DNA from: a virus
Lineage: Duplodnaviria; Heunggongvirae; Uroviricota; Caudoviricetes
Length of the DNA: 64,000 nucleotides
Virus record (IMG/VR): IMGVR_UViG_2639762884_000001
Direction: 5' to 3' (one strand)
In this document: positions 1 through 64,000 of the stretch, piece by piece
How the letters are laid out: every line of letters starts with the position of its first letter
How positions within the stretch are numbered: position 1 is the first letter of the stretch
Notes under the pieces: generated by a model
Database searches by the model: none
What the model saw: only the letters and a program-made list of their open reading frames with translations
What the model was told of the DNA's origin: nothing
Program-made: the position numbers and the translations under genes

Positions 1-136
1 AAAAACTAGTATTAAGACTATCACTTATTTAAGTGATATTGGTTGTCTGGAGATTCAGGGGGCCAGTCTAGTTGATGCCATCCAAAATATTTGATGTCGT
101 CAAATTTACGCCATCGCAACATACTGAGAGAGATAA

Positions 137-769
137 ATGAGCACGGTAGCGAAAGATCTCACAGAAGATATTCTCAATGAAATTATTGCTGGTGCAAATA
201 CCTCGCTTGAGCAACTTCTTGCGTTAGCACTGAGAGCCGAACGTCGAGACAGAAATCGTTTTTATGAACGATTACCAGGGAAACGACCAGATAGATCAGA
301 TGAAGAAGGTTGCGATATAGACTACATGGAGCCTTCAGAGATTTATCAACTTGGTAAAGATGACGGCTGGAACGCTTATCACGATGCTGTGATGAAGTTG
401 GATGAAAAAGTTAAACCTCTTTCTCGACCGGTAGATCACGGTTTCCGCGATAACTGCGAATGCTCTAGTTGCCAGACCACGGCCCGTATTTGTTCCGAAT
501 TGACAGATAAGTCCAGCCTAATCTACGAAGTTAATGTAGGCGGTAATACATGGGTCGAATGCACAAGAGCTGCATACGTAAGAGCAAAAGACAAGGGTGA
601 ATTAACCAGAGTTGTTGCCCATCACCCAAATAATGAGCTTAAAGATCACCAGATTAGAGAACTGGTGAATGAGTTGCGGGATATTGCGGTTCAGTACCAC
701 GGAACGCAGCAATTGCGGGAGAAAATTGCCAGAGCAGTGAACAACTCAATTAGATCAGAAAGTATGTAG
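137..769 (+). CDS. hypothetical protein (210 aa), Cys-containing, no recognisable domain
   Basis: Intact ORF with GAGAGAG purine tract upstream; stem-loop at 785-804 downstream. No motif recognised by eye. Confidence 0.45.
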
Positions 770-1206
770 TCAATACAATAAAATGGCCCCATTTGGATGG
801 GGCCGGTAACAACTAGCATTATGGGCGCTGGTTGACGTACTCAATGATCGCTTCGATGATTGCGAACATAGGCGGCACGATTTTGAAAAGTAAGTTAAGC
901 ACTATAGGCCTCACTTAGTTTTATCGCACCTAGCTGCAAATACCTTTGAGCTTGCCTTTGCAGTTGCAATATCTGTAGTCGCCAGATACTTACGGCACGA
1001 TTTCGAGTTAAGGTAAGGTTTTAGAGTCACCAAAAACCTGGACTTAAATCTTCTTTGAGAACAACGATGTTTGGTAAATGGTCATTATTACCTAGCATGA
1101 CGGCTCAACGTTTCTTGATGAATCCAGTACATTCGGTTAATCTTAGCTCAGTCGCCAGATACTTATGGCTCAGGAACAGAGGCGCAAACTCTGTTTCCTT
1201 TTAAAA

Positions 1207-1235
1207 AGCCCAGCCTAGTCAACTGGGCTTTTTTA
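1207..1235. terminator. bidirectional Rho-independent terminator-like hairpin
   Basis: AGCCCAG...CTGGGCT stem flanked by an A-run upstream and TTTTTT downstream. Confidence 0.7.
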
Positions 1236-1529
1236 ATGTCCGTTTTTAACCAAATGTACCCACAATACCGCAACATCAGTGTCTTGCGAATTAAGATAGG
1301 ATTTATAGAGACTATGTGCAAGTGCATAACTTTGTGGATAACTCGTAAAGGAAAAAGTGGTTTCCGCGGACATTAGTTCAGACAAGGAGTCTGGGAAAGT
1401 CAATGGGAAGTAAAAATTTGTTAAAAATAACGTTTGTTGGAATTGTATATATTTATGCCTTTCAATAGTTAGCATCTTATTAACATCTTTTTTAAGAGAT
1501 AGAGTTCAAAAATATATAGCTTCAACATA

Positions 1530-1549
1530 TACTGTATGCATATACAGTA
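1530..1549 (+). promoter_or_regulatory. LexA (SOS) box
   Basis: TACTGTATGCATATACAGTA: perfect CTGT-N8-ACAG palindrome with AT-rich spacer, 17 nt upstream of the ATG at 1566. Confidence 0.8.
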
Positions 1550-1565
1550 TTAAGAGGCGAGTATT

Positions 1566-1955
1566 ATGGGCTTCCCTTCTCCTGCGGCGGATTATGCTGA
1601 GAGCCGTATTTCTCTTGATCAGCAGATAATTAGACATCCTTCAGCGACCTACTTCATGAGGGCGGCTGATAGTCATCATCGTGAGGGAATATTGCAGGGT
1701 GCATTGCTGGTGGTCGATTCCTCACTGACTCCTGTTGATGGATCTCTTCTTGTATGTGCTCTGGATGGGGAATATCGCGTAAAAAGATACCGGAAGTATC
1801 CACGTCAGCATCTGGAGGATTTAAGAACTGGTAAGAAGGAAGCATTGCCAAAGGATGATGATGGATGCACGGGCAGCAATGCCGTGTTTGGTGTGATCAC
1901 TCACATTATCAACGACGCAAGAAGTGGCGAGTTTGATGATTGTCCTGTGATGTAG
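1566..1955 (+). CDS. UmuD'-like S24 (LexA/UmuD family) peptidase domain protein lacking the N-terminal arm
   Basis: GFPSPAADY...HPSATYF and retained Ser (AADSH) and Lys (RVKR) align with UmuD from its Cys24-Gly25 cleavage site onward; AAGAGG RBS at 1552-1557; in-frame stop at 1551-1553 prevents a longer N-terminus. Confidence 0.75.
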   Translation: MGFPSPAADYAESRISLDQQIIRHPSATYFMRAADSHHREGILQGALLVVDSSLTPVDGSLLVCALDGEYRVKRYRKYPRQHLEDLRTGKKEALPKDDDGCTGSNAVFGVITHIINDARSGEFDDCPVM

Positions 1956-1967
1956 GAGAACTGTTTA

Positions 1968-1992
1968 GGTGGTGCATTGCACCACCTTTTTA
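1968..1992 (+). terminator. Rho-independent terminator
   Basis: GGTGGTGC-ATT-GCACCACC hairpin followed by TTTTTA, between convergent umuD-like and apbC. Confidence 0.7.
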
Positions 1993-3093
1993 TCACACTG
2001 CGCGGAATGCGATTTCGCCAGGTATTACTTCACCTTGCCAATACATTTGGGCAGCAACGCGATCTGCGAGGTCACGATAAATAGCCGTAAATTCGCTATC
2101 TGGACGACTAATAACGGTTGGTGTTCCGTTATCCAGATCTTCACGAAGAGAGATATGAAGTGGCATTTGGCCTAACAACTGCGTGTTGTATTTCTCGGCC
2201 AGTTTCTGTGCGCCACCGGTGCCAAAAATTGGCTCGTGATGACCGCAGTTACTGCAAATATGCACACTCATGTTTTCGACGATACCTAGTACCGGCACTT
2301 CGACTTTTTCGAACATCACAATGCCTTTCTTCGCATCGATCAGCGCGATGTCTTGCGGCGTAGTTACCACAACCGCACCAGTTACAGGAATGTTCTGCGC
2401 CAGCGTCAATTGAATATCACCAGTGCCCGGCGGCATATCGAGAACGAGATAGTCCAGATCAGGCCACAGTGTTTCCTGCAACATCTGCATCAGCGCCTTG
2501 CTGGCCATCGGTCCACGCCACACCATTGCATTGTCGTCGGTGACCAGATAACCAATAGAGTTGGTTGCCAGGCCATGAGACATGATAGGTGCCATGTGAG
2601 TACCGTCCGGTGAGGTTGGACGTTGGTTTTCCGCGCCCAGCATGGTTGGAATTGATGGACCATAGATATCGGCATCCAAAATACCAACTTTCGCACCTTC
2701 AGCAGCCAAAGCCAGTGCCAAGTTTACTGCTGTGGACGATTTGCCTACACCGCCCTTGCCTGAGCTTACGGCGATAATATTCTTAACACCATTAATGCCT
2801 GGTTGGTTTTTGACGCGCTTAAGCGTGGCAATGTTGTACGACAGCTTCCAGTCAATAGCCTTTGCGCCAGTGATACGGAGCAGATCACCACTACATTGCT
2901 CTTTCAGGTCTTCAAAAGACTTATTCCACACGAAAGGCATGATTAGTTCGACATGCAGTGTGTCATCCATCAACGCAACATGGTGTAACGCTTTAAGCGT
3001 AGTCAGGTTGTGTTTCAGGGTTGGGTGCTGAAAATTAGCCAGCGTACCGGCTACCATTGCTCTCAGGGCATCCGGCGATTTGGACTCGCTCAT
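1993..3093 (-). CDS. apbC: Fe-S cluster carrier ATPase ApbC/Mrp
   Basis: 366-aa product nearly collinear with E. coli ApbC (Walker A SSGKGGVGKSS, CSNCGHH motif); divergent from metG as in enterobacterial chromosomes. Confidence 0.95.
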   Translation of the reverse strand: MSESKSPDALRAMVAGTLANFQHPTLKHNLTTLKALHHVALMDDTLHVELIMPFVWNKSFEDLKEQCSGDLLRITGAKAIDWKLSYNIATLKRVKNQPGINGVKNIIAVSSGKGGVGKSSTAVNLALALAAEGAKVGILDADIYGPSIPTMLGAENQRPTSPDGTHMAPIMSHGLATNSIGYLVTDDNAMVWRGPMASKALMQMLQETLWPDLDYLVLDMPPGTGDIQLTLAQNIPVTGAVVVTTPQDIALIDAKKGIVMFEKVEVPVLGIVENMSVHICSNCGHHEPIFGTGGAQKLAEKYNTQLLGQMPLHISLREDLDNGTPTVISRPDSEFTAIYRDLADRVAAQMYWQGEVIPGEIAFRAV

Positions 3094-3250
3094 CCCGTCT
3101 CCTTTATTTTAATTTGCGCAATTGTCGCCTTGTAGTGTACTCCAGCTACGACATTTAATCATTTATGAGAAATGCTGTTATCACATGGCAGACATAAGGC
3201 CATTTTGTTACTATCAAGCCCCTTTTCACTACAAAGAAGTAATGCCTACT

Positions 3251-5284
3251 ATGACCCAAGTCGCGAAGAAAATTCTGGTGACGTGCGCGCTGCCGTACGC
3301 TAACGGCTCAATCCACCTCGGCCATATGCTGGAGCACATCCAGGCTGATGTCTGGGTTCGTTACCAGCGAATGCGCGGCCACGAGGTTAATTTCATCTGT
3401 GCCGACGATGCCCACGGCACACCGATCATGCTGAAAGCACAGCAGCTTGGTATCACACCGGAACAGATGATTGGCGAAATGAGTCAGGAACACCAGACTG
3501 ATTTTGCAGGCTTTAACATCAGCTATGACAACTATCACTCGACGCACAGCGAAGAGAACCGTCAGTTGTCCGAGCTTATCTATACTCGCCTGAAAGAGAA
3601 CGGTTTTATTAAAAACCGCACCATCTCTCAGCTGTACGATCCGGAAAAAGGCATGTTCCTGCCGGACCGTTTTGTGAAAGGCACCTGCCCGAAATGTAAA
3701 GCACCGGATCAATACGGCGATAACTGTGAAGTCTGCGGCGCTACTTACAGCCCGACTGAACTGATCGAGCCGAAATCGGTAGTTTCTGGTGCTACGCCGG
3801 TAATGCGTGATTCCGAACACTTCTTCTTTGATCTGCCTTCTTTCAGCGAAATGTTGCAGGCATGGACCCGCAGCGGTGCGTTGCAGGAGCAGGTGGCAAA
3901 CAAAATGCAGGAGTGGTTTGAATCTGGCCTGCAACAGTGGGATATCTCCCGCGATGCGCCGTACTTCGGTTTTGAAATTCCGAACGCACCGGGCAAATAT
4001 TTCTACGTCTGGCTGGACGCGCCGATTGGCTACATGGGTTCCTTCAAGAATCTGTGCGACAAACGCGGCGACACTACCAGCTTCGACGAATACTGGAAGA
4101 AAGACTCCACCGCCGAGCTGTACCACTTCATCGGTAAAGATATCGTTTACTTCCACAGCCTGTTCTGGCCTGCCATGCTGGAAGGCAGCAATTTCCGCAA
4201 GCCGACCAACCTGTTTGTTCATGGCTATGTGACGGTGAACGGTGCGAAGATGTCCAAGTCTCGCGGCACCTTTATTAAAGCCAGCACCTGGCTGAATCAT
4301 TTTGACGCTGACAGCCTGCGTTACTACTACACTGCGAAACTCTCTTCGCGCATTGATGATATCGATCTCAACCTGGAGGATTTCGTTCAGCGCGTGAATG
4401 CCGATATCGTGAACAAAGTGGTTAACCTGGCCTCCCGTAATGCAGGCTTTATCAACAAGCGTTTTGACGGCGTGCTGGCAAGCGAACTGGCTGACCCGCA
4501 ACTGTACAAAACCTTTACTGATGCTGCTGAAGTGATTGGTGAAGCATGGGAAAGCCGCGAATTTGGTAAAGCGATTCGTGAAATCATGGCGCTGGCTGAT
4601 CTGGCTAACCGCTATGTCGATGAACAGGCTCCGTGGGTGGTGGCGAAGCAGGAAGGGCGCGATGCCGATCTGCAGGCGATTTGCTCTATGGGCATTAACC
4701 TGTTCCGCGTGCTGATGACGTACCTGAAACCGGTACTGCCGAAACTGACTGAACGTGCAGAAGCATTCCTGAATACAGAACTGACCTGGGATGGTATCCA
4801 GCAACCGCTGCTGGGCCATAAAGTGAATCCGTTCAAGGCACTGTATAACCGCATCGACATGAAGCAGGTTGAAGCACTGGTGGAAGCATCCAAAGAGGAA
4901 GTAAAAGCCGCTGCCGCGCCAGTAACTGGCCCACTGGCAGATGATCCGATTCAGGAAACCATCACCTTTGACGACTTCGCCAAAGTTGACCTGCGCGTGG
5001 CTCTGATTGAAAACGCGGAGTTTGTCGAAGGTTCTGACAAACTGCTTCGCCTGACGCTGGATCTCGGTGGCGAAAAACGTAATGTCTTCTCCGGCATTCG
5101 TTCCGCTTATCCAGATCCACAGGCACTGATTGGTCGTCACACCATTATGGTGGCCAACCTGGCTCCGCGTAAAATGCGCTTCGGTATCTCCGAAGGCATG
5201 GTGATGGCTGCTGGCCCCGGCGGGAAAGATATCTTCCTGTTAAGCCCGGATGCTGGTGCTAAACCAGGCCACCAGGTTAAGTAA
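3251..5284 (+). CDS. metG: methionine--tRNA ligase
   Basis: 677-aa product starting [26 protein letters not shown] (HIGH motif), KMSKS present, C-terminal tRNA-binding domain; near-identical to E. coli MetG as recalled. The track ORF start at 3122 is an upstream in-frame extension. Confidence 0.97.
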
Positions 5285-5303
5285 TTAAGCAACCATTCTT
5301 CAC

Positions 5304-5333
5304 AATGCCCGGCAATACGCTGGGCATTTTCAT
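5304..5333 (+). terminator. metG terminator hairpin
   Basis: AATGCCC...GGGCATT stem followed by a T-rich tract. Confidence 0.6.
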
Positions 5334-5445
5334 TTAGACACAATCCCTTCTGATTTACACATACCCTAAAACAATTTGTTTTCTGCCTTTTGTTGATTGA
5401 GATAATAAACCACATAAGAAAACAACTTGTTTTGGAGTGGTTTAA

Positions 5446-5745
5446 ATGTTGAACATTACCCAAGCCTACCAGGTGGCATTGATCAGCTCATCTCATACAT
5501 CAGAGGAAGATGCTCGCCGATTCATGATCGCAAGCAATGAGCTGGATTGGGTTTCACAAATTGAGTACGGTTGCATTGTCCACGCCGGGTTACAGGACGA
5601 TGACTGGAAAGATGAGTTGCGTCGATATGGTATATCCGAGGGCGCGATTGCGAACATTCAGAAAGTACTTGATGTAGGCTTTGACTCTGTACATTTTGAT
5701 TGTGGCGCACCGGTCGTTGAAGGGCTTGAGTGCTGGCAATGGTAA
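5446..5745 (+). CDS. hypothetical protein (99 aa)
   Basis: ORF with GGAG RBS; class A palindrome at 5418-5433 immediately upstream. Confidence 0.5.
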   Translation: MLNITQAYQVALISSSHTSEEDARRFMIASNELDWVSQIEYGCIVHAGLQDDDWKDELRRYGISEGAIANIQKVLDVGFDSVHFDCGAPVVEGLECWQW

Positions 5746-5781
5746 TCCGGCAATCGCTTCATACTAGATAACGGAGAATTT

Positions 5782-5967
5782 ATGCTTAAAGAAGACTCAT
5801 ATCTACTAAAGGCGCTTGAAATGCGTGGCGTTGAACCTACAGTGAAAAACGCCCACGATATCTACCTTCAGTTTTCACCGGAGCTGAAACGGCTCATAAA
5901 TCAATACGGGGTTAATGACTCAAGTGTTAAAGCGATGATAGATGATGAATTAGACCATCTTATCTAA
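5782..5967 (+). CDS. hypothetical protein (61 aa)
   Basis: ORF with ACGGAG RBS spaced 7 nt from ATG. Confidence 0.45.
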   Translation: MLKEDSYLLKALEMRGVEPTVKNAHDIYLQFSPELKRLINQYGVNDSSVKAMIDDELDHLI

Positions 5968-6119
5968 TCGTTATCCTATGATAATGGTTTCACTTTGAGA
6001 TTGTTATTTTTCATAGCCAAAGCTGATGTTTGTGGAAGGTGGATTGATAAACGGATGCGTATTTAGGTTATACAAGTGAGAAAATTGATAATATATAAAC
6101 GCGATTTTTATGTGATGGA

Positions 6120-6689
6120 ATGGATGTGATGGAAACCCAGAACCAACAAACAAAACCTCTGAATAACATTTATGCGTGGATTCTAGCGTTCATGCCTTTC
6201 TTCTTTGGAGTATTGCCGGAAGAGTATACCAATTACGCTATTATAATTGGGGGTGTAACTACCATCGGTTTGTTAGTAGCTGACAGAATGGCTCTATCGG
6301 AGTCTGGCTGTGAACCACCTTCAATTCTATGGGGGGTATTCCTCCTGCCTGTCTATCTCTGGAAGCGCGCGACTATTACAAAAGGCAGCAGAGTGCCATT
6401 TATCATAATCGTTGCGTCGCTGGCTTGGATTATCTTCATCGGCATCCCACACAAGGACGAGGTTGCTCTTGAAGAAGCAGCCTGCCCTCTCGTGACAACT
6501 ATTCTGAAAGAGAATAACGGTTCGACTGCACCAAAATGTATGAAGGTGACAATAGAGGACAAGGTGACGGATAAGTTCTATAGAGCAACGGCTACACTAG
6601 ACAATGGTAATGACATTAACATTACTCTGGAACTTACCGGTGACAGGAACTTCTACGTCCGTGTTCCAAATGTTTATCTGAACAACTAA
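6120..6689 (+). CDS. hypothetical membrane protein (189 aa)
   Basis: Several hydrophobic helices (AWILAFMPFFFGVL, IIIGGVTTIGLLV, WGVFLLPVYLW, FIIIVASLAWIIFIGI). Confidence 0.5.
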   Translation: MDVMETQNQQTKPLNNIYAWILAFMPFFFGVLPEEYTNYAIIIGGVTTIGLLVADRMALSESGCEPPSILWGVFLLPVYLWKRATITKGSRVPFIIIVASLAWIIFIGIPHKDEVALEEAACPLVTTILKENNGSTAPKCMKVTIEDKVTDKFYRATATLDNGNDINITLELTGDRNFYVRVPNVYLNN

Positions 6690-7079
6690 CGGTTGCAACT
6701 TATTGATAATGGCGGTCACAATTTGATTCTTTTCTATAAGAATCCGTTGATCGCCACTACTCCCCTTCCATACCTGCAATCATACCCTTAAATATCAATA
6801 GGTTATGGTTGTTTATACAAATAAGAAAACAACTAAATAACAGATCAACGAAACGTCAACGCTTTCACCCGATTTGGTCTAAAAAATTGATGTTTTCACA
6901 CATCACTTCTTATACCCGTAACTCTACGCAGCAGACAGCGCCACAGCGTCCAATTTTCACCACAGACGACTCAACACACCACCAACAAAAACACACGCTC
7001 AAAATCGCTCCCGTTGCGTTACATAACCATATAAACAACTTATTTTCAGGCATAACAAAACAACTAAATAACACACATG

Positions 7080-7200
7080 CCATTCCCCAAAACAACCAAC
7101 CTCTTTATGGCAGGCTACCGAAAAGACCCACCTCTTCTTCCCAGGCTACCGGACAACCAACCTAACTTTCACAGGCAATCCGAAAACATTCATACGCGCG
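7080..7200. repeat. C/A-rich direct repeats (CAGGCTACCG... units), first copy
   Basis: Units starting 7111, 7143, 7175 (caggctaccgaaaagacccacct / caggctaccggacaaccaacct / caggcaatccgaaaacattc) within a roughly 650-nt tract (about 6900-7560) almost devoid of G and T on the plus strand. Confidence 0.7.
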
Positions 7201-7757
7201 ATACCCACGATACGCCATTCCCCAAATAGCGAAGCACACCAGAATCACTGAAACCCCCAACGAAGCCTGTAACCGCAAGGTTTCTCTCAATCCCAAAAGA
7301 CACGAAACATAACAATCACGGGAAATGCCATTACCCAATACACGAATAACTACAAAAGCCTTTCACACACTCCAGACAAACAACTCAAACACAACAACGA
7401 AAGGAATCGCCCACCTGCCATTACTCCATACACAGAGAAGAACAATCACCAAAACGACGAGAACACCCCATAGAAGAACCACCGCAAAACTAACGAAACC
7501 ACATACACCGACAGAGAAAACAACACACCCAATTCACCAACAGAAATAGTCGCCGTATAGAACGTTCTGGAAGGAGTGAGCATTAACGCCTATAGAGAGG
7601 TTGAAACAGATAAAACACGAAGAAAACACAACATGTATAGCGAAGAAGCCAGGTATGTATAAGTGGGGGGGGAAGGAGGGGTGTCGCCTCCTTTTTCGTA
7701 TTTATTCAACTCCTGATTTTATCCCCCGTAACACCCCTACGGTCAGCCTCCGGTCCA

Positions 7758-7897
7758 TAAGGGAAAAGGCTGCATCCCGCTACAGAAACGGCTGGATTGC
7801 CTTCGGGGAACGGCTGGAGGTTTTCAGAGAAACGGTCGAGTTGCCTGTGTGAATTTCGGGAAAAGGTTCGATGCCGGTTCAGGAACGGCGGCGTACC
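7758..7897. repeat. iteron-like direct repeats (RGRAAMGGCTG), cluster 1
   Basis: Six copies: gggaaaaggctg 7761, agaaacggctg 7785, gggaacggctg 7806, agaaacggtcg 7827, gggaaaaggttcg 7858, aggaacggcgg 7881; spacing about 21-31 bp. Confidence 0.7.
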
Positions 7898-8231
7898 GGT
7901 ATAGCGTGAGGGAGAGTTGCGGCTGCCCACCTGTAATGTGCGGGAAGAAGAGAGGCGCTCACGTGCAGGCGGACTAACTTACCGCTGGATTCCCTCTGAA
8001 TGCCCAGCTACAGCGTAATTGTGCCAGACAGCCAACGGGTCACAATCGATTTCAGTAGGTTTTCGGGGAGATGATTATTCTGCCCACCAGCCACCTTAGG
8101 CCACTAAATCAGAATAATGTAAAAAGTGTACTCGGTACTGAACCTGAAAACTCACTGCCAAAACCACATTCACCGGAATAAAATCCTTTTTCGCCTGTGC
8201 GTTATTGCGATAATAACACCATCAAGAAAAC

Positions 8232-8582
8232 ATGTTGTTTAAGGATTGCTTTATGTTTGCAAATATCGACATCAACCAAATCAAGAAATTAACTCAAAAA
8301 GAGTTTGATCAGTTTTATGAGTTAGAAGGTTGGTCTTCCACTCTGATCAATTCGCGGTGGGTGCTTGAGCTGATGACTCGTGATGACGCACCTGCTTTGA
8401 TGATTTGCGACATGGGTGAAGATGCTGACTTTATGGATATGAGCGAATTTTGTGTGGACACATACAACCGCAGCCAGAAGTACTACTTCACATGCGATAG
8501 CGAAAATGACGTGATTTCTAAGGTCTATCTTCACCTTGTCCAGCATTGGGACGTTCAGGAGTTTCTTGAGGTATTCGCGTAA
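8232..8582 (+). CDS. hypothetical protein (116 aa; alternative start 8253 with AAGGA RBS)
   Basis: ORF; acidic Cys-containing product; hairpin 8593-8611 downstream. Confidence 0.5.
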   Translation: MLFKDCFMFANIDINQIKKLTQKEFDQFYELEGWSSTLINSRWVLELMTRDDAPALMICDMGEDADFMDMSEFCVDTYNRSQKYYFTCDSENDVISKVYLHLVQHWDVQEFLEVFA

Positions 8583-8735
8583 TCCCAACCAAAGCCAGCA
8601 TTGCTGGCTTAATTTCTCTATAGCCGCAGGGAGGAACCTGCATATCGATCATGCACCTGATCATTATGCTTTGTAGCCGTTTTCTTACTGGTATTATTTA
8701 CGCCATTGAGAAAACAAGTTGTTTACGGAGTTGTG

Positions 8736-9047
8736 ATGAAAAAATCATTGGTTCTTGGTCTGGACAAAGACCAGAAGAGAAAAGAGAAGCCTGCACTGGT
8801 TGCTCAATTAACTTTGCTAGACATCGTTGCCAATGGAACTTCTATTCGTCTGTTCCGTGAAACAGCGGTGTCTTTCGATAAAAACACCTTTACTCGTTAT
8901 GTAATGAATGTTCGTCGCCAGCGTGGAAAAGGATGGGTGGCATTTCAAAGAATGTGGCCGGAACATCAGCTCGAACTGGCCTTGATGGAAGTTAACCGCG
9001 TGGCCCAGCAAGAAATTCAGAGAGCATCAGTGATGGCAATAGCCTGA
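8736..9047 (+). CDS. hypothetical protein (103 aa)
   Basis: ATG at 8736 preceded by GGAG; class A palindrome 8711-8724 directly upstream. The track ORF starts at an upstream TTG. Confidence 0.5.
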   Translation: MKKSLVLGLDKDQKRKEKPALVAQLTLLDIVANGTSIRLFRETAVSFDKNTFTRYVMNVRRQRGKGWVAFQRMWPEHQLELALMEVNRVAQQEIQRASVMAIA

Positions 9048-9082
9048 TAATGTGCAAGTGGTAATTAGTCGACAGTACGACA

Positions 9083-9110
9083 GCCCCGCCATCCTTACGG
9101 GGCTTTTTTG
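9083..9110 (+). terminator. Rho-independent terminator
   Basis: GCCCCG...CGGGGC stem followed by TTTTTT. Confidence 0.8.
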
Positions 9111-9173
9111 TATTGTAAGTACATACTTATGATCATAGAATATAAAAATAACCAATACACTACGGAGAGTGAA

Positions 9174-9569
9174 ATGACCGTTAAACGCGAAAAACTGACA
9201 GTTGATGTTTACTATGCCTCTGAAACCGCCGAAGGTAAGAATGTGGCAAAAATCACCGTTGTTACGTACAACACCGAAACTGGTGCCGAAGTCCAGGCCA
9301 GTACGATCGTGCGTAAAGGTGATGCCTCCGGCGGCGAGTACGCGACTCAATACCAGTCCATTCTCGATGCAACTGACCCGCTGCTGCTGAAAATCGAGAA
9401 CTACTTCCGCCAGGTTGATGAAGAGGTGTTTGAAACCATGATGAATATGGTTAACACCGTATTCGCCTCCAGCCTGAACACCAGCACCACCTGGATTGGC
9501 CAGTACGGTCTGCGCATTACCTCTGGCATTCCTGCCGACACCTTAATCCCTGAAAGCGTATTCGCTTAA
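9174..9569 (+). CDS. hypothetical protein (131 aa)
   Basis: ATG at 9174 with GGAGAG RBS; terminator downstream. Confidence 0.5.
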   Translation: MTVKREKLTVDVYYASETAEGKNVAKITVVTYNTETGAEVQASTIVRKGDASGGEYATQYQSILDATDPLLLKIENYFRQVDEEVFETMMNMVNTVFASSLNTSTTWIGQYGLRITSGIPADTLIPESVFA

Positions 9570-9579
9570 TCCTCTTTAA

Positions 9580-9606
9580 ATGGCGCGCAAACCGCGCCAT
9601 TTTATT
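9580..9606 (+). terminator. Rho-independent terminator
   Basis: ATGGCGCG-CAAAC-CGCGCCAT hairpin followed by TTTATT. Confidence 0.8.
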
Positions 9607-9686
9607 ATGCCCGATAACAATTTGTTTTCTGCCTTATCTGATTTGTGAAAATGATTTCACTGAAGCAACTTAATAAGGAAACCATC

Positions 9687-10061
9687 ATGGGACTTGATAT
9701 CTATATCGAGACACAGCCTAAAAACGATCTGAATAACGAGGCATCCAGAAAGCAGGTTGCTTACTTCCGTAAGTTCAATGCGCTCGTGGGGTGGATGGAG
9801 CGCAACGTAGGTGAAGTCGAAAATTGTGAGCTTTTAGAATTAACGATGAATGACATTTGTCTTCTGAAAGCTCATTTGATGCACATAAACGAAAGCAATT
9901 GCGAAGAGTACTTGCCTACTCGGGAAGGTTTTTTCTTCGGCAGTCAGGAGTACGACGAAGGTTACTGGCATGACGTGGATAAGCTGAAAAAACTTGTGGA
10001 AGACCTGATCAGGAACCACGACTTTAACAATAACAGACTGACCTTCTGCGCCTGGTGGTAA
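9687..10061 (+). CDS. hypothetical protein (124 aa)
   Basis: ATG at 9687 with AAGGA RBS; class A palindrome at 9616-9628. Confidence 0.5.
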   Translation: MGLDIYIETQPKNDLNNEASRKQVAYFRKFNALVGWMERNVGEVENCELLELTMNDICLLKAHLMHINESNCEEYLPTREGFFFGSQEYDEGYWHDVDKLKKLVEDLIRNHDFNNNRLTFCAWW

Positions 10062-10063
10062 AT

Positions 10064-10207
10064 ATGGGCGATTTCAAGAAACGCCTGAAGGAAAGAGCCG
10101 AGATGGTCAGAAAGCAAAACGCCTCTTCTGTCATCAGATACGCAAGGCAGTTTAGTCGCAACAACAAATCAGTTGAGGAAAAGATCCTTAGCGTAATCGG
10201 TCGATAA
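10064..10207 (+). CDS. small basic hypothetical protein (47 aa)
   Basis: ATG one codon after the preceding stop, GGTGGTAA upstream; below the track size cutoff; hairpin follows. Confidence 0.3.
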   Translation: MGDFKKRLKERAEMVRKQNASSVIRYARQFSRNNKSVEEKILSVIGR

Positions 10208-10254
10208 TTATTAAGGCCATCAGCATTGGTGGCCTTAAATGACCATCCTGTTTC

Positions 10255-10345
10255 CCGCAGGCTAAAAACACCAACCTCTTACCTCCAGGCAACCGACAAA
10301 CCCACCTGTTCCCGTCCGGCTACCGCAACTTTCCACTTTGACGCC
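10255..10345. repeat. C/A-rich direct repeats, second copy
   Basis: caggctaaaaacaccaacct / caggcaaccgacaaacccacct / cggctaccgcaactttcc, paralogous to 7111-7195. Confidence 0.65.
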
Positions 10346-10411
10346 TTATTCGTACAACGATAATTAACACCAACAAGAAAACAATTTGTTATTTACGATA
10401 AGGAATTAATC

Positions 10412-10894
10412 ATGAATTTTATCGCTACTGTAAACGCACCCGCACATGGCAATATCGCTGTAACGTTCTCTGACATTGAAAAACGAGTACTTGGTGCATG
10501 GCGCGACAATGAGACGGTAGAACTGTCAGCACAAGAAAAATGCATTATTGCACGCGACATCATTGGCAATCGTCGTTACTCGCGGGTATTTGAGAAAGCG
10601 TATGTGGTAAATTCTGGATTCGGAACGTTCGTCTTTCCGGTGCGCTCCGGGCGATTCTGCCAGTCCAAGCTGATTGAGTTCGCTACGCAGATTTCTGTCT
10701 GGATTAAAACTCAATCGTCGTTCAAATTTTCCGACGATGAAGCAGTATCGCAGGGGATGCGGATCGCCAACAATGCAATTAAATGCAAAAACATTACGTA
10801 TACCGCTGGCGTTGATACATGGAAACTGTTTTGCGCTAACTTTATGTTGAATGTATACGCAAGCAACCGCATCCACATCCTTGATGGCGTGTAA
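10412..10894 (+). CDS. hypothetical protein (160 aa)
   Basis: ORF with AAGGAATTAATC ATG; class A site 10377-10390 upstream. Confidence 0.5.
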   Translation: MNFIATVNAPAHGNIAVTFSDIEKRVLGAWRDNETVELSAQEKCIIARDIIGNRRYSRVFEKAYVVNSGFGTFVFPVRSGRFCQSKLIEFATQISVWIKTQSSFKFSDDEAVSQGMRIANNAIKCKNITYTAGVDTWKLFCANFMLNVYASNRIHILDGV

Positions 10895-10940
10895 CTGAGA
10901 AGAGGGCCAGAAACGGCCCTTTCTCTATAGCCACCAGCTG

Positions 10941-11060
10941 CCGCAGGGAAATTTTCAGAGACGGCGAGGAACGTATTCATGAGCCGACGGGAAACGGCCA
11001 GGATTTTTTCGGGAAACGGCTGCATTCGCCTTTGTGTAGAAAAAACATCGGGAAGCTGGT
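10941..11060. repeat. iteron-like direct repeats (GGGAAACGGC), cluster 2
   Basis: agagacggcg 10957, gggaaacggcc 10989, gggaaacggctg 11011, gggaagctgg 11049; the ttttcagag and ggctgcat contexts match cluster 1. Confidence 0.65.
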
Positions 11061-11481
11061 GGAATCCAACCAGCGGTTGTCGGACAGGTGAGCGGGGAAA
11101 ATCATGATGACTTTCGTCGCCTGAGACATCCAGATTTCTTTCGTAGCGTAATCACATATGTGATTAAGTGGTGTGATTATGTGAAAAATCACGCGCACAT
11201 AATACGCGAGCGGATACGGAACAAAACAAAATGCCGATCCGCGCCGACAAATAAACGCGGATCATAAAGCAAGACTAAAAGCCAATGATTAACCATACTC
11301 TATAGCGCAATATAACGCGTTTTAAGCGCGTTAATGTGTTAAGTAATGGGTATGTACTGGTAAGGATATAAAATCGCGTCTATGGCGTTATTTTGGCGCT
11401 TATTTTTATGTTGTTGGAGTGAGTTAAAGACAATAAAAAACGTGCTAATGATGGCGCGTTATGGTGGGAGTATTGGAAACG

Positions 11482-11510
11482 AAAAAAGCGCCCATAGTGG
11501 GCGCTCGATT
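11482..11510. terminator. bidirectional terminator hairpin (GCGCCCA-TAG-TGGGCGC)
   Basis: Stem 11488-11494 / 11498-11504 flanked by an A-run and T-rich tract; ends the leftward operon. An identical hairpin recurs at 11983-11999. Confidence 0.75.
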
Positions 11511-11741
11511 TTATTTGTGTAAACTGATTTTAAATCCCATTTCTACAAACGCTTTTAACATTAAAAATATATCAGCGTCGTTCACGTCTGCTTTTTTTCG
11601 CTCCTGGTCGCTCAATAAGTCAATTTTGCGCGTCGTTTCATCTATAAGCTCGACTGCGCGCCCAGCGTAACCAGCGATCCCAGCGATGCGATTAACATAA
11701 TATTCGTTATGGACGTTAACGCCAGCGATAAGAACAAACAT
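11511..11741 (-). CDS. hypothetical protein (76 aa)
   Basis: ORF at the distal end of the leftward operon. Confidence 0.4.
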   Translation of the reverse strand: MFVLIAGVNVHNEYYVNRIAGIAGYAGRAVELIDETTRKIDLLSDQERKKADVNDADIFLMLKAFVEMGFKISLHK

Positions 11742-11761
11742 GATTAAGCTCCTTAAAAAAA

Positions 11762-11965
11762 TTAAATAGAATTTTGAAGTTTTCCGATTAATGCGCTTAA
11801 ACGTAAGTATTCACGTTTGCGCTTGCAATCTCGCTTGCTGTTAAGCAAATCAGAAAACGTAAAATTTAATTGGTCGCGTTGCGCGATCAAATCATCGATT
11901 AATTCCAGTTTATAAGCGCGATACTTTGCGCGATATTCCGCGCGGATCTTGTCATAGCTGACCAT
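11762..11965 (-). CDS. hypothetical basic protein (67 aa)
   Basis: Start moved to the ATG at 11965 (GGAG RBS) because the track N-terminus would be encoded by the hairpin at 11983-11999. Confidence 0.4.
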   Translation of the reverse strand: MVSYDKIRAEYRAKYRAYKLELIDDLIAQRDQLNFTFSDLLNSKRDCKRKREYLRLSALIGKLQNSI

Positions 11966-12013
11966 TTTTAAAGCTCCTTTAAAGCGCCCATAGTGGGCGC
12001 TTGATTCCATTAA

Positions 12014-12664
12014 TTACGCTTTGAAAGCATCAGCTAAATAATTGTAGAAATCATTTTTAATGAAGCGATATTGCTGAGTACCAGCTTTCGCGCTCCCAGC
12101 TCCTTTGACTTTTTCAACAAGTCCAAGACGTTCGCAAAGATTGATCAACTGGTTGGCTTGAGTATAGCCAGCGTCCAATTTAATTTCACACGCTTTTTTA
12201 GCTTCATTCATTAAATCGAAAACAGCGCCATTGGTGAACGTGTCGATCTCGTCGTTAATCATATCGATTAAAGCGAATACACGAGATCCTGACATATCAG
12301 CGATGGAATAAACGCATTTACCAGATTTAATTGATTTAACCAGATAAACCAGTTTTTCCAGAGAATAACTATTAGTCATTGCATCACGGAAAAATACTTC
12401 TGGCGCTTGTTTGCTTGCTTTAATCGCATAGTAAAAAACAGAGCATAATTTTTCGTCTTCTACAGCGTTTACAACGTTGTTGATGAAGTAAGCAAGTTTA
12501 GTGGTCGCAGCTTGCATATTTGCTTTGTCTGCTTTAGTGTGCGTACCATTTTTATAATGTTCGTTATATGTTTGAGTTGCCAGATCTGCTTTTTCGCGCA
12601 GCTCGTCGGATACAATAGATGCAGCTTCAATGATGGACTTTTTAGAAATGATAATGTTAGCCAT
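12014..12664 (-). CDS. hypothetical protein (216 aa)
   Basis: Long ORF; AT-rich promoter-like region 12665-12950 upstream. Confidence 0.55.
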   Translation of the reverse strand: MANIIISKKSIIEAASIVSDELREKADLATQTYNEHYKNGTHTKADKANMQAATTKLAYFINNVVNAVEDEKLCSVFYYAIKASKQAPEVFFRDAMTNSYSLEKLVYLVKSIKSGKCVYSIADMSGSRVFALIDMINDEIDTFTNGAVFDLMNEAKKACEIKLDAGYTQANQLINLCERLGLVEKVKGAGSAKAGTQQYRFIKNDFYNYLADAFKA

Positions 12665-12948
12665 GATAATTTTTCCTTATGTAAATTTAAAATTTATTGT
12701 CGTTAGCGTCTTCGCTTTCGACGAGTTCAATTATCGATACGCGAAAAAAGATTGCAAGTGTTTTTTTTAAAATTTTTTGCAGGGATGAAAGTCCTAGAAA
12801 TAAAAGCGAGATCGTCGAAGGTGTTCCCTAAATAAATAATCGATTCCGGCTTTAGACCTTATATATATTTAGGCTATTTGATTTGTAGATATAAAGAAGT
12901 GATGTGAAAAATAATAACCGGACTTAGCCGGTTATTAACCTTATAGAT

Positions 12949-13257
12949 TTATTGAACAGACTCTACAGCCTTACGATTGGTGTCAAATAGCGCATCAACG
13001 AACTGTGCCGATGACTCGCTAGATTCGCAATCCAACATTGCCCGTTCTTCATTTGCCACTTTCTTACACAGTTCCATATTCTCACCTATCGCTTTTCCTG
13101 CTTTTACGGCTGCCGAAAATTGATACATGCAAACTGATACATTCTGAGACGTTGAGCACACGTCATTCATCAGCGACTGAATGACAGGCTTATAGTCCAT
13201 TGCATTTGCCGCAACTGAGCAAAGTAAAAATAATGGTGGTAACAATATCGATTTCAT
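12949..13257 (-). CDS. secreted/periplasmic small protein with signal peptide
   Basis: N-terminus MKSILLPPLFLLCSVAANA is a typical Sec signal peptide; several Cys. Confidence 0.5.
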   Translation of the reverse strand: MKSILLPPLFLLCSVAANAMDYKPVIQSLMNDVCSTSQNVSVCMYQFSAAVKAGKAIGENMELCKKVANEERAMLDCESSESSAQFVDALFDTNRKAVESVQ

Positions 13258-13260
13258 AAC

Positions 13261-13863
13261 TCAAAAAGGCAAAATTCGTTCAACCCAATCGAACAAAACA
13301 ACTATTTTTCTACCGTTCTCGACACGTAGTGTAACCTGACAAGCATCTGCGCCTGCTGACACCCCCTCAATTTCACGGCCATCCGCCATGTACACCCTTA
13401 TAGATTTGTTTGCTTTATAGGCTTGGTTGCAAATTGCAAAAAAATCGCGGCGTGATGGCCGATTATCGACATAATCAGGGTGAACTGTTAATCGACCTTT
13501 GAAATCGTGAGCGATACTGTCAACCACACCTGATTCAATTGTACTAATGCGTTCAAGTGGGAGCCTTATACGATTTTCTTTGTCAAAAGGGGCTGGGCAA
13601 AGGTCAACTTTGTTGCGAGATGGCATGAGGCCATAAACGTACATGCAAAACGCCTGACCATCTTCGAGAGTGACCCTTACAGGAATTTGTTCTCTGCGCC
13701 AGAACATCAGTAGTTTTTCAACGTTAGTGTAATCTCGCGGCAAGAGTTCAGCTTGGATACCGTAGGTAATATCTTTGGTTGTCATGTCATCACAGAGTTG
13801 TTGGCAGAATGTCGATGTCACCAGAATTGCTGGTGAACACCCTGAACGCTTTTGTGTCTCCAT
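13261..13863 (-). CDS. hypothetical protein (200 aa)
   Basis: ORF; no motif recognised. Confidence 0.5.
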   Translation of the reverse strand: METQKRSGCSPAILVTSTFCQQLCDDMTTKDITYGIQAELLPRDYTNVEKLLMFWRREQIPVRVTLEDGQAFCMYVYGLMPSRNKVDLCPAPFDKENRIRLPLERISTIESGVVDSIAHDFKGRLTVHPDYVDNRPSRRDFFAICNQAYKANKSIRVYMADGREIEGVSAGADACQVTLRVENGRKIVVLFDWVERILPF

Positions 13864-14212
13864 TCTTCAGAGTCGTTTCTCGCTCTTGACGAGCGGGGTT
13901 TAGAGCACATAAACCTGCACCTTCAAGAGATGCACCCACAATTAATTCTCCGGCATTTAAATGGAAAGTCGCTTTTTCGCCTGTAGCCAGTTTTGCGACA
14001 GTTTCGCCATTGATGAAAATGGAAGCATCACATCCAGCTCCTACAAAACCTGTGTCTCTCATTACCACCAACGTAGCTGGCGCTGCGCTTTGATACTTGA
14101 ACACTTTGGCCTGCGGTGCTGGTTTGGCGTCATGGATTGATATTGGACGTGATTGGCACGCGGTAAGCATCAACACTGGTAACGTTAGTAGAGGGAGAAG
14201 CGAGTATTTCAT
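13790..14212 (-). CDS. putative lipoprotein
   Basis: MKYSLLPLLTLPVLMLTAC lipobox signal peptide from the ATG at 14212; alternative upstream start 14254 has an AGGGAG RBS. Confidence 0.55.
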   Translation of the reverse strand: MKYSLLPLLTLPVLMLTACQSRPISIHDAKPAPQAKVFKYQSAAPATLVVMRDTGFVGAGCDASIFINGETVAKLATGEKATFHLNAGELIVGASLEGAGLCALNPARQERETTLKNGDTKAFRVFTSNSGDIDILPTTL

Positions 14213-14280
14213 GTTAGTTTTAGAACAGAAAGTGAACAGTATGGGAGACTTCATCTTTGTCTCCCTAATTGATAGCGTGA

Positions 14281-14559
14281 TTATTTTAATCTGCTTAATA
14301 GCGTTTCGAGATCTTCCTTTGTCATATTAGAGTTCTCATAGATACGCATGATTTTCTCACGAGTCTTAGCGGAAGCCCCGACAGAAGATATAACCTTGTC
14401 AAAGTCGGCCATTGTCAATTGTTCCAGAATGGTATTAATGACTTCAGCCTTAGACATTTTGATATTTTTTTCTTTTAGTTTCACTTGAAACTTTCCAAGT
14501 TTGTCATTGGCCTTATCAGACAATGCTACCTGACAGTAAGTTGTTTTCTTTTCACTCAT
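14281..14559 (-). CDS. hypothetical protein (92 aa), Lys-rich
   Basis: ORF immediately downstream of the helicase gene on the minus strand. Confidence 0.45.
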   Translation of the reverse strand: MSEKKTTYCQVALSDKANDKLGKFQVKLKEKNIKMSKAEVINTILEQLTMADFDKVISSVGASAKTREKIMRIYENSNMTKEDLETLLSRLK

Positions 14560-14561
14560 AA

Positions 14562-16121
14562 CTAATCTCGTTTCAGAACTCCAAAATCGAATGCTCCATC
14601 AATAGGCAATACACCTTCTGCAAAGCCAGGTGTGGTGTCGATGATGTGTTTTCGCTCATAAGAGTGAGACAACAGGTATTTGTTGCTAATGTCAATGAAA
14701 TCAGTGATAAAACACACGTTTGCCTGATTTTTTTTGGCTCGTAAGCCACGACCGACACGCTGTCTCATTTCAACTTCTGCTTTCCCACCACCAGCAAGAA
14801 TGACCGCACCAACGCTTGGCACATCAACACCAACATCCAGAATAGTCGAGCCTATTAAAACATCTATTTCACCAGACGCTAAACTGTTCAGCTTTGCTTG
14901 CCTTGTCGTCTGGTTAGATTCCCCATAGATGAAATCAACTCTAAGACCTGACTCCTTCATCATCTCCATCAGGATTTGCCCGTGGCGTTTAAGACGAACC
15001 AGAGTCATGCAGTTGAGTGAATGTTGCTTATAAAGCAATGCCTCGCGCACTATGGCCTCGTTACGTCCCAAATTATACACGATCCCCAACTGATAAGCCT
15101 TTTGGTAGGCGGTGCTCATACCAACTCTAAAATTGAGATGTTTGTTGGCAAGTTCGGCCTTGATTCTGGCCTCGTCTGGCTTGTAGGCAACTTTATGATA
15201 AAGGAAGTACGGCTTTGCCAGAATGCCTCGATCAATCAGGTACTTTTCTGTGACTTTAATTTCAATTCGCCCGGCCACCGCCATCAGGCGCATGTTGGCT
15301 TCCGTCGAATCCTTCATGAACGGCGTGGCTGTAAGCGCCAGACGATAGTCTGCGTTCACACATAATCTGGCGATGTCATAGAAATTTGAGCCTGAAGACT
15401 CATGCGCCTCTTCCAGAATAAGAAGAGAGACACTTGAAAGGAAGCGTTTCACCAACTCCCGACGTTTGAGGTGGTAGCTTTTCTTATCTGGTGTTGCATC
15501 GCGTGGTGGTTCTTCGAGGAAACTTGCAAGAGTTTGAACTGTAGCGACGTTGATATGTCGTGATACCTGGAACTCACCCGAGCCAATGACTCCAACCTTT
15601 TGGTCTTTTAACCACGGTTCGCCATTTTTGGCGCGGTAGTCGATGGATCTCTGGAAGTTTTCGGCCATTTGAAACATCAGAACAGAGCGGGTTGTTAAAA
15701 ATAATGTCATTCGACCGATACGTGCAGCTGCTTTGCAGGCAACATTAGATTTCCCGCCACCAGTAGCGATCTGCGCAATCATCATTCCCTCTCGAACCAG
15801 TGTTTCCACAGTCTGATCCTGATACGCATAATCAGGATTGTATGGGAATGGGTTAACCGCCGGATTTGGTTTTCCAAGCGCCGGGGCTTTGTCTTTGCGG
15901 ATATGAACACATTTGATGCCCGCCTTGTTCAAGTTCGCCGCTACAGGCTTGGCAAAGCCTGCAGGGAACGAGTTTTTACTCCAGTTGAACATTGTGCTTG
16001 TGCCCTTCCAGTCGCCAGTCTCGACTTCGTAGCTCAACATCTGTTGCACCAGTTGCTTTACCTTGTCATCTGCGCCAGAAATAAGCGCATTAACTGCGTT
16101 AGATACAATCCGAACAGTCAT
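14562..16121 (-). CDS. superfamily 2 (DEAD/DEAH-type) helicase
   Basis: Walker A IATGGGKS, motif II LILEEAHE, motif III TATP, and a C-terminal helicase domain. Confidence 0.8.
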   Translation of the reverse strand: MTVRIVSNAVNALISGADDKVKQLVQQMLSYEVETGDWKGTSTMFNWSKNSFPAGFAKPVAANLNKAGIKCVHIRKDKAPALGKPNPAVNPFPYNPDYAYQDQTVETLVREGMMIAQIATGGGKSNVACKAAARIGRMTLFLTTRSVLMFQMAENFQRSIDYRAKNGEPWLKDQKVGVIGSGEFQVSRHINVATVQTLASFLEEPPRDATPDKKSYHLKRRELVKRFLSSVSLLILEEAHESSGSNFYDIARLCVNADYRLALTATPFMKDSTEANMRLMAVAGRIEIKVTEKYLIDRGILAKPYFLYHKVAYKPDEARIKAELANKHLNFRVGMSTAYQKAYQLGIVYNLGRNEAIVREALLYKQHSLNCMTLVRLKRHGQILMEMMKESGLRVDFIYGESNQTTRQAKLNSLASGEIDVLIGSTILDVGVDVPSVGAVILAGGGKAEVEMRQRVGRGLRAKKNQANVCFITDFIDISNKYLLSHSYERKHIIDTTPGFAEGVLPIDGAFDFGVLKRD

Positions 16122-16166
16122 AAACCTCTTTCCTTAGTGCCTTTTGTATGTTATTTGGCTATTATG

Positions 16167-16186
16167 ATAGGTAAGTGATTACTTAG
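16167..16186. promoter_or_regulatory. class B palindromic motif (ATAGGTAAGTgatTACTTAG)
   Basis: In the divergent intergenic region between the helicase operon and the ParB-like gene. Confidence 0.5.
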
Positions 16187-16884
16187 TGGATTGTAGCAAT
16201 AAAATGGATGTAAAAATCACGATTTTGCAGGTTGATGTTGCCAACCTTCGCCCGAATACCTGGAACACCAATTCGGTTGGTGCGCAGAATTTTGAAAAAC
16301 TGAAAGGTTCTATCGAAAAATTGGGCTTTTTTAAGCCAATTTTGGCTCGTGAACTTGAAGATGGATTTTTTGAAATCCTCGGCGGCGAACATCGCTGGCG
16401 TGCCGCTATTGAGCAAGGAATTTCAACGGTTCCAGTGCTTTCTGTGGGCAAAATTAGCGATGTCGTAGCTAAACAGATGTCACTGGTGGACAACGAGCGA
16501 TACGGTGAAGACGACCAAATCGCATTGCAACGCTTCATTGAAGAAATTCAGTCAGAACTTGACTATCAACTGTCTGAAATCGCCCCGTATGACGACGAAA
16601 TCTCGATGGTTTTAGCAAAAGAGGCGGCAATCGACCTTGAAGCACTGGAGGCGTTGTCTCGTGGTAGTGATGAGCCTGTCGATACCGACAAACGAGAGAA
16701 AACCGAACGTGTGGGGGCGGAACATCAGACCATGCGCTTCAAAGTAACTTTCGATGCGTCAGATCGTGTTGCAGAAACCATAAAAAACATCATCAAAGAG
16801 CAGGCTATTAACACCGGTAATGAAATGGAGAACGCTGGTGAGGCTCTGGTGTGGCTGGTCGACTACTACAAGGAGCGTATGTAA
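16186..16884 (+). CDS. ParB/Srx-like N-terminal domain protein 1
   Basis: ILGGEHRWRAA matches the ParB/sulfiredoxin GxxRxxA box; acidic C-terminal half. Track start is GTG; ATG at 16204 is an alternative. Confidence 0.7.
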   Translation: MDCSNKMDVKITILQVDVANLRPNTWNTNSVGAQNFEKLKGSIEKLGFFKPILARELEDGFFEILGGEHRWRAAIEQGISTVPVLSVGKISDVVAKQMSLVDNERYGEDDQIALQRFIEEIQSELDYQLSEIAPYDDEISMVLAKEAAIDLEALEALSRGSDEPVDTDKREKTERVGAEHQTMRFKVTFDASDRVAETIKNIIKEQAINTGNEMENAGEALVWLVDYYKERM

Positions 16885-17552
16885 TGACCAAAAAGTTTGA
16901 AATCGTATATCGCGACCCGGCAGATCTTATTCCCTATGAGATGAATGCCAAAAAGCATGATGAACAGCAGATCCGAGATCTAGCCGCAGCCATTAAAAAG
17001 CGCGGATTTGACCAGCCAATTACGGTCGATAAGAACGACGTAATTATTACTGGCCACGGCCGCCGTGAGGCTGCAATTTTTGCTGGACTTGAGCGCGTAC
17101 CGGTTATTGTTCGCGATGATCTCAGTGATGACGAGGTTCGTGCGAAGCGCCTTGAAGATAACCGACTTGCCAGCATTGATTACGATGCAATTAAGCTACA
17201 GAAAGAGCTTGAGTCGCTTGTTCTGGACGATATCGAGGTTTTCGGCTTTGAAGAGCGTGAGTTGAATGTTCTCGTTGGCAGCATGACAGAAGAAATGGAC
17301 ACCGACTCGCTAGTTATCGATCTTGGCGAAGAAACTAAACGACAGAAGGATGAACACACCGAGATCAGTCGTGAAGTTGCAGCGGAAGAAGTACGTGTTG
17401 TCGACGTATTGGGCTTTAAAACGCTTCCTGCTGGCTCTGCCATTGTTGTTGGTGATTTGCTTGCCCACATGGAAGAAATGACGGGAGAAAGCGGGGTAGA
17501 CGCATTTGTGGCATATGCGGAGAAGATCTCTTCCGGGGAGATGGCTGCATGA
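16884..17552 (+). CDS. ParB/Srx-like N-terminal domain protein 2
   Basis: IITGHGRREAA ParB box; AAGGAG RBS; start overlaps the preceding stop (TAATG). Confidence 0.7.
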   Translation: MTKKFEIVYRDPADLIPYEMNAKKHDEQQIRDLAAAIKKRGFDQPITVDKNDVIITGHGRREAAIFAGLERVPVIVRDDLSDDEVRAKRLEDNRLASIDYDAIKLQKELESLVLDDIEVFGFEERELNVLVGSMTEEMDTDSLVIDLGEETKRQKDEHTEISREVAAEEVRVVDVLGFKTLPAGSAIVVGDLLAHMEEMTGESGVDAFVAYAEKISSGEMAA

Positions 17553-18214
17553 GCAAATACATCATCAACGTATCGTTTCAGACACGCGTAAATAAAACCA
17601 CGCGCACGTTGGAAATCGCTGAGTCGTTCGGGCTTGGCCTGGACGAAAAAGAGTGGACGCTTTACGACAATCTGGAGCTGGAAGTGAAGCAGGGCGATGT
17701 GGTGTACATCACCGGCCAATCCGGTTCCGGCAAATCCGTTGTGCTGCGCGAGTTGCAACGACAGATGAAGGATGAAGGGCTGTCTGTAGCCTCCATCGAT
17801 GATTTTACCTTCGATAATGAGGTTAACGTCATCGATCAGTTGGGCAAAACGACCAGCGATGCGCTTGGGTTGTTATCTATGGCTGGTCTGAACGATGCAT
17901 ATCTGTTTGTTCGCAAGCCTTCTGAAATGTCAGACGGTCAGAAATATCGTCTCAAGATTGCCAAACTGATTGAGTCAGGCGCTAAAGTGTGGGCTGCTGA
18001 CGAGTTCGGTGCTGTTCTAGACCGTGTAACCGCTCAGGTTGTGGCATCTAACCTCCAGCGTGCCGCTCGAAAGGTTGGTGCGACGGTAATGGTGGCGACG
18101 ACTCACGAAGACCTGAAGAACGCGCTGCGCCCGGATATGCAGATCACCAAGCACTACAAAGAACGCGTGAAGGTGGAATATCACAATGGTAGTCATGATG
18201 AGGTTCATTTATGA
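17549..18214 (+). CDS. soluble ABC-type ATPase
   Basis: Walker A GQSGSGKS, signature-like MSDGQKYRL, Walker B VWAADEF, H-loop ATTHE; 221 aa with no transmembrane domain. Confidence 0.8.
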   Translation: MSKYIINVSFQTRVNKTTRTLEIAESFGLGLDEKEWTLYDNLELEVKQGDVVYITGQSGSGKSVVLRELQRQMKDEGLSVASIDDFTFDNEVNVIDQLGKTTSDALGLLSMAGLNDAYLFVRKPSEMSDGQKYRLKIAKLIESGAKVWAADEFGAVLDRVTAQVVASNLQRAARKVGATVMVATTHEDLKNALRPDMQITKHYKERVKVEYHNGSHDEVHL

Positions 18215-19101
18215 CGGACATCATCATTAAACGCTACCGCCCTGAAGAGTTTCCGCGTCATCTGGACTTTCTGGAGCGAATGACTGTCACAAAGGGAACT
18301 GTAGAGGACTGGCACGCTCTTAAGTCGCTTCACTACAAAACAGACGGCAAACCTTTCGCGCCAACTTACTATCGCTGCGAACTTGATGACCGTCTGGTGG
18401 GCGTCGTGGTTATGGCTTACCCGAAACTACTGCTGGCACCTCGCCACCGCATGTTTCCTAAGTTGAAACCAACCACTAATACCACCGTGGCTAACCAGTA
18501 CTGGGGTCGGTACGTGAATAACAACTTTGCGGTGATCAGTCGCTCAGTTGTGGATACTCAGTATCGTGGCGTAGGCGTCTCTTATCGAATGATTAACCTG
18601 GTTAGCAGGATGCATGACCGGCCAATCATTGAGATCCAGTCCTCGATGAGCAAATACAATCCCTTCGCCATGAAAGCAGGGTTTAAGTTCATCCGCCCTG
18701 AGCGACCGAAGAGCTATGAAAGTGCACTGCGTGTATTCCAGCGCCATTTCCGTTCCGACCCGGGTGATAACGAGGCGATCGTCAAAGAGTTGTTCGCAAT
18801 GAGCGAGTCTCGTCGTCGCCGTGCACTGCGTGATCTGGTGGCGGACTACCACAAGAACAGTTCCCTGGCAAAAGCTGGGCGGAATCGTGGCACGACGATT
18901 CAGGACATTGCCGACAGTCTGGTGGACGAGGCCAGCATTGTGAAGCTGCTCAAGGACATTCACAACCTGAGCTTTACGTCTCCGTTGTATGGTGTGTACC
19001 GAAACCCTGACTTTGGCCGTCGACTGCCTGACACGCTGCCACTGCTGGCATTCGACAAACAACCTTTGGATAAACCGTTAGAAATTGCTTTACCGGCATA
19101 A
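18211..19101 (+). CDS. GNAT-fold acetyltransferase-like protein
   Basis: Motif A QYRGVGVS (Q/R-x-x-G-x-G) and downstream NPFAMKAGFKF; roughly 120-aa C-terminal extension. Confidence 0.55.
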   Translation: MTDIIIKRYRPEEFPRHLDFLERMTVTKGTVEDWHALKSLHYKTDGKPFAPTYYRCELDDRLVGVVVMAYPKLLLAPRHRMFPKLKPTTNTTVANQYWGRYVNNNFAVISRSVVDTQYRGVGVSYRMINLVSRMHDRPIIEIQSSMSKYNPFAMKAGFKFIRPERPKSYESALRVFQRHFRSDPGDNEAIVKELFAMSESRRRRALRDLVADYHKNSSLAKAGRNRGTTIQDIADSLVDEASIVKLLKDIHNLSFTSPLYGVYRNPDFGRRLPDTLPLLAFDKQPLDKPLEIALPA

Positions 19102-19110
19102 GGATTTGCC

Positions 19111-19377
19111 ATGACGTTAACCGATAAACAAAAGGACATCATCAAAACGCTCAATCTCGGTTATGAGCGAGGTCATCTACTTGACCTGGACGAATTGCTT
19201 GAAGTTTTGCCGTACAAGACAACCAAGCAAAGTATCCAGTTCTCAATTCGCGCTCTGATAAAAAAGGGGCTGGTGGAGAAAGGGCATACGCGCCAACGCA
19301 GTGACAATCGCTATCACCGCCGAACTCTTGGGTTAACCACTTTAGGTCGAGCCAAAGCGAAGTTACTGGTGATGTAA
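19111..19377 (+). CDS. small winged-helix-like DNA-binding protein (putative regulator)
   Basis: 88 aa; helix-turn-helix-like segment TKQSIQFSIRALIKKGLVEK followed by a basic tail. Confidence 0.45.
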   Translation: MTLTDKQKDIIKTLNLGYERGHLLDLDELLEVLPYKTTKQSIQFSIRALIKKGLVEKGHTRQRSDNRYHRRTLGLTTLGRAKAKLLVM

Positions 19378-19400
19378 TCGGTCTGGGAGCTTATTTAAAG

Positions 19401-19457
19401 ACCTGCATCTGTATATATAAATAATAAGTAACTTATTAAATATATACGGAAGCAGGC
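19401..19457. repeat. 57-bp imperfect palindromic element, copy 1
   Basis: acctgcatctgtatatataaataataagtaacttattaaatatatacggaagcaggc; core ATAAGT-A-ACTTAT; near-identical copy at 51400-51455. Confidence 0.8.
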
Positions 19458-19492
19458 TTCGTAAGACATGCCAGACCTAATTAAACACCCCA

Positions 19493-19533
19493 GAAAACAA
19501 GTTGGTTAGCAGATGCAGTAAACAAGTTGTTTT
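19493..19533. promoter_or_regulatory. two class A half/full sites upstream of the small terminase gene
   Basis: gaaaacaagttgg (19493-19505) and gtaaacaagttgtttt (19518-19533). Confidence 0.5.
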
Positions 19534-19572
19534 AGAGCGCATGGACGCGCTCTGTGTGTTTTAGAGGGATCT

Positions 19573-20205
19573 ATGACGGTCGAAAAAGACGAGGTAAAAA
19601 CTCGCCTGACACCAGCGGAGTGGGCCGAAGCTGAAGCCAAATGGACGTCAGGCGAATATACACTCTCAAAGCTGGAGGAAGAGTACGGCATTCGTCGTGA
19701 AACACTCTCCAGACATTTCAAAAAGCGAGGATTAGAGAAAGGCGCGGACTCTGTTGGGAAGATGGTTCGTGAGTCTCTTAAATCTGACGCAGAGCTTCGC
19801 GCTAAAGCCCGTGCGGAAAAGATAGAAGAACGTCGTACACGTTATGACGGCTGGGCGTATGCGTTGGGGCAGATGGTGATGGTCGAAGTCACTACGGCCA
19901 AACGTGAGGGGAAGCCTTTAGGGGCGATTGAGGATTCTCTCAAGAGCTTACAGAGAGCCAGTAATACCCTTGCAAAATGCTTTGAAGTTTCGTCCAAAGC
20001 ATTGGGCATGGATCATGCGGAAAATGACGAGGAAGAAATTCCGAACCTGGTATTTGGTGAGCTTACGCCTTCCCAGGTGGCGAAATTACGTCAGGAAGAC
20101 GACGAGCCTGAAATCATCGATGACGAATTGCTTGAGACGTTGGAAGAAGAAGCTCTAAGCGAATTTGATGCGACAGATGATGGAAGTGAAGGGGAGGACG
20201 AATAA
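19573..20205 (+). CDS. terminase small subunit (putative)
   Basis: HTH-like N-terminus, basic middle, acidic C-terminus; directly precedes and overlaps the large terminase start. Confidence 0.65.
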   Translation: MTVEKDEVKTRLTPAEWAEAEAKWTSGEYTLSKLEEEYGIRRETLSRHFKKRGLEKGADSVGKMVRESLKSDAELRAKARAEKIEERRTRYDGWAYALGQMVMVEVTTAKREGKPLGAIEDSLKSLQRASNTLAKCFEVSSKALGMDHAENDEEEIPNLVFGELTPSQVAKLRQEDDEPEIIDDELLETLEEEALSEFDATDDGSEGEDE

Positions 20206-21461
20206 TGGCAATCCCGTCCTCGCTCAGTCTTGTGCAACTGCATTCTGGACAGATGAAAGTCTTCCAGTCTCCGCATCGATTTAAAGTTGTTTGTGCTGGT
20301 CGACGCTGGGGAAAATCCCGGTTGTCGATCTCCACTATTATTCGTGCGGCGGCAAAGGAAAAAAAGCAAAGGGTCTGGTATGTCGCTCCTACTTACCAGA
20401 TGGCTCGCCAGATTTTGTGGGACGATCTACAGGAAGTTCTGCCTCGTAAGTGGGTTAGGAAAAAGAACGACACCACGATGACAATCGTGTTGAAGAACGG
20501 TTCGGAGATCGCCCTCAAAGGTGCTGATAAGCCTGACACTCTACGCGGCGTAGCGTTGCATTTTGTAGTGCTTGATGAATTTCAGGATATGAAGGCTGAC
20601 ACCTGGTACAAGGTGTTACGACCTACTCTTTCATCGACACGCGGCGGTGCACTGATCATTGGTACGCCAAAAGGCTTCTCGGAATTTCACAAACTGTGGA
20701 CTATAGGCCAGAACGTAGAGCTGCAAAGAAAGGGACAGTGGAAGAGCTGGCAGTTTGTAACTGCCGATTCTCCGTTTGTGCCTACGGCGGAAATTGAAGC
20801 TGCTAAGAACGATATGGACCCGAAATCGTTCGCTCAGGAGTACCTGGCGAGCTTTGAGAACATGTCCGGGCGCGTTTACTACCCGTTCGATCGTAACGTG
20901 CATGTAAAACCGCTTCAGTTCAACCCTCGGTTGCCTATATGGGTAGGGCAGGACTTCAACATTGACCCGATGTCTTCCGTAATTTTGCAACCTCAGCCAA
21001 ATGGTGAGCTATGGGCAATTGATGAATTGGTGCTCTTTTCCTCTAACACGGCAGAGGTTTGTGATGAGCTTGAGAGACGCTTCTGGCGCTGGAAATCACA
21101 GATAACGGTATTTCCAGATCCGGCAGGTGCTTATCGCCAACATGCTCGCGGGGAGTCTGACGTCGACATATTCAAAGAGAAGGGATTCTTACGTGTCGAT
21201 TATTCGAAAAAGCACCCGCCAATTGCGGATCGTGTTAATGCTGTTAACCGAATGCTGATGACCGCATCTGGAGATATCCGGCTGTATATCGATCCGAAGT
21301 GCAAGCATTTGATTGATTCACTGGAAAAAGTCATCTACAAGCCTGGAACACGAGATATGGATAAGACAGGTGGCATTGAGCATAGTGCAGACGCATTGGG
21401 CTATCCAGTACATCGTAGGTATCCAGTCAAAAACCGTGTTATTCTTGGTGGTTCTCGATAG
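20205..21461 (+). CDS. terminase large subunit
   Basis: Walker A CAGRRWGKS, Walker B VLDEFQD, C-terminal nuclease-type acidic motifs (FPDPAG). Confidence 0.85.
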   Translation: MAIPSSLSLVQLHSGQMKVFQSPHRFKVVCAGRRWGKSRLSISTIIRAAAKEKKQRVWYVAPTYQMARQILWDDLQEVLPRKWVRKKNDTTMTIVLKNGSEIALKGADKPDTLRGVALHFVVLDEFQDMKADTWYKVLRPTLSSTRGGALIIGTPKGFSEFHKLWTIGQNVELQRKGQWKSWQFVTADSPFVPTAEIEAAKNDMDPKSFAQEYLASFENMSGRVYYPFDRNVHVKPLQFNPRLPIWVGQDFNIDPMSSVILQPQPNGELWAIDELVLFSSNTAEVCDELERRFWRWKSQITVFPDPAGAYRQHARGESDVDIFKEKGFLRVDYSKKHPPIADRVNAVNRMLMTASGDIRLYIDPKCKHLIDSLEKVIYKPGTRDMDKTGGIEHSADALGYPVHRRYPVKNRVILGGSR

Positions 21462-21478
21462 GTAAGTAATTATCTAAG
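21458..21478. promoter_or_regulatory. class B motif (ATAGGTAAGTAATTATCTAAG)
   Basis: Intergenic, 10 nt upstream of the portal ATG. Confidence 0.5.
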
Positions 21479-21487
21479 GTTATTCAA

Positions 21488-23062
21488 ATGGAATTGAACG
21501 ACAAACAAATTAAGGATCTGGTGGCGCGACGCCACCCGGAATACGAAAAGAAAAAAGAACATTGGGACTTCCTCGCCAGCACTTACGCTGGCGGGCGTGG
21601 TTGGTTTACAGACAATATCTTTCGTTACTTTAAAGAGGGAGATCAGGAGTTTAAGGAGCGAGTTGAACGTGCTTATCGCTTCAACCACACTCGTGAGGTG
21701 GTAAACCTCATCAACAAATATCTCTTTAAAGAAGACATTCATAGAAATATCGAAGAGGCACCAGAGCAGATCCGCAATTTCTGGAAACGTGCGACTCGCC
21801 AGAATGCCTCTATTGACTCATTTATGGCCGCTATTGATTTGCAGTCGTCTATTTACGGTCGCATATGGGTTGTTGTCGATAGCACGATGAGTGGTGATGT
21901 TGAGTCAGTAGCTGACGAGAAAAAGAAAGATGCTCGCGCCTACGCCTACTGGATTTCACCTCAGCAAATGCTGGATGTGGCATGGGACGACGACGGGAAT
22001 ATGTTATGGGCGTTAATTGTGGAAGTCGCTCGCGATGACGCAGATCCTTTTACTTCTACAGGTCAGGAATACCAACGTTATCGTCTGTGGACACAAAACG
22101 AGTGGTATCTGTTCCGTGAGGAAGTGAAGAAGGGCGCTGGTGGAGCAGGTCGCCGTCAGGCAAAAGTTATTTTAGAGGATAGCGGTGAGCATAATCTCGG
22201 CGTAGTTCCTGTGTTTCCTGTTGATTGTATTGGAGAAAGTGAATCACCGTATTTCAGCCCATCGTTGATCGATGATATCGCTTATCTTGATCGTGCGGTT
22301 GCAAACTATCTGTCAAACCTTGATGCCATTATTCAGGATCAGACATTTAGCCAGTTGGCTATACCAGTACAGTCGCTTTTACCTGGTGATGAAAACCACA
22401 CTAAAGTGCTTGAAATGGGCACAAAGCGAGTATTCACCTACGATTCTGAAGGTGGAAACCAGCCGTTTTATCTGTCACCAGACCCGAAACAAGCTCAGAT
22501 GATCATCACTACGATTAAGACGGTGATTAACGAAATCTACCATTCAGTTGGTGTAGCTGGTGAGCGAACGAAGCAGGACAACGCACAGGGAATCGATAAC
22601 TCATCTGGTGCCGCAAAAATGTATGACTTCCAGCGTGTAAATAGCTTGCTTGTCACAAAAGCAGAGCGTCTGGAAAGGGCTGAACGCCAAATCATGCTAC
22701 TGGTTGCGAAATGGATGGGGGTAGATCTGGACGAAGACCACTCTTTAATTGCGTATCCAGAAAGTTTCGATATTCGTGGCCTTACTGATGAATTTTCTGT
22801 TGCCGAGAAACTGTCATTACTTCAGGCACCGGACTCTGTACGTCGTCACCAGATGGAAATGCTTATTGAGAAGATTTTCCCGAACATTACTGAGGCGATG
22901 AAAAAGGAATTTGATAAAGATCTCTTGAATTTTCCTCCAAAAAATGATCTAAATACCCTTGAAAATAAGTCAGTACTTACTTATGATCGTGGTGCAGCCC
23001 AAGAAAGCGGGCAAGATCAACCCCGAGGGAATGGGGACTCATCTACTCAAGAGAACGAGTGA
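21488..23062 (+). CDS. portal protein
   Basis: 524-aa protein directly after the large terminase; size, position and acidic C-terminus typical of portals. Confidence 0.75.
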   Translation: MELNDKQIKDLVARRHPEYEKKKEHWDFLASTYAGGRGWFTDNIFRYFKEGDQEFKERVERAYRFNHTREVVNLINKYLFKEDIHRNIEEAPEQIRNFWKRATRQNASIDSFMAAIDLQSSIYGRIWVVVDSTMSGDVESVADEKKKDARAYAYWISPQQMLDVAWDDDGNMLWALIVEVARDDADPFTSTGQEYQRYRLWTQNEWYLFREEVKKGAGGAGRRQAKVILEDSGEHNLGVVPVFPVDCIGESESPYFSPSLIDDIAYLDRAVANYLSNLDAIIQDQTFSQLAIPVQSLLPGDENHTKVLEMGTKRVFTYDSEGGNQPFYLSPDPKQAQMIITTIKTVINEIYHSVGVAGERTKQDNAQGIDNSSGAAKMYDFQRVNSLLVTKAERLERAERQIMLLVAKWMGVDLDEDHSLIAYPESFDIRGLTDEFSVAEKLSLLQAPDSVRRHQMEMLIEKIFPNITEAMKKEFDKDLLNFPPKNDLNTLENKSVLTYDRGAAQESGQDQPRGNGDSSTQENE

Positions 23063-23083
23063 TAAGTAACAAAAGGAATTTTT

Positions 23084-23971
23084 ATGAATCTGTGGCAAAT
23101 GCTTTTGGCCCGTCGTGGTCTGATGGATGTCGCTGAAGCGCATGAGCGTGGAGGCGCTGGCGGTGTAGCTGCTGATAATGAGCAGAGTACACAAGATCCT
23201 GACAAACAGGGTGAACAAAAAGAGCAGCCGAAGGGCGATGACGAATACGCTGGCATGACTCAGGAAGAGTTACTGGCCGAACTTCGTAAAACCAAGAAAG
23301 CTGGTGCTGAACTGCTGAAGGAGAACATGAAGCGCAAAGAGAAAGAGCGCACATTGGCCGATCAGCTTGCTCAGTACGGTGATATCGATCCGGCTCGTGC
23401 TCGCCAGCTTTTAGAAGCTGAACAGGCCGCAGAAAACGCACGTCGTGAGGCGGAGCAAGCTGAACTGGAGCGTCGTGGTGAGTTCGATGCTGTTAAAAAA
23501 CAGATGATCGAAGCACACCAGGCAGAGCTGGCACAGCGTGACGAACGTTATGCAGCACTGGAAAGTGAAAACGCATCACTGAAATCTCAATTAGTCGAGA
23601 TGACCGTGGGCGCTTCCTTCAGTAACTCTCTCTTCCTACGTGACAAAGTTCTGATGACCCCGGCAAAAGCCCGCGTGATCTACGGTTCTCATTTTGAAGT
23701 GGGTGAAGACGGTAGCGTAGTGGGTTATGACAAACCGGCAGGTCACAAAGAACGAGCTGTTCTGGTTGACGGTGAAGGTAAGCCGTTGCCGTTTGAATCC
23801 GCGATTGAACGCATTGTGCGGGCAGATCCGGAAGCTGACGCATTGATGCGTAGCGAAGCCAAGCAGGGTGTAGGCTCACATTCCAAATCGACCTACACAA
23901 TATCCCAACCGAAGAACAAGTCGACTATGGATAAGTTGGCCTCCGGTCTGGGGAAAATTGGACTTAAGTAA
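23084..23971 (+). CDS. head scaffolding protein (putative)
   Basis: Charged, Ala/Glu/Gln-rich predicted coiled coil between portal and capsid genes. Confidence 0.6.
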   Translation: MNLWQMLLARRGLMDVAEAHERGGAGGVAADNEQSTQDPDKQGEQKEQPKGDDEYAGMTQEELLAELRKTKKAGAELLKENMKRKEKERTLADQLAQYGDIDPARARQLLEAEQAAENARREAEQAELERRGEFDAVKKQMIEAHQAELAQRDERYAALESENASLKSQLVEMTVGASFSNSLFLRDKVLMTPAKARVIYGSHFEVGEDGSVVGYDKPAGHKERAVLVDGEGKPLPFESAIERIVRADPEADALMRSEAKQGVGSHSKSTYTISQPKNKSTMDKLASGLGKIGLK

Positions 23972-23996
23972 CATCTAAATCAAAGGGAATTGATAG

Positions 23997-24872
23997 ATGC
24001 CATTACTGCGTGAAGAAGCTGAAAAGCTGTCTAACAACGAACTTGAACAGGGTGTGATCGAAACTATCATCGATCGCGATGACCTGTTTGCCATCCTGCC
24101 TTTTATGAAAATTAATTCAAAGGCATATCTGTACAACCGTGAAAAAACGCTGAGTGAAGCTACCTTCATCGACGTTAACGACACCATCCCTGAAGGTGCA
24201 GCAACCTTCGAAGAATGCGTTGCGAAACTGCGTATTCTGGCTGGTGACGTAGACGTTGATAAATTCCTGGCGACCACTATGGCCGACACCAACAACCAGT
24301 TGGCTATTCAGGTTCGTCAGAAAGTTAAAGGTCTGGCTCGTGCGTTCCGTCGCAACCTGATTTTGGGTGACTCCAGCTCCAACAACAAGGCGTTTGACGG
24401 CATTCCACGCCTGATGCACGCAGATCAGAAGATCGATATCGCCGGTGCATCTATGACTTTCTCTATGTTCGACGAACTGGTCGATGCGGTGAAAGATCTT
24501 GGTGCTGACTGCATCATGATGCGTTCAGAGCACCTGCGTGCTTATCGTGCGCTGCTGCGTACAGTAAACGTAGGTCCGTCTGAAATCATGATGGAGAACT
24601 TTGGTCGTCCGATGCTGTGTCATAACGGCGTTCCGTTCATCATCAACGACTTCATCCCGACCGATGCTGGCAAAGCAAGCATCTACTGCCTGCATCTGTC
24701 AGAAGAGAACGGCGTTACTGGTCTGTATGGCGGCGATAACGCAGGTATCGTTGTTGAAAACATTGGTACTGTACAGAACAAAGACGCAGTACGTACCCGT
24801 GTGAAGTGGTACTGCTCTCTGGCGAATAAGCATGATAAGGCTATCGCTGCACTGACCAATGTAAAAATTTAA
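23997..24872 (+). CDS. major capsid protein (putative)
   Basis: 291-aa ORF after the scaffold, followed by a strong terminator; call is by position and size. Confidence 0.65.
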   Translation: MPLLREEAEKLSNNELEQGVIETIIDRDDLFAILPFMKINSKAYLYNREKTLSEATFIDVNDTIPEGAATFEECVAKLRILAGDVDVDKFLATTMADTNNQLAIQVRQKVKGLARAFRRNLILGDSSSNNKAFDGIPRLMHADQKIDIAGASMTFSMFDELVDAVKDLGADCIMMRSEHLRAYRALLRTVNVGPSEIMMENFGRPMLCHNGVPFIINDFIPTDAGKASIYCLHLSEENGVTGLYGGDNAGIVVENIGTVQNKDAVRTRVKWYCSLANKHDKAIAALTNVKI

Positions 24873-24883
24873 TCAGTGTAGTA

Positions 24884-24899
24884 GATAAGTAGTTATCTA
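24884..24899. promoter_or_regulatory. class B-related palindrome (AGATAAGTAGTTATCT)
   Basis: Between the capsid stop and its terminator. Confidence 0.4.
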
Positions 24900-24906
24900 T
24901 GTTAAA

Positions 24907-24932
24907 GGGTGGGCTATACGCCCACCCTTTTT
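24907..24932 (+). terminator. Rho-independent terminator
   Basis: GGGTGGGC-TATAC-GCCCACCC followed by TTTTT. Confidence 0.85.
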
Positions 24933-24945
24933 GTAGGAGCGAGAA

Positions 24946-25866
24946 ATGCCAGAACAAAAGATGAAGATTACGGAAGAGGCATTTTCGGATTTTACGGGGC
25001 ATATGTGCCGTGCCGGATTTACCAATTCTATCTCCGATGAACCTTTAACCGAGCGGCAACAAAGTCAGCTATCTGCTTGTTTGCAGGCGGTTCCCCTCTC
25101 CCAATCCGTAAACATAACCCCGGCTTCACCGTCAGTTTTGGTTGGGAAAACTGTTCAACTTAGTGCAGGTATTAGTATGGGTAAGAGTGCCAGTTCATTC
25201 ACCTGGAAGTCAGCAAATGACCAAATTGCAACCGTTAACGGCACTGGATTAGTAACTGGCGTAGCACCAGGCAAAGTAAAAATTACTGCAACTGATCAGG
25301 AAACCCAGCTTTCCGCTTCAGTGGAAGTCACCGTAAATCCGGTAGCCGTTCAATCCGTAACGGTAACGCCAGAATCAACGTCTGTTGAGAAAGGGAAATC
25401 AGTCAGTCTGAAAGCGAATGTTCAGCCGTCAAATGCGACGAATAAGGCTGTTACCTGGTCTTCCAAAAATGAAGATAAGGCAACGGTAGACCAGAGCGGG
25501 AACGTTACTGGTGTAGAAGTTGGCACTGCGACGATTGAGATCGTTTCCCAAGATGGCAGCAAAAAGGCAACTGCAACGGTGGAAGTAACTGCGCCTGTTG
25601 TGGCTGTTACCGGCGTCGAAATCGACCCAAATAGCACAACCGTTGAGGCAAACAAAACTGTTCAGCTGACCGCAAATGTCGAGCCGGCAGGAGCAACAAA
25701 TAAAACCGTTACTTGGGAATCCAAAAATACCGAGTTTGCAACGGTGGATAGCGAAACCGGTGTTGTAACTGGCGTTGCGGCTGGTACTGCCACAATCGAG
25801 GTTACTACCCAAGATGGTAGCCACAAAGCGACAGCGACCGTAGAAGTCACTGCTGCACAGGAATAA
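24946..25866 (+). CDS. Ig-like (BIG2-type) repeat protein, probable capsid decoration
   Basis: Three tandem roughly 90-aa segments (...ATVD..G.VTGV..G.A.I...) typical of bacterial Ig-like group 2 domains. Confidence 0.6.
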   Translation: MPEQKMKITEEAFSDFTGHMCRAGFTNSISDEPLTERQQSQLSACLQAVPLSQSVNITPASPSVLVGKTVQLSAGISMGKSASSFTWKSANDQIATVNGTGLVTGVAPGKVKITATDQETQLSASVEVTVNPVAVQSVTVTPESTSVEKGKSVSLKANVQPSNATNKAVTWSSKNEDKATVDQSGNVTGVEVGTATIEIVSQDGSKKATATVEVTAPVVAVTGVEIDPNSTTVEANKTVQLTANVEPAGATNKTVTWESKNTEFATVDSETGVVTGVAAGTATIEVTTQDGSHKATATVEVTAAQE

Positions 25867-25910
25867 TCAATATTGGGCGGCGAAAGCCGCCCATGTAGAG
25901 AGAAAGCGTT

Positions 25911-26345
25911 ATGAAACCAGCAAAAATTGTTTTATTAGAACCGCAATTTTCCGGTTATTCGGGAATGCTGTGTGGCGTTCAGTTCGAGAACGGGGTATCC
26001 GTAGCGGAGTTGCCTTTTATCGATCAGCAGAGGATTTGTGCTTCAATGCGAGCGTCAACAGTAGAGGGCAAAAATGTTTCTCCGTCTGCCGCATACAGTG
26101 ATCGTGGTGAATTGACAGCAGACCTGATTACCGAGCCAGCAGCGCCTGACATTGTGCCAATGAAACGTGGGACACCAGATGAACCGGCCAAACAGATCCA
26201 GACTTTCACACGAGAAGAGCTGGAGTCAATTGCAGACAACGAAGGTATTGCCGGTCTACGTGTGATTGGTAATCAGGTTGGTGTCAAAGCGAAAGGAATT
26301 GTCGAAATGATTGACGGCATCCTGAAAGCACAAGGCGGTGAGTAA
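25911..26345 (+). CDS. hypothetical virion morphogenesis protein
   Basis: ORF within the head/neck gene block; function by position only. Confidence 0.4.
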   Translation: MKPAKIVLLEPQFSGYSGMLCGVQFENGVSVAELPFIDQQRICASMRASTVEGKNVSPSAAYSDRGELTADLITEPAAPDIVPMKRGTPDEPAKQIQTFTREELESIADNEGIAGLRVIGNQVGVKAKGIVEMIDGILKAQGGE

Positions 26346-27178
26346 TGGCGCAGATCGACTCGTATCGTAGCGGTGAAGCTGTTTCTCTTTCATTTGCCTT
26401 CAACGTGCTGGATATCGAATCTGCCACCTACACAGTAAAGGACAGCACCGGGGCTATTCTCGTTGATGGCGAGCCGCTAGAAATTACCAGCGGTCAAATG
26501 TCGATTCCGGTTGTCGTGTCGGCTGAATATAACCAGCTCTCTGAGAAAGAGCGAGATCTGCGGTACGTCATTGTGAAGGCTGTTGCATCGGGTCTGACGC
26601 ATGAAGAGCGGCAAATGTATGTTCTGCTGAATAGTTTTGAACTGTCGATACCAGAACAGTCGTTTGCAACTGTCGCTGATGCTCAAATGCAGGCGATCGA
26701 TATGCTGAATGGGGACACTTTGCTGTCGGATGGTGAAGGCTTAATGCGCAAGCGTCTCATTGAGGCTACCAGACGAATTAAAACTTTACCGTTCTCAATC
26801 CGCAAAATTCTACGTATCGACTTTGACCGATACGATCGCCCTCAAAATATGCTGAATGTGTATGACATTCCGTGGGGAGCAGATGGAGCGTACCGGCATG
26901 ATTTAGTCGATTGGGAAAAGATGACGCAGGAGAAGTTTGAAGAGTTCCCTGACTACTTCAAAGAAGCGTTGATGCTTGCCGTTGTCAACGAAGCGTGTGA
27001 GATCGCAAATGGCAATGATGTAGCCGCAGCACGAGAGGATGGCATTTTGTCAGAGTCCATCGGTGAAACAACCAACATGTACCGTACCGGTAAAGCTGCA
27101 AACGTGCATGTGGCTCGTAGTACCTGGCGCTTGCTGGTCAGTTACATCAACAACCGTATGATTGTTCGCCGTGCGTAA
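26345..27178 (+). CDS. hypothetical virion morphogenesis protein
   Basis: ORF overlapping the upstream stop (ATGG), typical translational coupling. Confidence 0.4.
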   Translation: MAQIDSYRSGEAVSLSFAFNVLDIESATYTVKDSTGAILVDGEPLEITSGQMSIPVVVSAEYNQLSEKERDLRYVIVKAVASGLTHEERQMYVLLNSFELSIPEQSFATVADAQMQAIDMLNGDTLLSDGEGLMRKRLIEATRRIKTLPFSIRKILRIDFDRYDRPQNMLNVYDIPWGADGAYRHDLVDWEKMTQEKFEEFPDYFKEALMLAVVNEACEIANGNDVAAAREDGILSESIGETTNMYRTGKAANVHVARSTWRLLVSYINNRMIVRRA

Positions 27179-27257
27179 CGCCAGTCGCATTATTTACTTT
27201 TGGTCTAAAGGGTTTTTGGTCAGTAATGAGAGCGACCGACAACAACAGGGAGAGAGC

Positions 27258-27602
27258 ATGAATATTTCATGGCAAACAGAAATTGCGATCTACCGCTTTG
27301 GCGCAAAGAACGTTTACGGGGAGGCGCAATTACAATTCGTCAGGAAGACGAATGTCGGCGTGGTTAAGTTCGAACAGAGTAATGAGAAATCGTCAGTTCG
27401 TGCTGATAGCTCTGGTAGTCGTGGTAAGGCGAGTCTGGAGCTGTTTGATGCTGTGTTAGTTGTCCCTTTAGAAGCGGCTGTACAACTTGATGATGTACTG
27501 ATCCTTGAAGGTCAAAAATTAAAGGTGTCCAGTGTTCATCGCCGCTGGGGGCTACGAGGAAGACCTGGGCATCTTGAAGTAGGGGCGAATATATGGGTCT
27601 GA
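27258..27602 (+). CDS. hypothetical head-tail connector-region protein
   Basis: ATG at 27258 with GGGAGAGAGC RBS; the track ORF extends upstream from 27162. Confidence 0.4.
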   Translation: MNISWQTEIAIYRFGAKNVYGEAQLQFVRKTNVGVVKFEQSNEKSSVRADSSGSRGKASLELFDAVLVVPLEAAVQLDDVLILEGQKLKVSSVHRRWGLRGRPGHLEVGANIWV

Positions 27603-28066
27603 AATACGATGCGCATCAGTTCAAACGTGCGGGGAATCGACTCAACAACAGCCAGAAAGCATTTAAGCGATATCTTATTCGGGACATGGAAAAGCTGGCG
27701 CGTTTGGTTGAGCGTCTCAGCCGTGCAATGGCCCCGCTGGAAACCGGATCTCTGGAGACAGCCATCTTTGCCAGGGTGATTAAAGAAGGTTATTCAGGGC
27801 TGCGCATTGAGCTTTCTGTGTCTGGAGCAAAACCACGTCAGGGGCATCCGGGCGTAGAAGTAGGTGACTATGCTAAGTACATGGAGCTGGGTAAATACCG
27901 ACTCGGTTATCTTTCTCGAATGAAGAACGTGACAAACCCACCAATTGCCGGTGTTAAACCTCGTGTTGGGCCGCACTTTCTGGAAAGAGCGGTGGAAATT
28001 AGCGAGAAGCAGTTCTCAGAAGCGATTCTTGAGGCTGCCAGAAAAGCCGGTTTTACGAGAGGTTAA
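27593..28066 (+). CDS. hypothetical head-tail joining-region protein
   Basis: ORF overlapping neighbours in the neck module. Confidence 0.4.
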   Translation: MGLKYDAHQFKRAGNRLNNSQKAFKRYLIRDMEKLARLVERLSRAMAPLETGSLETAIFARVIKEGYSGLRIELSVSGAKPRQGHPGVEVGDYAKYMELGKYRLGYLSRMKNVTNPPIAGVKPRVGPHFLERAVEISEKQFSEAILEAARKAGFTRG

Positions 28067-28067
28067 T

Positions 28068-28451
28068 GTGTTTATTGAAGCGTTTGCAAGTTTGATGCAG
28101 AAGGCAAAGATTGGCACGGTCGGGACTGACATTTTCTGTCACTACTTGCCTGCCAATGTGAAATCTGGCGTCCTGCTTATTAACCCAAATACCGGTATCA
28201 GCATCGATCATGAGCTACAGGGCTTTTATCACGAATCATTCACAATCATTGTGCGTGGTTCGTCAATTACTACGACGGTTGAGAAAGCCAATAAAATCAT
28301 TGAGATGTTTCCAGTAGAGGAAACGGAATCTGGTGGTGTTTATTTTCGACTTGTACGACCGATGGCGATGCCAATCATTTATCCCAAAAATGATGGGGCA
28401 TTAATAGAAGCAGGCATTCCTGTTGAATTTGCTGGCTATTTATTGAATTAA
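28068..28451 (+). CDS. hypothetical tail completion-region protein
   Basis: GTG at 28068 preceded by GAGAGG; the track ORF from 27945 overlaps the previous gene. Confidence 0.4.
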   Translation: MFIEAFASLMQKAKIGTVGTDIFCHYLPANVKSGVLLINPNTGISIDHELQGFYHESFTIIVRGSSITTTVEKANKIIEMFPVEETESGGVYFRLVRPMAMPIIYPKNDGALIEAGIPVEFAGYLLN

Positions 28452-28455
28452 GTTA

Positions 28456-28476
28456 ATCGGTAAGTATATACTTACT
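28456..28476. promoter_or_regulatory. class B motif (ATCGGTAAGTATATACTTAC)
   Basis: Upstream of the tail tube gene; perfect TAAGTA-TA-TACTTA. Confidence 0.5.
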
Positions 28477-28525
28477 ATTAGCGCAATGAATGCGTAGAAT
28501 TAACGGAAAAAGGAGTTTTCCATCA

Positions 28526-29272
28526 ATGTCTAATACCCATGTAAAAAACATCAAACTTGGTGCCTGTAAGGTGTCGTTTGGTGGTGTGGATTTGGGTTAC
28601 ACCAAAGGTGGTGTTCAGGTTGAAGTAGCCACTGAAACGCTGAAAGTCACCGTCGATCAGTTGGGGCAGACCGTAATTTCCGAATTAGTTCAGGGGCGCA
28701 ACATTACCATCACCGCGCCTCTGGCTGAGTCTGTACTCCAAAACATGGTTGACCTGATGCCTGGTTCTACTCTGAGCGAAGATGACAACTCTGTCACGAT
28801 CACATCTGCACAGGGCGTTAACCTGATTGATGTGGCGAAGGAGCTGGTTCTGACTCCGCAGGACACCACCGACTATGTGTTGACCATCCCGAAAGCGGCA
28901 ACCGCGGGCAACTTCACTATGACCTACCAGTCTGATGATGTTCGTGTGTTCTCTGTTCAGTTCAGCGCATACCCGGATGATGAAGGCGTTCTGGGCAAAA
29001 TGAGCGGTCCTAAACCGGTAAAAACTGTGTCGATCTCACCGGAATCTCCAACCGTAAAAGCTGGAGAAACTGTGCAACTGACAGCCGAAATCACTCCAGC
29101 TGATGCCGCAGACAAAACCGGTGTTTGGGAATCCGAAGACCAGGAAAAGGCCACGGTAGATCAAACGGGTCTGGTACGTGGTGTGGCGCAGGGTTCTACA
29201 AATATCTCCTTCACCAGCAATAGCGGTGGTAAGAAGGCAACTAAGTCAGTAACGATTAACCCCGCAGATTAA
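28526..29272 (+). CDS. major tail (tube) protein with C-terminal Ig-like domain
   Basis: ATG at 28526 with AGGAG RBS; C-terminal 80 aa resemble the BIG2-type repeats of 24946..25866, analogous to the Ig-like C-terminus of lambda gpV. Confidence 0.7.
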   Translation: MSNTHVKNIKLGACKVSFGGVDLGYTKGGVQVEVATETLKVTVDQLGQTVISELVQGRNITITAPLAESVLQNMVDLMPGSTLSEDDNSVTITSAQGVNLIDVAKELVLTPQDTTDYVLTIPKAATAGNFTMTYQSDDVRVFSVQFSAYPDDEGVLGKMSGPKPVKTVSISPESPTVKAGETVQLTAEITPADAADKTGVWESEDQEKATVDQTGLVRGVAQGSTNISFTSNSGGKKATKSVTINPAD

Positions 29273-29327
29273 TCAGTAATTAAGCAGAGGCTCAGGATGG
29301 GCCTCTCTTTTAAAAGGATTTTAACCA

Positions 29328-29645
29328 ATGACCAAATTACTCGATCTCGATTCCATTCTGCCTCCGAAGAAAAGCATCAAATTTGGCGGTCAGGAATATC
29401 CCATCGTTGAAATGACGGTAGGTCTGTTCGTTTCCATCAAGCAGATGGAAGGTAAAGATCTCATGAACATGTCTCCTGTTGAGCAAGTGACAGCTTATGC
29501 AGATCTGGTTCGTAAGGTTATCCCTTCAGTACCTGACGAAGTTCTTGAAAAACTGACTGTTCCGCAACTCCAGCAGATCTTCACCTTCGCTATGGAAGTG
29601 ATTGATGAAGAAAACGAAAAAGCGGCTGGCGAAGGGGCAAAGTAA
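29328..29645 (+). CDS. tail assembly chaperone (gpG-like, putative)
   Basis: Small acidic protein between tube and tape-measure genes. Confidence 0.5.
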   Translation: MTKLLDLDSILPPKKSIKFGGQEYPIVEMTVGLFVSIKQMEGKDLMNMSPVEQVTAYADLVRKVIPSVPDEVLEKLTVPQLQQIFTFAMEVIDEENEKAAGEGAK

Positions 29646-29725
29646 TTTCCCGCGATGAATCCGGGACAAGGACCGTCTCAATAGATCTCGGATTCTATTT
29701 CAGTCGTGTAGTTGCTCACTACGCC

Positions 29726-29995
29726 GTGTCGCCATTAGAGCTACTGAACGTTCCTCTCACGATGTTCTGGATGCTCAGTCGCAATATAGACCGTCTGCGT
29801 GCGGAAGAGGATGTCCGCAACTTACAAGTCGCTCGTGCGTCCCAGGCGGATGGCGAGGCTGTGAAGGCGTTCATGGAGGGTTTGCAACTCAGGATTGGAA
29901 GACCAGTCGTAACAGATAAAGTCTACGATCCAAGCCAGGATAAGGCAGACCCTGACGCCAAAGAGCAACTGATGCAAATATTTGGCAGAGGATGA
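29726..29995 (+). CDS. hypothetical protein in the chaperone position (gpT-like?)
   Basis: ORF in the -1 frame relative to 29328..29645 but separated from it by stops; ends at the tape-measure start. Confidence 0.35.
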   Translation: MSPLELLNVPLTMFWMLSRNIDRLRAEEDVRNLQVARASQADGEAVKAFMEGLQLRIGRPVVTDKVYDPSQDKADPDAKEQLMQIFGRG

Positions 29996-30002
29996 CAAGG
30001 GA

Positions 30003-33000
30003 ATGTCACAAAACGTAGAGTTTATCCTGTCGCTGGAAGACAAACAGTTTACAGCGTCAATCGATCGTGCGGGGAAACTGCTTACTCGATTTGGTGAGCA
30101 GGTAACAAAGCCTGCTCAAAAAATCCAAACCTTTGAACGCTCTTTGGGTTCGGTCGCCCGTATCATTGGCGTTCTGGAAAGCAAGCTCGATTCTACGGCA
30201 GATAAACTACAGGATGTAGCTGCCGGTTTTGAGCTTGCTTCAGATGCTACGCGTAAAATGCGTGGCAACATCACCAGCCTCAATTCTGGCCTTAAAGCCC
30301 TGATTGAGCGCGTCGATACGACAACTTCTTCAGTAGATAAACTCACCGCGTCATTACGTAAAGTGCAATCAGAGCTAAATGATTTCTCTGATTGGGCGAC
30401 CTATGCAAGCAAAAGCGCAAGCCGCTTTGGTACGGAGGTCAAAGAAGCCTCTGTGTCCGTGAGTGGCATGAATACGCGCCTTAATACCACGACGAAGCGA
30501 CTCAGTAATTGGGGTGTCACAACGAGTCAGGCTGCCGAGGGACTGAAAAAGGTTCGTGAGCAGATGGACGAAGTTATCGGACGTCAGCAACTGATTAGCA
30601 AGCCGGTACGCGTTCGTACATCTGGAAGTGGCGATGGTGGTAGCGGGCGGCGTAGCGGCGCTTCTGGCCATAGCGGTAAAAGTAACGAAGGAGGTATGTT
30701 CTCTGGCCTTCGTGGCAACATTTTCCTGCTTGGCGAGATCGGAGATGCAGCAAGAACGGTTACTGACATCATGTTTGGGTGGCAGAAGCCTATTGTTGAA
30801 GCTGCGGCCGAAATGGAACGTATGCGGGTGATGCTTCGAGGGTTGAATAAGGAGAAGTCCAACCCGGGCCAGGCTGCCGCTGATGATATGAAGTACATCG
30901 TAGACATGGCTCAAAATGCGCCGTTCGCGATGCAGGCGTTAACAGACTCCTTCGTGAAGTTTCGTTCTGCTGGCTTAGATCCAACCGATGGTTCTCTGAA
31001 GGCGCTGGTGGACTCCGTTGCTCGTTTTGGTGGTGATAGTGAGCTGTTGAAACGTGCGGCTGTGGCCGTTCAGCAGATGTCCGGTAAGGGCGTTGTGTCA
31101 ATGGAAGAGCTACGTCAGCAATTAGGTGAAGCCGTTCCTAACGCGATGCAGGCAATGGCAGACGCCGCAGGCATCACTATGGGGGAACTGACTAAAGCCG
31201 TTGCCAGCGGTACGGTTGAGGCAAAACAGGCGTTGTCTCTGATGTTTGTTGGTCTGCGTGCGGAGAATGAGAACGCAGCGAAAGACATGATGCAAACCTA
31301 CACAGGTGCGCTGGCGCAACTTCAGACGTCATTCACGTTATTTGCTGATCGGGTTGGTCAGGCCGGATATCTGGATTCTCTATCGAAGGGGATGAAAGAA
31401 CTGGCTTCAATCATGAATAGCGCCGAAGGGATTTCGTTTGCCAATTCTTTAGGTTCGGGGTTAACAACGGCAATCGATGGGTTGCGTCAGCTTGCTCAAT
31501 GGTTAGCAAAGAACCAAGAGCTGGTAATTAATCTCGGTAAGGTCGTGGCCGCGATGGTTGCGTTCAAACTGATGCGAGCAGGGATCATGGGGGTAGTTGG
31601 CGCTGGGAGCCAGATGGTTAGCACCTTTGCCACGATGGCGACCGCCATACAGACTCCATTTAACCTCGGCGCTACAGCAGTAACCCGATTCAATCGTGCG
31701 GCACGTATGGGGCTGGCTCCGATCCCCTCTCTTATTTTCGCCATCCGTGGGGCGATTACGGGGCTTAAAGGCGCTTTTGCTGGATTAACGGCGTTCATTG
31801 CAGCAAACCCTATAGGGGCAGCATTTACAGTTGCCACTGTAGCTGTTGCTGGCCTAATCACGTACATGACCATGCTCCGCAGCGAAACTTCAAAGGTCGT
31901 TGACGAGATTAGGAAAATACCAGAGGCGATGACGGCGGCCAAACGTGCACAAATGGCCGACCGCGCAGAAAAGCTCGAAAAGCAGATTCTTGCTGATCAA
32001 CGAGCATTAAAAACTGGTGAGGGTGTTAATTACGTATCTAACTCTGCCGGTGTTATTACTCACAAAGAGTCGAAGGCTGACATCGAAGCACGCCTGAAAA
32101 AAAATCAGGAAGAGTATCAAAAGATAACCGGCACGATAGCTCTTGGTGACGGCGCTGTAGCAAAGCGTTTGGCTAAAGAGGCTGCCGAATCTCAGATTGA
32201 GAAAATTCGAGCGGAAAACCAGATTTTTGCGGCAACATTCGTGAAAGCCCGGCAGGAGGCTCTGGACAAGATCCAGAAAATCAATGATGACGGTTCACTT
32301 TCAGATGACGAAAAGAACAAGCTATTGGCACCGTTACGTGAAACGGTAAACAAAAGCTATCTGGAGCCTGCGCAAAAACTGGTTGATTCACTTTCTTCTC
32401 GTAAGAATGCCACCGAGAAGCAAATAGCGACTCTTAATGATCAGCTTGAAAAAGCCAAAAAGGATGGAAATACCGAGCAAATCCAGAAACTGCAAGGCAG
32501 TATCCGTGGTTATCAGGAGCATTTGGAAGCCGTTGCTCAGGAGCTGACTCAGGCAGAGTTCGAGAGAGATAACGCTGCCAAAACTGGTAAGGGCGTAATG
32601 TCAAACCAGGGGACTGTTCTTGGGTTAGGTACAACTGATAAAGCTGCTCAGAAGGCGTTGGCGCAATATATGCGAAACCAGATGGATTCTGCGACTTATC
32701 AGCGTACTTTGCCTGACGGCACTCCGATGATGGACTTCGAAGGTAAGCCGATTATTGGGCCTAAACAACTCAAGACGCAGCTTAATTTGCAGAAAGCATC
32801 CAGCGCCAGCTCTCTGGAGAAAATGAGCGATGAAGAGCGTGCCGCAGCCATTGCTGCACTAACTAAAGCTCGTGAACAGGATGCAGCAGCTGCCGAGAAA
32901 GCAGCCCAACGATCAGCTAACGCCTCGCAGCGTGCGGCCAAGAAGGAACAGGCAGCGCAACAGAAACTGGCAGCCGGATACCAGAAGGCTCTGGACAAAG

Positions 33001-34574
33001 CCGATCAGCTTATGGGGCAAATGGGTGAAAGCTCTAAGGCTACGGTATCGTTTGATCAGTCTCTTCGCGATACAACGAAATCGCTGACAGATTTGGCTAA
33101 TGCGGTTCCTAACGAGTTCATCACTCAAGAGATGATCGACAAGGCGAAAAAACGTCTTGAGGACCTCAAAAATGCGACACCTGAATATCGCGAGATGTTT
33201 AATCGCCGCAATGTTGAGCAGATGATCTCCACTTGGGCACCGGAGGCGGATTCCATTATTAGTGCTGGCTATACGCCGTCTCGCGAAGAGAAAGTTGCTG
33301 ATTTCGAAGACACCTACAACCGCAATCTCAAAGCGTTGATAGAACTTCGTGATAAGGCGTCTGATCCTAAAGTCGTGGCGCTTTATACAAAGAAAATCAA
33401 TCAACTGATTGCTGCTGGCAATACCGCGCTTATTAAAGAGACGGGGACTGCGACGCAGAAGTTGGCACTGGAATACGAAAACTTGGCAGAGCAGATCGAA
33501 AGCACCTGGACTGATTTGTTTAGTGGCTTAACTGATGTCCTGACTGATTTCGTTATTAACGGGAAGATGAGCTTCTCCAGCCTATCTCAGTCCATTTTGA
33601 AAGATATCACCAATATGGTCGTGAAGTCGCAAATCACGCTGCCTCTAATGAACATGTTGGGGATGGGAACCACCGCAGCTGGTAGTTCACAGAGTGGCAA
33701 TTTGCTCACTGGAGTTGCTTCTGCCGTTGCCAATCAAGGTGTACGAATGGGCAACACTGTTAATGGCGACAAGTCGGTAGGAGAAGCCACGAAGGAGACG
33801 TCCAGTTCGGTAACTGGATTGGGGCAAACAACACAGCAGACCACCAGCGCAATTGGCACAGCAACAAATGCGATTGGTAGCTGGGTATCGGGGCTATTTG
33901 ATAGCACCGAAGCCAAAGATGCTGAGACAAAAGCAGTGAAGGACTCCATCTTCTCGATGCAGAACCTCAGCTCTGTTACCGGCGCTCTGTCTGCCGCGTT
34001 TGCAATGCTTGGAGCTAATGCTTCCGGCTCTGGTAATAAGTGGTTGAATTTCGGCGCGACAGTTGCATCTGGTTTGGTTTCAGTATGGGCTGGTGGTGGA
34101 TTCGATGGATTGATGTCCGGTTCTTCTGGCTCAACTTCCGGGTTCAACAATCTGACCAGTTCTGCTGCCGATGGCACGAATGGTATTCCTGCAATTCCGA
34201 AGTTTGCAAATGGTGGCATATTCGGAAAAGACGGCGTGATCCCGCTCCGGGCATACCAGAAAGGCGGTATCGCCAACTCACCTCAATTGGCGTTGTTTGG
34301 GGAAGGCGATATGAATGAGGCGTATGTTCCATTGCCTGATGGTCGAACAATCCCTGTAACGCTCAGTACCGATGGTATGAGTGGAGGAGGAAATGTTCTT
34401 TCTCCGGTATCAATTGAGATCAACGTCCATAGTGACGGTAGCACAACTGAATCCGGCGATACAGAAAGCATATGGAACAATGCCGCTCAACGGATGAAAG
34501 CAATCGCGCTTGAGACTATCGCTCAAGAGAAACGCCCTGGCGGATCACTCAACCCAAACACTCAACGTAACTAA
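30003..34574 (+). CDS. tail tape measure protein
   Basis: About 1520 aa, helical Ala/Gln/Lys-rich with hydrophobic central segments; position before the M/L/K/I/J homologues. The ATG at 30003 is preferred over the track TTG at 29982. Confidence 0.9.
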   Translation: MSQNVEFILSLEDKQFTASIDRAGKLLTRFGEQVTKPAQKIQTFERSLGSVARIIGVLESKLDSTADKLQDVAAGFELASDATRKMRGNITSLNSGLKALIERVDTTTSSVDKLTASLRKVQSELNDFSDWATYASKSASRFGTEVKEASVSVSGMNTRLNTTTKRLSNWGVTTSQAAEGLKKVREQMDEVIGRQQLISKPVRVRTSGSGDGGSGRRSGASGHSGKSNEGGMFSGLRGNIFLLGEIGDAARTVTDIMFGWQKPIVEAAAEMERMRVMLRGLNKEKSNPGQAAADDMKYIVDMAQNAPFAMQALTDSFVKFRSAGLDPTDGSLKALVDSVARFGGDSELLKRAAVAVQQMSGKGVVSMEELRQQLGEAVPNAMQAMADAAGITMGELTKAVASGTVEAKQALSLMFVGLRAENENAAKDMMQTYTGALAQLQTSFTLFADRVGQAGYLDSLSKGMKELASIMNSAEGISFANSLGSGLTTAIDGLRQLAQWLAKNQELVINLGKVVAAMVAFKLMRAGIMGVVGAGSQMVSTFATMATAIQTPFNLGATAVTRFNRAARMGLAPIPSLIFAIRGAITGLKGAFAGLTAFIAANPIGAAFTVATVAVAGLITYMTMLRSETSKVVDEIRKIPEAMTAAKRAQMADRAEKLEKQILADQRALKTGEGVNYVSNSAGVITHKESKADIEARLKKNQEEYQKITGTIALGDGAVAKRLAKEAAESQIEKIRAENQIFAATFVKARQEALDKIQKINDDGSLSDDEKNKLLAPLRETVNKSYLEPAQKLVDSLSSRKNATEKQIATLNDQLEKAKKDGNTEQIQKLQGSIRGYQEHLEAVAQELTQAEFERDNAAKTGKGVMSNQGTVLGLGTTDKAAQKALAQYMRNQMDSATYQRTLPDGTPMMDFEGKPIIGPKQLKTQLNLQKASSASSLEKMSDEERAAAIAALTKAREQDAAAAEKAAQRSANASQRAAKKEQAAQQKLAAGYQKALDKADQLMGQMGESSKATVSFDQSLRDTTKSLTDLANAVPNEFITQEMIDKAKKRLEDLKNATPEYREMFNRRNVEQMISTWAPEADSIISAGYTPSREEKVADFEDTYNRNLKALIELRDKASDPKVVALYTKKINQLIAAGNTALIKETGTATQKLALEYENLAEQIESTWTDLFSGLTDVLTDFVINGKMSFSSLSQSILKDITNMVVKSQITLPLMNMLGMGTTAAGSSQSGNLLTGVASAVANQGVRMGNTVNGDKSVGEATKETSSSVTGLGQTTQQTTSAIGTATNAIGSWVSGLFDSTEAKDAETKAVKDSIFSMQNLSSVTGALSAAFAMLGANASGSGNKWLNFGATVASGLVSVWAGGGFDGLMSGSSGSTSGFNNLTSSAADGTNGIPAIPKFANGGIFGKDGVIPLRAYQKGGIANSPQLALFGEGDMNEAYVPLPDGRTIPVTLSTDGMSGGGNVLSPVSIEINVHSDGSTTESGDTESIWNNAAQRMKAIALETIAQEKRPGGSLNPNTQRN

Positions 34575-34616
34575 CTATCGACTGCCCCGACCGGGGCAGT
34601 CTCACAAGGATGTGAG

Positions 34617-34952
34617 ATGGAAAGACAAACGTTTAATTGGTATCCAGATTACGAATCTGAAAAAAGCGTAAAACCGAATGTAACGGTACTTAATTTTGGT
34701 GATGACTACGAGCAGCGACAGGCTCAAGGTCTTAATCGTATTAAAGAAGAATGGTCGTTAACCTTTACCAGATCATACAACGAAATTAATGCAATCGATG
34801 ACTTCCTGACTGAGCGAGCAGGCGTTGAGTCGTTCTATTGGGTTAATCCAAGAGGAAAACGGATTGTAGTTGTATGTGACAGTCATACGGTCAAGCGATA
34901 TCAGGGGTACTGTGTCTTAACAGCTACATTCAGACAAGTATTTGAGGCTTAA
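34617..34952 (+). CDS. minor tail protein, lambda gpM-like
   Basis: 111 aa; pattern FGDDY...R...GLN... similar to lambda M (FGDGYSQRAPAGLN) by recall. Confidence 0.8.
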   Translation: MERQTFNWYPDYESEKSVKPNVTVLNFGDDYEQRQAQGLNRIKEEWSLTFTRSYNEINAIDDFLTERAGVESFYWVNPRGKRIVVVCDSHTVKRYQGYCVLTATFRQVFEA

Positions 34953-34980
34953 GTATCTAGATAAGTAAGTACTAATTTAC
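34948..34980. promoter_or_regulatory. tandem class B motifs (CTTAAGTATCTAGATAAGTAAGTACTAATTTAC)
   Basis: Intergenic spacer between the M-like and L-like genes. Confidence 0.45.
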
Positions 34981-35034
34981 TATCATTGTGGCGCTGACAG
35001 GATGTTAGCGCCTACTTATTTCAAGGATGAAACA

Positions 35035-35733
35035 ATGGGAATTAAAGCTGATATTCAGAGCTTATCTCCCTCTGCACTCATTGAGTTGTTCGTACTGGAT
35101 ATGTCGAACACAACTTCAGGGGGGAAGCTATTCTTCCACGCCGGAACAAACGAACTGATGCAACCGGTCGTCTGGCAAGGAGTGACATACGAGCCGTGGC
35201 CAATCAAAGCATCAGGCTTTGACAAAACTGGCCAGGGAACGTTGCCACGTCCAAAAATTCAGGTATCGAACTTTGCCGGAACTGTCTCTGCGGAAGTTCA
35301 GGCAAACGACGATCTTGTTGGCTGCCGCATTATTCGCAAGATGACGCTGGCTCGCTTCCTCGATGCCGTTAATTTTAAAGACGGCAACCCAACAGCAGAT
35401 CCAAACCAACATTTCCCGGATGAAATGTGGTTTATCGAACAGAAAACTCTCGAAACTCATCAGGTTGTCGAGTTTGAATTGTCCAGTGTGTTCGATTTGA
35501 TGGGGGTGCAACTGCCGTATCGTCAGATCATTAAAAACACCTGCCCGTGGAAATACCGAGGGCCAGAATGCGGCTATACCGGTCCATATTTCGACAAAAA
35601 TAACCAGCAGACGTCTATGTCTGGTGCGGATTACTGCACAAAACGTTATGACGCCTGTAATGCGCGTCGGAATTATTTTGCCGACGGTGTGATCCATTTT
35701 GGCGGATTTATTGGAGCTACGCGGTATGGGTAA
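35035..35733 (+). CDS. minor tail protein, lambda gpL-like
   Basis: RFLDAVNF and C-terminal Cys cluster CPWKYRGPECGY...C..RYDAC match lambda L motifs by recall; ATG at 35035 with AAGGA RBS. Confidence 0.9.
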   Translation: MGIKADIQSLSPSALIELFVLDMSNTTSGGKLFFHAGTNELMQPVVWQGVTYEPWPIKASGFDKTGQGTLPRPKIQVSNFAGTVSAEVQANDDLVGCRIIRKMTLARFLDAVNFKDGNPTADPNQHFPDEMWFIEQKTLETHQVVEFELSSVFDLMGVQLPYRQIIKNTCPWKYRGPECGYTGPYFDKNNQQTSMSGADYCTKRYDACNARRNYFADGVIHFGGFIGATRYG

Positions 35734-36523
35734 TAAAGCAATCCCTGAGCTTGGCTCTGACGTTATGCAGCAAATCTATCTCTGCGCCATAAATCGCTAC
35801 CCTAATGAAGCGTGTGGCTTTCTGGTTAGAACTAATGGCGACAAATATCGCTTTATGGAAGCGCGGAATGTTTCGGAGAACCCGCAGAACACTTTTGTAA
35901 TGCACGTTGACGACATTATGGCGGCAGAGGATGCGGGTGATGTTATCGCAATCTGGCATTCACATACTGATGAATCAGCAGAAGCATCTGATGCCGATCG
36001 TGCAGGCTGCGAAGCGACGGAAGTTCCGTGGATGATTCTGGCTATTCGCAAGAATGTTGAGGGAGATGCCCCTTTCCATTTTAGCGAGATGAATGTGATC
36101 ACACCTGATGGTTTCGAAATGCCATACCTGGGCAGACCGTATGTATTTGGCGTATTCGATTGCTGGATGTTGTGTCGGGACTATTTGAAGCGTGAGTTTA
36201 ACGTCGAACTAAACCCGAACGCACACCTGCATATTCCATCGTGGTACACCGGCGATAACGACATTCTCGACCAGAACTACCGAAACGAAGGATTGGTACG
36301 GCTTGCGCCCGGAACAGAACCTCAACGTGGGGACATCTTCTTTATCCAATACGGGAAAATGCCCGACCACTGCGCGGTTTATATCGGCGATGGAATGATT
36401 CTTCATCACCAGATCGACCGCCTTAGTTGTCGTGCTTATTACGGCGGAATGTATCAGAAACATACGACGCATCACTTGCGTCACAGAGACTTGCTCAAGG
36501 GAGATGAGACGTGTCTGAGTTAG
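35726..36523 (+). CDS. tail assembly protein, lambda gpK-like (MPN/JAMM plus NlpC/P60)
   Basis: NEACGF...WHSHT JAMM-like motif and a C-terminal Cys/His papain-like region; ATG at 35726. Confidence 0.85.
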   Translation: MGNKAIPELGSDVMQQIYLCAINRYPNEACGFLVRTNGDKYRFMEARNVSENPQNTFVMHVDDIMAAEDAGDVIAIWHSHTDESAEASDADRAGCEATEVPWMILAIRKNVEGDAPFHFSEMNVITPDGFEMPYLGRPYVFGVFDCWMLCRDYLKREFNVELNPNAHLHIPSWYTGDNDILDQNYRNEGLVRLAPGTEPQRGDIFFIQYGKMPDHCAVYIGDGMILHHQIDRLSCRAYYGGMYQKHTTHHLRHRDLLKGDETCLS

Positions 36524-37104
36524 TTCATGTGCAGCTTGGCGGCCCTATGGCCAAACATTTTGGCCGCCACTGGCATCTAAAGGTGCGCAATACAAAACAG
36601 GCTCTGGATTTAATTGAGGCCAACAAGCCTGGGTTTAAAGCATGGATGAAGCGCAATATCAAAACCTATGACCGTTACCACATCCAGATCACCAATAAAC
36701 AGGGCCACAAGTGGTCTGTTGACGAAAGTGAATATCAGATGATGGGGCAGTCTGACAACATTGCCAAAATCCGCATTACACCTGTTCCGCGAGGAAGCGG
36801 TGGATCTGCTTTTGGGTGGTTTCAGACGGTAGTAGGGGCCGCTTTGTTGGTTGTATCGGCGGTAGTGATGCCTGCTTTAGCACCTCTCGGTTTGTCACTG
36901 ATGATGGGCGGCATATCACAAATCATATCGCCGCAAGCCACTAACGAAAGTGTGAGACAGGCAGATAACTCGAACTCTTATTATTTCGACGGCCCTCAAA
37001 ATACAGAAAACCAGGGCAACCCAGTACAACTTATCTATGGCGAGGAAATTCTGGTTGGCTCACAGGTTGTGAGTTCTTCAATCACGATTGACCAGCTAAT
37101 GTAA
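36511..37104 (+). CDS. tail assembly protein, lambda gpI-like
   Basis: Central hydrophobic Gly/Ala-rich stretch and C-terminal LIYGEEILVGSQVVS resembling lambda I VLYGEMRVGSRVVS; GTG start with AAGGGA RBS. Confidence 0.8.
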   Translation: MSELVHVQLGGPMAKHFGRHWHLKVRNTKQALDLIEANKPGFKAWMKRNIKTYDRYHIQITNKQGHKWSVDESEYQMMGQSDNIAKIRITPVPRGSGGSAFGWFQTVVGAALLVVSAVVMPALAPLGLSLMMGGISQIISPQATNESVRQADNSNSYYFDGPQNTENQGNPVQLIYGEEILVGSQVVSSSITIDQLM

Positions 37105-37121
37105 ACAAGGATTTTTTGAAC

Positions 37122-40100
37122 ATGGAACAGTTCAAGAAGAAAAAGCTACCGCTGTTTATTGCCGGTGCGGGTGGTAAAAAAAGCAGCAAAAGCTCCAGCC
37201 GTACACCGGTTGAAGCCGACGATACCGTAAATTCTCGTGCAATGGCCGCTATCCTCGATCTTCTTGGGGAAGGGGTAATTGGCGGCTTAGTAAATGGCGC
37301 AAGATCTATTTTTATCGACGATCTGCCGATTGTAAATGAAGACGGTTCCTCCAACTTCAGCGGAATCACATGGGATTTTCGCGACGGTTCGCAAGACCAA
37401 ACTCCAATGTCTGGCTTTGATTTCGTTGAAACGCCTAAATCCGTCAATATCCAGTTAAAAAAAACACATTATGTAACGGTTTCAATCGATAACGATGAAG
37501 CTGATCGGGTTCGTGTCATCATGAAGTTTCCTTCTTTGCGAAGCATAGATAAAAAAACTGGTGACACGAACGGTACGACTGTTGAGTACAAGTTCCAGAT
37601 AGCAAATGGCGACTCAACATTTGTAGATGTGGTCGCGGAAGGTGAAAAAAGCGTTGGCATTAAGCTAACAGCAAAGAAGACCGGCGTTTATTACCGTAGC
37701 TACGAGCTGAAGCTGCCTAAGCCTGGACGCGCATACAAGGTTCGTGTAGTCCGTATTACCGATGATAACAGTAGCCAGTATCTCTATAACGATACATGGG
37801 TGGATTCAATCGGGGAAATTGTCGATACACCGATGAACTATCCAAACTCTGTTTTGGTTGGATTGAAGGTAAACTCTGAGCAATTCGGCAGCACCATGCC
37901 ATCTCGCTCTTATCTGGTGCGTGGCCTAAAAATTCGAGTACCTTCAAACTATAACGAGTCCAGTAACACTTACGCTGGGGTATGGGATGGCACTTTTAAG
38001 CTGTTGTCTTCTTCGAACCCCGCGTGGATTCTCTTTGATTTGCTGACCAATGCTCGATATGGCCTTGGTCAGTATGTGTCGGAATCTATGATTGACCTTG
38101 GCCAGTTGTACCAGATTGGTCGATATTGTGACGAAGAGGTCGATGATGGCTTTGGTGGCAAAGAGAAACGCTTTGCAATCAATACGCAGATCACCAGTCG
38201 ACAGGACGCATACCGACTAATTCAGGATATTGCTGGAGCATTCCGCGGCATGGTGTTTTGGGCTGGTGGGATGGTTAACATCATGCAGGATAGCCCATCA
38301 GATCCGGTAATGATGTTTACCAACTCTAACGTCAAAGATGGATTGTTTACCTATAAAGGTTCTGCGCGTAAAGATCGCCCATCCGTTGCGCTCGTAACCT
38401 ACAACAACAAGGAGGACGGTTATAAGCAAAACATCGAGTACGTTGAAGATCAGGACGCAATGCGCCGTTATGGTGAGCGTAAGACAGAAGTCGTAGCATT
38501 TGGCTGTACAAGCCGAGGGCAGGCTCACCGAGTTGGTTTGTGGCTTTTATATACCGCCAGAATGGAGTCGGATGTAATTACATTTACTGCCGGCTTAGAC
38601 GCGTCATTTCTGATGCCTGGTGAAACCGTTCTGATTCAGAACAAATATCGCGCAGGCAAACGTAACTCAGGTCGAATTGTGGCGTTTACCAAAAACAGCG
38701 TCACACTCGATGCGCCTGTTTCGTTAGCCAAAGGCGGCTGCTTTATTCGAATACTGAATCAGGAAGGCAAAATCGTTGAACGCGATGTTCTTGAAACTGG
38801 CGAAAATATAACAAAAGTTACGTTTTCAAAATCCCTGTCTTCGGCTGAAACGCCTGTTTTGAACGGCGTCTGGACTATTACAGAACCAGACCTCGAACCT
38901 ATGCGCGTTCGCATCGTTAACATCGCGCAGGGGGAAACGCCGGGTAGCTTTGACATCACCGCTGTTGAGAACAATCCGTCTAAATATGAGGCGATCGACA
39001 ATGGTGCAACGCTTATCCCGCAAAATACGACGGTATTGGACCCGACTTACTCCAAGCCGTCTAATTTGCAAATCACCGAAGGGACTTATCTCTCAAGCCC
39101 TGGCAACCTGTCAGTAAAACTGACTGCAACATGGGAAGGGAAATCTCCAGAGTATTGGATCAGTTGGCGACGTTCTGATGAAAACAATGTATCGAACTGG
39201 CAATCGGCGCGTGTAACCGAAGAGCAATACGAAATCGTTAATGTTGCGGAGAATGGACGCTACGACTTCCAGCTGTATGCGGTTTCATTCAACGGTAAAA
39301 AAACAGAGATTATCAGTACCGTTTATCAGGTGCTGGGCACAATGACACCGCCAGATGCCCCAACGTCATTAACGGCCGTTGGAGACTATCGTAATGTGAT
39401 ACTGAATTGGGTTAATCCAGATTCGGTAGACCTTGATCACATTAATGTTTACGCATCCCAGACCAACAATCTGGATACGGCGAAACTGATCGCAGAGTCT
39501 GCAAGCACCACCTTTACACATGCTGGTCTTGGGGATAGCGAAACGTGGTATTACTGGGTTCGAGCATCGAACAAGCGAGGTATGTTAAGTCCTCCGAACT
39601 CAAACTTGGGTACAGAGGCGACAACTCGCGATGTACTGTCGTTCCTGACTGGCAAAATTACATCTTCCGAGCTTGGTCAGGCTCTGCTTGAGGACATCAA
39701 CAGCAAAGCCTCTCAAGAAGCAGTTGACGAGTTAAATGAGCATATCAACCAGAGCGTCGAATCTTTGGAGGGGTCGGTAAACGACGTTAAGGAAGATATA
39801 GCTGAATTAGATAAGCAGTTCAGCGATAACCTCGCGGATTTTGAAATAAAATTCAACGAGCGTAGCGATGCTTTGGAGAACGCACAAACCGAGCTTAAAG
39901 GTGAGGTTTCGGCAACGATCGACAAGGTCAATGAAGCGTTTGAAAAAATTGATGCTACTGATGCTGCAATTGTTGAAATCGAAAACACCGTATCTGAACA
40001 CGATAAAGCTCTCGCTAATACAGTCGAGGCAATAAAGGCTGCAAGAGATGAAGCGGCGGCTCTTATTGCTAAGGAAAGCGAGGCTCGTGTTGAAGGCGAT

Positions 40101-41849
40101 GCTGCAAACGCTAAACAACTGGAAGTGTTGCAGTCAACGGTAGAGGAAAGCTCCGCTGCCGTTGAAGAAATGAAAAAGACGGTTGCAGAGGTCGATCGTG
40201 CAAGTGCAGAACTGACTACGAACATTGAGGCGTTAGCCAAAACAAATATTGACCTGGCTCTTCGTCAAGATGAAGACCAGCACAAGCAGATGGTCAATAA
40301 CGCGAAGATCGCAACAACACAGAAAACCTTTGCTGATGATATGTCTGCAATGGCCACGAAGGTTGAGGAAATTCGCGTAGAAATTGGCGAAGACATTAAG
40401 GCCAGTATTCTGGAAGAGTCCACCGCTCGTGCCGATGGCGATGAAGCGTTGGCAAAGCGTGTCACTCAGCTGCAATCTAAGTTTGAAGGAGATATCAGCG
40501 CGGCGATTAGTACAGAGCAGGAGGCTCGTACATCTGCCGATGAAGCTCTGACGACACAGATCACTCAGCTTGAGTCGAAAGTAAGCAACGATATCGTCGC
40601 AGCTATTAAGGAAGAGCAAGAAGCCCGAGCAACGGAAGATTCGGCTCTGGCAAGCCAGATCACCCAACTTCAGGCAAAGGTTGATGATGATATTTCTGCT
40701 GCAATACGTAGTGAGCAGGAGGCCCGAGCAAGCGGGGACTCTGCGTTAGCCAAACAAATAAACCAGCTTCAGTCAAAGGTTGACGGTGATATATCCGCGG
40801 CCATCACTCAGGAGCAGGAGGCCAGAGCAAGTGCTGACCAGGCGCTCTCACGAGAAATTAACAGCCTGCGAGCACAAACCGGAACTGATATTGCCGCAGC
40901 GGTTGCTGTAGAGACAAAAGCAAGGACTGATGCCGATAGTGCATTGTCTACCCAGATTACGTCTCTTACAGCAAAAGCTAATGATCTCGAGGCGTCTCTT
41001 GCCAGAGAAACAACGGCTCGTGCAGATGGTGATACCGCTTTAACAAAAGAGGTTTCAAGTTTAAAAGCACAGACAGCGAAAGATATTAGTGCGGCCGTTG
41101 CAGTTGAAACGCAGGCTCGAACTGATGCTGACTCGGCGTTGTCGTCTCAGATCACCAAGCTGACCTCTCAATACAAAGAGGATATTAAAGCGGCTGTAGC
41201 AACCGAAACGAAAACGCGTACAGAGCAAGATGCTGCATTGGCGACTCAAATCACAAACTTAGAGTCTCAAACGGCAGCCAACATTTCCGCGGCGGTCACA
41301 ACTGAAACGACAGCGAGAACGCAGGCAGATAATGCTCTGAGTGGGCGAATCGATACTCTGAAAGCAGAGGTGGATGGAAATACCGCGACAATTCAACAGC
41401 AGGCAACAGCTATTGCTGATACCAACAAAAAAGTGTCAACCGCGTGGACGTTGAAAATGGAGACTTCAACGAGCGGAGGGCAGAAGTATGTTGCCGGTAT
41501 TGCGCTTGGTATTGACACCACTGGGCTATCTCAGTTTTTGGTTCAGGCGGACAGGTTTGGTTTGGTCAACTCTGTTAACGGGAAGATCACAACGCCATTT
41601 GTTATCGAAAACAGTATCGCCTATATGAATGGAGCGTATATCAAGGATGGCACAATCACCAATGCAAAAGTAGGCGATCTGCAATCTACCAATTTTGTTA
41701 GCGGTAGATCTGGATGGCGGTTCGGCAAAAATGGAACGCTTGAGATCAACGGTAATAGCGGCGGCAATGGGCGATTGGTTATAAATGGTCAGCGGATTGA
41801 CGTTTATGACGATAACAACGTCCTACGAGTAAGAATTGGCCGTCTGTGA
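37122..41849 (+). CDS. tail tip / host-specificity protein, lambda gpJ-like, with a long inserted coiled-coil repeat array
   Basis: Several blocks match lambda J by recall (GQYCDEEVDDGFGG, FGCTSRGQAHRVGLWLL, FLTGKITSSELG, GGQKYVAGIALGI...SQFLVQADRFG); residues about 1090-1420 are roughly 28-aa repeats. Confidence 0.9.
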   Translation: MEQFKKKKLPLFIAGAGGKKSSKSSSRTPVEADDTVNSRAMAAILDLLGEGVIGGLVNGARSIFIDDLPIVNEDGSSNFSGITWDFRDGSQDQTPMSGFDFVETPKSVNIQLKKTHYVTVSIDNDEADRVRVIMKFPSLRSIDKKTGDTNGTTVEYKFQIANGDSTFVDVVAEGEKSVGIKLTAKKTGVYYRSYELKLPKPGRAYKVRVVRITDDNSSQYLYNDTWVDSIGEIVDTPMNYPNSVLVGLKVNSEQFGSTMPSRSYLVRGLKIRVPSNYNESSNTYAGVWDGTFKLLSSSNPAWILFDLLTNARYGLGQYVSESMIDLGQLYQIGRYCDEEVDDGFGGKEKRFAINTQITSRQDAYRLIQDIAGAFRGMVFWAGGMVNIMQDSPSDPVMMFTNSNVKDGLFTYKGSARKDRPSVALVTYNNKEDGYKQNIEYVEDQDAMRRYGERKTEVVAFGCTSRGQAHRVGLWLLYTARMESDVITFTAGLDASFLMPGETVLIQNKYRAGKRNSGRIVAFTKNSVTLDAPVSLAKGGCFIRILNQEGKIVERDVLETGENITKVTFSKSLSSAETPVLNGVWTITEPDLEPMRVRIVNIAQGETPGSFDITAVENNPSKYEAIDNGATLIPQNTTVLDPTYSKPSNLQITEGTYLSSPGNLSVKLTATWEGKSPEYWISWRRSDENNVSNWQSARVTEEQYEIVNVAENGRYDFQLYAVSFNGKKTEIISTVYQVLGTMTPPDAPTSLTAVGDYRNVILNWVNPDSVDLDHINVYASQTNNLDTAKLIAESASTTFTHAGLGDSETWYYWVRASNKRGMLSPPNSNLGTEATTRDVLSFLTGKITSSELGQALLEDINSKASQEAVDELNEHINQSVESLEGSVNDVKEDIAELDKQFSDNLADFEIKFNERSDALENAQTELKGEVSATIDKVNEAFEKIDATDAAIVEIENTVSEHDKALANTVEAIKAARDEAAALIAKESEARVEGDAANAKQLEVLQSTVEESSAAVEEMKKTVAEVDRASAELTTNIEALAKTNIDLALRQDEDQHKQMVNNAKIATTQKTFADDMSAMATKVEEIRVEIGEDIKASILEESTARADGDEALAKRVTQLQSKFEGDISAAISTEQEARTSADEALTTQITQLESKVSNDIVAAIKEEQEARATEDSALASQITQLQAKVDDDISAAIRSEQEARASGDSALAKQINQLQSKVDGDISAAITQEQEARASADQALSREINSLRAQTGTDIAAAVAVETKARTDADSALSTQITSLTAKANDLEASLARETTARADGDTALTKEVSSLKAQTAKDISAAVAVETQARTDADSALSSQITKLTSQYKEDIKAAVATETKTRTEQDAALATQITNLESQTAANISAAVTTETTARTQADNALSGRIDTLKAEVDGNTATIQQQATAIADTNKKVSTAWTLKMETSTSGGQKYVAGIALGIDTTGLSQFLVQADRFGLVNSVNGKITTPFVIENSIAYMNGAYIKDGTITNAKVGDLQSTNFVSGRSGWRFGKNGTLEINGNSGGNGRLVINGQRIDVYDDNNVLRVRIGRL
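40380..41380 (+). repeat. tandem roughly 84-bp coding repeats inside the J-like gene
   Basis: About 11 units encoding DISAAI..EQEARASADEAL..QITQLQSKV.. variants. Confidence 0.8.
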
Positions 41850-41880
41850 TGGTGGAAAAAAAATTTTATATCGGTAAAAA

Positions 41881-41899
41881 TAGGTAAGTATTTACTTAG
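41881..41899. promoter_or_regulatory. class B motif (TAGGTAAGTATTTACTTAG)
   Basis: Perfect TAAGTA-TT-TACTTA palindrome upstream of the tail fibre gene. Confidence 0.55.
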
Positions 41900-41942
41900 T
41901 TGCGGACAAGGATAACCCGCCAAATCAAGGAGCATATTCAAC

Positions 41943-44900
41943 ATGTGGTACAGGGAAGGTACTATCACATTTACACAGGGTAGCAATACTCTGGTTGGGG
42001 CAGGGACAGCCTGGAACGTAACAGCTAATGGTGTGTTGCCGGGGATGATCGTCATTGGCCCCGACAATAAGCTGTATGAGATCAAGCGCGTAATAAGCGA
42101 TACGAATATTGTTCTCTCAGAACCTTATACCGGCGAAACTCAGTCTGAGGTTCCGTGCCGAATCATTACGACCTATGAAGGCGACTTAACACAGTTTAGC
42201 GCGCGCTTTACTGCGCTAATGTCGCGTATGTCGGCTGATTCCAAGTCCATGCGCAGTTGGTTGACTGCGCTGGATGAGGTGACAATCGAGCGTGAAGACG
42301 GTACAGAAGTGACCGTTAAGCCGCTGATACAGATTGTCAACGAGCACAACGAAAACGTTGAGTGGTATAAAAATAACACCGACGCGATTGACGCTGCTGG
42401 CGACAAAGCTCGTGAGGCGGCGGCCAGTGCTGCCGCAGCAGCAGAAAGCGCCAATACCGCTGGAGAAAAAGCCTCTCAAGCGTCTCAAAGTGCATCCGCT
42501 GCAGAGTCCTCAAAAAGCGCGGCGGCCACCAGTGCCGGTGCCGCGAAAACGTCTGAAACGAATGCTGCAGCGTCACAAAAATCTGCAGCCACTTCTGCAT
42601 CCACCGCGACCACGAAGGCGTCAGAAGCTGCCACCTCAGCCCGGGATGCGGCGGCCTCAAAAGAGGCAGCGAAATCATCAGAAACGAGCGCAGCCTCGAG
42701 CGCCAGTAATGCCGCTTCCTCGGCAACGGCGGCAGGAAATTCCGCGAAGGCGGCAAAAACGTCCGAGACGAACGCCAGGTCTTCTGAAACGGCAGCGGGA
42801 CAGAGCGCCTCAGCTGCGGCAGGCTCAAAAACAGCGGCTGCATCATCTGCCAGTGCCGCGTCAACAAGTGCCGGGCAGGCCTCAGCCAGTGCCACCGCCG
42901 CCGGAAAATCGGCAGAAAGCGCCGCATCATCCGCTTCAACAGCCACAACGAAGGCTGGCGAAGCCACTGAACAGGCCAGCGCAGCAGCGAGGTCAGCTTC
43001 CGCAGCGAAGACATCCGAAACGAACGCGAAAGCGTCGGAAACCCGTGCAGAATCCTCAAAAACGGCAGCCGCATCGTCCGCCAGTTCGGCAGCGTCATCG
43101 GCATCATCTGCGTCTGCTTCAAAAGATGAGGCGACCAGACAGGCGTCAGCAGCGAAGGGCAGCGCCACGACGGCATCCACGAAAGCAACAGAGGCGGCAG
43201 GCAGTGCGACGGCAGCATCTCAGAGCAAAACTGCTGCTGAATCCGCTGCGACCCGTGCGGAAGCTGCTGCTGATCGTGCTGAAGAGATTGCCGGTGCAGT
43301 TGCGATGGAAGACGCAAGCCTTACAACTAAAGGTGTTGTGAAACTTAGCAGTGCTGTCGATAGCACCAGTGAATCGCTGGCCGCAACGCCAAAAGCAGTT
43401 AAGGCCGCATATGATAATGCTGAAAAAAGACTACAGAAGGATCAGAATGGTGCTGATATCCCAGACAAGGGCCGCTTCCTGAGTAACATTAATGTTTACA
43501 GCAAAGGTGAAGTGGATAAGAAAAAGGGGATGCGAAAATACACTTTCTCTGCTCCTGCAAATGCAGTAAGCGGTAAGTGGTATCCTGTAGTCTTTCGCCG
43601 AACTGGTGGTGGCACAGATGAATTAGCCTCACGAGTGGTTATCACCACTTATTCCTCAGCTGGCGGATACGCTATGAATAATTGTGAGTTTAATGGTTTT
43701 GTTATGCCGGGCGGTTGGTCTGATCGCGGTTCATATGCTGTTGGTTTTTTCTCAATATATTCAACCGTTGAACGATCTATACACTCGATTATCGCAAGCG
43801 TGAAAGATGATGATTTGTGTAGTGTATTTTACGTTGAGACAAGAGCATTCCCTATCCAGATTTTTGCTGAGGAAGGATTAAATGTGATTGTTCCAACGGC
43901 TGATTATGCAGTTGGTCAAACCACTTATAAGTGGGGGGCCACTGATCCTTTATCAGAAAGTACGAATGCACAGATAATTTTGGACTTTAAAAATGGACGA
44001 GGTTATTACTGTTCACATCCATTTATTTCAAGTCTTTCAGGAAATGCTGCTACAGCAACGAAATTACAGACGGCAAGATCTATCGGTGGAGTTGGTTTCG
44101 ACGGTTCTGCCAATATTAATCTTCCAGGTGTAAACACTACGGGTAATCAGAACACCACTGGTAATGCCGCAACTGCTACAAAACTACAGACGGCAAGAAC
44201 TATCGGCGGCGTGAGCTTTGATGGTACTGCAAATATTAATTTGCCAGGTGTTAATACGACTGGTAATCAGAATACAACAGGTAATGCGGCTACTGCTACG
44301 AAGTTGCAGACTGCGCGTACTATTAATGGGGTGTCGTTTGACGGTTCGGCAAATATTTCCTTGTCACCAGCAAATATAGGTTGCCCAGCATCTCCTACTG
44401 GTTGGTTAACTACAGGAAGTAATGGCGGAGCAATAACAACAGCCCAGTTAGTGACGTTATTGCAAAATAATGGAGCCTTTAACACAAAGGCATGGATTGC
44501 TCGATGTGCGTGGGCCTATGCCAATAGCGCAACCATACCAAATAGTGAAACTGGTTGTGGCGTTATTCCATTGGCAGGAGCTGTTATAGAAGTATTTAAT
44601 AACGGTAGTAGTTCAAATAATTATACGATCCGCATAACAACGGCCACAACGACAAGTGTTTCCGGTGCTCTCACTAATGCGGAGTTTATCTATGTATTTA
44701 ATGGCACAGATTATTCTCCAGGATGGCGAAGAGTATATAACACGAAAAACAAACCAACAGCCTCTGATGTCGGTGCATTACCTCTTACCGGTGGTACATT
44801 ATCTGGAGGTTTGACATCTTCTGGCGAGATCATTTCAAAATATGCAAATGGTTTCCGCATTGCTTACGGTAGCTTTGGGTTCTTTATCCGTAATGATGGA

Positions 44901-45980
44901 TCGAACACATATTTCATGCTAACAGCATCAGGAGACACATTAGGTTCATGGAACGGTTTGCGACCTATTACAATTAATAATACCAGCGGTGCTGTATCAA
45001 TTGGTAATGGACTAAATGTGACTGGTGGCGTAAATGGTAGTTTGAACGGTAATGCTTCAACAGCTACGAAGTTGCAAACAGCGAGAAACATCAATGGTGT
45101 TAAGTTTGATGGCTCAGGCGATATCAACATTAATACATTGGTATCTCGTGGCCGAGTTACGGCGTTAAGCGGTTCTACTCAAGGTACTGCTGGCATTCAA
45201 ATGTACGAGGCGTACAACAATAGCTACCCGACCACGTATGGCAACGTATTGCACATGAAAGGTGCGAGTGCTGCTGGTGAGGGCGAGTTGCTTATTGGCT
45301 GGAGTGGTACGAGCGGTGCACATGCGCCGGTTTTCATTCGCTCCAGAAGAGATACCACTGATGCGGCATGGTCAGCGTGGGCGCAGGTATATACCGCTAA
45401 GGATTCAATCCCTGGTGTGAATACAACCGGTAATCAGAATACTACTGGTAATGCCGCAACAGCCACAAAATTGCAGACAGCAAGGAAAATTGCTGGTGTG
45501 GCGTTTGATGGCTCTGCCGATATAACTTTGACTGCGGCTAACCTTAATGCTTACACGAAAACAGAGGTAACAAACCTTCTAAGTTCCTATGTGAAGAGCA
45601 GTGCTCTTCCAAGCATGACTGTGCGAACTTCCTCTGTTTCAGGTGGGGATATGGGCATGAGCTTGTCCGCATTCATTAGCCACCTAAAATCAAATGGGGC
45701 GTTTAGCAAAAGTTATTGGATTGGCTTTGGCGATGCTATGGGATTCAATGCTGGCAGTATCAACAATATAACGGGATTTGGTGCTGTAGAATTAGCAGAA
45801 TCTATAATCGAAGTTTTTAATCTACCTAACGGTGATTATACAATTCGTTTAACAACGTCACATAAAGCTGACTACGGTGGAGTTACAAACGCAATCCTCG
45901 TTTATCACTACCGTAGTAATAGAAGTCCGTCAGGTCAATGGCTGAAATTTGCAGGTACTGTTGGGGCAACAAGTAACTGA
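41943..45980 (+). CDS. side tail fibre protein
   Basis: 1345 aa; long Ala/Ser/Thr-rich low-complexity stalk (about 42400-43300) and repeated GNQNTTGNAATATKLQTAR-I-GV-FDGSANINL units typical of phage tail-fibre repeats. Confidence 0.8.
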   Translation: MWYREGTITFTQGSNTLVGAGTAWNVTANGVLPGMIVIGPDNKLYEIKRVISDTNIVLSEPYTGETQSEVPCRIITTYEGDLTQFSARFTALMSRMSADSKSMRSWLTALDEVTIEREDGTEVTVKPLIQIVNEHNENVEWYKNNTDAIDAAGDKAREAAASAAAAAESANTAGEKASQASQSASAAESSKSAAATSAGAAKTSETNAAASQKSAATSASTATTKASEAATSARDAAASKEAAKSSETSAASSASNAASSATAAGNSAKAAKTSETNARSSETAAGQSASAAAGSKTAAASSASAASTSAGQASASATAAGKSAESAASSASTATTKAGEATEQASAAARSASAAKTSETNAKASETRAESSKTAAASSASSAASSASSASASKDEATRQASAAKGSATTASTKATEAAGSATAASQSKTAAESAATRAEAAADRAEEIAGAVAMEDASLTTKGVVKLSSAVDSTSESLAATPKAVKAAYDNAEKRLQKDQNGADIPDKGRFLSNINVYSKGEVDKKKGMRKYTFSAPANAVSGKWYPVVFRRTGGGTDELASRVVITTYSSAGGYAMNNCEFNGFVMPGGWSDRGSYAVGFFSIYSTVERSIHSIIASVKDDDLCSVFYVETRAFPIQIFAEEGLNVIVPTADYAVGQTTYKWGATDPLSESTNAQIILDFKNGRGYYCSHPFISSLSGNAATATKLQTARSIGGVGFDGSANINLPGVNTTGNQNTTGNAATATKLQTARTIGGVSFDGTANINLPGVNTTGNQNTTGNAATATKLQTARTINGVSFDGSANISLSPANIGCPASPTGWLTTGSNGGAITTAQLVTLLQNNGAFNTKAWIARCAWAYANSATIPNSETGCGVIPLAGAVIEVFNNGSSSNNYTIRITTATTTSVSGALTNAEFIYVFNGTDYSPGWRRVYNTKNKPTASDVGALPLTGGTLSGGLTSSGEIISKYANGFRIAYGSFGFFIRNDGSNTYFMLTASGDTLGSWNGLRPITINNTSGAVSIGNGLNVTGGVNGSLNGNASTATKLQTARNINGVKFDGSGDININTLVSRGRVTALSGSTQGTAGIQMYEAYNNSYPTTYGNVLHMKGASAAGEGELLIGWSGTSGAHAPVFIRSRRDTTDAAWSAWAQVYTAKDSIPGVNTTGNQNTTGNAATATKLQTARKIAGVAFDGSADITLTAANLNAYTKTEVTNLLSSYVKSSALPSMTVRTSSVSGGDMGMSLSAFISHLKSNGAFSKSYWIGFGDAMGFNAGSINNITGFGAVELAESIIEVFNLPNGDYTIRLTTSHKADYGGVTNAILVYHYRSNRSPSGQWLKFAGTVGATSN

Positions 45981-46100
45981 TTTAGACATTATTTATATGG
46001 CTGTGAGGTTTAAAATGCGATCTCACAGCCGCAATCATAGGGATATATTAGTGAGTTACTAGATACGAATTTGAACAGCCGTTAAACGGCATATGCATAG

Positions 46101-46120
46101 ATAGGTAAGTATGTACCTAT
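46101..46120. promoter_or_regulatory. class B motif (ATAGGTAAGTATGTACCTAT) with adjacent TATAAT
   Basis: Intergenic, upstream of the putative lysis cassette. Confidence 0.5.
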
Positions 46121-46182
46121 AATTGAAAGGAGAAGTGTGATATAAATCCGCCATCCCGATTTGACTTTTCATGGAGGAAAAT

Positions 46183-46506
46183 ATGTCGAACGAGATGGCG
46201 GGCGTTACAACAGAGCAAGTTGAGCGTATTGCCGCGATCGTTGCTCGGGAGGTTGTTGGTAAATTAGGTAAAGAGCTACGTGAAGAAATTGGCCAGGAGG
46301 TCAATGATCAGCTGAAAACCTACTTTGGTGATATGACCCCGGCGCAACATAGTATTCAACACTCCAATCTGGACAAACTCCTTAACCGGTTAGATTCCAT
46401 CTCCAGTGGGTTCTTTGGCGGCATTGTTTCTAAAATAACGTCGTTCATTATTACTGCACTGCTTTTGGGGTTAGCCGCGTATGGCGTAAAAAATGGACTG
46501 CAATAA
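46183..46506 (+). CDS. small membrane protein with C-terminal transmembrane helix (holin candidate)
   Basis: ATG at 46183 with GGAGGA RBS; C-terminal ITSFIITALLLGLAAYGV; position ahead of the spanin genes. Confidence 0.4.
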   Translation: MSNEMAGVTTEQVERIAAIVAREVVGKLGKELREEIGQEVNDQLKTYFGDMTPAQHSIQHSNLDKLLNRLDSISSGFFGGIVSKITSFIITALLLGLAAYGVKNGLQ

Positions 46507-46519
46507 CAGGAGATCAAGG

Positions 46520-47212
46520 ATGAAGACTCCGAGAGGCATTCGTAATAATAACCCCGGTAATCTTGATAAAGGATCACCGTGGCAAGGTCTGGTTGCGAAT
46601 CCAGACGAACCGCGCTTTTGCACGTTTAAAGACCCTGTTTGGGGGATTCGTGCGCTGGCGGTGACTCTAATTACCTACCACGACAAACGTCGCGCAAAAG
46701 ACGGCTCAAGTATCGATACCATTCGTGAAGTTATTGAACGTTGGGCACCGCCGAATGAAAACAATACTGACGCCTACATTAATGAGGTGTCTAAAGCCGT
46801 TGGTGTAACCGCAGACATGATCATCGATCTGCATGATTACGACATCCTTCGACCTTTGGTTGAGGCAATCATTCGCCATGAGAATGGGCGAGGTCCGCTA
46901 AAAACGCTGAACACCTGGTATGCGGCAGAAGTTATTGAGGAAGGTCTGCGTCGAGCTGGCGTCGTTAAGCCGGTGAAAACCGTGAAGGCTGTTCCTGTAA
47001 CTAAAGAAACCGCAGGCGCAACTGTCACAGCAGGTATTGGTCTGGCGCAGCTGGCCGATGTTATGCAGCAGGTTTCCGCTGCTATGGATAAAGCACAAGG
47101 TCATATCTCTAGCGGGGATACAGTACGCATCATCTTCGGTATTGCCACTATTGTTGTGGCAGGATTCATTGCCTGGTCGCAGGTAAGAAAACACCAGAAA
47201 GGGATGGTCTAA
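46520..47212 (+). CDS. putative cell-wall-acting (endolysin-like) protein with C-terminal membrane segment
   Basis: N-terminal GIRNNNPGNL...W motif (domain family not firmly recalled), C-terminal hydrophobic helix; call is mostly positional. Confidence 0.35.
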   Translation: MKTPRGIRNNNPGNLDKGSPWQGLVANPDEPRFCTFKDPVWGIRALAVTLITYHDKRRAKDGSSIDTIREVIERWAPPNENNTDAYINEVSKAVGVTADMIIDLHDYDILRPLVEAIIRHENGRGPLKTLNTWYAAEVIEEGLRRAGVVKPVKTVKAVPVTKETAGATVTAGIGLAQLADVMQQVSAAMDKAQGHISSGDTVRIIFGIATIVVAGFIAWSQVRKHQKGMV

Positions 47213-47213
47213 T

Positions 47214-47465
47214 ATGCTAGGCAGCCTGATGACAAAGCTAAAAGTTGCTTTGATTACGCTGGCTGCCGTTCTTTTCGTTCTTGTCGGCGCTTACACGATG
47301 GGCGGAAATGCGGCGCGACGAGCAATGGAAGAGAAGGCAAAACAGGAAGACAGAAAACGACTTCAAAGCACAGTGGATGTCAAAAATGAAACGGTTAATG
47401 AAGTGCGGCAAAAAGATGCCTCTGGTGTTCATCGCGAGCTGTTTGATAAATGGGTGCGTGATTAA
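47214..47465 (+). CDS. i-spanin (Rz-like) candidate
   Basis: N-terminal transmembrane helix followed by a charged helical periplasmic region; an o-spanin-like ORF is nested in another frame. Confidence 0.55.
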   Translation: MLGSLMTKLKVALITLAAVLFVLVGAYTMGGNAARRAMEEKAKQEDRKRLQSTVDVKNETVNEVRQKDASGVHRELFDKWVRD

Positions 47466-47613
47466 GACGCAGGCTCCAGGCGTGCTATTCTGCGATGCTG
47501 CAAATCCTATCTATGTGAGTAGAGAGGATTTTATGACTGAGGAAACGGAGCGACAGTTGCTTATCCACAATACGATAGGTGAAAGGCTGTGTGAGTGGGG
47601 GCACCTGAACTGA
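47386..47613 (+). CDS. o-spanin (Rz1-like) lipoprotein candidate, overlapping and extending beyond the i-spanin gene
   Basis: MKRLMKCGKKMPLVFIASC signal peptide with IASC lipobox; starts inside 47214..47465 in a different frame. Confidence 0.5.
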   Translation: MKRLMKCGKKMPLVFIASCLINGCVIKTQAPGVLFCDAANPIYVSREDFMTEETERQLLIHNTIGERLCEWGHLN

Positions 47614-47837
47614 GTCGATGATTGATGAGTGGTCTCAGTTTACCTTTTATCCTAAAGATGGCATCTTCACTCATATACACGCCTGTTCACTCAAGCTCAT
47701 GTTGAATCATTTAGTAATTTGATGTAGATTTATTAGGCATCCACGTAAGTGGACACATACAGGCTACGCATCCTCGTAGCCTTCAACCCCGAGAGGGGTG
47801 CCGCAATGACACTTGTGTTAACGGCTAAGGTGGACAC

Positions 47838-48221
47838 ATGCTGAACGAGAAACGTTCTATACAAACTATTCGCGATTGCACGAGTATTATCGAGACTCAT
47901 GTGCTGAATCAGCACAAGCTTGAAGTACGTAAGCTCAATAATGACGCTATTGAACCGGAAGACTCACGCTTCATCGTTACCTTCAAAGACGATGTTGAGC
48001 GCGCTGGTGCAAGCGTGAAGCCATTAGCTGAAGCAATTTACCTGAATGGTCGTGTTCGTTTTGTAGTCAAGCCAGCTAAACAGTACCCTGAGCTGTCTCG
48101 TTTTATCGAGGCTTTTTCGGAGGTTATTGAACATTCTATTCGCCGCTTCTTACGCAATCATGGTAGCATTGTCAGCACGGTTAAGGCTGATGATTCTGCT
48201 ACAAAATGGCTCCTACACTAG
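47838..48221 (+). CDS. hypothetical protein (127 aa)
   Basis: ORF; upstream region carries direct repeats GTGGACACAT at about 47748 and 47826. Confidence 0.45.
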   Translation: MLNEKRSIQTIRDCTSIIETHVLNQHKLEVRKLNNDAIEPEDSRFIVTFKDDVERAGASVKPLAEAIYLNGRVRFVVKPAKQYPELSRFIEAFSEVIEHSIRRFLRNHGSIVSTVKADDSATKWLLH

Positions 48222-48958
48222 ATAGCGCATATTCAAAAGATCTAAGCGAGTTTCCTCATAAAGGGGAGACTCGTGTTGTTCGTTTTGGCTTTCTTATCAA
48301 TGAAGCCTCCCTCTATAAAATCTCAGAAATTGAAATCATTGAACCAGAAGATGACATTTGCCTGTATGTCTCTATGGAACGTGTAGGTGCGCGCGACCAA
48401 GGCGACCTGAGCGAATTCATCTTAGATCGAGCGGATGAAGATGCCCCTGAAGAAGAGATTATCAAAGAGGTGCTCCAGTCCGGGCTTCTGGACGAAAACA
48501 AAAATACGATCGCTGGTAGGATAGCTCTGCGTGAATATAGTTTTGTTGAAGACGGTAATGAGATCGAATGTTACCAGGTAGCCGGTGTCGAAACTGTCAG
48601 AGAGCGTCGTCAGCGAGGATTGTGTCACCGTACCTATCTCTTTCTTCTTCATTGGTATGAGCATTTAGTCTGCGACGATACACAAACCATTCCTGGTGCT
48701 AAGATCTGGGCAGGGCCTCTCATGCGAACCGGCGATGTGCGTATATACAATGCCAAAACAGAAACGTTCGAGGATGTGTTAGGTGAGTACGGGATGGGGA
48801 AAGAAACCGGATTTTTGCCGTGGAACAGAGGATTGTTGCTTGATGCAGAGTTAAGCTCTTGGCTCCCAAACAAAGTGCAAGTTAACGTTCAGAAATTTAT
48901 CGTACTTATCATCTCCCGCAAAACAAGAACTCCAGTAGGTTTATACCTAAAAGATTAA
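48206..48958 (+). CDS. hypothetical protein (250 aa)
   Basis: ORF overlapping the upstream gene end; strong terminator downstream. Confidence 0.5.
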   Translation: MAPTLDSAYSKDLSEFPHKGETRVVRFGFLINEASLYKISEIEIIEPEDDICLYVSMERVGARDQGDLSEFILDRADEDAPEEEIIKEVLQSGLLDENKNTIAGRIALREYSFVEDGNEIECYQVAGVETVRERRQRGLCHRTYLFLLHWYEHLVCDDTQTIPGAKIWAGPLMRTGDVRIYNAKTETFEDVLGEYGMGKETGFLPWNRGLLLDAELSSWLPNKVQVNVQKFIVLIISRKTRTPVGLYLKD

Positions 48959-48976
48959 AAATCAGGCGACTTTGGT
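48954..48976. terminator. bidirectional Rho-independent terminator
   Basis: AGGCGAC-TTTG-GTCGCCT flanked by AAAAA and TTTTT. Confidence 0.85.
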
Positions 48977-49083
48977 CGCCTTTTTGTTAACAGCCATTGA
49001 TTCTCGCCTAAAAATTCTAAGGCAGCACCTACCATTTAACCTTTACACCACAGCCGTAGGCATTTAGGCTATATCACATATAA

Positions 49084-49099
49084 GAAAACAAGTTGTTTC
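49084..49099. promoter_or_regulatory. class A palindrome (GAAAACAAGTTGTTTC)
   Basis: 35 nt upstream of the ParA-like gene. Confidence 0.55.
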
Positions 49100-49133
49100 A
49101 GACGATAATTATATACGCAAAGGGAACTCTCCA

Positions 49134-49802
49134 ATGACCAAGATCTTTGTGGTTGGCGGCACAAAGGGCGGGCCTGGCAAATCCACCGTTGCCCAGCAAA
49201 TTGCCGTTTGCCTGAAAGTCAAAAAGAAGAAGAAGGTTTATATCACCGATATAGATATTCAGCGCACGACAACGAGCTGGTGTGAAGACCGTCGACAGAA
49301 CGAAGATCTTGAGCTGATTCCTTTTGCATACGTTCAAGATGACATCATTAAGCACCTAAAATCGCTTCAGGGTAGAGCTGAGTATGTAGTGGTAGATGCT
49401 GGTGGCTTTGACTCCGAAATTCAGCGACAAGCGATGCTGATGGCCGACGTTATCATTATCCCGCTGCGTCCTAAGCGTCGTGATTTGAAATCTTTACGTG
49501 ACATCGATCCTATTATCGACAATGTTCGCAATGTAAACGACAAAGTGAAAGTCCGCGCGGTCATGAACCAATGCCCGGCTTTGCCATCACAAGTGTCTCG
49601 CATTCTAGCGGCTAAAGAGATTGTCGAGACGTTTGGCATCGAGTCTGCGCCAGTCAATCTATATAACCGCAACGTCTATGATGATGCGGAAGAGTCTGGT
49701 CGTTCTATCTTTGAAATGACCGGTAGCGAGCGCGACAAAAAGGCGGAAGCCGAGTTTGAAGAATTTGTAGATTATCTGTTGAGTCTGGAGGAAGAAGAAT
49801 AA
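49134..49802 (+). CDS. ParA/MinD-family partition ATPase (small type)
   Basis: Deviant Walker A GGTKGGPGKST, VVVDAGG Walker B-like region; 222 aa. Confidence 0.8.
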   Translation: MTKIFVVGGTKGGPGKSTVAQQIAVCLKVKKKKKVYITDIDIQRTTTSWCEDRRQNEDLELIPFAYVQDDIIKHLKSLQGRAEYVVVDAGGFDSEIQRQAMLMADVIIIPLRPKRRDLKSLRDIDPIIDNVRNVNDKVKVRAVMNQCPALPSQVSRILAAKEIVETFGIESAPVNLYNRNVYDDAEESGRSIFEMTGSERDKKAEAEFEEFVDYLLSLEEEE

Positions 49803-50161
49803 TGTCCATGAAAATGGGTGACCTAGCAAAGCGCAAAGAGCCTGATGCACCGGCTAAGAACACAACTCCTTTGCGCCAACCAATCAGACCACAGGGACGC
49901 CCGACTCGTGGCAAAGAGAAAATTAAAAGCCGCACGATGTCACTGGAAGACGAATACTTCGAACTGCTGGAGATGATGAAGTTCATCCCTCGCTTCGAGA
50001 AGTTCACCCGTTCTGACGTGATTCGCGCAGCCATTTTCCATCTGGCAGAGAAGTCACCGCAGGAAATCGAGGACATCGTGAAACTTAACGAGGCGATCAC
50101 TGCTGCCGATGTCACGATGCGTACCGATGAAATTAAACGCGAGTTAATGAAGAAAGGTTGA
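49802..50161 (+). CDS. small partition-associated DNA-binding protein (ParG/ParB-like, putative)
   Basis: 119 aa, basic disordered N-terminus and helical C-terminus; translationally coupled to the ParA-like gene (TAATG). Confidence 0.5.
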   Translation: MSMKMGDLAKRKEPDAPAKNTTPLRQPIRPQGRPTRGKEKIKSRTMSLEDEYFELLEMMKFIPRFEKFTRSDVIRAAIFHLAEKSPQEIEDIVKLNEAITAADVTMRTDEIKRELMKKG

Positions 50162-50221
50162 TATAAATCTCTAAGGCTGGTCTGCATTGGACAGCCTTAG
50201 AAATATTTCGTTCTATGAAAG

Positions 50222-51295
50222 CTATTCGTAGTTAAGCTCACCGAACAGACTGAACATCAAGTCACCATCCAAAATTTCAAAGGGCAACTCGACATACTCA
50301 TCCTTATGTCTCGGAATTGCGTTGCCGTCGTTAGGGGCATTCTTGGTATAACCTTTTACATGTTTACCGTTTTCTTTTGTATACGGCAGCACGACAATTC
50401 GACCGTGATTTTTTGAAATGATAGTTCCTTCTTTCCAGAGCGTATTGCCTCTTGAGGTGGTTTCGCTTTCGCTAGCAACTTTAACACTCCAACCTACCTG
50501 ATTTTTGTCCTCAAACCAGAAAACAAAGTTGCCAACAACCAGTACCTTTTGCCCATTCCTGAGAGCTTCATCCAGCATTCTTTTTACGCTGGCGAGTTGC
50601 AGTAACCGGTTAGCACGCGGCAGAAGCATTGAGCGAATAGTCGCTTTTGTTTTTCCCCAATGTGCAGCGCCTGATAAACCAAAACCTCTGGCTATGCGTT
50701 CTTGGTAGCAGATCTTCGCTGTCTTAGCTTTGTTGTTATATGAACATTCCCAAGTGTTAGGAGCAACGAGTTGAAGTGAAACTTGGAATTTGGGAAGAAA
50801 AACAAAATGTAAGTAAGGCATCTCGCTTAGCACGTCAAAAAGGGGTTGACGCAAAGTTTCGTAATCTGGGTTAATTATTAACTCATTTAATGTCACTCGC
50901 GGATCGTTGGCGTGTGCCTTAATTGCTTCGTTGAGCATTATATGCTCTTCATCCATGAGACGTGATTTGGCTTTGAGTGCTTTGTCAACTTTCAAACGCA
51001 ATGACTTCTTTTGAAACATAGATAGAGGAAGTTTTTCAATGTCAAAGCTCACGTTTTTATTCAGCTCTAATGCCGCTTTTCTTGCTTCAGGATAGTTATC
51101 GTAGTCGTCATCAAAAGCGTGGTTTGGCATACCACGATCAACATATCGCCGATACCAAGCAAGGGTTCCATCATTACGGAGTTTCAGACAGAACATCGAC
51201 CATTTATTCCGTTCATATTTAGGCTGAGGCCAAAAAGCCAGTTCGGGAAGGCCATATCCTGGAAGTCTATTCATGCGCATGGTGACAATATCCAC
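50222..51295 (-). CDS. hypothetical protein (357 aa)
   Basis: Long ORF convergent with the partition genes; no motif recognised. Confidence 0.5.
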   Translation of the reverse strand: MDIVTMRMNRLPGYGLPELAFWPQPKYERNKWSMFCLKLRNDGTLAWYRRYVDRGMPNHAFDDDYDNYPEARKAALELNKNVSFDIEKLPLSMFQKKSLRLKVDKALKAKSRLMDEEHIMLNEAIKAHANDPRVTLNELIINPDYETLRQPLFDVLSEMPYLHFVFLPKFQVSLQLVAPNTWECSYNNKAKTAKICYQERIARGFGLSGAAHWGKTKATIRSMLLPRANRLLQLASVKRMLDEALRNGQKVLVVGNFVFWFEDKNQVGWSVKVASESETTSRGNTLWKEGTIISKNHGRIVVLPYTKENGKHVKGYTKNAPNDGNAIPRHKDEYVELPFEILDGDLMFSLFGELNYE

Positions 51296-51399
51296 GAGGC
51301 TAAAACACTGATTCTAACATGATCTCCCTTGATAAATCTGTCAATGACATAGCATCTGGGGTTGGAGTCAAATTATGTTGTTCTTGGTATCCATTAGGA

Positions 51400-51455
51400 G
51401 CCTGTTTCTGTATATAAATAATAAGTAACTTATTAAATATATACGGAAGCAGGTC
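51400..51455. repeat. 57-bp imperfect palindromic element, copy 2
   Basis: gcctgtttctgtatataaataataagtaacttattaaatatatacggaagcaggtc; copy of 19401-19457. Confidence 0.8.
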
Positions 51456-51536
51456 TTTTAAAAGACACCACCAGACCAACTCCCTTCCGTTTTCACTTCC
51501 AAAAACTGACACCAGTCGCTATCATCCGCTCATTGT

Positions 51537-51557
51537 GATAAGTAAGTAACTACCTAC
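51537..51557. promoter_or_regulatory. class B motif (GATAAGTAAGTAACTACCTAC)
   Basis: Immediately upstream of 51561. Confidence 0.45.
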
Positions 51558-51560
51558 CAG

Positions 51561-52310
51561 GTGAGCCACATGAGCCAAATCTTTTTCGATACCATCGACA
51601 ACGACCAGTACGACTTCATGACAGAGTGGAATACCGCTGTTATGGACAAGTGGGTCGCTGAAAACATTGGTTTGTCGCGCTGTAAAGACGAGGCTGAACT
51701 CTTCGAGACGAAGTGGTTTGATTACCGCGACATGCATCCTCTGATGGCCACCTGTCTATTTACGGAGGCATACAAACGTCAGTACTCAAATATCATGCTG
51801 ACGCACGGTCGCGAACACTTTGAAACAGCTCCGTTCACCACCGGGTTAAAACGCCTGCCTTATCAGGAGTTGTCGACTGCCAATAAAACGTCGCTATGGA
51901 AAGCACGCCAGTTTGCTGACCGCTATTGCTGCTCATACGACTACTTTATCTCCACCGTTCTTTCCGCAGCTGCACGACGACTGTGGGACAAGCTGCCGCG
52001 TCCGCAGCATTTGTGGCAGCCAGAACTGATTGAGATATTTGAAGATAAATTAGCCAGACGCGCAACAACCCGTCTGGATGACTCTCTGGTTAGCTTTAAG
52101 CATATGGGAGACATGCAGTTCAACCCGATTCAGGAAAGCTATTTTGAGTGGATTCTGGAGCGTTTACGCGCCATCCCCCGCAGCAAGCGCATACGCGCAA
52201 TTTTCTCCGCTATCTGGCTAATGGAAATCGTTCCAGAGCGCCTTATTTCCGCCCACTTTCCAGAAGAACTGGAAGAAGCACGGCGGTTTATTGATCCCCT
52301 ATCTAATTAA
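51561..52310 (+). CDS. hypothetical protein (about 246 aa) at the head of the replication gene block
   Basis: Track start is GTG 51561; ATG at 51570 is an alternative. Confidence 0.5.
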   Translation: MSHMSQIFFDTIDNDQYDFMTEWNTAVMDKWVAENIGLSRCKDEAELFETKWFDYRDMHPLMATCLFTEAYKRQYSNIMLTHGREHFETAPFTTGLKRLPYQELSTANKTSLWKARQFADRYCCSYDYFISTVLSAAARRLWDKLPRPQHLWQPELIEIFEDKLARRATTRLDDSLVSFKHMGDMQFNPIQESYFEWILERLRAIPRSKRIRAIFSAIWLMEIVPERLISAHFPEELEEARRFIDPLSN

Positions 52311-52320
52311 CTAATACTAG

Positions 52321-52334
52321 AAAACAATTTGTTT
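52321..52334. promoter_or_regulatory. class A palindrome (AAAACAATTTGTTT)
   Basis: 20 nt upstream of the DnaB-like helicase ATG. Confidence 0.55.
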
Positions 52335-52353
52335 AAAAAACAAAGGAAAGCAC

Positions 52354-53694
52354 ATGACCGAACTTTGCCATACAGGACGCGGGCTGTCCGAAGAGTTTGA
52401 TGAAGATTTCCAGAACAGACTGACGGCATATTTTTGTCGTGATCACGAGTTTCTTACTCGTGCGGGAGATCTGGTTGTGCCTAGCCAATTTGCCAATGCG
52501 GCCAATGCCATATTGGTTAATATGGTTTCGGGCTATTACCGTATGTACAAGAGCGCGCCCTCTTCATCTGCAATTCTGGATATGCTTAAGCGTGCGAAAC
52601 GCGATAAGACTATCCGTGAGGAACTATTCGCCGATGTTGTTGCTGCGTTTAAGCGCATCCTTGCAGAAAAATTGTCCGATACCTCGTACATGGTTGACCA
52701 GGTATCAACCTTCGCAAAAAGCGTAGCGTTTGATGATGCTCTGATTAAGGCTGCTGAACTGAAAGAGAAAGGCGACTTTCAGGGGGCGATGGCAATCATG
52801 GCCAAGGTTCAGCAGATTGGATCGAACGAAGCGACCGGAATCTATGACTACTACACCTCCGCAAGTGAGCGATTGAAAGCGCGTGAATATGAGGCTTCAG
52901 AGGAGTATGTGCCAAACAGCATTACAACTGGACTCCCTCTGCTCGATAGGTTGTTGTACCAAAAAGGCTGGGCGAAGCGTGAAATGGTGCTCTTCATGGG
53001 GTTCGCTAAATCCGGTAAATCGACCGCAATGGGTGAGTTTTCCATAAACGCAACGCTTGCTGGCTACAATGTTCTGTATCTCTCGCTGGAGGTTCACACC
53101 ACCATTTTATCCGACCGTTTTGATGCAAGATTGTCGGAGACAGAAATGTCCAAGCTAGTGGAACGGCGCGATGAGGTTCATCGTAAGTTGGCAGAGTTGG
53201 GAGCCACGAAGGGGATTGGTAGTTTGTGGGTGGTTGAGCGTCCGTCAGGAAGTATGTCACCGGCAGATCTGGACCGTATGCTTAACAGCATGAAAGCCAA
53301 CGGCATGGTGCCTGACATGGTTGTTGTCGACTACGCAGATTTGATGCGTGCCAGTTATGACCTTCGTGATGATCGCGCCAACATTCGTAGTATCTACACC
53401 GATTTACGTGCTCTTTATGACAAACATAACGTTGCTGGAATCACGGCATCGCAGACAAACCGTGAAGGTGGCGCGTCAGAAGTTGCCACAATGATGCACG
53501 CCGCCGACAACATCGAAAAAGTACGTATTGCTGACCTGGTAATAACGATCAACAAAACCGAAGAAGAAGAAGCGAAAGGAGAGGCTCGTCTCTACTTTGC
53601 TGGTTCACGTAACCAGCAGGGAGGGATCAGCATTCGCGTTAAACAAAACCTCGAACAAATGCGCTTCATTGAGCGAATCTTAGACGTTACCTAA
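52354..53694 (+). CDS. DnaB-family replicative helicase
   Basis: RecA-like C-terminal domain with Walker A GFAKSGKST, VVDYADLM, SQTNREG; N-terminal helical domain. Confidence 0.85.
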   Translation: MTELCHTGRGLSEEFDEDFQNRLTAYFCRDHEFLTRAGDLVVPSQFANAANAILVNMVSGYYRMYKSAPSSSAILDMLKRAKRDKTIREELFADVVAAFKRILAEKLSDTSYMVDQVSTFAKSVAFDDALIKAAELKEKGDFQGAMAIMAKVQQIGSNEATGIYDYYTSASERLKAREYEASEEYVPNSITTGLPLLDRLLYQKGWAKREMVLFMGFAKSGKSTAMGEFSINATLAGYNVLYLSLEVHTTILSDRFDARLSETEMSKLVERRDEVHRKLAELGATKGIGSLWVVERPSGSMSPADLDRMLNSMKANGMVPDMVVVDYADLMRASYDLRDDRANIRSIYTDLRALYDKHNVAGITASQTNREGGASEVATMMHAADNIEKVRIADLVITINKTEEEEAKGEARLYFAGSRNQQGGISIRVKQNLEQMRFIERILDVT

Positions 53695-53775
53695 AAAATA
53701 AGCGTGGAGAACACCTCCACGCTTGATTCATTGGTGAAACAACTTTTCTTTTGCCAAACCACAAAAGAAAAACAC

Positions 53776-54957
53776 ATGAGCCTTTATGTTATATCAACAT
53801 TTAGGTTGGTCACAATATTGCCTGTTAAAAGTGGAATTATCGTGAGCGAGCTGAAAGAGCTAATTACCGAATTAGATTTTGAACAATGGTTGGACACTGA
53901 AGGTATCGTTTATCGACGTGGAGGCGTGAGTGCTCGCGGTCGTGAAGTGAATATCAAGGAGTGTCCGGTATGCGGCAGCTCCAACTGGAAGGTATATTTC
54001 AATCTGACCAGTGGCGTCGGCAAATGCTTCGCTGGTGATCATCCCGAAGAGATTCAGTTCAATAAGCTGGTCTTCCTCAAGCACTACAGCGGTAAATCAC
54101 GACGACAGTTCGAGGAATATGTGCAGAACGCTCTTCTTTCCCAGGGGTGGGCACCAAAGAAAGAAGAGATAGTGCTTACAAGCACAGTCGAGTTAGAGGG
54201 ACCACTTGCACTCCCTCGTCATTACGAACTTCCTATAGATGGCCGTCTTCCAGACTATCTGGTTGAACGAAACATATCGCCTGAAATGGCAAAGTATTTT
54301 GACCTACGATACTGCGTCGAAGGCAAGCACGCTTATGTAGATCCGTATACAGATCAGGTAAAAGGACAGATATTCGATATGCGAGTACTGATACCGGTTT
54401 ACGATCTGGATGGGGTAATGAAGACATTTCAGGGACGAGACATTACCGGTACAGCAGACCGCCGCTACCTCTTTCCTATGCAGCTTCCAGCTTCAGGTAA
54501 GTTTCTCTACAACGGCCATAATGCAGTTGGCAAACAGACTGTAGTTGTCTGTGAGGGGGCGTTCGATGTTATGGGAGTTAAACGAGCTATTTTTGACGAA
54601 GAAACATTACGTGATTACGTGGAACCAATAGGAACGTTCGGGATGCATCTATCTGGCAACACCACTCAGGATGCAGAAGATCAGCTGGGCGCGTTCCTGA
54701 CGCTCAAGGCGCGTGGATTACGTAATGTGATCATGATGTGGGATAGTGAAAAGCAAGCTATACGCAACACTATGGCCGCAGCCAGGCGACTCACAAGTAT
54801 TGGTCTTAATGTCAAAGTTGCGTGTTTGGGCGAGGAAGGACTCGACCCCGGCGATGCGACACCGGGGCAGATTATCAAAGCCTACTATTGCGCAAAACCT
54901 TATTCACGACAGCTTGAACTCTTAAGCAAGGTGAAAGGCATTGCAGCACTAGTTTGA
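53776..54957 (+). CDS. DNA primase (zinc-finger plus TOPRIM)
   Basis: CPVCGSSNW...GKCFAGDH zinc ribbon and VVVCEGAFD TOPRIM-like motif; the start is uncertain (track 53704). Confidence 0.75.
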   Translation: MSLYVISTFRLVTILPVKSGIIVSELKELITELDFEQWLDTEGIVYRRGGVSARGREVNIKECPVCGSSNWKVYFNLTSGVGKCFAGDHPEEIQFNKLVFLKHYSGKSRRQFEEYVQNALLSQGWAPKKEEIVLTSTVELEGPLALPRHYELPIDGRLPDYLVERNISPEMAKYFDLRYCVEGKHAYVDPYTDQVKGQIFDMRVLIPVYDLDGVMKTFQGRDITGTADRRYLFPMQLPASGKFLYNGHNAVGKQTVVVCEGAFDVMGVKRAIFDEETLRDYVEPIGTFGMHLSGNTTQDAEDQLGAFLTLKARGLRNVIMMWDSEKQAIRNTMAAARRLTSIGLNVKVACLGEEGLDPGDATPGQIIKAYYCAKPYSRQLELLSKVKGIAALV

Positions 54958-56094
54958 ACCAGTATTAGTCACATACACATTGACCGAAAATGATTTAACT
55001 TCTGTATTGAAGTTGTCAGTCATTACCGCGAGGTAGGCATTCTTGGTATCTCTGAATTGCTTCAGGATGATTTGAACGTTATCGGTGCAAACAAACGAGG
55101 TAGCCAGATTGCCTCCTTTCTCTGAAAAATCCTTCAGGAAGGTGCAGTCAACTTTGCCATCATTAGCGGTGAAGGTAGCATCATCACCCTGCCAGGTAAA
55201 TGTAGCGTTAACGCCCTTATCAATGGATTTAGCAATAAGTCGCTGGGTGGCGGATTTTGTTTTGGCTTTGGAAGCCGGCGCTCGATATTTGCCGCTTTCT
55301 TTCAGTTCTGCAATGTAATCGCAGCCTCTTTTTTCTCCTTTATCGCAAGCAGTCTGATAAAGGTCGGCTGCTTTTTTATAGTCCTTTTTTACACCTTCCC
55401 CATTCTCATACATAATGCCAAGATTGGTTATGGCGTCGGCGTTTCCAAGTTCCGCTGCCTTTTTATACCACTTAACTGCTTCTGCATCATTGCGTTTAAC
55501 GCCTAACCCATCATCGTATAGTATTCCTAATCCTATCATAGCTTCTGAACTGCCTTGGTCTGCCGCCTTTTTGTAATAAGTAAAAGCCTTTTTATAATTC
55601 TTTTTAACGCCTTTACCATATTGGTAATACGCCCCAAGAACTGAAGTTGCTTTAACATACCCGGCATCAGAGGCTAGTTTGAAGTATTTAATGGCGAGTG
55701 CATGATCTACTTTACCAAGCATCCCCTTTTGATAAATAGCACCAAGATTGTTGTAGGCTCTACCTTCACGAGCATCCCCCGCAAGTTTGTAGTACTCAAC
55801 AGCTTTATTTAGGTCTTTATCTACACCCTCGCCAAATGTGTACATAACTCCAAGTGCATAATATGCTACTTTATCTCCCTTTTCTGCAGCTAGATCAATC
55901 CACTTCTTGGCCTCAACTACATCCTTATCAAAACCATTGACACCATCAAAATAATTTGTACCTAACTCACTTTGTGCTGCGGTATCCCCTGCGGTAGCGG
56001 CTTCTATCAGCGTTTGTTTATTGTCTGCGTTAACGAATCCAGAGTTAAAAAGCAAAGTTAATGCCAGCAACGATGAAGATTTTATGTATTTCAT
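54949..56094 (-). CDS. secreted Sel1-like repeat (SLR/TPR-like) protein
   Basis: Signal peptide MKYIKSSSLLALTLLFNSGFVNA; at least eight roughly 36-aa repeats of type A..Y.KAA.QG...A...LG..Y..G.GV.KD. Confidence 0.75.
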   Translation of the reverse strand: MKYIKSSSLLALTLLFNSGFVNADNKQTLIEAATAGDTAAQSELGTNYFDGVNGFDKDVVEAKKWIDLAAEKGDKVAYYALGVMYTFGEGVDKDLNKAVEYYKLAGDAREGRAYNNLGAIYQKGMLGKVDHALAIKYFKLASDAGYVKATSVLGAYYQYGKGVKKNYKKAFTYYKKAADQGSSEAMIGLGILYDDGLGVKRNDAEAVKWYKKAAELGNADAITNLGIMYENGEGVKKDYKKAADLYQTACDKGEKRGCDYIAELKESGKYRAPASKAKTKSATQRLIAKSIDKGVNATFTWQGDDATFTANDGKVDCTFLKDFSEKGGNLATSFVCTDNVQIILKQFRDTKNAYLAVMTDNFNTEVKSFSVNVYVTNTGSN

Positions 56095-56327
56095 GTTTTT
56101 TTTTCTGTTGATATAGGATGAACAGTTTAGACGCGGCAAGCGTCAAGTGTGCGAAAAAGGGTACTTAAATTTAGTTAATATGTCAGCTTTGTTGATTTAG
56201 TTTAAGGTCGGTAAAGTTACTGGGAAACTAATAACCATAAGAAATAGTACGCCATTTAATTATTGTGGCACTGCTCGTGTTTTGATTAACTAATACCTGC
56301 GATAAATATAAATAAAGGGAAGCCAAC

Positions 56328-56741
56328 ATGAGCAAAAATAAGCTGATTTTAACAGGAGCTTTATTGTCTTTGTTTGCTTTAGTGGGGTGTAAGCCTACAG
56401 ACGAGAAGGCTATTGCTCTGGGCCAACAAGCAATTGCGGATGATATGAAAGATCCCACGTCGGTGATGTTTAGGAAAGATAAGTTTGTCAGGACTGATCA
56501 TGACGATGGGAGTGTGACAGGCTTTGTGTGCGGAGAATTGAACGCCAAAAATGGCTTTGGTGCATACGTGGGCTATCACTCATATGTTGTTGAACTCGAA
56601 ATGAAACCAAAGGGCATGTTTTCGAAAGGGGTGGTATACAAAATCCTATCGAAGTCGTTGGCACCTAATGATCCTCATGACTTACAGCGTTATAAGCAGG
56701 TCTACAGAAAGATGTGCAACAGTGAGGCTGTAGCTCATTAA
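56328..56741 (+). CDS. putative lipoprotein
   Basis: MSKNKLILTGALLSLFALVGC lipobox signal peptide; AAAGGGAAG RBS. Confidence 0.6.
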   Translation: MSKNKLILTGALLSLFALVGCKPTDEKAIALGQQAIADDMKDPTSVMFRKDKFVRTDHDDGSVTGFVCGELNAKNGFGAYVGYHSYVVELEMKPKGMFSKGVVYKILSKSLAPNDPHDLQRYKQVYRKMCNSEAVAH

Positions 56742-56804
56742 TGGTGAATGCCGGGCAGACTATAAGCCCGGCATCTTCGTATAGGGAACTATTGCGCCTA
56801 AAAT

Positions 56805-56825
56805 GATAAGTAGATACATACTTAG
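56805..56825. promoter_or_regulatory. class B motif (GATAAGTAGATACATACTTAG)
   Basis: Intergenic, upstream of 56867. Confidence 0.45.
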
Positions 56826-56866
56826 TTTTTTGTAAGAATACTTTCATCTGTTAGCTAGGAGTTGGT

Positions 56867-57643
56867 ATGAAAGACGAAATTCAGAAATTGGCCTGTGACA
56901 TCATTGATAAAACAGGTTTAGAAATCAGCGAGGGCAGTCGACTAGACATCATTGGAAAGGCCGTCAATACAGCAATGAATCATATCGCTGCTCGTATGGA
57001 CGAGATCCCGCTACCAGGGTTGCCTTATCTGAAAGTTGAGTTACACGTATGGGGCGAACCTTCTTGTGCACGGCGTTCTGCATTAGTTGTTTTTATTAGC
57101 AAAGAAAACCCGCTCAGTCTTAAAGTGCAGGTTGGAGCATGGCTTGATGGCAGAGTGATCTACACAAATACCGTTTTTTGTCTTTCAAACGACGAAACTA
57201 TTGAAGCGGCCATTCAAGAAGCAGTTCTAGCAATGCGCAGCAGCGGTTTGATGAAGAATAACTACGAAGAGTACTTGCGTTCGATAAGTGGTGAAAAGAC
57301 ATTATCTCTGAAAGCAGATTTCGTTACCCCGAAAAATCTGTTGGAAGTTTTGATTAATAAAGGGGCTAATAGTGCCGTAAATGTAATCAGAGAGAGTGAA
57401 TACGCGTCTCTTTGGGATATGTGCAAAAGCCAGTTGGATCTTGTGCATATCGTTGTTGATGCGGGGAAGGCTTGTGATGGCGTAATGGCGGAATTTGCTG
57501 GGAAGATGGTCAGGATTGCTAACGAATTACCGATGATTAAGCAAGAGGCTAAATCATACGCCACCAATCATATCACAGAGCTTCTTGCCCCTTATCGCTT
57601 AGAAAGCGATCAGCGCAAGATGATTAGCTGGGGAAGTTGGTAA
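56867..57643 (+). CDS. hypothetical protein (258 aa)
   Basis: ORF with GGAG RBS. Confidence 0.5.
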   Translation: MKDEIQKLACDIIDKTGLEISEGSRLDIIGKAVNTAMNHIAARMDEIPLPGLPYLKVELHVWGEPSCARRSALVVFISKENPLSLKVQVGAWLDGRVIYTNTVFCLSNDETIEAAIQEAVLAMRSSGLMKNNYEEYLRSISGEKTLSLKADFVTPKNLLEVLINKGANSAVNVIRESEYASLWDMCKSQLDLVHIVVDAGKACDGVMAEFAGKMVRIANELPMIKQEAKSYATNHITELLAPYRLESDQRKMISWGSW

Positions 57644-57675
57644 GCTCTCTGTGTGTCGTTTTTTACGCAAATAAT

Positions 57676-57688
57676 GATAGGTAAGCAC
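57676..57688. promoter_or_regulatory. class B half motif (GATAGGTAAGCAC)
   Basis: Intergenic, upstream of 57711. Confidence 0.35.
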
Positions 57689-57710
57689 AAGATTATTTCT
57701 GGCGGTAATT

Positions 57711-58181
57711 GTGAAAGCTGATTTGTCAAAAATCCCTTCTATTTCAGGAAATAACGGTTATTCACTTCGTTGTGAGGAAGTAAAGATAAACGGTGAGTCG
57801 GCATATTGCAGCTATTCCGTTTGCCAGCACACCATTCTTGCCTTCAAAGAAAACCGTCTTCCTCGAACTTCTTTCCAGTCGTGCGCAACCGCTATTAAAG
57901 CAGGCAAATGCAAGGCGTTAAAAATGATGGTTGAAGAGATTCGTAAAGGAGAATCTCTGTATTTCGAAGATATGACCGCACTCATTAAGGAGGTTGAAGA
58001 ACGGAATAAACAAGCCAGAACTATAAAACGAAAACGTGACAGTGTAACGATTAGTAGCATGGTTAAGAAGAGCGCCACATCACAAACAGCGATCACTGAC
58101 GTGTATGCGGCGTTGCTTGAAGAAACAACAAAAGAAACACATGAGCAAATCGATCAACATATGGAGGCAAAACAACAATGA
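57711..58181 (+). CDS. hypothetical protein (156 aa)
   Basis: GTG-start ORF; Cys-containing N-terminus and Lys-rich C-terminus. Confidence 0.45.
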   Translation: MKADLSKIPSISGNNGYSLRCEEVKINGESAYCSYSVCQHTILAFKENRLPRTSFQSCATAIKAGKCKALKMMVEEIRKGESLYFEDMTALIKEVEERNKQARTIKRKRDSVTISSMVKKSATSQTAITDVYAALLEETTKETHEQIDQHMEAKQQ

Positions 58182-59500
58182 AAAAGTTGATCGCACTTAA
58201 GCATAAGCTGGACGAAATGAAAGCTATGGGAACCAATGCAAAAAAAGAGGCATTGGCCAACATGGATGACTTTGAACAAAGCATGGTTTCATTGATGCTC
58301 AACCCTTTCATCCGTTTTGGGGTAAAGAAATACAAAGTGGCAGAGCCGCTTAGTGAGTCCGTCCCAAGTGACGAAAAAGCCATTGATGTACTGAATAAGC
58401 TGGCCTCTCGCGAGCTGACGGGGAACGCAGCAATAGCAGCTGTTGAGTCTATCGTGGCGTCAATGTGCGCCGATGGGCAGGACGTGTTCCGTCGTTTCCT
58501 CTTAAAAGACCCGAAAGCAGGTGTTGGGATTAGCCTATGCAACAAGGTTTTTGAAAATCCCATTCCGAAATTCGAGGTGCAGCTGGCGTCACCGTATAAA
58601 GAAAAAGGCGACAAATACCCCTTCAAGCCAAATCCTAAAGCAAAATGGCCGATGATTGGCAGTCTTAAGCTCGATGGTTTGCGAGTAATTTGCGAGGTTA
58701 TTGTTGACGAGGAAGAGGTTAACTTCCTTTCTCGTACTGGTAATCCAATCACGTCTCTCGATCACCTAAAGCCAGCAATGCTCGAATTAGGCAAACTTTC
58801 AGGCCACAAACACATCTTCTTCGATGGTGAAGGAACAGCCGGTTCATTTAACCAGTCTGTATCTGCATTGCGCAAAAAGAACGTGCAGGCAATTGGCGCT
58901 ATTTATCATGTTTTCGACTTCTTCCTACCGGAATGGCGGGCACAGGCTAAATCCAAAGAGTATGCAAAGACAGGTATGAAGCTGAAAGAGCGCCTGGCTA
59001 TGCTGGTGGCGTTGTTTAAAAACGATCGCAGTGAAGGCTACGCACAAGACATTCACCTGCATCCGTTCTATATCATCCATAGCCACGAAGATTTCATCGA
59101 ACGCTTCATGAAACGCCTAGACGATAACGAAGAAGGGGAGATGGGCAAAGATCCGAACTCTGTTTACGAGTTTAAACGTACCCGCAGCTGGTGGAAGTTA
59201 AAAGACGAAGATTCAGAAGATGGTGAAATTATCGACTTTGAGCCGGGCGACCCGGACTCTGGTTTTGCCAACACGCTTGGAAAAATTGTTATTCGCCTTG
59301 AAAACGGTGTGATTGTTCGTGCGAGCGGCATTAAGCATAAATATCTGGACGAGATCTGGAACAACAAAGAGAAGTACCGTGGTCGTATTGTCGAGGTTCA
59401 TTGTCACGAGAAAACGCCGGATGGCAGCTTACGCCACCCACGACTGAAATGGCCGCGTTGCTTACGCGATACAGAAGATCGAATCGGAGATAAAGAATGA
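58178..59500 (+). CDS. ATP-dependent DNA ligase
   Basis: Adenylation motif I SLKLDGLRV (KxDG), FFDGE, and WWKLK motif V. Confidence 0.8.
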   Translation: MKKLIALKHKLDEMKAMGTNAKKEALANMDDFEQSMVSLMLNPFIRFGVKKYKVAEPLSESVPSDEKAIDVLNKLASRELTGNAAIAAVESIVASMCADGQDVFRRFLLKDPKAGVGISLCNKVFENPIPKFEVQLASPYKEKGDKYPFKPNPKAKWPMIGSLKLDGLRVICEVIVDEEEVNFLSRTGNPITSLDHLKPAMLELGKLSGHKHIFFDGEGTAGSFNQSVSALRKKNVQAIGAIYHVFDFFLPEWRAQAKSKEYAKTGMKLKERLAMLVALFKNDRSEGYAQDIHLHPFYIIHSHEDFIERFMKRLDDNEEGEMGKDPNSVYEFKRTRSWWKLKDEDSEDGEIIDFEPGDPDSGFANTLGKIVIRLENGVIVRASGIKHKYLDEIWNNKEKYRGRIVEVHCHEKTPDGSLRHPRLKWPRCLRDTEDRIGDKE

Positions 59501-59676
59501 TGCTCGGCTGGATGATTGCATTTTTAGCAGTTGGTTTTTTCATAGGTATTGTGGTGATGTCCAGTTGCATCAATGACTACATTAAAAGCGGTGTTATAGA
59601 AAGACGCGGTCGTATTTATCGCATTGTAGAAATAACCAACACCCAGAAGGAGATTAAGGATGATCGTATTAAGTAA
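59497..59676 (+). CDS. small single-pass membrane protein (59 aa)
   Basis: ATG overlapping the ligase stop; hydrophobic N-terminus; paralogous to 59872..60024. Confidence 0.35.
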   Translation: MMLGWMIAFLAVGFFIGIVVMSSCINDYIKSGVIERRGRIYRIVEITNTQKEIKDDRIK

Positions 59677-59875
59677 ACGGGAGAAGGAAACGCTTCATGA
59701 AATCAGTAAGTGGCCGGAGTTCCCTGAGTACTGGAAGCCTAAAACGCGAGCTAAGTTAGAGCGTTTAGGGTTGGTTGCAAACGTTTCTGAAACGTGGTGT
59801 TCGGCCAACTACCAGTTAACTGATAAAGGGAAAGTATTGCTACAGCAATTAGTAGAATCAGGAGTGTTAAAATGA
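59660..59875 (+). CDS. hypothetical protein (71 aa)
   Basis: AAGGAG RBS; overlaps both neighbours by a few codons. Confidence 0.4.
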   Translation: MIVLSKREKETLHEISKWPEFPEYWKPKTRAKLERLGLVANVSETWCSANYQLTDKGKVLLQQLVESGVLK

Positions 59876-60024
59876 TTCCATACATCTCATTAGCTTTTAT
59901 GGGTGGCTTCCTTATCGGCTTCGGCATCTGTCGTGATTTAATTAAGCAGGAACTTAAAACCAAAACACTGTGCATCGGAAAGCGTGTGTATCGGGTAGTT
60001 CATGAAACAAAGGTGAAAAAATGA
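59872..60024 (+). CDS. small single-pass membrane protein (50 aa)
   Basis: AGGAG RBS; shares the transmembrane helix and GKRVYRVVHET tail (compare RRGRIYRIVEIT) with 59497..59676. Confidence 0.35.
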   Translation: MIPYISLAFMGGFLIGFGICRDLIKQELKTKTLCIGKRVYRVVHETKVKK

Positions 60025-60311
60025 GCAATTTAACTTCTTGGGAATGGTGGTTGGCCACCTATTTCTTAGCGGCCGGAGTCGCATTCGCCTTTTACGTAGG
60101 TCAGTTAGTCGTAAAACTGTTGCTGATTAAATTTGCTAGTCATAAACGTATCGATGATGGTCTGTGGCGTCTTGGCACCCTGGTGGAAACTCGCTACGGG
60201 CAACTTAAGGAGAACGAAACCATTACTATCCAGGCGAAACGATTCACTGCCACCATCACAAGAACACCTAGTCGTAGAGTGGCCTTGATCAAAAAAGTCA
60301 CAACCGAATAA
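60021..60311 (+). CDS. small membrane protein (96 aa)
   Basis: ATGA overlap with the upstream gene; hydrophobic N-terminal helix. Confidence 0.45.
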   Translation: MSNLTSWEWWLATYFLAAGVAFAFYVGQLVVKLLLIKFASHKRIDDGLWRLGTLVETRYGQLKENETITIQAKRFTATITRTPSRRVALIKKVTTE

Positions 60312-60320
60312 AAACATCAT

Positions 60321-60342
60321 GATAAGTATTTACTTACTTATC
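60321..60342. promoter_or_regulatory. class B motif (GATAAGTATTTACTTACTTATC)
   Basis: Directly after the 60311 stop, at the start of the structured noncoding region. Confidence 0.45.
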
Positions 60343-61086
60343 TTTTATGTATAAGATGACTTTGTTTTCGTTGAGACGCGACTGTTTGAACTTAAATACA
60401 AGTGCAAACGAAGAAGTCTATCTGGCAGTAGCCTAATAAGCCAAACACCAGCGAGGTCAGTTTCCAGCCTCGTTACCGAAATGGGACACACTGAGCGAGT
60501 GTGATTGCAGAACGCAGGAGGGAACATTCATGTTCCCTCCGATGAAGTAACAGAATGGGCGGTTGGTATATTTTCAACTCCATATGACTCCCGGATTCTT
60601 AGCCACTGACCGCCCATCCTGTTACGTCATTTTGTTCAATTATGTCGTTTATACTGGGTTAAAAAGCGGCGACGTAGCCCGGCTGGTATGGTTAGCCAGC
60701 ACACAACGTTGAGGCCATTACATTTTTATCAATTCTAAGGTTCTATTCACAGAGATACCGGCGAGCGTTGATATGTAACATGTTGGGCAAACATTCAATC
60801 GGAGTAGTGGCCTCAACGTTGTGAAGACAGGATTGTTGTGTAGGTTTAACCACTGTTGCCATTGGTGCCTGTTTTCACAACAAATGATTCCATACATCAC
60901 ATTGTATAAATTACAAAGTAGGTGCTGTCCTCAAAAACATCATCTACTTAAAGATTTTGCCTACTATTGAGCGAAGTCGAAAGCGTCTGGCACTAACGAA
61001 AAGTGCAAGTAGCGGTGCGTTTCCTGGCAGAAACTAAACCGTCGCGATTGGCACTGTTGAGTAATAAATACTGGCAGTGTCGAATT

Positions 61087-61161
61087 GATGGTGTAGCTCA
61101 GCGGTAGAGCAGTTGGCTGTTAACCAACTGGTCGGTGGTTCGAATCCACCCACCATCGCCA
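61087..61161 (+). tRNA. tRNA-Asn (anticodon GUU)
   Basis: Acceptor GATGGTG/CACCATC, D-arm TAGCTCAGCGGTAGAGCA, anticodon arm GTTGG-CTGTTAA-CCAAC, T-arm GGTGGTTCGAATCCACC; genomically encoded CCA. Confidence 0.85.
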
Positions 61162-61166
61162 ATTTA

Positions 61167-61253
61167 GGAGAGTTAGTCCGTAGAGGTAGCGGGGTAGACT
61201 GTAAATCTACTGTCATTGCGACTCGGGTGGTTCGACTCCATCACTCCCCACCA
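61167..61253 (+). tRNA. tRNA-Tyr-like (anticodon GUA), class II
   Basis: Anticodon arm GTAGA-CTGTAAA-TCTAC, T-loop TTCGACT, variable arm; acceptor stem has one mismatch; ends in CCA. Confidence 0.55.
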
Positions 61254-61257
61254 AATT

Positions 61258-61333
61258 GCCGGTTTAGCTCAGTTGGTAGAGCGCCTGCCTTGTAAGCAGG
61301 ATGTCAGCGGTTCGAGTCCGTTAACCGGCACCA
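61258..61333 (+). tRNA. tRNA-Thr (anticodon UGU)
   Basis: Acceptor GCCGGTT/AACCGGC, D-arm GCTCAGTTGGTAGAGC, anticodon arm CCTGC-CTTGTAA-GCAGG, T-loop TTCGAGT; CCA. Confidence 0.8.
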
Positions 61334-61557
61334 ATACAACGATAAGATCATTACGGTTAATCGTCGTTCATGTGCACAATGACTGGTCGAAAGGTAGTGA
61401 TCTTACCGTTGTGGTGGATTCGCAGACTGATGCGATAGCTTTCTTGGATGTTAGGGAAATGCGGCCGCAAATCTTCCCTTTCGCGAGCGGTGATCGTCCG
61501 TAGTCCTAATTGGCTGCACCGTATGCCGGAGATTCAGTACCGGCTATCACAACGGCC

Positions 61558-61644
61558 GGAGAGTAGGGAGCATGGTGCTCAAGCGGTCTTGAAAACCGTC
61601 CCATTGCGCAAGCGATGATGGTTCGATTCCATTACTCTCCGCCA
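61558..61644 (+). tRNA. tRNA-Ser-like (anticodon UGA), class II
   Basis: Acceptor GGAGAGT/ACTCTCC, anticodon arm GCGGT-CTTGAAA-ACCGT, long variable arm, T-loop TTCGATT; CCA; D-arm atypical. Confidence 0.55.
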
Positions 61645-61800
61645 GACACAGCGTTGAGCGGTTTGGCCTTTTAATCAACTCGATTAAGACTCCGCTAACA
61701 TAAACCAGACCGCTCAACGCTGTGATAGACAATTACGGCAGACGTTCTTAACCATAGCTTGCTAACATCCTAGCAACACTTTTTTTTCAGCGCAAAATTC

Positions 61801-61822
61801 AAAGGGGCTTCGGCCCCTTTTT
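61801..61822. terminator. bidirectional Rho-independent terminator (UUCG tetraloop)
   Basis: AAAGGGGC-TTCG-GCCCCTTTTT. Confidence 0.85.
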
Positions 61823-61829
61823 GGCTGGG

Positions 61830-63050
61830 TTAATTAAAACCGAATGAATTAAGTTCTGCTTTGAATTTATCGACCATTTTTTCAACTTCGTTTACAATTG
61901 CGTGAATCTCTTCGTCTTTTCTCGGATTAGAATTGAGGTCAAAATATGCCTTATATAAGGCATATTTTGACAAGCTTCCTTCAATATTTTCAGAGAAAAT
62001 ATTGGTACGACCATCAGTTAATAAGATATCAGCAGATCGGGAATTTAAATTATATTTATAGTAAATCTTTATTAGTCTGCTTATCTCTTTTTCATTCTTG
62101 ATTACCCTCTGTCTTTTACCAGCAATATTAAGACTCCAGCCTACATAACTAGTCAGATCGGAATTAAACTTACACACTTCCGCATCAGCTTTTTCCATAT
62201 TTAGATTAATATTATTTCTCATGTGTAGCGGTAATTCGTTGAATTTTTGCTGTAAATGCTGTTTGCAGGGATTGTTGTAAGACCACAGAATTGCGAACGT
62301 AGCTCTTTGCATCCGGGTATTCAGATCGATGTTAAAGTTCTCACGATCACGAATCATTTCATCTACATAAAACTCTACAGCTTTTCGGTATTCTTTGTTA
62401 AAGATCTCGGTAACATACATTTCTAAATAATGGACTTTCGAGATTGCCTCATCAAAAAAAAGCTCACTCTCAAAGAAGTTGTATTTATTTAAGAGATTAG
62501 AAAGTCTACTTAAGTCATAGGTTTTATTATTTTCAATATTAAGACCAAAAATGGCAATTAACAGACTTACTTTATGATTAATACTGCTACGTAATTGAGC
62601 TATATAAATTCTCTTTTCATCTTCTGCTGATGACAGTAGATAAAACTCTTTATCTAAATAATTTAAAATTAGAATTATGTGATTTACATATTTAATGTAA
62701 ATAGGTTGTTTTGTTACATAATAATAAATGCTTTTGATGGAATTAATGCTCAATTTCGTATTAAACTCTTTGTCATTCAACAAAGTGTTATTTACGTCCT
62801 CAAGTAATTTATCATGTTGCTCTAGTAATATTCCGTACCATTCTTTAAAAGAGGCTTTTTTCATTTCAAGAAGTGAATCTGCCGTTAATTGTGTTGCCTT
62901 CATTGCAGCTTTTGCACTATTTCTTGCCTCATAAGCAGCCCAAGCAGTAACAAAAGTAGCAAGTGAACCTATAGCCTCTTTGTATTCTTTAGCCACATCC
63001 CAAAAAATAATAGTTATTACACACAATATGAGAATTAATATTAAAGGCAT
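61830..63050 (-). CDS. AT-rich orphan protein with N-terminal transmembrane helix (406 aa)
   Basis: Low-G+C Lys/Asn/Ile/Tyr-rich ORF; N-terminus MPLILILILCVITIIFW; opposite in orientation to its neighbours and bracketed by terminators. Confidence 0.6.
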   Translation of the reverse strand: MPLILILILCVITIIFWDVAKEYKEAIGSLATFVTAWAAYEARNSAKAAMKATQLTADSLLEMKKASFKEWYGILLEQHDKLLEDVNNTLLNDKEFNTKLSINSIKSIYYYVTKQPIYIKYVNHIILILNYLDKEFYLLSSAEDEKRIYIAQLRSSINHKVSLLIAIFGLNIENNKTYDLSRLSNLLNKYNFFESELFFDEAISKVHYLEMYVTEIFNKEYRKAVEFYVDEMIRDRENFNIDLNTRMQRATFAILWSYNNPCKQHLQQKFNELPLHMRNNINLNMEKADAEVCKFNSDLTSYVGWSLNIAGKRQRVIKNEKEISRLIKIYYKYNLNSRSADILLTDGRTNIFSENIEGSLSKYALYKAYFDLNSNPRKDEEIHAIVNEVEKMVDKFKAELNSFGFN

Positions 63051-63256
63051 GTTATCTATATCGTTAGTTAATTTTGAACATAAATGATACTTAGTCCACC
63101 GCTAAATTTCATCAAATTTGATAATTTTCTTGACGATCATGTCTCAAAATTATTTATACTTGGCATATTTGAGATATATAATAATAGGTAATAACACACC
63201 TATCACATTTAAGCATCAACAAGATAAATTACGGACCCAGACCAGAAAGGAAACTA

Positions 63257-63505
63257 ATGAGAAATATACTTATCTACGGACGAGATAACTGCTCATACTG
63301 CAAACGTGCGGTCGAGCTGGCGAAGAAACTAAAGGGACATGGCTACGGTGATTATGAGTACATCGACATCACCACTGCCGGTATCGATAAGGAAAAACTT
63401 AGCGAAATTGTTGGTAAACCGGTAGAGACTATCCCCCAGGTGCTGATCGATGGCCAGCCGATTGGCGGATACACAGAACTGGCTGCATACGTCAGCACCC
63501 TCTGA
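63257..63505 (+). CDS. glutaredoxin (GrxA/NrdC-like)
   Basis: CSYC active site in GRDNCSYCKRAVELAKKL and GKPVETIPQVLIDGQPIGGYTELAAYV align with E. coli Grx1 as recalled; GGAAAC RBS. Confidence 0.85.
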   Translation: MRNILIYGRDNCSYCKRAVELAKKLKGHGYGDYEYIDITTAGIDKEKLSEIVGKPVETIPQVLIDGQPIGGYTELAAYVSTL

Positions 63506-63509
63506 TTTT

Positions 63510-63535
63510 AACGGCTCACAGGAGCCGTTTTTTAT
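63510..63535 (+). terminator. Rho-independent terminator
   Basis: AACGGCTC-ACAGG-GAGCCGTT followed by TTTTTT. Confidence 0.85.
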
Positions 63536-63717
63536 TCCCACCAAACTCACACCTGTTTCCATTAAAATTCAAAAAACAACGCCTGAATGATTCCATACCT
63601 ACTATGTATGGAATCATTGCTGAAAATGAGTTACTTTTACTCTTGATCCTATAAGAATCTATGCCTAATATACTGTTTACTTATACAGTGCATCGGCGTA
63701 ACTCGGTGATTGTCATA

Positions 63718-64000
63718 TGAAAAATAGCTTTGACAGAGCACGCGCTGCGGAGAACACCTCAAAAGAGGCGATAGAGTATCTCGAAAGAGCATCTCAAATG
63801 CAGGCCGTTATGATCTCCCAGGTCAGCAATGACATGAGATTCTCGGACGCATTCATGTTATTCACTCGCTTATCTCTGCTGATAACCAGACGTCGGCCAG
63901 AGATCGCTGTTCATTGTATTTTGATACATGTTTTGCCGCACATTGCCGATGTAAAAGTAAGTGACATTAATAGGTTCATGGTGAACCAACTGGTCAACCC
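63718..64000 (+). CDS. hypothetical protein, 5' part only (runs off window end)
   Basis: ATG at 63718 opens a frame with no stop through 64000; not in the track because it is incomplete. Confidence 0.35.

Follow-up and report, generated by a model that had tools for sequence, protein, structure and literature searches.

The open reading frame at positions 1566–1955 (plus strand) of the window, the whole 64-kb stretch of DNA that was analysed, is an ordinary copy of humD, a phage gene that is already known. It encodes a 129-aa protein of the HumD family, with an S24 domain in the UmuD′ form, Ser36 and Lys73 at the positions of the peptidase dyad, and a C-terminal tail, GEFDDCPVM. The window itself is part of an SSU5-like phage-plasmid of Escherichia coli of ~108 kb and not of the chromosome. 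The gene is best explained as a LexA-controlled source of pre-shortened UmuD′, dimers of which would arm the host UmuC without RecA-mediated cleavage, and we assign this reading a probability of about 75%. An earlier note, made from the sequence alone, had guessed at a UmuD′-form S24 protein under LexA control and without a cognate umuC, and we judge that guess to be right. The interpretation offered there is nevertheless only partly supported, being partly right on the mechanism and mistaken about the rarity of the gene and its genomic setting.

The translation begins MGFPSPAADYAE (MGFPSP) and corresponds to UmuD from residue 25 onwards. It matches the NCBIfam equivalog NF051876, "HumD family translesion DNA polymerase", with 219.8 bits (cutoff 120), its residues 1–129 being aligned with positions 1–129 of the 129-position model, and Pfam PF00717 (Peptidase_S24) with 37.9 bits against a gathering score of 23.3, the latter match covering residues 1–80 only. 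Scores for related families stay below their cutoffs: 87 bits against 110 for UmuD proper (NF007621/PRK10276), from which the protein also departs in having neither the N-terminal arm nor a umuC partner, and 27 bits against 111 for the LexA/CI-type repressor model TIGR00498. No residues at all precede the S24 domain, at whose N-terminal side LexA and CI-type repressors have a DNA-binding domain. Among proteins of solved structure, the closest by sequence are the UmuD′ chains 1umu, 1i4v and 1ay9 together with UmuD 8gmt (E-values from 7e-23 to 2e-17), with LexA far behind. AlphaFold modelling with 32 family members gave a structure of moderate quality (pLDDT 61.7 overall, 76–83 in the core at residues 45–95, and below 50 in residues 1–24 and in the tail at 118–129), which was used solely to confirm UmuD and UmuD′ as the best fold matches, not for active-site geometry; the best five PDB matches in the fold search are all UmuD or UmuD′ (1i4v, 1umu twice, 8gmt and 1ay9). 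Translated searches (tblastn) of phage genomes found the protein with 100% identity in Escherichia phage Cyrano, 98.5% in PhiR41_1, 91.5% in P1 (HumD) and 71% in phiKO2, followed by weaker matches in lambdoid and P22-like phages. Nei-Gojobori comparison with P1 humD gave a dN/dS of 0.043 (dS 0.99, dN 0.042), which shows strong purifying selection on the gene.

The reading frame starts exactly at the glycine that cleavage exposes in UmuD, because both the cut site of K-12 UmuD, which lies between DLVQC and GFPSPAADYVE, and the solved UmuD′ chains, which start with GFPSP, align with the GFPSP of HumD. The alignment with UmuD Gly25 bears out the earlier view that the product begins at the cleavage site and has the UmuD′ form. 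A longer arm is excluded, as had been argued before from the same two signals, by the Shine-Dalgarno sequence AAGAGG at 1552–1557 (plus strand), 8 nt ahead of the ATG at 1566, and by an in-frame TAA at 1551–1553 (plus strand), five codons before that ATG. The idea that a sequencing error upstream masks a full-length umuD is rejected on the evidence of this stop codon, the start conserved across the family, and the 801-nt region around humD, which is 99.9–100% identical in 13 independent assemblies of E. coli plasmids of 108–116 kb.

A sigma-70-like promoter is predicted at 1505–1533 (plus strand), with the −35 hexamer TTCAAA at 1505–1510, a 17-nt spacer and the −10 hexamer TATACT at 1528–1533 (9 of 12 consensus matches). 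The −10 hexamer overlaps the left arm of a predicted LexA operator (SOS box), the palindrome TACTGTATGCATATACAGTA at 1530–1549, which has two mismatches to the 20-nt E. coli consensus and also covers the expected transcription start. This is the sole site within three mismatches of the consensus in the 64-kb window, and no such site occurred in 100 shuffles. The looser pattern CTGT-N8-ACAG, by which an operator over the promoter had been recognised previously and which the predicted box at 1530–1549 bears out, is found three times in the window against 0.76 expected; the match at 8850 was judged a chance occurrence, as it falls within a coding region and has non-consensus flanks. At the other end of the gene, a GC-rich hairpin (1967–1987) followed by a T-run, together spanning 1967–1992, resembles an intrinsic terminator and separates humD from apbC (1993–3093, minus strand), which is convergent with it, as had been noted.

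The gene humD was described for phage P1 in 1999 (McLenigan et al. 1999, J Bacteriol 181:7005), and PMC9603915 counts it among the SOS genes that LexA regulates in P1-like phage-plasmids. In the GenBank record of P1, humD carries the annotation "DNA repair; functionally complements E. coli UmuD'", and a "LexA binding site in the regulatory region of lxr and humD" is marked 19 nt ahead of the start codon; a CRISPRi screen found the gene to be non-essential for P1 lytic growth. P1 HumD (AAQ14181) resembles the protein described here in every major feature: it has 129 aa and is 91.5% identical, starts with MGFPSP at the cleavage-site glycine, is encoded immediately downstream of a LexA box and without umuC in cis, and is carried on a phage-plasmid. 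The elements are different, however, P1 on one side and an SSU5-like siphovirus-type phage-plasmid of the phage Cyrano type on the other. In P1, humD has lxr as its divergent neighbour and phd-doc downstream, whereas here both lxr and hot are absent and a captured apbC-metG segment lies downstream. The two operators differ at four positions, and their spacing to the ATG is 16 nt here compared with 19 nt in P1. In a DNA alignment of the two loci, the coding sequences of humD are homologous (84% of nucleotides identical), as are the arms of the operator, the remaining aligned flanks being unrelated. Because homology is limited in this way, the operator and humD form a cassette that is common to two unrelated phage-plasmid lineages, P1-like and SSU5-like.

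No counterpart of the divergent P1 lxr gene was found upstream of the operator, where the ~90 nt that could be aligned bear no relation to P1 and the annotation has no gene within 770–1565. An 80-aa minus-strand ORF in this interval (1233–1475) is without support, and no tRNA was detected in the ~800-nt gap upstream of humD. Rfam gave a single hit, at the terminator hairpin, whose 21 bits fall short of the threshold of 50. The non-coding segment at 1317–1530 (214 nt, plus strand) resembles DNA of P1-family phages, with 84% identity to P7 91683–91891 and to P1-variant records; the similarity is to their upfN/upfO region, which in P1 is parted from humD by hot and lxr. The preceding ~550 nt (770–1316) are 91–94% conserved in phages CMS-2020a and Cyrano and contain 20-nt direct repeats, AGTCGCCAGATACTTA(C/T)GGC, at 977 and 1150, a further pair of 14-nt repeats at 873 and 993, and a terminator-like hairpin at 1212–1229. 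This stretch has no Rfam or tRNA match. Still further upstream, a 210-aa ORF (137–769) with a hairpin at its end (785–804) strongly matches phrog_21749 and belongs to no Pfam or NCBIfam family.

Searched against 5.8 billion proteins, HumD matched 561 clusters at E ≤ 1e-5, and the family counts given here and below refer to the best 120 of these 561. The members of these 120 clusters are mostly 126–130 aa long and come from Escherichia, Citrobacter, Klebsiella, Enterobacter, Salmonella, Kluyvera and other genera; many already carry the name "HumD family" in NCBI or UniRef. The M-GFPSP start is present in 109 of the 120 representatives, and the longer members, which keep an internal Met at the same position, look like over-extended gene models. 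All 29 HumD-family loci that we collected from GTDB species genomes start with ATG-GGx-TTx (MGF or MAF), though the search pattern favoured such starts. None of the 29 has a UmuC homologue within 4 kb (tblastn with K-12 UmuC), and in 28 of them a LexA-like box is present in the 400 nt ahead of the gene. Three arrangements occur: one box at about −37, as in the present locus; two in tandem, at −63 and −39; and one at about −280, with a conserved 79-aa ORF after it. The gene had been called unusual, which it is not: HumD has been known since 1999, was described for P1, has a curated NCBIfam equivalog of its own and is annotated automatically by RefSeq, and humD-like DNA (at least 80% coverage) occurs in 672 of 5426 complete E. 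coli genomes (~12%), mostly on plasmids, where it was found in 691 places.

Many chromosomal relatives of HumD have either the tandem LexA boxes or the box ~280 nt upstream with the 79-aa ORF in between, an ORF that is absent from the present locus and from P1. This ORF (phrog_3893, without a Pfam match) separates the SOS box from the humD homologue, ahead of which it lies by ~240 nt, at loci L006, L013, L019, L022–L027, L029, L033, L039 and L041–L043 of our collection, and in these chromosomal or prophage relatives it forms an apparent two-gene SOS operon with humD. N15 gp26, the UmuD-like protein of phiKO2 and the HumD homologues of lambdoid prophages (HK140, BTP1, mEp234) belong to the same family (59–71% identity by tblastn) and are likewise encoded by stand-alone accessory genes of temperate phages, but they are more distant than P1 HumD. 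E. coli UmuD and UmuD′ and the plasmid-encoded MucA, RumA and ImpA share the S24 fold, the aligned Ser and Lys positions and regulation by LexA. In contrast to UmuD, to which it is 42% identical over UmuD residues 25–139, HumD lacks the 24-residue N-terminal arm, so that there is no cleavage site and RecA*-mediated activation is not needed; it also lacks a umuC partner in its operon, has a degenerate GDSM motif and carries an extra conserved C-terminal tail. Two distant homologues, L035 (a Chitinophagaceae MAG) and L040 (Pseudomonas), also align at M-GFPSP (from position 4001 of the locus onwards) but have umuC directly downstream, and in L040 a long open frame extends upstream of M-GFPSP; both are probably full-length umuD genes with a Met just before the cleavage site and not of the HumD type.

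The convergent apbC had led to a chromosomal setting being assumed, but the gene is in fact part of a captured apbC-metG segment on an SSU5-like phage-plasmid. The annotation of the whole replicon of a matching plasmid (NZ_JBVDMJ010000004.1) lists portal, terminase, major capsid, tape-measure and tail-tip genes together with RepB and ParB, as well as dnaE, recA, nrdAB, thymidylate synthase, dfrA51, DNA ligase and a four-tRNA cluster. Such gene content, dfrA51 in particular, marks phage-plasmids of the SSU5 type (PMC12217456), and we assign the replicon to this type on that basis. Carriage by a temperate phage or phage-plasmid is evident both from the presence of virion genes next to RepB and ParB on the replicon and from the 100% identical protein in phage Cyrano. 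The absence of umuC downstream of humD, noted before, extends to the entire element: tblastn with K-12 UmuC (E ≤ 1e-3) detected no homologue anywhere on the 108-kb replicon, the window included, and no Y-family polymerase is annotated by PGAP on NZ_JBVDMJ010000004.1.

The catalytic Ser and Lys, which the earlier note had described as retained, are indeed in place on careful alignment, HumD Ser36 and Lys73 matching UmuD Ser60 and Lys97. Their retention probably says little about the function of HumD, however, because in the best 120 of the 561 clusters the Ser position is occupied by Ser in 75 representatives, Thr in 43 and Ala in 2, and because the GDSM motif has degenerated; 117 of the 120 retain the Lys. 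Where UmuD has SGDSM, the family shows [SAG]-x-[ST]-H-[FYH]; one residue is deleted, and the position before the Ser varies greatly. To judge by these substitutions, the peptidase centre looks vestigial and under relaxed constraint, there being no cleavable arm in cis, and the catalytic competence of the S24 dyad in HumD is doubtful.

The last 50 residues had also been described as diverged. This holds for the comparison with UmuD, from which the C-terminal third of HumD has diverged, but not within the HumD family, where the same region is strongly conserved. In particular, a 10-residue C-terminal extension, ...DAR-x-GEFDDCPVM, is at least 95% conserved in the family and absent from UmuD. This tail is probably disordered and, in combining acidic residues with a hydrophobic terminus, resembles the C-terminal tip of E. 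coli SSB, ...MDFDDDIPF. As a long shot, GEFDDCPVM might be a docking peptide that would bring HumD-UmuC to SSB-client sites or compete with SSB for partners. Should this be the case, the phage protein would have gained a property that UmuD′ does not have and, considering also the Ser-to-Thr drift, HumD would be more than a pre-cut UmuD.

From the sequence described here and the P1 annotation, it can be expected that in an uninduced lysogen host LexA occupies the promoter-overlapping operator and keeps humD off, and that humD is transcribed once DNA damage inactivates LexA. By analogy with P1 HumD, the protein would dimerise, bind host UmuC and RecA* and thereby form a translesion polymerase resembling Pol V. 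The activation of UmuD is normally delayed by its slow, RecA*-mediated self-cleavage; this step would be skipped, and the outcome may be an earlier or stronger translesion synthesis that helps to replicate a damaged host or element genome. A UmuC partner from the host should almost always be available, because umuC was found in 5405 of 5426 complete E. coli genomes. Replacement of UmuD′, with binding of UmuC and the RecA filament and with SOS mutagenesis, is on record for P1 HumD only, in the GenBank note, the title of McLenigan et al. 1999 and PMC7092418, and complementation of UmuD′ by the present protein is likewise expected from that of P1. The element's own recA and dnaE, whose products are alternative interaction partners for HumD, count against this explanation, as does the dispensability of humD in P1 lytic growth, and the conserved tail without a counterpart in UmuD′ hints at an extra or different partner. 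P1 HumD reportedly complemented well solely when over-expressed and was poorly expressed natively, so the natural role of HumD may not be mutagenesis as such.

It is conceivable, if unlikely, that HumD is a modulator or decoy and not a polymerase subunit, forming heterodimers with UmuD or UmuD′ or binding RecA filaments, the beta clamp or Pol III subunits (the DnaE of the host or that of the element). Such a protein would tune the SOS checkpoint or shield the replication of the element, and mutagenesis would be a side effect. Against this reading stands the lack of the N-terminal arm, which in full-length UmuD harbours the TFPLF motif for binding of the beta clamp and is responsible for the checkpoint function; in its favour are the DnaE and RecA genes on the replicon and the HumD-specific conserved tail, GEFDDCPVM, that UmuD does not have. 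In addition, P1 humD adjoins hot, which encodes a homologue of the Pol III theta subunit, and umuD gene products bind Pol III alpha and beta (Silva et al. 2012, as cited in PMC4713147). The P1 GenBank record, on the other hand, credits HumD with the complementation of UmuD′.

We regard it as very improbable that HumD, once induced by the SOS response, works as an active S24 serine peptidase in trans, for example on host UmuD, on LexA or on a phage repressor. The drift of the Ser to Thr (43 of the best 120) or Ala (2 of 120) and the replacement of GDSM, accompanied by a one-residue deletion, indicate that selection does not act on the surroundings of the nucleophile, as does the high variability of the Asp before the Ser; the Pfam S24 match ends at residue 80. 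These observations stand against the alignment of Ser36 and Lys73 with the UmuD dyad, the conservation of the Lys in 117 of the 120, and the fact that UmuD cleavage can be intermolecular. The length of the ORF and the missing umuC would also fit a decaying 5′-truncated remnant of umuDC or an assembly artefact, but this is refuted by the low dN/dS (0.043), by the promoter-like site, operator, ribosome-binding site and terminator that the gene has of its own, by the identical sequence in 13 assemblies and a sequenced phage, and by the same start codon in 109 of the best 120 cluster representatives from many genera.

As a LexA-controlled, pre-shortened UmuD′ acting with host UmuC, HumD would illustrate how temperate elements may short-circuit the timing of the host SOS response by means of a pre-activated Pol V subunit. 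To what was known of HumD, the present analysis adds the occurrence of the cassette in both P1-like and SSU5-like lineages, the drift of the peptidase site across the family and the conserved tail that distinguishes HumD from UmuD′. Because such phage-plasmids carry resistance genes (dfrA51 in this case), a damage-inducible mutagenesis factor on them is of some relevance to the evolution of resistance under genotoxic antibiotics.

Several other features of the element deserve mention. The apbC(mrp)-metG segment (1993–5284) is host-derived, with 88.6% DNA identity over 3298 nt to mrp-metG of E. coli K-12; the homology to this chromosomal segment starts at 1997. The encoded proteins are 94% (ApbC) and 99% (MetG) identical to those of K-12, so that both genes are under strong purifying selection. 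The same arrangement is found in the sequenced phage Cyrano and adds a second methionyl-tRNA synthetase on the phage-plasmid. Four tRNA genes are clustered at 61087–61644 (Asn-GTT, Tyr-GTA, Thr-TGT and Ser-TGA). Finally, a LexA-box-like palindrome, TACTGTTTACTTATACAGTG, with four mismatches to the consensus, is located at 63671–63690, 28 nt upstream of the ATG (63718) of a tyrosine recombinase/integrase gene, which suggests possible SOS control of the element's tyrosine recombinase.

What the first reader, a model, noticed from the sequence alone, without database searches (positions are those of the whole stretch)
5368..52334. Recurring class A palindrome AAAACAA-N-TTGTTTT immediately upstream of early, partition and replication genes
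At least nine near-identical sites: 5368-5382, 5418-5433, 8711-8724, 9616-9628, 10377-10390, 19493-19505, 19518-19533, 49084-49099, 52321-52334, with half-sites at about 6828 and 7062. Most lie 15-40 nt upstream of a start codon. The dyad symmetry suggests a dimeric DNA-binding regulator rather than an RNA hairpin (the loop would be 1 nt). I do not recognise it as a host transcription-factor site.
Basis: seen in the sequence. Interest (0 to 1): 0.6.

Follow-up and report, generated by a model that had tools for sequence, protein, structure and literature searches.

The report
Repeated operator palindrome at phage-plasmid promoters
A 15-base palindrome sits at a fixed distance from about ten promoters in this SSU5-like phage-plasmid and is most likely the docking site of a plasmid-encoded repressor that keeps the viral genes silent while the element lives as a plasmid.

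Summary
AAAACAA-N-TTGTTTT (2 or fewer mismatches) occurs 12 times in the window against 0.7-0.8 expected. Ten sites are intergenic.

The window is an SSU5/Cyrano-like phage-plasmid of E. coli. The motif is equally enriched in relatives from E. coli, Yersinia, Enterobacter and Klebsiella. It is at chance level in Moellerella, Acinetobacter and Aeromonas relatives.

Sites occupy two fixed registers around sigma-70-type -10 hexamers. One lies 12 nt downstream of the hexamer (about +7 to +21). The other ends 18 nt upstream of it (about -45 to -31). Paired sites are 51 bp apart, centre to centre.

The palindrome stays unchanged while its flanks are replaced; only the central base varies. It does not form a favoured RNA hairpin. 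In published RNA-seq of the near-identical prophage Cyrano, genes behind these sites are silent in the lysogen, except the parA operon.

Best reading: operators of an element-encoded dimeric repressor. No binding was shown and the binder is not identified. My favoured candidate (about 40%) is the ParG-like protein at 49802-50161. Its putative DNA-reading residues are invariant across lineages, and its own operon carries the site. I found no published description. This is a new member of a known kind.

The parts
5368..5382 (+). Class A palindrome, upstream-type (operator centred about -38), perfect match; the left member of a paired unit.
   Evidence: A GATAAT hexamer starts exactly 18 nt after its end. 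A terminator-like hairpin at 5304-5328 lies just upstream.
5401..5406 (+). -10 hexamer GATAAT of the promoter flanked by the two operators 5368 and 5419.
   Evidence: 18 nt after site 5368 and 12 nt before site 5419.
5419..5433 (+). Class A palindrome, downstream-type (about +7 to +21), perfect match; followed by GGAG and the ATG at 5446.
   Evidence: It lies 51 bp centre to centre from site 5368. The orthologous Cyrano gene CYRAN_101 is silent in the lysogen (7.5 against a background of 9.8).
8227..8241 (+). The gene start is probably 8254, not the ATG at 8232 inside the palindrome.
   Evidence: GATAAT ends 12 nt before it.
8711..8725 (+). Class A palindrome, downstream-type, 1 mismatch.
   Evidence: TATTAT ends 13 nt before it. 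A hairpin at 8592-8610 lies upstream.
9614..9628 (+). Class A palindrome, upstream-type, 1 mismatch; it follows a terminator-like hairpin.
   Evidence: GAAAAT starts 18 nt after it, at 9647-9652. The likely gene start is the ATG at 9687.
10378..10392 (+). Class A palindrome, downstream-type, 1 mismatch, ahead of the gene starting at 10412.
   Evidence: GATAAT ends 13 nt before it.
19494..19508 (+). Class A palindrome, first of a tandem pair ahead of the small-terminase / structural operon. The promoter lacks a consensus -10 (CTAATTAAACACC).
   Evidence: The pair is conserved in Yersinia pMT1 and Kluyvera although the flanks differ. TerS is silent in the lysogen (7.1).
19519..19533 (+). Class A palindrome, second of the tandem pair (25 bp centre to centre), 39 nt before the terminase small-subunit ATG at 19573.
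49085..49099 (+). Class A palindrome in the parA promoter region; the only dyad element found there.
   Evidence: It is conserved at the parA promoter in CP102 (a perfect match) and in Kp1498. A degenerate copy with the same 5' flank is the only such site in the Moellerella relative.
49134..49802 (+). Small Walker-type ParA ATPase (222 aa).
   Evidence: Pfam AAA_31, MipZ, CbiA and ParA. Moderately expressed in the Cyrano lysogen (50).
49802..50161 (+). Favoured candidate binder: a 119-aa ParG-like protein with a basic N-terminal arm and a ribbon-helix-helix-like core.
52321..52335 (+). Class A palindrome, downstream-type, 18 nt before the DnaB-like helicase ATG at 52354.
   Evidence: In 80 IMG/VR relatives the site keeps AG-AAAACAAnTTGTTTA within three unrelated flank versions.
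14281..14559 (-). Second candidate binder: a 92-aa ribbon-helix-helix-like protein following the UvsW-like helicase.
7032..7046 (+). Doubtful 2-mismatch match inside ORF 6809-7165.
   Evidence: No -10 hexamer in register.
13295..13309 (+). Doubtful degenerate upstream-type match (AAAACAACTATTTTT followed by CT), antisense inside the FljA-like gene.

Best explanation
The class A palindromes are double-stranded DNA operators for a dimeric, element-encoded repressor. The full form is AG-AAAACAA-N-TTGTTTT-CT.

They are built into a family of sigma-70-type promoters, many with a consensus or TG-extended -10 and a poor -35. They occupy two fixed positions. One covers about +7 to +21, where a bound protein would block RNA polymerase from forming or leaving the open complex. 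The other covers about -45 to -31 and overlaps the -35 region. Some promoters carry both, 51 bp apart, which would allow cooperative binding.

In the plasmid-prophage state the repressor keeps about 10 promoters in this window silent, and about 19 in a whole genome. These include early genes, replication and nucleotide-metabolism genes and the terminase/structural operon.

Shown here: enrichment, the fixed register, conservation of the site across lineages, absence of an RNA structure, and silence of the downstream genes in a lysogen of a 94-97% identical element.

Inferred: protein binding, repression and the identity of the binder. My preferred binder (about 40%) is the ParG-like ribbon-helix-helix protein at 49802-50161, the partner of the small ParA. 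It would autoregulate its own operon through site 49085. In the Enterobacteriaceae/Yersinia lineages its operator would have spread to the lytic promoters.
For: Enrichment
- 12 sites against 0.78 expected in the window.
- 19/1.4, 15/0.5, 21/0.67 and 7/0.9 (observed/expected) in Cyrano, CP102, Kp1498 and pMT1; chance level in Moellerella, Acinetobacter and Aeromonas relatives.

Register
- A 5-of-6 -10 hexamer ends 12 nt (range 10-13) before sites that carry a 5' AG.
- A 5-of-6 -10 hexamer starts exactly 18 nt after sites that carry a 3' CT. This holds across five genomes.
- Paired units 51 bp apart recur in the window, pMT1, Kluyvera, CP102 and Kp1498.

Conservation
- The information profile shows every base of both arms conserved and the centre free.
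- Orthologous sites are kept while the flanks are replaced.
- Relatives whose proteins are only 30-90% identical keep the same consensus.

Not an RNA element
- Folding of the 5' UTRs gives z-scores near 0.

Lysogen RNA-seq of Cyrano (PMC9928086, S1 Table; background 9.8)
- TerS 7.1, cobT-like 7.8, CYRAN_58 5.7, TciA-like 7.0, CYRAN_87 7.1, CYRAN_101 7.5, CYRAN_110 6.7.
- The parA operon is the exception, at 50-89.

For the ParG-like binder (49802-50161)
- Its sequence shows a strand-helix-helix pattern with a basic arm.
- The arm, the strand and the second helix are invariant across lineages that are 50% identical overall.
- The class A site is the only dyad in its own promoter region.
- Its operon is the one class A unit that is partly on, as expected for an autoregulated repressor.
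- In Moellerella the only class-A-like site with the type I flank is at parA.
Against: General
- No binding, footprint or transcription start data exist. The start sites are inferred from -10 hexamers.
- The expression data come from Cyrano, not from this exact element. They show silence, not its cause.
- Four promoters lack a recognisable -10: terminase, helicase, and by orthology the cobT-like and nrdB genes. The register argument is weaker there.

Against the ParG-like binder
- Yersinia pMT1 keeps 7 sites but has no homologue of ParA or of this protein. pMT1 is a degraded element, so its sites could be relics.
- Known type Ib centromere-binding proteins bind arrays of short repeats, not isolated 15-bp palindromes (from my knowledge of ParG and omega).
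- Moellerella has a homologue with the same strand residues but no genome-wide motif.
- The recognition helix of the XRE-type putative repressor is also conserved among the motif-bearing lineages.
Confidence: 0.7

Rival explanations
1. The sites are operators, but the binder is the 92-aa ribbon-helix-helix-like protein at 14281-14559 (CYRAN_117 homologue), expressed from the UvsW operon in the lysogen.
Against: The residues of its putative DNA-reading strand differ among lineages that share an identical motif (CQVALS, CQVQLT, CHLKLS). The protein is only 34-62% identical between those lineages. No class A site lies near its own gene. Foldseek found nothing significant.
Confidence: 0.15
2. The sites are operators of the XRE-type putative master repressor (CYRAN_45 homologue, encoded just beyond the right end of the window). 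That would make this a P1-C1-like dispersed operator network.
For: It is expressed in the lysogen (96). It is present in all motif-bearing lineages. Its recognition helix NANN(L/I)S.IK(S/T)G is conserved among them and differs in the Acinetobacter and Aeromonas relatives.
Against: Its own promoter region carries a different palindrome, GGTAAGTGCTTACC, in Cyrano and pMT1. That palindrome belongs to a second, family-wide promoter-associated class also found in the relatives that lack class A. No class A site lies in its divergent control region. Moellerella has a similar recognition helix but no class A network.
Confidence: 0.1
3. A host protein of Enterobacterales binds the palindrome and the element merely exploits it. 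Candidates would be a nucleoid-associated protein such as IHF, or an unrecognised transcription factor.
For: The motif is invariant across elements whose proteins have diverged to 30-60% identity. It is restricted to elements from Enterobacteriaceae and Yersinia hosts.
Against: I recognise no E. coli factor with this site (from memory, not tested). The IHF consensus WATCAANNNNTTR is missed at two informative positions, and IHF sites are not palindromic. The Moellerella relative, also from Enterobacterales, lacks the motif. A host-only repressor would leave the element no obvious way to time induction. I could not scan a host chromosome.
Confidence: 0.07
4. The element acts at the RNA level. 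It would be either a 5'-UTR operator for a translational repressor, such as the FljA-like protein at 13261-13863, or a 5' hairpin that stabilises the mRNA.
For: Downstream-type sites lie between the inferred start site and the Shine-Dalgarno sequence. The element encodes a FljA-family protein (Pfam Flag1_repress, 1.7e-82). From my knowledge, that family acts on fliC mRNA.
Against: Upstream-type sites lie at about -38 and are not part of the transcript they control. The RNA folds are no better than shuffled sequence. Outer-position mismatches are not compensated, and both arms are conserved base by base. The distance to the start codon varies from 10 to 39 nt, while the distance to the -10 hexamer is fixed.
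Confidence: 0.04

Closest known systems
Omega repressor of plasmid pSM19035 (inc18): a ribbon-helix-helix type Ib centromere-binding protein that is also a global regulator
   Same: A small protein, partner of a small ParA, would both autoregulate the partition operon and repress other promoters of the same replicon by binding short repeats in the promoters. This comparison applies only if the 49802-50161 protein is the binder.
   Different: Omega binds arrays of 7-bp heptads at three promoters of a plasmid (from my knowledge). Here there are single or paired 15-bp palindromes at about 19 promoters, most of them phage lytic promoters. No sequence relationship was detected.
KorB and its OB sites on IncP plasmid RK2
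   Same: A partition protein with about a dozen palindromic sites dispersed around the replicon, many at promoters, acting as a global repressor.
   Different: KorB is a large helix-turn-helix ParB (type Ia) that also acts at a distance, and OB is TTTAGCSGCTAAA (from my knowledge). Here the sites are in strict promoter register and the candidate is a small ribbon-helix-helix-like protein.
Phage-plasmid N15: SopB and its four dispersed centromere palindromes
   Same: A phage-plasmid in which partition-protein palindromes are scattered through the genome near phage promoters (from my knowledge of work by Ravin, Lane, Grigoriev and Lobocka).
   Different: N15 uses a type Ia SopAB system and has four sites. 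Here there are about 19 sites with fixed promoter geometry, which points to transcription control as the main role.
Phage-plasmid P1: C1 repressor with operators dispersed over the genome
   Same: One immunity repressor silences many separate operons of a plasmid prophage through operators that overlap promoters. The P1 record lists Oref, Omat, Ossb, Oc4 and OrepL.
   Different: P1 operators are asymmetric 17-mers and C1 is unrelated. In P1 the late genes are controlled indirectly through Lpa, whereas here the terminase operon itself carries two class A sites.

Membership tests
Promoter-overlapping repressor operator | Dyad-symmetric sequence recurring far above chance | tested here: met
   12 observed against 0.78 expected. 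Enriched in four related genomes.
Promoter-overlapping repressor operator | Fixed position relative to core promoter elements | tested here: met
   The -10 hexamer ends 12 nt before downstream-type sites and starts 18 nt after upstream-type sites, in five genomes.
Promoter-overlapping repressor operator | Site conserved while surrounding non-coding DNA diverges | tested here: met
Promoter-overlapping repressor operator | Controlled genes off when the repressor is present | tested here: met
   Published lysogen RNA-seq of Cyrano, 94-97% identical to the window: genes behind the sites are at background, except the parA operon. This is indirect, because no repressor mutant was tested.
Promoter-overlapping repressor operator | Specific protein binding to the site | not testable with these tools
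   Needs EMSA, footprinting or ChIP.
Type Ib partition system (small ParA, ribbon-helix-helix centromere-binding protein, centromere) | Small Walker ATPase without an N-terminal DNA-binding domain | tested here: met
   49134-49802, 222 aa; Pfam AAA_31, MipZ, CbiA and ParA.
Type Ib partition system (small ParA, ribbon-helix-helix centromere-binding protein, centromere) | Downstream small protein with a ribbon-helix-helix fold and a flexible basic N-terminal tail | tested here: inconclusive
Type Ib partition system (small ParA, ribbon-helix-helix centromere-binding protein, centromere) | Array of short repeats (the centromere) next to the operon | tested here: not met
   No repeat array lies within 48700-50400, only the single class A palindrome.
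Type Ib partition system (small ParA, ribbon-helix-helix centromere-binding protein, centromere) | Stabilises a plasmid that carries the site | not testable with these tools
   Needs a plasmid-stability assay.
RNA hairpin or translational operator in the 5' UTR | Stable fold, better than shuffled sequence | tested here: not met
   z-scores from -0.9 to +1.2 for six 5' UTRs.
RNA hairpin or translational operator in the 5' UTR | All copies lie within the transcript they control | tested here: not met
   Upstream-type copies lie at about -45 to -31.
P1 C1-type operator | Asymmetric 17-bp C1 operator sequence | tested here: not met
   Class A is a symmetric 15-mer. The comparison with the asymmetric C1 operator consensus rests on my memory; the P1 record only gave the operator coordinates. 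I did not search for a C1 homologue.
IHF binding site | Consensus WATCAANNNNTTR, asymmetric | tested here: not met
   By inspection of the site consensus: two mismatches at informative positions, and both arms are equally conserved.

The most novel reading that the evidence does not exclude
The partner protein of the plasmid partition ATPase (49802-50161) is at once the centromere-binding protein and the lysogeny repressor of about 19 lytic promoters. The class A palindromes would then serve both as a dispersed centromere and as operators. This would tie plasmid segregation, copy number and the lytic switch to the level of a single protein; for example, replication at induction could titrate the repressor away. 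This regulon would have arisen by spread of the ancestral parA operator, still seen alone in the Moellerella relative, into phage promoters in the Enterobacteriaceae/Yersinia lineages.
Probability: 0.3. Interest if true: 0.75.

Novelty: new member of a known kind. Interest (0 to 1): 0.55.

Why it matters
SSU5-like phage-plasmids are common. My searches of one plasmid collection found about 800 to 1,000 related plasmids, in E. coli, Klebsiella, Salmonella, Enterobacter and Yersinia pestis (pMT1/pFra). In the full-text searches I ran, I found no description of how they control lysogeny.

A defined 15-bp operator with a fixed promoter geometry gives a regulon map of about 19 promoters. It also gives a short list of three candidate repressors and simple experiments to tell them apart. 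If the partition protein is the repressor, it would link plasmid maintenance and the lytic switch, which bears on how these elements persist and spread.

Tried and rejected
- **RNA hairpin.** Folding six 5' UTRs gave no favoured structure.
- **Generic promoter scan.** It did not pick up these promoters, because their -35 is poor. I replaced it with a register analysis of the -10 hexamer.
- **Presence/absence of candidate proteins.** This excluded few candidates, because nearly all enteric relatives carry all three. Only Yersinia lacks the ParA/ParG-like pair.
- **An IncF plasmid carrying the ParG-like gene.** It holds only an IS-flanked fragment with a truncated parA and no promoter, so it was uninformative.
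- **Wider relatives.** The genome-collection scan with the small terminase subunit returned only four close relatives. The IMG/VR scan with a helicase alignment returned only relatives 92-100% identical.
- **Exact-pattern scan of IMG/VR.** Outside SSU5-like contigs it found only single, chance-like hits in AT-rich genomes.
- **Candidate 19111-19377.** Rejected as the class A binder, because it is conserved in relatives that lack the motif.
- **ParB_N proteins at 16186-17552.** Rejected because they are silent in the lysogen.
- **Literature.** Searches for SSU5 with repressor, partition, operator or palindrome found no description of the motif. A FljA search gave no target sequence to compare.
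- **Host chromosome.** I could not scan one for the motif.
Full report
**What the window is.** Megablast of 4500-11500 finds 94-98% identity to about 110-kb E. coli plasmids and to phage Cyrano (pLF82, OV696614), an SSU5-like phage-plasmid. Cyrano's annotation gives the gene names used here. The window covers roughly Cyrano 87.9-108.4 kb followed by 0-41.9 kb. It includes an early region, a minus-strand cluster, the structural operon, lysis genes, parA, and the helicase/primase/ligase genes.

**The observation.** AAAACAANTTGTTTT with up to 2 mismatches occurs 12 times, against 0.78 expected from shuffles. My own resampling gives 8 against 0.07 at 1 or fewer mismatches. The version without the central base is not enriched. 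One more good site is at 8227. Two 2-mismatch matches (7032 and 13295) lie in coding sequence and are doubtful. Ten of the 12 are intergenic in a window that is about 89% coding.

**Anatomy.** Reading the flanks and then measuring them shows two geometries.

- *Downstream-type sites* carry AG on their 5' side. A 5-of-6 match to TATAAT (GATAAT, TATTAT, AATAAT, TAAAAT, CATAAT), often preceded by TG, ends 12 nt (range 10-13) before the palindrome. If transcription starts about 7 nt after the hexamer, the palindrome covers about +7 to +21. A Shine-Dalgarno sequence and a start codon follow 10-39 nt later.
- *Upstream-type sites* carry CT on their 3' side, the mirror image. They are followed after exactly 18 nt by the same kind of hexamer, so they cover about -45 to -31 and overlap a poor -35.
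- *Paired sites.* Where both occur (5368/5419 in the window, and units in pMT1, Kluyvera, CP102 and Kp1498) they are 51 bp apart, centre to centre.
- *Other features.* The terminase operon has two downstream sites 25 bp apart. Several upstream-type sites follow terminator-like hairpins, as expected at the start of a new transcription unit.
- *A subclass without a -10.* The terminase and helicase promoters, and by orthology the cobT-like and nrdB promoters, have CTAATTAAACACC instead of a consensus -10. Their promoter logic is unclear.

**Conservation.** The motif count is 19 in Cyrano, 7 in Yersinia pMT1, 15 in Enterobacter plasmid pCP102 and 21 in Klebsiella plasmid pMB7868_2. Expectations are 0.5-1.4. 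The proteins of these elements are only 30-90% identical to Cyrano's, yet the consensus is the same and the sites sit at orthologous promoters (parA, helicase, cobT-like, TciA-like, terminase). In 80 IMG/VR relatives the helicase site keeps AG-AAAACAAnTTGTTTA inside three unrelated flank versions, and only the central base varies. More distant relatives from Moellerella, Acinetobacter and Aeromonas have the motif only at chance level. Outside SSU5-like contigs, an exact scan of IMG/VR gave only isolated hits in AT-rich genomes.

**DNA or RNA.** Three results point to recognition of duplex DNA by a symmetric protein.

- The 5' UTRs do not fold better than shuffled sequence.
- Outer-position mismatches are not compensated, and every base of both arms is conserved.
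- The upstream-type copies are not in the transcript they would control.

**Function.** PMC9928086 reports RNA-seq of strain LF82 carrying Cyrano. Its S1 Table (background 9.8) shows that genes directly behind class A sites are at background:

| Gene behind a class A site | Expression |
|---|---|
| TerS | 7.1 |
| cobT-like | 7.8 |
| CYRAN_58 | 5.7 |
| TciA-like | 7.0 |
| CYRAN_87 | 7.1 |
| CYRAN_101 | 7.5 |
| CYRAN_110 | 6.7 |
| nrdB | 12.9 |
| CYRAN_105 / CYRAN_106 | 12.8 / 12.2 |
| helicase | 21 |
| CYRAN_111 | 25.5 |
| ParA / ParG-like protein / CYRAN_30 | 50 / 89 / 55 |

Only the parA operon is clearly on. Promoters with near-consensus -10 elements that are silent in the lysogen, and that carry a conserved dyad over the start region, are best explained by repression. 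The same paper shows that Cyrano is induced by ciprofloxacin.

**Who binds.** A repressor must be made in the lysogen. It should also be present wherever the motif is. Three candidates remain.

1. *The 119-aa protein at 49802-50161, just after the small ParA.* Cyrano's annotation calls it RelE/ParE-like. Its sequence instead reads as a ParG-like protein: a disordered basic tail, an arm RPQGRPTRGK, a strand SRTMS-EDE and a helix FTRSDVIRAAI. These segments are invariant in homologues that are about 50% identical overall, which matches the invariance of the motif. The class A site is the only dyad in its promoter region. Its operon is the one class A unit that is partly on, which is how an autoregulated repressor behaves. 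In Moellerella, the only class-A-like site with the type I flank sits at parA. Against it: pMT1 has sites but no such gene, the fold evidence is weak, and there is no repeat array typical of type Ib centromeres.
2. *The 92-aa protein at 14281-14559.* It is well expressed (114), is present in pMT1 and looks ribbon-helix-helix-like. However, its putative reading strand varies between lineages with an identical motif.
3. *The XRE-type putative repressor encoded just beyond the window.* Its recognition helix is conserved. However, its own control region carries a different palindrome, which belongs to the second, family-wide class.

I put these at about 40%, 15% and 10%. A host factor gets about 7% and an RNA-level role about 4%. 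The remainder goes to an element protein I did not single out.

**Comparison with known systems.** The arrangement works like a classical promoter-overlapping operator network on a plasmid prophage, as with P1 C1 (operators listed). If the ParG-like protein is the binder, it also resembles omega of pSM19035, KorB of RK2 and the dispersed SopB sites of N15 (these three from my knowledge). It is not a sequence member of any of these. Searches of the paper library found no description of this motif or of lysogeny control in SSU5-like elements.

**Verdict.** This is a real, strongly supported regulatory motif. It is a new member of a known kind, with an attractive but unproven link to the partition system.

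Noticed in passing
window 9116, 16172, 22966, 28461, 41885 and 60323 (14-mers), plus weaker copies at 34962, 46106, 51543 and 56807: A second promoter-associated palindrome family, TAAGTAnnTACTTA / GTAAGnnCTTAC, usually followed by cTTATc. Unlike class A it is shared by the distant Acinetobacter relative (29 copies, abutting TAATAAT) and the Aeromonas relative (15 copies). A copy also lies in the control region of the XRE-type repressor in Cyrano and pMT1. Its arms match the -22 boxes of P1 late promoters (AAGTnACTT), with a longer spacer.
   Followed up: partly
window 13261-13863, minus strand: A FljA-family gene (Pfam Flag1_repress, E 1.7e-82, with a weak Hfq-like C-terminal match). It is conserved in pMT1, CP102 and Kp1498. 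It may modulate host flagellin expression.
   Followed up: partly
window 8232 and 9645; Cyrano CYRAN_105 and CYRAN_108: The annotated or longest-ORF start codons fall inside a class A palindrome (8232) or next to the inferred -10 hexamer (9645). The better starts, each with a Shine-Dalgarno sequence, are at 8254 and 9687.
   Followed up: partly
window 19470-19493 and 52297-52320; Cyrano 43080 and 70300: The terminase, helicase, cobT-like and nrdB promoters share CTAATTAAACACC(n)AG ahead of the palindrome and have no consensus -10. This suggests a separate, perhaps activator-dependent, promoter subclass.
   Followed up: no
many start sites, for example window 52336-52356: A recurring ribosome-binding context, AACAAAGGAAAgCACATG, precedes many genes in several lineages.
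   Followed up: no
window 1993-3093, minus strand: The gene annotated as MinD in Cyrano is an Mrp/NUBPL-type P-loop ATPase (Pfam ParA/NUBPL, 2.4e-102), not a partition ParA. It is expressed in the lysogen (92).
   Followed up: partly
L008 30780-31445 (Acinetobacter plasmid NZ_CP016299.1): The distant Acinetobacter relative is annotated with a sigma-70 family sigma factor next to its dnaE. No counterpart is annotated at the matching position in Cyrano.
   Followed up: no
L102 15447 (Moellerella plasmid NZ_CP093251.1): The only class-A-like intergenic site with the type I flank in this relative (ataagAAAACAATATATTTT) lies in the parA promoter region. Two direct repeats of ATAACAAGGC lie near the start codon.
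   Followed up: partly
Cyrano 40268-40822 (CYRAN_43), absent from the window: A 184-aa hypothetical protein is by far the most expressed prophage gene in LF82 (about 7000 against a background of 9.8). It has no homologue in the window, pMT1 or CP102.
   Followed up: no

Follow-up and report, generated by a model that had tools for sequence, protein, structure and literature searches.

Phages are known to counter Rho with proteins, such as Psu, N and Q, and RNA sponges are known for other regulators: CsrB and RsmZ for CsrA, with GGA presented in the CsrB hairpins, and CrcZ for Hfq/Crc. Prophages supply anti-GcvB RNAs (PMC4104026), and mRNA leaders are bound by FljA proteins (PMC4122451, PMC2652032). 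In Rho-dependent termination, the C>G bubble, counted when uninterrupted, at least 78 nt long and on the non-template strand (PMC6144790), has been related to outcome in vitro, where all templates tested with bubbles >78 bp or >700 %.bp elicited Rho termination (Nadiras et al. 2018, PMC6144790). The same study found %C, %CA, %AC, %CAC, %ACA, %AAC, %CAA and low folding energy to be positive descriptors, and G-rich motifs to be negative ones (PMC6144790).

Clinical E. coli, Klebsiella, Enterobacter and Salmonella often harbour phage-plasmids of the SSU5/pHCM2 type, which are able to carry resistance genes; the regulation of these elements is almost unstudied. The window analysed here, the whole 64-kb stretch of DNA, is an element of this type with 97 % identity to phage Cyrano (pLF82). 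Our evidence points to a conserved plus-strand RNA-level module in it that has the properties of an extreme Rho-loading site and is framed by a conserved hairpin, a promoter/leader module of the early-gene type and a terminator. A search of the SSU5/pHCM2 literature for a described element or transcript matching this tract found none, and the region bears no annotated feature in RefSeq records.

Results

An A+C-rich tract kept across SSU5/pHCM2-type elements

On the plus strand, positions 6900–7560 (661 nt, GC content 0.452) are made up of A 0.395, C 0.333, G 0.120 and T 0.153. The resulting A+C fraction of 0.728 (72.8 %; z = 9.3 versus the rest of the 64 kb) compares with a background of mean 0.497 and sd 0.025 across the window, where it elsewhere never exceeds 0.599. 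The bias is evenly spread along the 650 nt of the tract; the top 20 C+A-rich 200-nt windows all fall within 7191–7391 and, among 500-nt windows, 7001–7500 has a GC skew of −0.46 and an AT skew of +0.44, the extremes of the 64 kb. This base-skew computation, which the original prediction had called for, upholds the C+A bias that it assigned to 6780–7560 but moves its start: 6780–6900 is merely ~0.56–0.64 C+A, and strong skew begins at ~6900 and stops at ~7560. The flanks are as it described, a membrane-protein ORF (6120–6689) before and 22-bp iteron-like repeats (7761–7890) after, and the G-rich run that it noted at 7661–7690 proves real, forming the 5′ arm of a hairpin with a T run behind it. 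Its idea of a purine/pyrimidine-asymmetric DNA element finds no support, purines amounting to 51 % (0.514) and the bias being instead of the amino/keto type, A+C versus G+T. The elements of the locus are as follows.

6710–6756, plus strand: two-step hairpin just past the stop of the variable upstream gene, −19.1 kcal/mol
6814–6842, plus strand: head module, −10-like TATACA at 6814–6819 and then AGAAAACAA at 6824–6832
6855–6916, plus strand: invariant block with inverted repeat GTCAAC (6855–6860)/ATTGAT (6886–6891; GTTGAC in relatives)
6900–7560, plus strand: A+C tract with conserved skew, noncoding by the six-frame test, unstructured on the plus strand by folding, and core of the C>G bubble
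7033–7073, plus strand: palindrome AAACAACTTATTT at 7033–7045 (AAACAAnTTGTTT in relatives) and second copy of AAAACAACTAAATAACA
7079–7428, plus strand: four same-orientation GCCATT(A/C)C(C/T)C(C/A)A units, starting at 7079, 7214, 7327 and 7417
7087–7178, plus strand: three tandem 31-nt repeats, ACCnACCTCTT-N5-CAGGCTACC-GAAAAG, core invariant across lineages
7669–7706, plus strand: hairpin and U-rich tail, an intrinsic terminator closing the module (GAAGGAGG...CCUCCUUU)
7761–7890, unstranded: five to six iteron-like GRAACGG repeats with 22-bp spacing, conserved in all lineages including pVH1-2-1
8201–8255, plus strand: promoter/leader of the first downstream early gene, palindrome GTTATTGCGATAATAAC holding the extended −10 TGCGATAAT

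Comparison with related genomes, also called for in the original prediction, revealed the same skew in 17 diverged lineages and, together with the full architecture, in pVH1-2-1, whose sequence is essentially unalignable (small islands of similarity in BLAST). The tract is carried by >800 plasmid records, is kept in nearly all relatives at a nearly constant length across genera (629–750 nt), and is among the most conserved noncoding features of the SSU5/pHCM2 family. Its primary-sequence identity of 0.61–0.69 equals the level of neighbouring genes, with four-fold sites far lower (0.30–0.45), which indicates, as judged from the alignment, that its sequence is under purifying selection. In the lineage alignment G columns vary mostly to A and T columns mostly to C, with G-to-C and T-to-A changes also frequent; G/T columns are neither more conserved nor clustered, and a pattern of A/C filler between conserved G/U islands was accordingly rejected. 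Relatives differ in the genes upstream of the tract, yet in each case these lie on the plus strand and stop right ahead of the invariant hairpin. Partial tract copies in large Klebsiella plasmids are IS-truncated fragments whose context is uninformative.

Coding capacity of the tract

Open frames occur on both strands, and depositors have annotated ORFs in the tract, which could then encode low-complexity plus-strand Thr/Pro/His/Gln/Asn/Lys proteins (CYRAN_103 in Cyrano) or, from minus-strand ORFs of 31–61 aa, very hydrophobic mini-proteins of Val/Gly/Leu/Phe/Cys/Trp; most relatives keep some minus-strand frames open, and in the 3′ half a number of indels have lengths divisible by 3. Long open frames are, however, expected here by chance because stop codons are rare by composition. 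The synonymous fraction in the tract is 0.15–0.37 over all six frames, versus 0.75 for the true frame of a control gene nearby, whose wrong frames give 0.08–0.13. No 3-periodicity was detected in the tract, each frame has stops in some lineage, and no tract ORF conserved in position and frame across relatives was found; the 661 nt contain 3 ATG and 1 SD-like tetramer. PGAP made no call over the tract in any RefSeq relative, and expression in lysogens is zero. The six-frame test, negative in every frame of the tract and positive in the control gene, rules out the hydrophobic ORFs and the multiple-of-3 indels as signs of coding. A protein-coding reading is thus strongly disfavoured by sequence comparison, in line with the original prediction, and we regard it as highly improbable.

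RNA folding, flanking hairpins and terminator

The plus-strand transcript, if made, would be unusually unstructured, as had been predicted: its MFE per nt is −0.115 versus a background of −0.293 ± 0.037, with 70 % versus 39 % of bases unpaired. No conserved RNA fold was found in the tract core on either strand (SCI ≤ 0.26, consensus folding energy ~0), and an Rfam covariance-model search of 5500–9500 on both strands gave no match up to E = 1. Inverted repeats had suggested that the tract pairs at long range with the G-rich/iteron RNA beyond it; such pairing is marginal here and absent in 4 other lineages, and the idea was discarded.

The hairpin at 6710–6756 has an outer stem UGGCGGUCA/UGAUCGCCA and an inner stem GAUUCUU/AAGAAUC, its loop lying inside the conserved UUUCUAUAAG, and yields an Alifold z of −4.8 (plus strand) versus −2.5 (minus strand). 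Its inner stem covaries around the unchanged loop, being GGAUUU:GAGUCC with U.G wobbles in SSU5 types, GAGU:ACUC in Klebsiella and CCUCUC:GAGAGG in pVH1-2-1, and only plus-strand RNA can form the wobble pairs. We propose that this hairpin is the stable 3′ end of upstream transcripts. At the other end, the hairpin at 7669–7697 (eleven pairs, −16.7 kcal/mol, followed by UUUUUCGUAUUUAUU) qualifies as an intrinsic terminator; its stem is kept in relatives with both arms changed, for example GGAUGGAG/CUCCAUUU in Klebsiella, and the U tract is weaker in SSU5 types.

Head module, promoter-like boxes and repeats

The head module is a member of the promoter/leader family that precedes the early genes of the phage-plasmid (at least 7 genes). 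Here it has no ORF behind it, its palindrome lacks the right half and its −10 box is degenerate. The block is invariant in the lineage alignment, and orthologous copies stand at the tract start in SSU5, Kp4727, Sal2014K and pVH1-2-1, the last with the full palindrome; the module is, at the sequence level, a candidate transcription start of a tract RNA. In the family member at 8201–8255 the −10 is followed by AGAAAACAT-GTTGTTT, an SD (AAGGA) and the ATG at 8253, and the region is 87 % identical to that in pVH1-2-1. The PHROG alignment of this first downstream early gene begins at residue 8 of the listed ORF.

The block at 6855–6916 is nearly invariant in 10–17 lineages (Alifold z = −4.5, plus strand), and in pVH1-2-1 both arms of its inverted repeat have changed together (GTCAAA/TTTGAC). 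The repeat overlaps a promoter-like TTGATG (6887–6892)-N18-TATACC (6911–6916), in which the conserved final T of the −10 is missing, and the promoter scan made no call. Possible roles of the block are a second promoter, a group of operators or, in RNA, a 5′ hairpin.

Within the tract, 7052–7073 duplicates 6821–6842 as a 22-nt direct repeat. GCCATT(A/C)C(C/T)C(C/A)A has six matches in the 64 kb, four of them in the tract, versus 1.8 expected; the units are degenerate, irregularly spaced (41–287 nt) and present in up to 9 copies in SSU5-type relatives. Tandem Repeats Finder reported no array in the tract itself, its sole match nearby being a 16-nt, 2.2-copy repeat at 6819–6853, in the head module.

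Rho-related descriptors and lysogen expression

A single uninterrupted C>G bubble spans 6673–7601 (15,758 %.bp; mean %C−%G 18.5, maximum 31). It is ~4 times the next largest on the plus strand, 2.6 times the largest on either strand, and >20 times the size that always gave Rho termination in vitro. CA, AC, CAC, ACA, AAC and CAA in the tract all exceed the window maximum, and GG, GGG, TGG and GGT are near zero. YC dimers, at 92, are also at the top of the window (background mean 61, maximum 91), and the longest YC chain with 9–13 nt spacing is not enriched (4 versus a background mean of 4.8). Over the minus strand there is no C>G (maximum %C−%G = 0). The plus strand combines three attributes of a rut region, namely a bubble, little RNA structure and no translation signature.

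In strand-resolved RNA-seq of LF82 (GEO GSE154648), the upstream CYRAN_102 had a normalized count of ~57 in LB and log2(FPKM+5) up to 9.2 under other conditions. CYRAN_103, which corresponds to the 5′ half of the tract, was at FPKM 0 in LB and near floor in all 10 samples, and CYRAN_105, downstream of the tract, was expressed independently.

Searches for specific sponge or array functions

Each specific sponge function that we tested for failed. The duplex with GcvB R1 (−28.1 kcal/mol) is the same as in dinucleotide shuffles (−27.8 ± 2.1 kcal/mol) and is therefore due to composition alone. Tract counts of ARN runs, as expected of an Hfq sponge, and of CACAaCAY equal those of dinucleotide shuffles, and AANAANAA, as in an Hfq/Crc sponge of the CrcZ type, occurs 2 times versus 2.25 ± 1.8 in shuffles. 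For CsrA, there are 3 GGA versus 3.8 expected here, with P > 0.05 in 15 of 17 lineages; the AUACACGGAGAAG units of SSU5 types, which had prompted this idea, are absent in the 64-kb window. A mimic of the fliC leader acting as FljA decoy was sought with the fliC 5′ leader as query, and the best local match, ACCCAATAC, was not significant, with P(null ≥ observed) of 0.04–0.8 across 17 lineages. A type III toxin–antitoxin array was likewise rejected, the units being degenerate and irregular and the next gene, of a PHROG without assigned function, lying 530 nt away past the iterons.

Discussion

Our favoured but tentative reading, which we hold to be quite possible, is that the tract is a one-way Rho-dependent transcription barrier or insulator acting in cis; we infer both that Rho acts at the tract and that insulation is the function selected. 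Selection would keep G and T almost absent from the sense strand. The tract RNA, C-rich and G-poor over ~650–900 nt and devoid of a ribosome-binding site or reading frame, would be a Rho-loading substrate, unable to fold because A does not pair with C. The variable cargo genes upstream are expressed in lysogeny; plus-strand transcription entering from them, or starting at the head of the module itself, would be halted before the 22-bp iterons and the repressed early operon, with the intrinsic terminator at 7669–7706 backing up the barrier. Trimming would then shorten the released, unstructured RNA as far as the invariant hairpin at 6710–6756, so that no steady-state signal would be left over the tract. 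The barrier would be directional because minus-strand transcripts are G-rich and would be immune to Rho.

Some of the data do not sit easily with a Rho barrier. A rut site needs ~80 nt, yet 650–750 nt are kept at near-constant length, and a function of composition only does not require an identity above that of four-fold sites; the GCCATT units, the 31-mers and the early-type head module suggest a purposeful transcript or factor binding. Length, primary-sequence conservation and repeated motifs are left unexplained by the Rho model, which suggests an additional sequence-specific factor that reads the RNA or the DNA. The drop in LF82 RNA-seq, moreover, could stem from the hairpin alone or from repression.

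Several of these features would find a place in a trans-acting early (lytic-phase) noncoding RNA of ~0.85 kb, running from its own early promoter to the terminator at ~7700 and serving as a structure-free scaffold or decoy, which we consider somewhat unlikely. Rho itself is one possible partner; others are a further host factor that binds single-stranded RNA, small RNAs rich in GU, or a protein of the phage, for instance the FljA-family RNA-binding repressor whose gene (13261–13863) lies 5.7 kb away. The repeats would be the binding sites. The tract head shares the module of at least seven early genes in all lineages and a dedicated conserved terminator is present, yet the head −10 is degenerate and the other promoter-like box is without its key final T. 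Sequence-level purifying selection and 4 to 9 variable-copy units are typical of sponge RNAs, and in absolute terms the tract could pair strongly with the GcvB seed (−28 kcal/mol), although no sponge test succeeded. Silence in lysogens fits a repressed early gene; no transcript was observed, CYRAN_103 being near floor in the LF82 lysogen, and such an RNA would itself meet Rho termination unless protected. The FljA-family protein (PF03614, E = 1.7e-82) is core even in non-flagellate Klebsiella (341 plasmids), and 12 of 12 tract-bearing phage records also carry its gene, but this co-occurrence shows only that both are core, and pMT1 has the gene without the tract. In a sharper form, to which we give a rather low probability, the tract would be an ORF-less early gene whose abundant A+C RNA, made on induction or infection, is a trans decoy for Rho or for the FljA-family repressor: it may be an RNA-based anti-Rho sink, or it may be a multi-site sponge that, once made, titrates off a repressor keeping early mRNAs with the AGAAAACAA-N-UUGUUU leader silent during lysogeny.

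At the DNA level, the tract might act in cis with the iterons as part of a lytic origin, as a centromere-like or titration array, or as a strand-specific ssDNA loading zone, with the GCCATT units and the 31-bp repeats (three helical turns) as protein-binding sites. We think this improbable. A duplex binding array gives no reason for an even A+C bias along one strand, and the wobble-dependent covariation of the hairpin and the terminator indicate plus-strand RNA, even if the tract directly adjoins the conserved 22-bp iterons and its repeats, all in one orientation, are helically phased and vary in copy number. The 1.5-kb gene-free region, silent in lysogens, is typical of origins and the phage-plasmid has genes for a helicase, primase, ligase and Pol III alpha of its own, but its replication genes are ~40 kb away. 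With 45 % GC the tract is not an AT-rich unwinding element, and since pMT1 replicates as a plasmid without the tract, it is not the plasmid origin; it may have a role in lytic replication. It is also most unlikely that the skew is a functionless by-product of strand-asymmetric mutation, such as deamination of an often single-stranded minus strand. G+T enrichment of one strand is a classic signature of single-strand deamination and the prevailing column changes, G to A and T to C, agree with it; the frequent G-to-C and T-to-A changes, the identity well above that of four-fold sites, the sharp boundaries coinciding with conserved elements, a z of 9.3 unique in the window, and the retention both of the architecture in the otherwise unalignable pVH1-2-1 and of the tract in nearly all of the >800 relatives all speak against it.

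If the Rho insulator proves true, it would show how exchangeable cargo genes are expressed beside lethal lytic functions and would provide a compact, directional, sequence-defined terminator part, whereas a trans-acting structure-free RNA would add a new class to the regulatory or decoy RNAs of phages. The promoter/leader family, together with the FljA-like protein, offers a first handle on the early regulon of SSU5/pHCM2-type elements.

Comparison with known systems

Like iteron-type origins, the locus is gene-free, with direct repeats beside 22-bp iterons; unlike their unwinding element, which is short and AT-rich, the tract is 650 nt long, 45 % GC and strand-biased. With CsrB/RsmZ and CrcZ it shares the traits of a noncoding RNA candidate having a variable number of short units, a promoter and a terminator, but its units (GCCAUUAC...) match no known binding motif and no hairpins present GGA. 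It resembles AgvB and SroC, the sponges of GcvB (PMC4104026, PMC4474525), in being CA-rich and able to pair with the GU-rich GcvB seed and, as with AgvB, in being phage-borne. AgvB and SroC, however, are short Hfq-binding RNAs that each have a single specific target-mimic site and are made in lysogens; the tract is silent there, and its conserved motifs show no complementarity to GcvB. Compared with Rho-dependent terminators and rut sites, such as rutA–rutB of lambda tR1, the tract is ~10 times longer than needed, is conserved in length and sequence across genera, and has repeated units, an early-type head module and an intrinsic terminator of its own. Like them, it is untranslated, unstructured, and C-rich and G-poor on the transcribed strand, is enriched in CA-type motifs and depleted of G-rich ones, would be directional, and is placed after a gene end and ahead of elements to be kept silent.

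Composition and anatomy of the tract

On the plus strand, window positions 6900–7560 have base fractions of A 0.395, C 0.333, G 0.120 and T 0.153, with an A+C content of 0.728 compared to 0.497 ± 0.025 (maximum 0.599) in equal-sized windows elsewhere (z = 9.3). The top 20 C+A-rich 200-nt windows of the entire 64 kb all lie within this tract. Windowed composition hence upholds the C+A strand bias of the original prediction, but of the extent proposed, 6780–7560, the skew stands and the start does not, strong skew setting in only near 6900. The suggestion of a purine/pyrimidine-asymmetric element fails: purines make up 51 %, and the bias is amino/keto (A+C versus G+T). The G-rich run noted at 7661–7690 is indeed present and forms the 5' side of a plus-strand hairpin, after which comes a U run. 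The tract and its surrounding elements are:

6710–6756, plus strand: two-step hairpin directly 3' of the upstream gene's stop codon
6814–6832, plus strand: head module, a -10-like box and AGAAAACAA, member of a promoter/leader family
6855–6916, plus strand: invariant block whose inverted repeat covaries, GTCAAC/GTTGAC (GTCAAA/TTTGAC in pVH1-2-1)
6900–7560, plus strand: A+C tract, defined by composition
7033–7073, plus strand: palindrome and second AAAACAAC copy, within the tract
7079, 7214, 7327 and 7417, plus strand: four GCCATT units (up to nine in relatives)
7087–7178, plus strand: three tandem 31-mers, within the tract
7669–7706, plus strand: intrinsic terminator, the G-rich hairpin and U run
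7761–7890: five to six GRAACGG iteron-like repeats at 22-bp spacing
8201–8255, plus strand: promoter/leader module of the next gene, early-gene family

The loop of the hairpin at 6710–6756, UUUCUAUAAG, is invariant across relatives and the inner stem covaries (GAUUCUU:AAGAAUC, GGAUUU:GAGUCC, GAGU:ACUC, CCUCUC:GAGAGG); in the SSU5 type this stem depends on U·G wobbles, so that pairing occurs on plus-strand RNA only. The gene abutting the hairpin varies, encoding a membrane protein here (6120–6689, plus strand) and a coiled-coil protein in the close relative Cyrano (an Escherichia phage, also plasmid pLF82 of strain LF82), with a GIY-YIG nuclease gene plus a 519-nt gene in the same slot in other relatives and a 1.2-kb gene in SSU5. 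These differences mark the upstream slot as a cargo-exchange hotspot with the hairpin as its right-hand boundary. The block at 6855–6916 overlaps a promoter-like TTGAYG-N18-TATACC, whose -10 is without the critical last T.

The iterons have no initiator gene nearby and are kept in all lineages, including the very distant pVH1-2-1, but are missing from the Yersinia pestis relative pMT1; they could indicate a lytic origin or else some other protein-binding array. Directly downstream, at 8084–8091, CCACCAGC on the plus strand is a minus-strand Chi site.

Distribution and conservation

The region 6700–7760 is 94–98 % identical to Escherichia phages Cyrano, CMS-2020a and PhiR41_1 and to ~190 E. coli plasmids, and 60–80 % identical to >800 plasmids (Klebsiella, Escherichia, Enterobacter, Salmonella, Citrobacter, Cronobacter) and Salmonella phage SSU5, matches that identify the window as a piece of an SSU5/pHCM2-type phage-plasmid. 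By the Cyrano annotation, the tract is located among small plus-strand genes ~13 kb upstream of the terminase, with parA and the genes for helicase, primase and Pol III all far away.

In Y. pestis pMT1/pFra (NZ_CP151620.1, 16910–35503), a gene for an FljA-like protein and several neighbours are kept, and the tract, iterons and adjacent small genes are lost beside an IS1541 insertion; no skewed region occurs within 18.6 kb around the locus. Yersinia is missing from the ten genera named in the organism tally of the tract search, where at most one Yersinia record is possible, in contrast to the 62 Yersinia plasmids matched by a neighbouring gene. Their loss in pMT1 shows that the tract and iterons are neither the origin nor the partition site of the plasmid; they are part of phage-type functions.

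Just the opening ~450 nt of the region, comprising hairpin, head module and tract start, occur in two large non-phage Klebsiella plasmids (190–266 kb), pBckp186 and K. oxytoca strain 45 unnamed1. The fragment adjoins DUF262/restriction-modification genes in both; it is flanked by IS903B and IS3-family transposase genes in pBckp186, and no IS is annotated beside it in the K. oxytoca plasmid. These partial copies look like leftovers from recombination with phage-plasmids.

Elsewhere, the window encodes a complete methionyl-tRNA synthetase (3122–5284, plus strand; PF09334, E = 5e-166, plus tRNA-binding and anticodon-binding domains) and four clustered tRNAs (61087–61644, plus strand; Asn-GTT, Tyr-GTA, Thr-TGT, Ser-TGA), of which the Cyrano annotation has only three (Asn, Thr, Ser). 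A 120-nt tandem repeat at 44038–44357 (2.3–2.7 copies, 76–78 % identity) probably sits inside a tail-fibre gene.

Annotated records and an invariant-anchor scan of public viral and genome contigs yielded 62 distinct tract copies, forming 17 clusters at 95 % identity. The skew is kept in every one of these lineages (A 0.34–0.40, C 0.29–0.34, G 0.12–0.19, T 0.14–0.18 over 629–700 nt). Compared with the SSU5 and Klebsiella types, the window's tract is 0.61–0.69 identical, against a random expectation of ~0.31 at such composition; neighbouring genes are 0.61–0.64 identical overall but only 0.30–0.45 at four-fold degenerate sites. These values show purifying selection on the primary sequence of the tract, beyond composition. 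G/T columns are unclustered and no better conserved than A/C columns, and those that vary change mostly to A or C; pressure for A+C operates over the full tract length. In pVH1-2-1, BLAST similarity is limited to short islands, and the syntenic 1.5-kb gene-free region holds a 750-nt tract of 64–73 % C+A, bordered by the same elements in an unchanged order.

Coding test

Short ORFs are open on both strands of the tract, as expected since stop codons are rare at such composition. None is conserved in position and frame across relatives on either strand, 3-periodicity is absent from all six frames, and in none of the relatives does RefSeq annotate a feature in the region. Counted over single-nucleotide codon differences, synonymous changes made up a fraction of 0.15–0.37 in all six frames, compared to 0.75 in the true frame and 0.08–0.13 in wrong frames of an adjacent control gene (8736–9047). 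Coding was hence rejected, in agreement with the noncoding assignment made originally, and the depositor-called ORFs CYRAN_103 and SSU5_108 are best regarded as spurious.

RNA properties and expression

Plus-strand tract RNA is the least foldable in the window (MFE/nt -0.115 versus -0.293 ± 0.037), with 70 % of bases predicted unpaired versus 39 % in the background, which bears out the earlier expectation of an unstructured RNA if transcribed. No conserved structure was found in the tract core on either strand, and no Rfam family matches the tract. Candidate activities rejected were an Hfq and CrcZ-type motif sponge, a CsrA GGA-motif sponge, fliC-leader mimicry, long-range pairing with the downstream G-rich region, and GcvB-seed pairing, which was strong in absolute terms yet the same as in shuffles.

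A single unbroken C>G bubble (a stretch where %C exceeds %G, a descriptor of sites used by the host termination factor Rho) spans 6673–7601 with an area of 15,758 %.bp. Of the templates assayed in vitro, all with a bubble >78 bp or >700 %.bp gave Rho-dependent termination, for which %C, %CA, %AC, %CAC, %ACA, %AAC, %CAA and weak folding are positive descriptors (Nadiras et al., PMC6144790). In the tract, each of these equals or exceeds the window maximum, and values for the negative, G-rich descriptors lie close to zero. YC dimers are more numerous than anywhere else in the window; regularly spaced YC chains are not enriched. The minus strand of the tract has no C>G at all, and any Rho effect would therefore be one-way.

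Strand-resolved RNA-seq of LF82, which carries Cyrano, is available per gene as log2(FPKM+5) (PMC9928086, S1 Table). CYRAN_103 (window ~6809–7165, plus strand) has an FPKM of 0 in LB and is near the floor in all ten samples (PMC9928086). Directly upstream, CYRAN_102 is a 'moron' expressed in lysogeny; its normalized count is ~57 in LB, and its log2(FPKM+5) climbs to as much as 9.2 in other conditions. Therefore, in the plasmid state no plus-strand RNA accumulates over the tract, though transcription reaches its upstream edge. Downstream, CYRAN_105 reaches log2 values up to ~7.5, independent of the tract.

An early promoter/leader family and an FljA-like protein

The palindrome AAACAA-N-TTGTTT (AAACAAnTTGTTT) has 26 strand-matches in the window versus 3.4 expected. 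It belongs to a module of consensus [TGC]GATAAT or CTAATT, ACACC-N4-AGAAAACAA-N-TTGTTT, then SD and ATG, which precedes at least seven early genes (5417, 8225, 8709, 10376, 19492/19520, 49083 and 52319, all plus strand), with further copies in the tract region at 6824 and 7052. It is retained at the starts of orthologous genes in each lineage examined (SSU5, Klebsiella, Salmonella, pVH1-2-1), and in every lineage one copy, in pVH1-2-1 with the full palindrome, stands at the tract head with no ORF behind. At the first early gene downstream, the extended -10 is overlapped by a perfect palindrome, GTTATTGCGATAATAAC, which occurs once in the window (8201–8217) and is 87 % conserved in pVH1-2-1. 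By sequence, the modules resemble a set of operators and extended -10 elements serving an early regulon from dispersed sites, which recalls the C1 operators scattered over P1.

A full-length FljA-family ORF ('repressor of phase-1 flagellin'; PF03614, E = 1.7e-82) lies at 13261–13863 on the minus strand, with a weak Hfq-like match at residues 146–188, and is annotated merely as 'transcriptional regulator'. FljA binds the fliC mRNA leader and blocks fliC translation (PMC4122451, PMC2652032). Among SSU5-type phage-plasmids the FljA-like gene is core, with 341 Klebsiella and 62 Y. pestis plasmids carrying it; it is present in 12 of 12 phage records carrying the tract and is expressed in LF82 lysogens. 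Klebsiella and Y. pestis hosts lack flagella. As the product of a core gene expressed in lysogens and kept in such hosts, the FljA-like protein is likely to target an RNA of the element itself, with AGAAAACAA-N-UUGUUU leaders or tract RNA as candidates.

Possible roles of the tract

Because A and C do not pair, the composition suggests selection for structure-free RNA. That G and U are kept out evenly and strand-wide is difficult to reconcile with a duplex-DNA protein-binding array, as are the wobble-dependent hairpin, the early-type head module and the terminator; all four are natural for a plus-strand RNA-level element. A DNA-level role together with the iterons is improbable. To our knowledge, Rho is the one well-established machine in enterobacteria that specifically reads untranslated, unstructured, C-rich, G-poor RNA. 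We tentatively prefer, while rating it short of probable, a one-directional barrier to transcription that would depend on Rho, have the intrinsic terminator at 7669–7706 in reserve and insulate the iterons and early operon. It would shield these, the operon being repressed, from read-through out of the lysogeny-expressed, freely exchanged cargo slot, and the invariant hairpin would be the 3' end remaining after exonucleolytic trimming.

Such a barrier leaves the 650–750-nt length, sequence conservation and repeats unexplained, and a trans-acting early noncoding RNA (scaffold or decoy), although rather unlikely, is for that reason still a serious rival. We give very little credence to a protein-coding tract, given the negative six-frame test, and just as little to pure mutational bias as the source of the skew; the remaining probability falls to something else. 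No description of this element was found in the accessible literature. Should the tract be a Rho barrier, it would extend a known kind by a modular variant of unusual size and with a conserved sequence; should it be a structure-free RNA acting in trans, the kind itself would be new.

What the first reader, a model, noticed from the sequence alone, without database searches (positions are those of the whole stretch)
7758..11060. Two paralogous iteron-like repeat clusters (GGRAAMGGCTG), each preceded by C/A-rich CAGGCTACCG repeats
Cluster 1 (7758-7897) has six units spaced about 21-31 bp; cluster 2 (10941-11060) has four to five related units, including matching contexts (ttttcagagaaacgg and ggctgcat). 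Upstream of each lie related C/A-rich direct repeats (7111-7195; 10261-10340). Direct-repeat arrays with roughly two-helical-turn periodicity are typical of plasmid or phage origins and partition centromeres; two copies 3 kb apart in an early region is unusual.
Basis: seen in the sequence. Interest (0 to 1): 0.65.

Follow-up and report, generated by a model that had tools for sequence, protein, structure and literature searches.

The report
Conserved phased repeat arrays, phage-plasmid
Two short arrays of a repeated 9-base motif, spaced exactly two DNA turns apart, are conserved in hundreds of SSU5/pHCM2-type phage-plasmids of enterobacteria and look like docking sites for an unidentified DNA-binding protein, but they are not the plasmid's known replication origin.

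Summary
The window is an E. coli SSU5/pHCM2/pECOH89-type phage-plasmid. Cluster 1 has six same-strand units (core GNGAAAMGG) at 7761-7888, spaced 22-22-22-31-22 bp. Cluster 2 has three strong units (10956, 10989, 11011; spacing 33, 22) plus weak ones. No other such array exists on the plasmid. Core, orientation and spacing are kept across E. coli, Salmonella, Klebsiella, Enterobacter, Citrobacter, Kluyvera and Cronobacter, and cluster 2 also in Yersinia pestis pMT1, while the spacers diverge. The C/A-rich 30-bp repeats (7089-7185; 10236-10329) are also real and conserved.

The plasmid Rep lies about 73 kb away and uses unrelated iterons. There is no DnaA box or easily melted stretch beside either cluster. 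No par operon is adjacent. RNA readings are weak: no covariation, folding no better than shuffles, no Rfam hit, and near-background transcription in lysogens.

Best reading: these are DNA-level phased binding arrays for a backbone-encoded protein, sited just downstream of hairpin terminators. Most likely they are phage-type (lytic) origin or origin-auxiliary sites. A centromere role for the element's ParA and small partner is nearly as likely. The binder and the function remain untested.

The parts
7761..7888 (+). Cluster 1: six units with core GNGAAAMGG at 7761, 7783, 7805, 7827, 7858, 7880 (spacing 22-22-22-31-22)
   Evidence: The same spacing pattern is found in 58 distinct relatives. In each unit G.GAA.GG is invariant across 16 representatives that average 75% identity.
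10946..11059 (+). Cluster 2: strong units at 10956, 10989, 11011 (spacing 33, 22); weak units at 10946, 10966, 11050
   Evidence: The 33/34 + 22 pattern is kept in all lineages, including Y. pestis pMT1 (L010) and the most divergent locus, L092.
7089..7185 (+). C/A-rich D1 array 1: three 30-31-bp units, ACCnACCTcTT-n6-CAGGCTACCGA
   Evidence: (family D1). Present in Klebsiella, Salmonella, Enterobacter and Citrobacter relatives.
10236..10329 (+). C/A-rich D1 array 2: three units ending 13 bp upstream of the -35 of the promoter TTGACG-17-GATAAT (10340-10368) of gene 10412-10894
   Evidence: Also seen in L089.
8611..8645 (+). Solitary related unit (tctctatagccGCAGGGAGGAACCTGCAT) just after the terminator of gene 8232-8582. 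It shares the junction CTCTATAGCC..GCAGGGA with the start of cluster 2.
   Evidence: (family D13).
7669..7697 (+). G-rich hairpin with T-run (terminator-like), 64 bp upstream of cluster 1. It is preceded by an invariant TATAAG (7658-7663) and followed by an invariant CCCCCGTAAC (7723-7732).
10904..10926 (+). Intrinsic terminator of gene 10412-10894 (GGGCC-agaaac-GGCCC-TTTCTCT), 20 bp upstream of cluster 2. The stem is kept through a compensatory change (GGGGC/GCCCC) in other genera.
10931..10938 (-). Chi octamer (GCTGGTGG on the - strand), left arm of a 9-12-bp inverted repeat that brackets cluster 2
11055..11062 (+). Chi octamer, right arm of the inverted repeat that brackets cluster 2. Kept in about 12 of 15 representative lineages although the flanks differ.
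7900..8150 (+). Conserved non-coding stretch downstream of cluster 1. It holds weaker CGGGA units, a conserved GATTTCAGTAGGTTTTCGGGGAG and a - strand Chi at 8084-8091. No gene is annotated here in any relative.
6880..7560 (+). C/A-rich conserved non-coding region that holds D1 array 1 and four GCCATTAC boxes. It is probably an early untranslated transcript.
12014..12664 (-). Candidate binder: 216-aa protein with an N-terminal helical hairpin and a C-terminal winged-helix DNA-binding domain. The winged-helix part is the most conserved part of the protein. The gene is silent in lysogens.
8736..9047 (+). Candidate binder: 103-aa basic protein (pI 10.5) with four long beta strands and a C-terminal helix. 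In L089/L093 it and the 160-aa gene are the only two genes between the clusters.
14281..14559 (-). Candidate binder: 92-aa basic protein whose N-terminus reads like a ribbon-helix-helix (judged by eye only). It is one of the most expressed genes in the plasmid state.
   Evidence: Sequence. No Pfam or PDB sequence support. CYRAN_117 expression 114 against a background of 9.8.
49134..50161 (+). ParA-type ATPase (222 aa) plus a 119-aa basic partner (the 'ParG-like' protein). The operon is expressed in the plasmid state, and no repeat of 10 bp or more lies next to it.

Best explanation
Both clusters are arrays of co-oriented DNA binding sites for one sequence-specific protein. That protein is encoded by the conserved SSU5-type backbone, not by the plasmid Rep. 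The 9-bp core is GNGAAAMGG. Spacing is 22 bp (two helical turns) with occasional 31-34-bp (three-turn) steps, so bound copies would lie roughly on one face of the helix and could build a higher-order nucleoprotein complex. Each array sits just downstream of a hairpin terminator, which should limit read-through from the upstream early genes. I commit to this role as the most likely one: the arrays are the origin, or an origin plus an auxiliary site, of the element's own phage-type (lytic-cycle) replication. This would resemble P4 ori/crr or SPP1 oriL/oriR, where one initiator recognises two separated repeat clusters. The lysogen-silent winged-helix protein at 12014-12664 is my first candidate for the binder. 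Shown: the arrays exist, they are unique on the plasmid, and core, spacing and orientation are conserved while spacers are not. Also shown: they are independent of the Rep type, and there is no RNA structure and no abundant RNA. Inferred: protein binding, the identity of the binder, and the replication role.
For: Motif clustering is far above chance, and no further array was found on the plasmid. The 22-22-22-31-22 architecture is kept in 58 distinct relatives from seven genera, and the 33/34+22 architecture of cluster 2 in all lineages, while spacers diverge. The 22-nt period excludes coding repeats. The arrays persist although the Rep type varies (IncFIB, rep_cluster_488, rep_cluster_763). 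Each array follows a hairpin terminator; the one before cluster 2 is kept through a compensatory change, and minus-strand terminators lie beyond cluster 2. The conserved non-coding DNA around each array spans 450-600 bp, which is the size of a composite origin rather than a simple operator. The family carries its own replisome and T4-like recombination proteins, so a phage-type origin should exist, and I found no paper that maps one (literature searches). A winged-helix DNA-binding protein is encoded 950 bp from cluster 2 and is off in lysogens. Chi sites flank cluster 2 in the divergent orientation seen around oriC (- on the left, + on the right).
Against: There is no easily melted stretch within about 300 bp of either array and no DnaA box with one mismatch or fewer. 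The conserved core is only 9-11 of the 22 bp, shorter than classical iterons. The replicative helicase and primase genes are about 40 kb away. Cumulative GC skew turns at the Rep region, not here. Cluster 1 is missing from pMT1 and was not found in the 6 kb held upstream in L092. No protein has been tied to the motif, and a dimeric winged-helix protein would more naturally bind the nearby palindrome at 11149-11166. Nothing here measures replication.
Confidence: 0.3

Rival explanations
1. The arrays are centromere-like partition sites. They would be bound by the small basic partner (49802-50161) of the ParA-type ATPase (49134-49802), or by the 92-aa RHH-like protein. ParA would then segregate plasmid copies through these complexes, with two centromeres as in pB171 parC1/parC2 or the dispersed sopC sites of N15.
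For: The ParA operon is expressed in the plasmid state (CYRAN_28 at 50, CYRAN_29 at 89, background 9.8). No repeat of 10 bp or more lies beside it, so its centromere is unassigned. The arrays follow terminators, lack a melting element, tolerate changes in unit number (3-7 units) and do not depend on the Rep type. All of these are centromere-like traits. The arrays are retained in a 52-kb derivative that lost the virion genes but kept ParA and its partner.
Against: The arrays lie 38 kb from the par operon, whereas type Ib centromeres normally abut the operon (established knowledge: TP228, pB171, pSM19035). Known RHH centromere motifs are 4-7 bp and contiguous, not 9 bp every 22 bp. Short TAAGGC/TAGGC motifs do occur next to the ParA operon and could be its real site. 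pMT1 keeps cluster 2 although no type Ib ParA is annotated on the 96.6 kb of it that I examined, and it carries a ParA/ParB pair of another type. The RHH assignments are by eye only.
Confidence: 0.22
2. The arrays are transcription-control sites on DNA. A bound protein would act as a roadblock or insulator that reinforces the terminators between early transcription units, or as an upstream activator or silencer of the neighbouring early promoters.
For: All three occurrences of the unit (7761, 8625, 10946) lie within about 20-65 bp downstream of a hairpin terminator and upstream of the next control region. The intergenic control regions of this gene block are paralogous to one another (family D3). 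D1 array 2 sits at about -50 to -135 of a promoter.
Against: Cluster 1 lies 300-420 bp from the next promoter. Cluster 2 has no downstream + strand gene at all. Six phased sites are more than a roadblock needs. No known regulator recognises this motif.
Confidence: 0.12
3. The units act in RNA. They would be single-stranded purine-rich sites that titrate or recruit an RNA-binding protein, such as the FljA-like/Sm-like protein at 13261-13863 or host CsrA or Hfq, in the manner of CsrB-type sponges.
For: All units are on the strand that is transcribed in the flanking genes. The predicted RNA is unstructured (z +1.1, -0.4, -0.7), as sponges often are. A FljA-family protein is encoded 2.2 kb away (Pfam Flag1_repress 1.7e-82, with a weak Hfq match). 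In the E. coli lineage, cluster 2 shares a 12-mer and an 8-mer with the E. coli fliC leader; from memory, not checked here, this leader is the target of FljA.
Against: GGA, the invariant CsrA determinant, is absent from several units, whose invariant pattern is G-N-G-A-A-A-N-G-G. No promoter-plus-terminator pair frames either array, and both lie downstream of terminators. The annotated feature over cluster 1 is at 1.5 times background in lysogens, and the C/A region is at the detection floor. No covariation was found and there is no Rfam hit. Strict conservation of a two-turn spacing is not expected for sponge RNAs. The fliC-like 12-mer is confined to the E. coli lineage.
Confidence: 0.13
4. 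The arrays are iterons of the plasmid Rep, acting as origin or copy-control/incompatibility loci like P1 incA. This is the strict form of the first reader's idea.
For: The arrays are direct repeats in a 22-bp register.
Against: In pECOH89 the Rep gene is about 73 kb away and is flanked by about 20 copies of GTATGCTGTCAGCGGT, which is unrelated to GNGAAAMGG. Relatives with other Rep types keep the same arrays.
Confidence: 0.02
5. The arrays are relics of tandem duplications and have no function.
For: Tandem 22-bp duplication could create such arrays. Unit number varies among close relatives.
Against: Core positions are invariant while spacers diverge to about 58-75% identity across genera. The same spacing pattern is kept in seven genera, and two independent arrays keep the same core.
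Confidence: 0.05

Closest known systems
Iteron arrays of theta-replicating plasmids (RK2 oriV, R6K gamma ori, F oriS/incC, P1 oriR/incA)
   Same: Co-oriented direct repeats in a register of about 22 bp. There is more than one cluster per replicon, and unit number varies.
   Different: No rep gene is adjacent, and the element's Rep uses other iterons. No DnaA box or AT-rich unwinding element lies alongside. Only 9-11 of the 22 bp are conserved, against 17-19 in classical iterons.
Two-site phage origins: P4 ori/crr and SPP1 oriL/oriR
   Same: A phage genome carries two separated clusters of the same short repeat, which are (in those phages) bound by one phage initiator. The separation is on a kilobase scale.
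   Different: No initiator is identified here and no replication data exist. Cluster 1 is dispensable in some relatives. This comparison rests on my knowledge of those systems, not on a test.
Plasmid partition centromeres (TP228 parH, pB171 parC1/parC2, pSK41 parC with 20-bp repeats, dispersed sopC of prophage N15)
   Same: Arrays of repeats with no unwinding element. Multiple centromeres per replicon are known, including in a phage-plasmid.
   Different: The arrays lie 38 kb from the only type Ib ParA operon. The motif length and spacing are unlike known RHH centromeres.
CsrB/RsmZ-type protein-sponge RNAs
   Same: Many purine-rich units about 20 nt apart on one strand. CsrB itself, as I recall its sequence, contains CAGGGAAAGGC.
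   Different: GGA is not conserved. There is no promoter/terminator frame, no hairpin presentation, and near-background RNA in lysogens.

Membership tests
Iteron-type plasmid origin | Three or more direct repeats in a register of about 22 bp | tested here: met
   Spacing is 22-22-22-31-22 and 33-22.
Iteron-type plasmid origin | Repeats match the binding sites of the replicon's Rep and lie next to rep | tested here: not met
   The Rep iterons are GTATGCTGTCAGCGGT and lie 73 kb away in pECOH89.
Iteron-type plasmid origin | Adjacent AT-rich unwinding element and DnaA box(es) | tested here: not met
   There is no low-stability 50-mer in 7600-8200 or 10900-11400. There is no TTATCCACA with one mismatch or fewer.
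Iteron-type plasmid origin | Supports autonomous or initiator-dependent replication | not testable with these tools
   This needs cloning or marker-frequency analysis.
Two-site phage origin (P4 ori/crr type) | Two separated clusters of the same repeat on one phage genome | tested here: met
   The distance between clusters is 1.5-3.5 kb among relatives.
Two-site phage origin (P4 ori/crr type) | A phage initiator binds the repeats, and both sites are needed in cis | not testable with these tools
   Only a candidate winged-helix protein was found.
Type Ib partition centromere | Repeat array adjacent to or overlapping the parA promoter | tested here: not met
   The ParA operon is at 49134-50161, and the arrays are 38 kb away.
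Type Ib partition centromere | Bound by the small RHH partner, stabilises a plasmid and exerts incompatibility | not testable with these tools
   The RHH fold of the 119-aa and 92-aa proteins is inferred by eye. There is no Pfam or PDB sequence support.
CsrB-type sponge RNA | GGA in every unit, mostly in hairpin loops | tested here: not met
   The units CAGAAACGG and GAGAAACGG lack GGA, and the invariant pattern is G-N-G-A-A-A-N-G-G. No stable hairpins were found.
CsrB-type sponge RNA | Discrete, abundant transcript with its own promoter and terminator | tested here: not met
   The Cyrano lysogen RNA level is 14 against a background of 9.8. Induced cells were not tested.
Structured non-coding RNA (any Rfam family) | Covariation-supported structure or a match to a covariance model | tested here: not met
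   There was no relevant Rfam match at E<=1: the single weak hit (bxd_5, 20.4 bits against a gathering score of 50) lies at 12101-12164, outside the arrays. The RNAalifold covariation term is -1.0 kcal/mol over 442 columns.

The most novel reading that the evidence does not exclude
The arrays, together with the partner D1 arrays, form a multi-site operator or decoy for the element's FljA-like, Sm-fold nucleic-acid-binding protein. On this reading a phage-plasmid carries a translational repressor of host flagellin together with its own titration array. In the E. coli lineage that array has even acquired a 12-nt copy of the fliC leader. This would tie plasmid-prophage state to host motility control.
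Probability: 0.06. Interest if true: 0.75.

Novelty: new variant of a known kind. Interest (0 to 1): 0.5.

Why it matters
SSU5/pHCM2/pMT1/pECOH89-type phage-plasmids are common in clinical E. coli, Klebsiella, Salmonella Typhi and Yersinia pestis and carry resistance genes such as blaCTX-M-15. More than 700 PLSDB records match this region. I found no published mapping of their lytic origin or of the centromere of their ParA system. These two arrays are the only iteron-like elements on the backbone apart from the Rep iterons, so they are concrete and cheaply testable candidates for one of those missing cis sites. If they are maintenance sites, cloned copies could serve as incompatibility or curing tools against this plasmid family. 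If they are lytic origins, they would show how a plasmid-prophage switches between two replication modes.

Tried and rejected
1. Plasmid Rep iterons: rejected, because the sequence is different and the location is distant.
2. Known RNA family: no relevant Rfam match at E<=1; the only hit, a weak bxd_5 match, lies outside the arrays at 12101-12164.
3. Structured RNA: RNAalifold on 16 representatives gave -21 kcal/mol with a covariation term of -1.0. Single-sequence folds were no better than shuffles.
4. CsrA sponge: GGA is not conserved.
5. Coding repeats: a 22-nt period is not a multiple of 3, and no relative has an annotated gene here.
6. Duplicated module or pseudogene: there is no protein or extended DNA similarity between the two modules outside the repeat units.
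7. Classical origin signatures: no DnaA box and no unwinding element. GC skew turns at Rep, not here.
8. Arrays elsewhere: an exact-pattern scan of viral contigs returned mostly single matches to the pattern; known SSU5-type contigs were among the hits (for example L162, with three matches), but nothing was learned about other elements.
9. Binder identification: Pfam, PHROGs, NCBIfam and PDB sequence searches of the neighbouring small proteins gave nothing. The two structure predictions gave one winged-helix protein and one uninformative beta-plus-helix fold.
10. A 2026 bioRxiv preprint on phage-plasmid copy number appeared in searches but could not be opened.
11. Literature searches for iterons, origins or ncRNAs in SSU5, pHCM2 or pMT1 found nothing relevant.


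Full report
**What the window is.** The 4.6 kb around the finding is 97-99% identical to Escherichia phage Cyrano (pLF82), PhiR41_1 and plasmids such as pECOH89. It matches 711-783 PLSDB records from Escherichia, Klebsiella, Enterobacter, Salmonella (pHCM2), Yersinia (pMT1), Citrobacter and Cronobacter. The window is therefore part of an SSU5/pHCM2-type phage-plasmid of about 110 kb. The local gene order is as follows:
- an apbC-like gene (1993-3093, - strand) and a full-length metG (3251-5284), then small genes;
- a gap of about 1.5 kb with no annotated gene in pECOH89 and other PGAP-annotated relatives (about 6700-8230);
- small genes of unknown function (five annotated in pECOH89, plus a 50-aa ORF);
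- the gene 10412-10894;
- a second gap of about 600 bp with no annotated gene (10895-11510);
- a block of minus-strand genes ending in a UvsW-like helicase.

- Cluster 1 consists of six same-strand 9-mers at 7761, 7783, 7805, 7827, 7858 and 7880, spaced 22-22-22-31-22 bp.
- Cluster 2 has strong units at 10956, 10989 and 11011 (spacing 33, 22) and degenerate ones at 10946, 10966 and 11050.
- A relaxed scan of the window and of pECOH89 finds no third array.
- The C/A-rich repeats form a single family of six copies with a period of about 30 bp, three at 7089-7185 and three at 10236-10329.
- Outside the repeat units the two modules share no extended similarity, and the 160-aa gene has no decayed copy in the first module.

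**Conservation.** I collected about 90 related loci.
- In 58 distinct sequences the cluster 1 pattern 22-22-22-31-22 recurs in E. coli, Salmonella, Enterobacter, Citrobacter, Kluyvera and Cronobacter. Klebsiella-type elements have 22-22-22-38.
- In an alignment of 16 representatives (mean 75%, minimum 58% identity) the positions G.GAA.GG of every unit are invariant, while the spacers vary freely.
- Cluster 2 keeps 33/34+22 in every lineage, including Y. pestis pMT1 and the most divergent locus, L092, whose spacers are different.
- Cluster 1 is absent from pMT1 and was not found in the 6 kb held upstream in L092. Its distance from cluster 2 ranges from 1.5 to 3.5 kb. In L089/L093 only two genes lie between the arrays: the 103-aa basic protein and the 160-aa protein.
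- Unit number varies from 3 to 7 among close relatives.
- This is the signature of selection on a short recognition core, its orientation and its helical register.

**Not Rep iterons.** In pECOH89 the RepB-family initiator lies about 73 kb from this region. It is flanked by about 20 copies of GTATGCTGTCAGCGGT at a 21-bp spacing. Relatives typed IncFIB, rep_cluster_488 or rep_cluster_763 all carry the same GNGAAAMGG arrays. The arrays therefore belong to the phage-type backbone, not to the plasmid replicon.

**DNA or RNA?**
- No relevant Rfam family matches at E<=1; the only hit is a weak bxd_5 match outside the arrays.
- The RNAalifold consensus is weak (-21 kcal/mol over 442 columns, covariation term -1.0).
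- The arrays fold no better than dinucleotide shuffles (z +1.1, -0.4, -0.7).
- GGA is not conserved, which argues against a CsrA sponge.
- Each array starts 20-65 bp after a hairpin with a T-run. The hairpin before cluster 2 is kept through a compensatory change. Beyond cluster 2 lie minus-strand terminators and a bidirectional terminator.
- In the published LF82 transcriptome (PMC9928086, supplementary table) the background is 9.8. The feature over the start of the C/A-rich region is at the detection floor (5.0), and the feature over cluster 1 reads 14.
- I therefore favour action at the DNA level. An RNA role after induction is not excluded.

**What is missing for a classical origin or centromere.** No DnaA box with one mismatch or fewer and no low-stability 50-mer lies within about 300 bp of either array. 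Cumulative GC skew turns at the Rep region. The only type Ib ParA (49134-49802) and its 119-aa basic partner are 38 kb away. The operon is expressed in the plasmid state (50 and 89) and has no repeat of 10 bp or more beside it, although short TAAGGC-like motifs are present.

**Candidate binders.**
- The 103-aa basic protein is a four-stranded sheet plus a helix and has no informative structural neighbour.
- The 92-aa protein next to the helicase reads like a ribbon-helix-helix by eye, and it is among the most expressed plasmid-state genes (114). No profile search supports that fold.
- None of these proteins is linked to the motif by evidence.

**Commitment.** These are phased DNA binding arrays for a backbone-encoded protein. 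I estimate about 0.6 for this general statement.
- Phage-type origin or origin-auxiliary role: 0.3. The family encodes its own replisome and T4-like recombination proteins, so such an origin should exist, and I found no paper that maps one. Each array sits within 450-600 bp of conserved non-coding DNA in the early region. Chi octamers flank cluster 2 in the divergent orientation seen at oriC.
- Centromere for the ParA system: 0.22.
- RNA-level sites: 0.13.
- Transcriptional roadblock or regulator arrays: 0.12.
- Non-functional relics: 0.05.
- Rep iterons: 0.02.

**Comparison with known systems.** The arrays work like iterons or centromere repeats. They fail the membership tests for a Rep-iteron origin (adjacent rep gene, matching iterons, DnaA box and unwinding element) and for a type Ib centromere (adjacency to par). 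I file them as a new variant of a known kind. I found no description of them in the literature held here.

Noticed in passing
window 6880-7560: A conserved non-coding stretch of about 680 nt with extreme C/A bias (A 0.40, C 0.33, G 0.12, T 0.15). It holds D1 array 1 and four GCCATTAC boxes (7079, 7214, 7327, 7417). An operator-like palindrome (7032-7047) precedes it and a hairpin with T-run (7669-7697) ends it. It is at the detection floor in Cyrano lysogens. It looks like an unstructured early non-coding transcript, perhaps a Rho-loading (rut-like) leader or a protein sponge.
   Followed up: partly
window 5370, 5421, 7032, 8229, 8713, 9616, 10380, 19521, 49087, 52323: The palindrome GAAAACAAnTTGTTTTC recurs at about ten promoters. 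It lies just downstream of the -10 at early genes (including the DnaB-like helicase operon; before terS its position relative to a -10 was not examined) but upstream of the -10 at the ParA operon, which is on in lysogens. It is likely the operator of a global repressor.
   Followed up: partly
window, 14 sites; 8084(-), 10931(-), 11055(+) near the arrays: The Chi octamer GCTGGTGG occurs 14 times against 1.5 expected. An inverted pair forms a 9-12-bp inverted repeat that brackets cluster 2 and is kept in most lineages.
   Followed up: partly
window 13261-13863 (-): This gene encodes an FljA-family protein (Pfam Flag1_repress E 1.7e-82, with a weak Hfq-like C-terminus). It is conserved across the family, including pMT1, and its mRNA rises in macrophages in the LF82 data. 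It may repress host flagellin.
   Followed up: partly
window 10960-10967 and 10979-10990; L095 (E. coli fliC leader): In the E. coli lineage, cluster 2 shares GACGGCGA and the 12-mer TGAGCCGACGGG, in the same order, with the E. coli fliC 5' leader. Matches of 12 nt or more occur in only 5 of about 2,130 control windows, and some of those 5 overlap cluster 2 itself. Other genera lack this match.
   Followed up: partly
window 11065-11520: A conserved non-coding block downstream of cluster 2. It holds a perfect 18-bp palindrome TAATCACATATGTGATTA (11149-11166), minus-strand terminators (11264-11235, 11208-11192), a bidirectional terminator (11487-11505) and conserved GTAATGGGTATGTAC. Small RNAs or an operator region may lie here.
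   Followed up: partly
window 1993-3093 (-) and 3251-5284 (+): The element carries an ApbC/Mrp-like Fe-S carrier ATPase and a complete methionyl-tRNA synthetase as cargo. apbC is expressed in lysogens at about 9 times background.
   Followed up: no
window 8185-8239, 8669-8723, 10336-10390: Three paralogous promoter-plus-operator cassettes (55 nt, 62-71% identical) precede the small early genes. This indicates that the early block is built from modules.
   Followed up: no
L012 (JAEWTL010000044.1): A contig labelled 'MAG: Bacillota bacterium' encodes a 160-aa protein 99% identical to the one in this E. coli phage-plasmid. This is probably a binning or contamination error.
   Followed up: no
Cyrano CYRAN_43 (record 40268-40822; by my mapping it would fall near window 60-61 kb, not verified): In the LF82 table this feature is expressed about 700 times above the prophage background. 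That level suggests an abundant RNA rather than an ordinary protein-coding gene.
   Followed up: no
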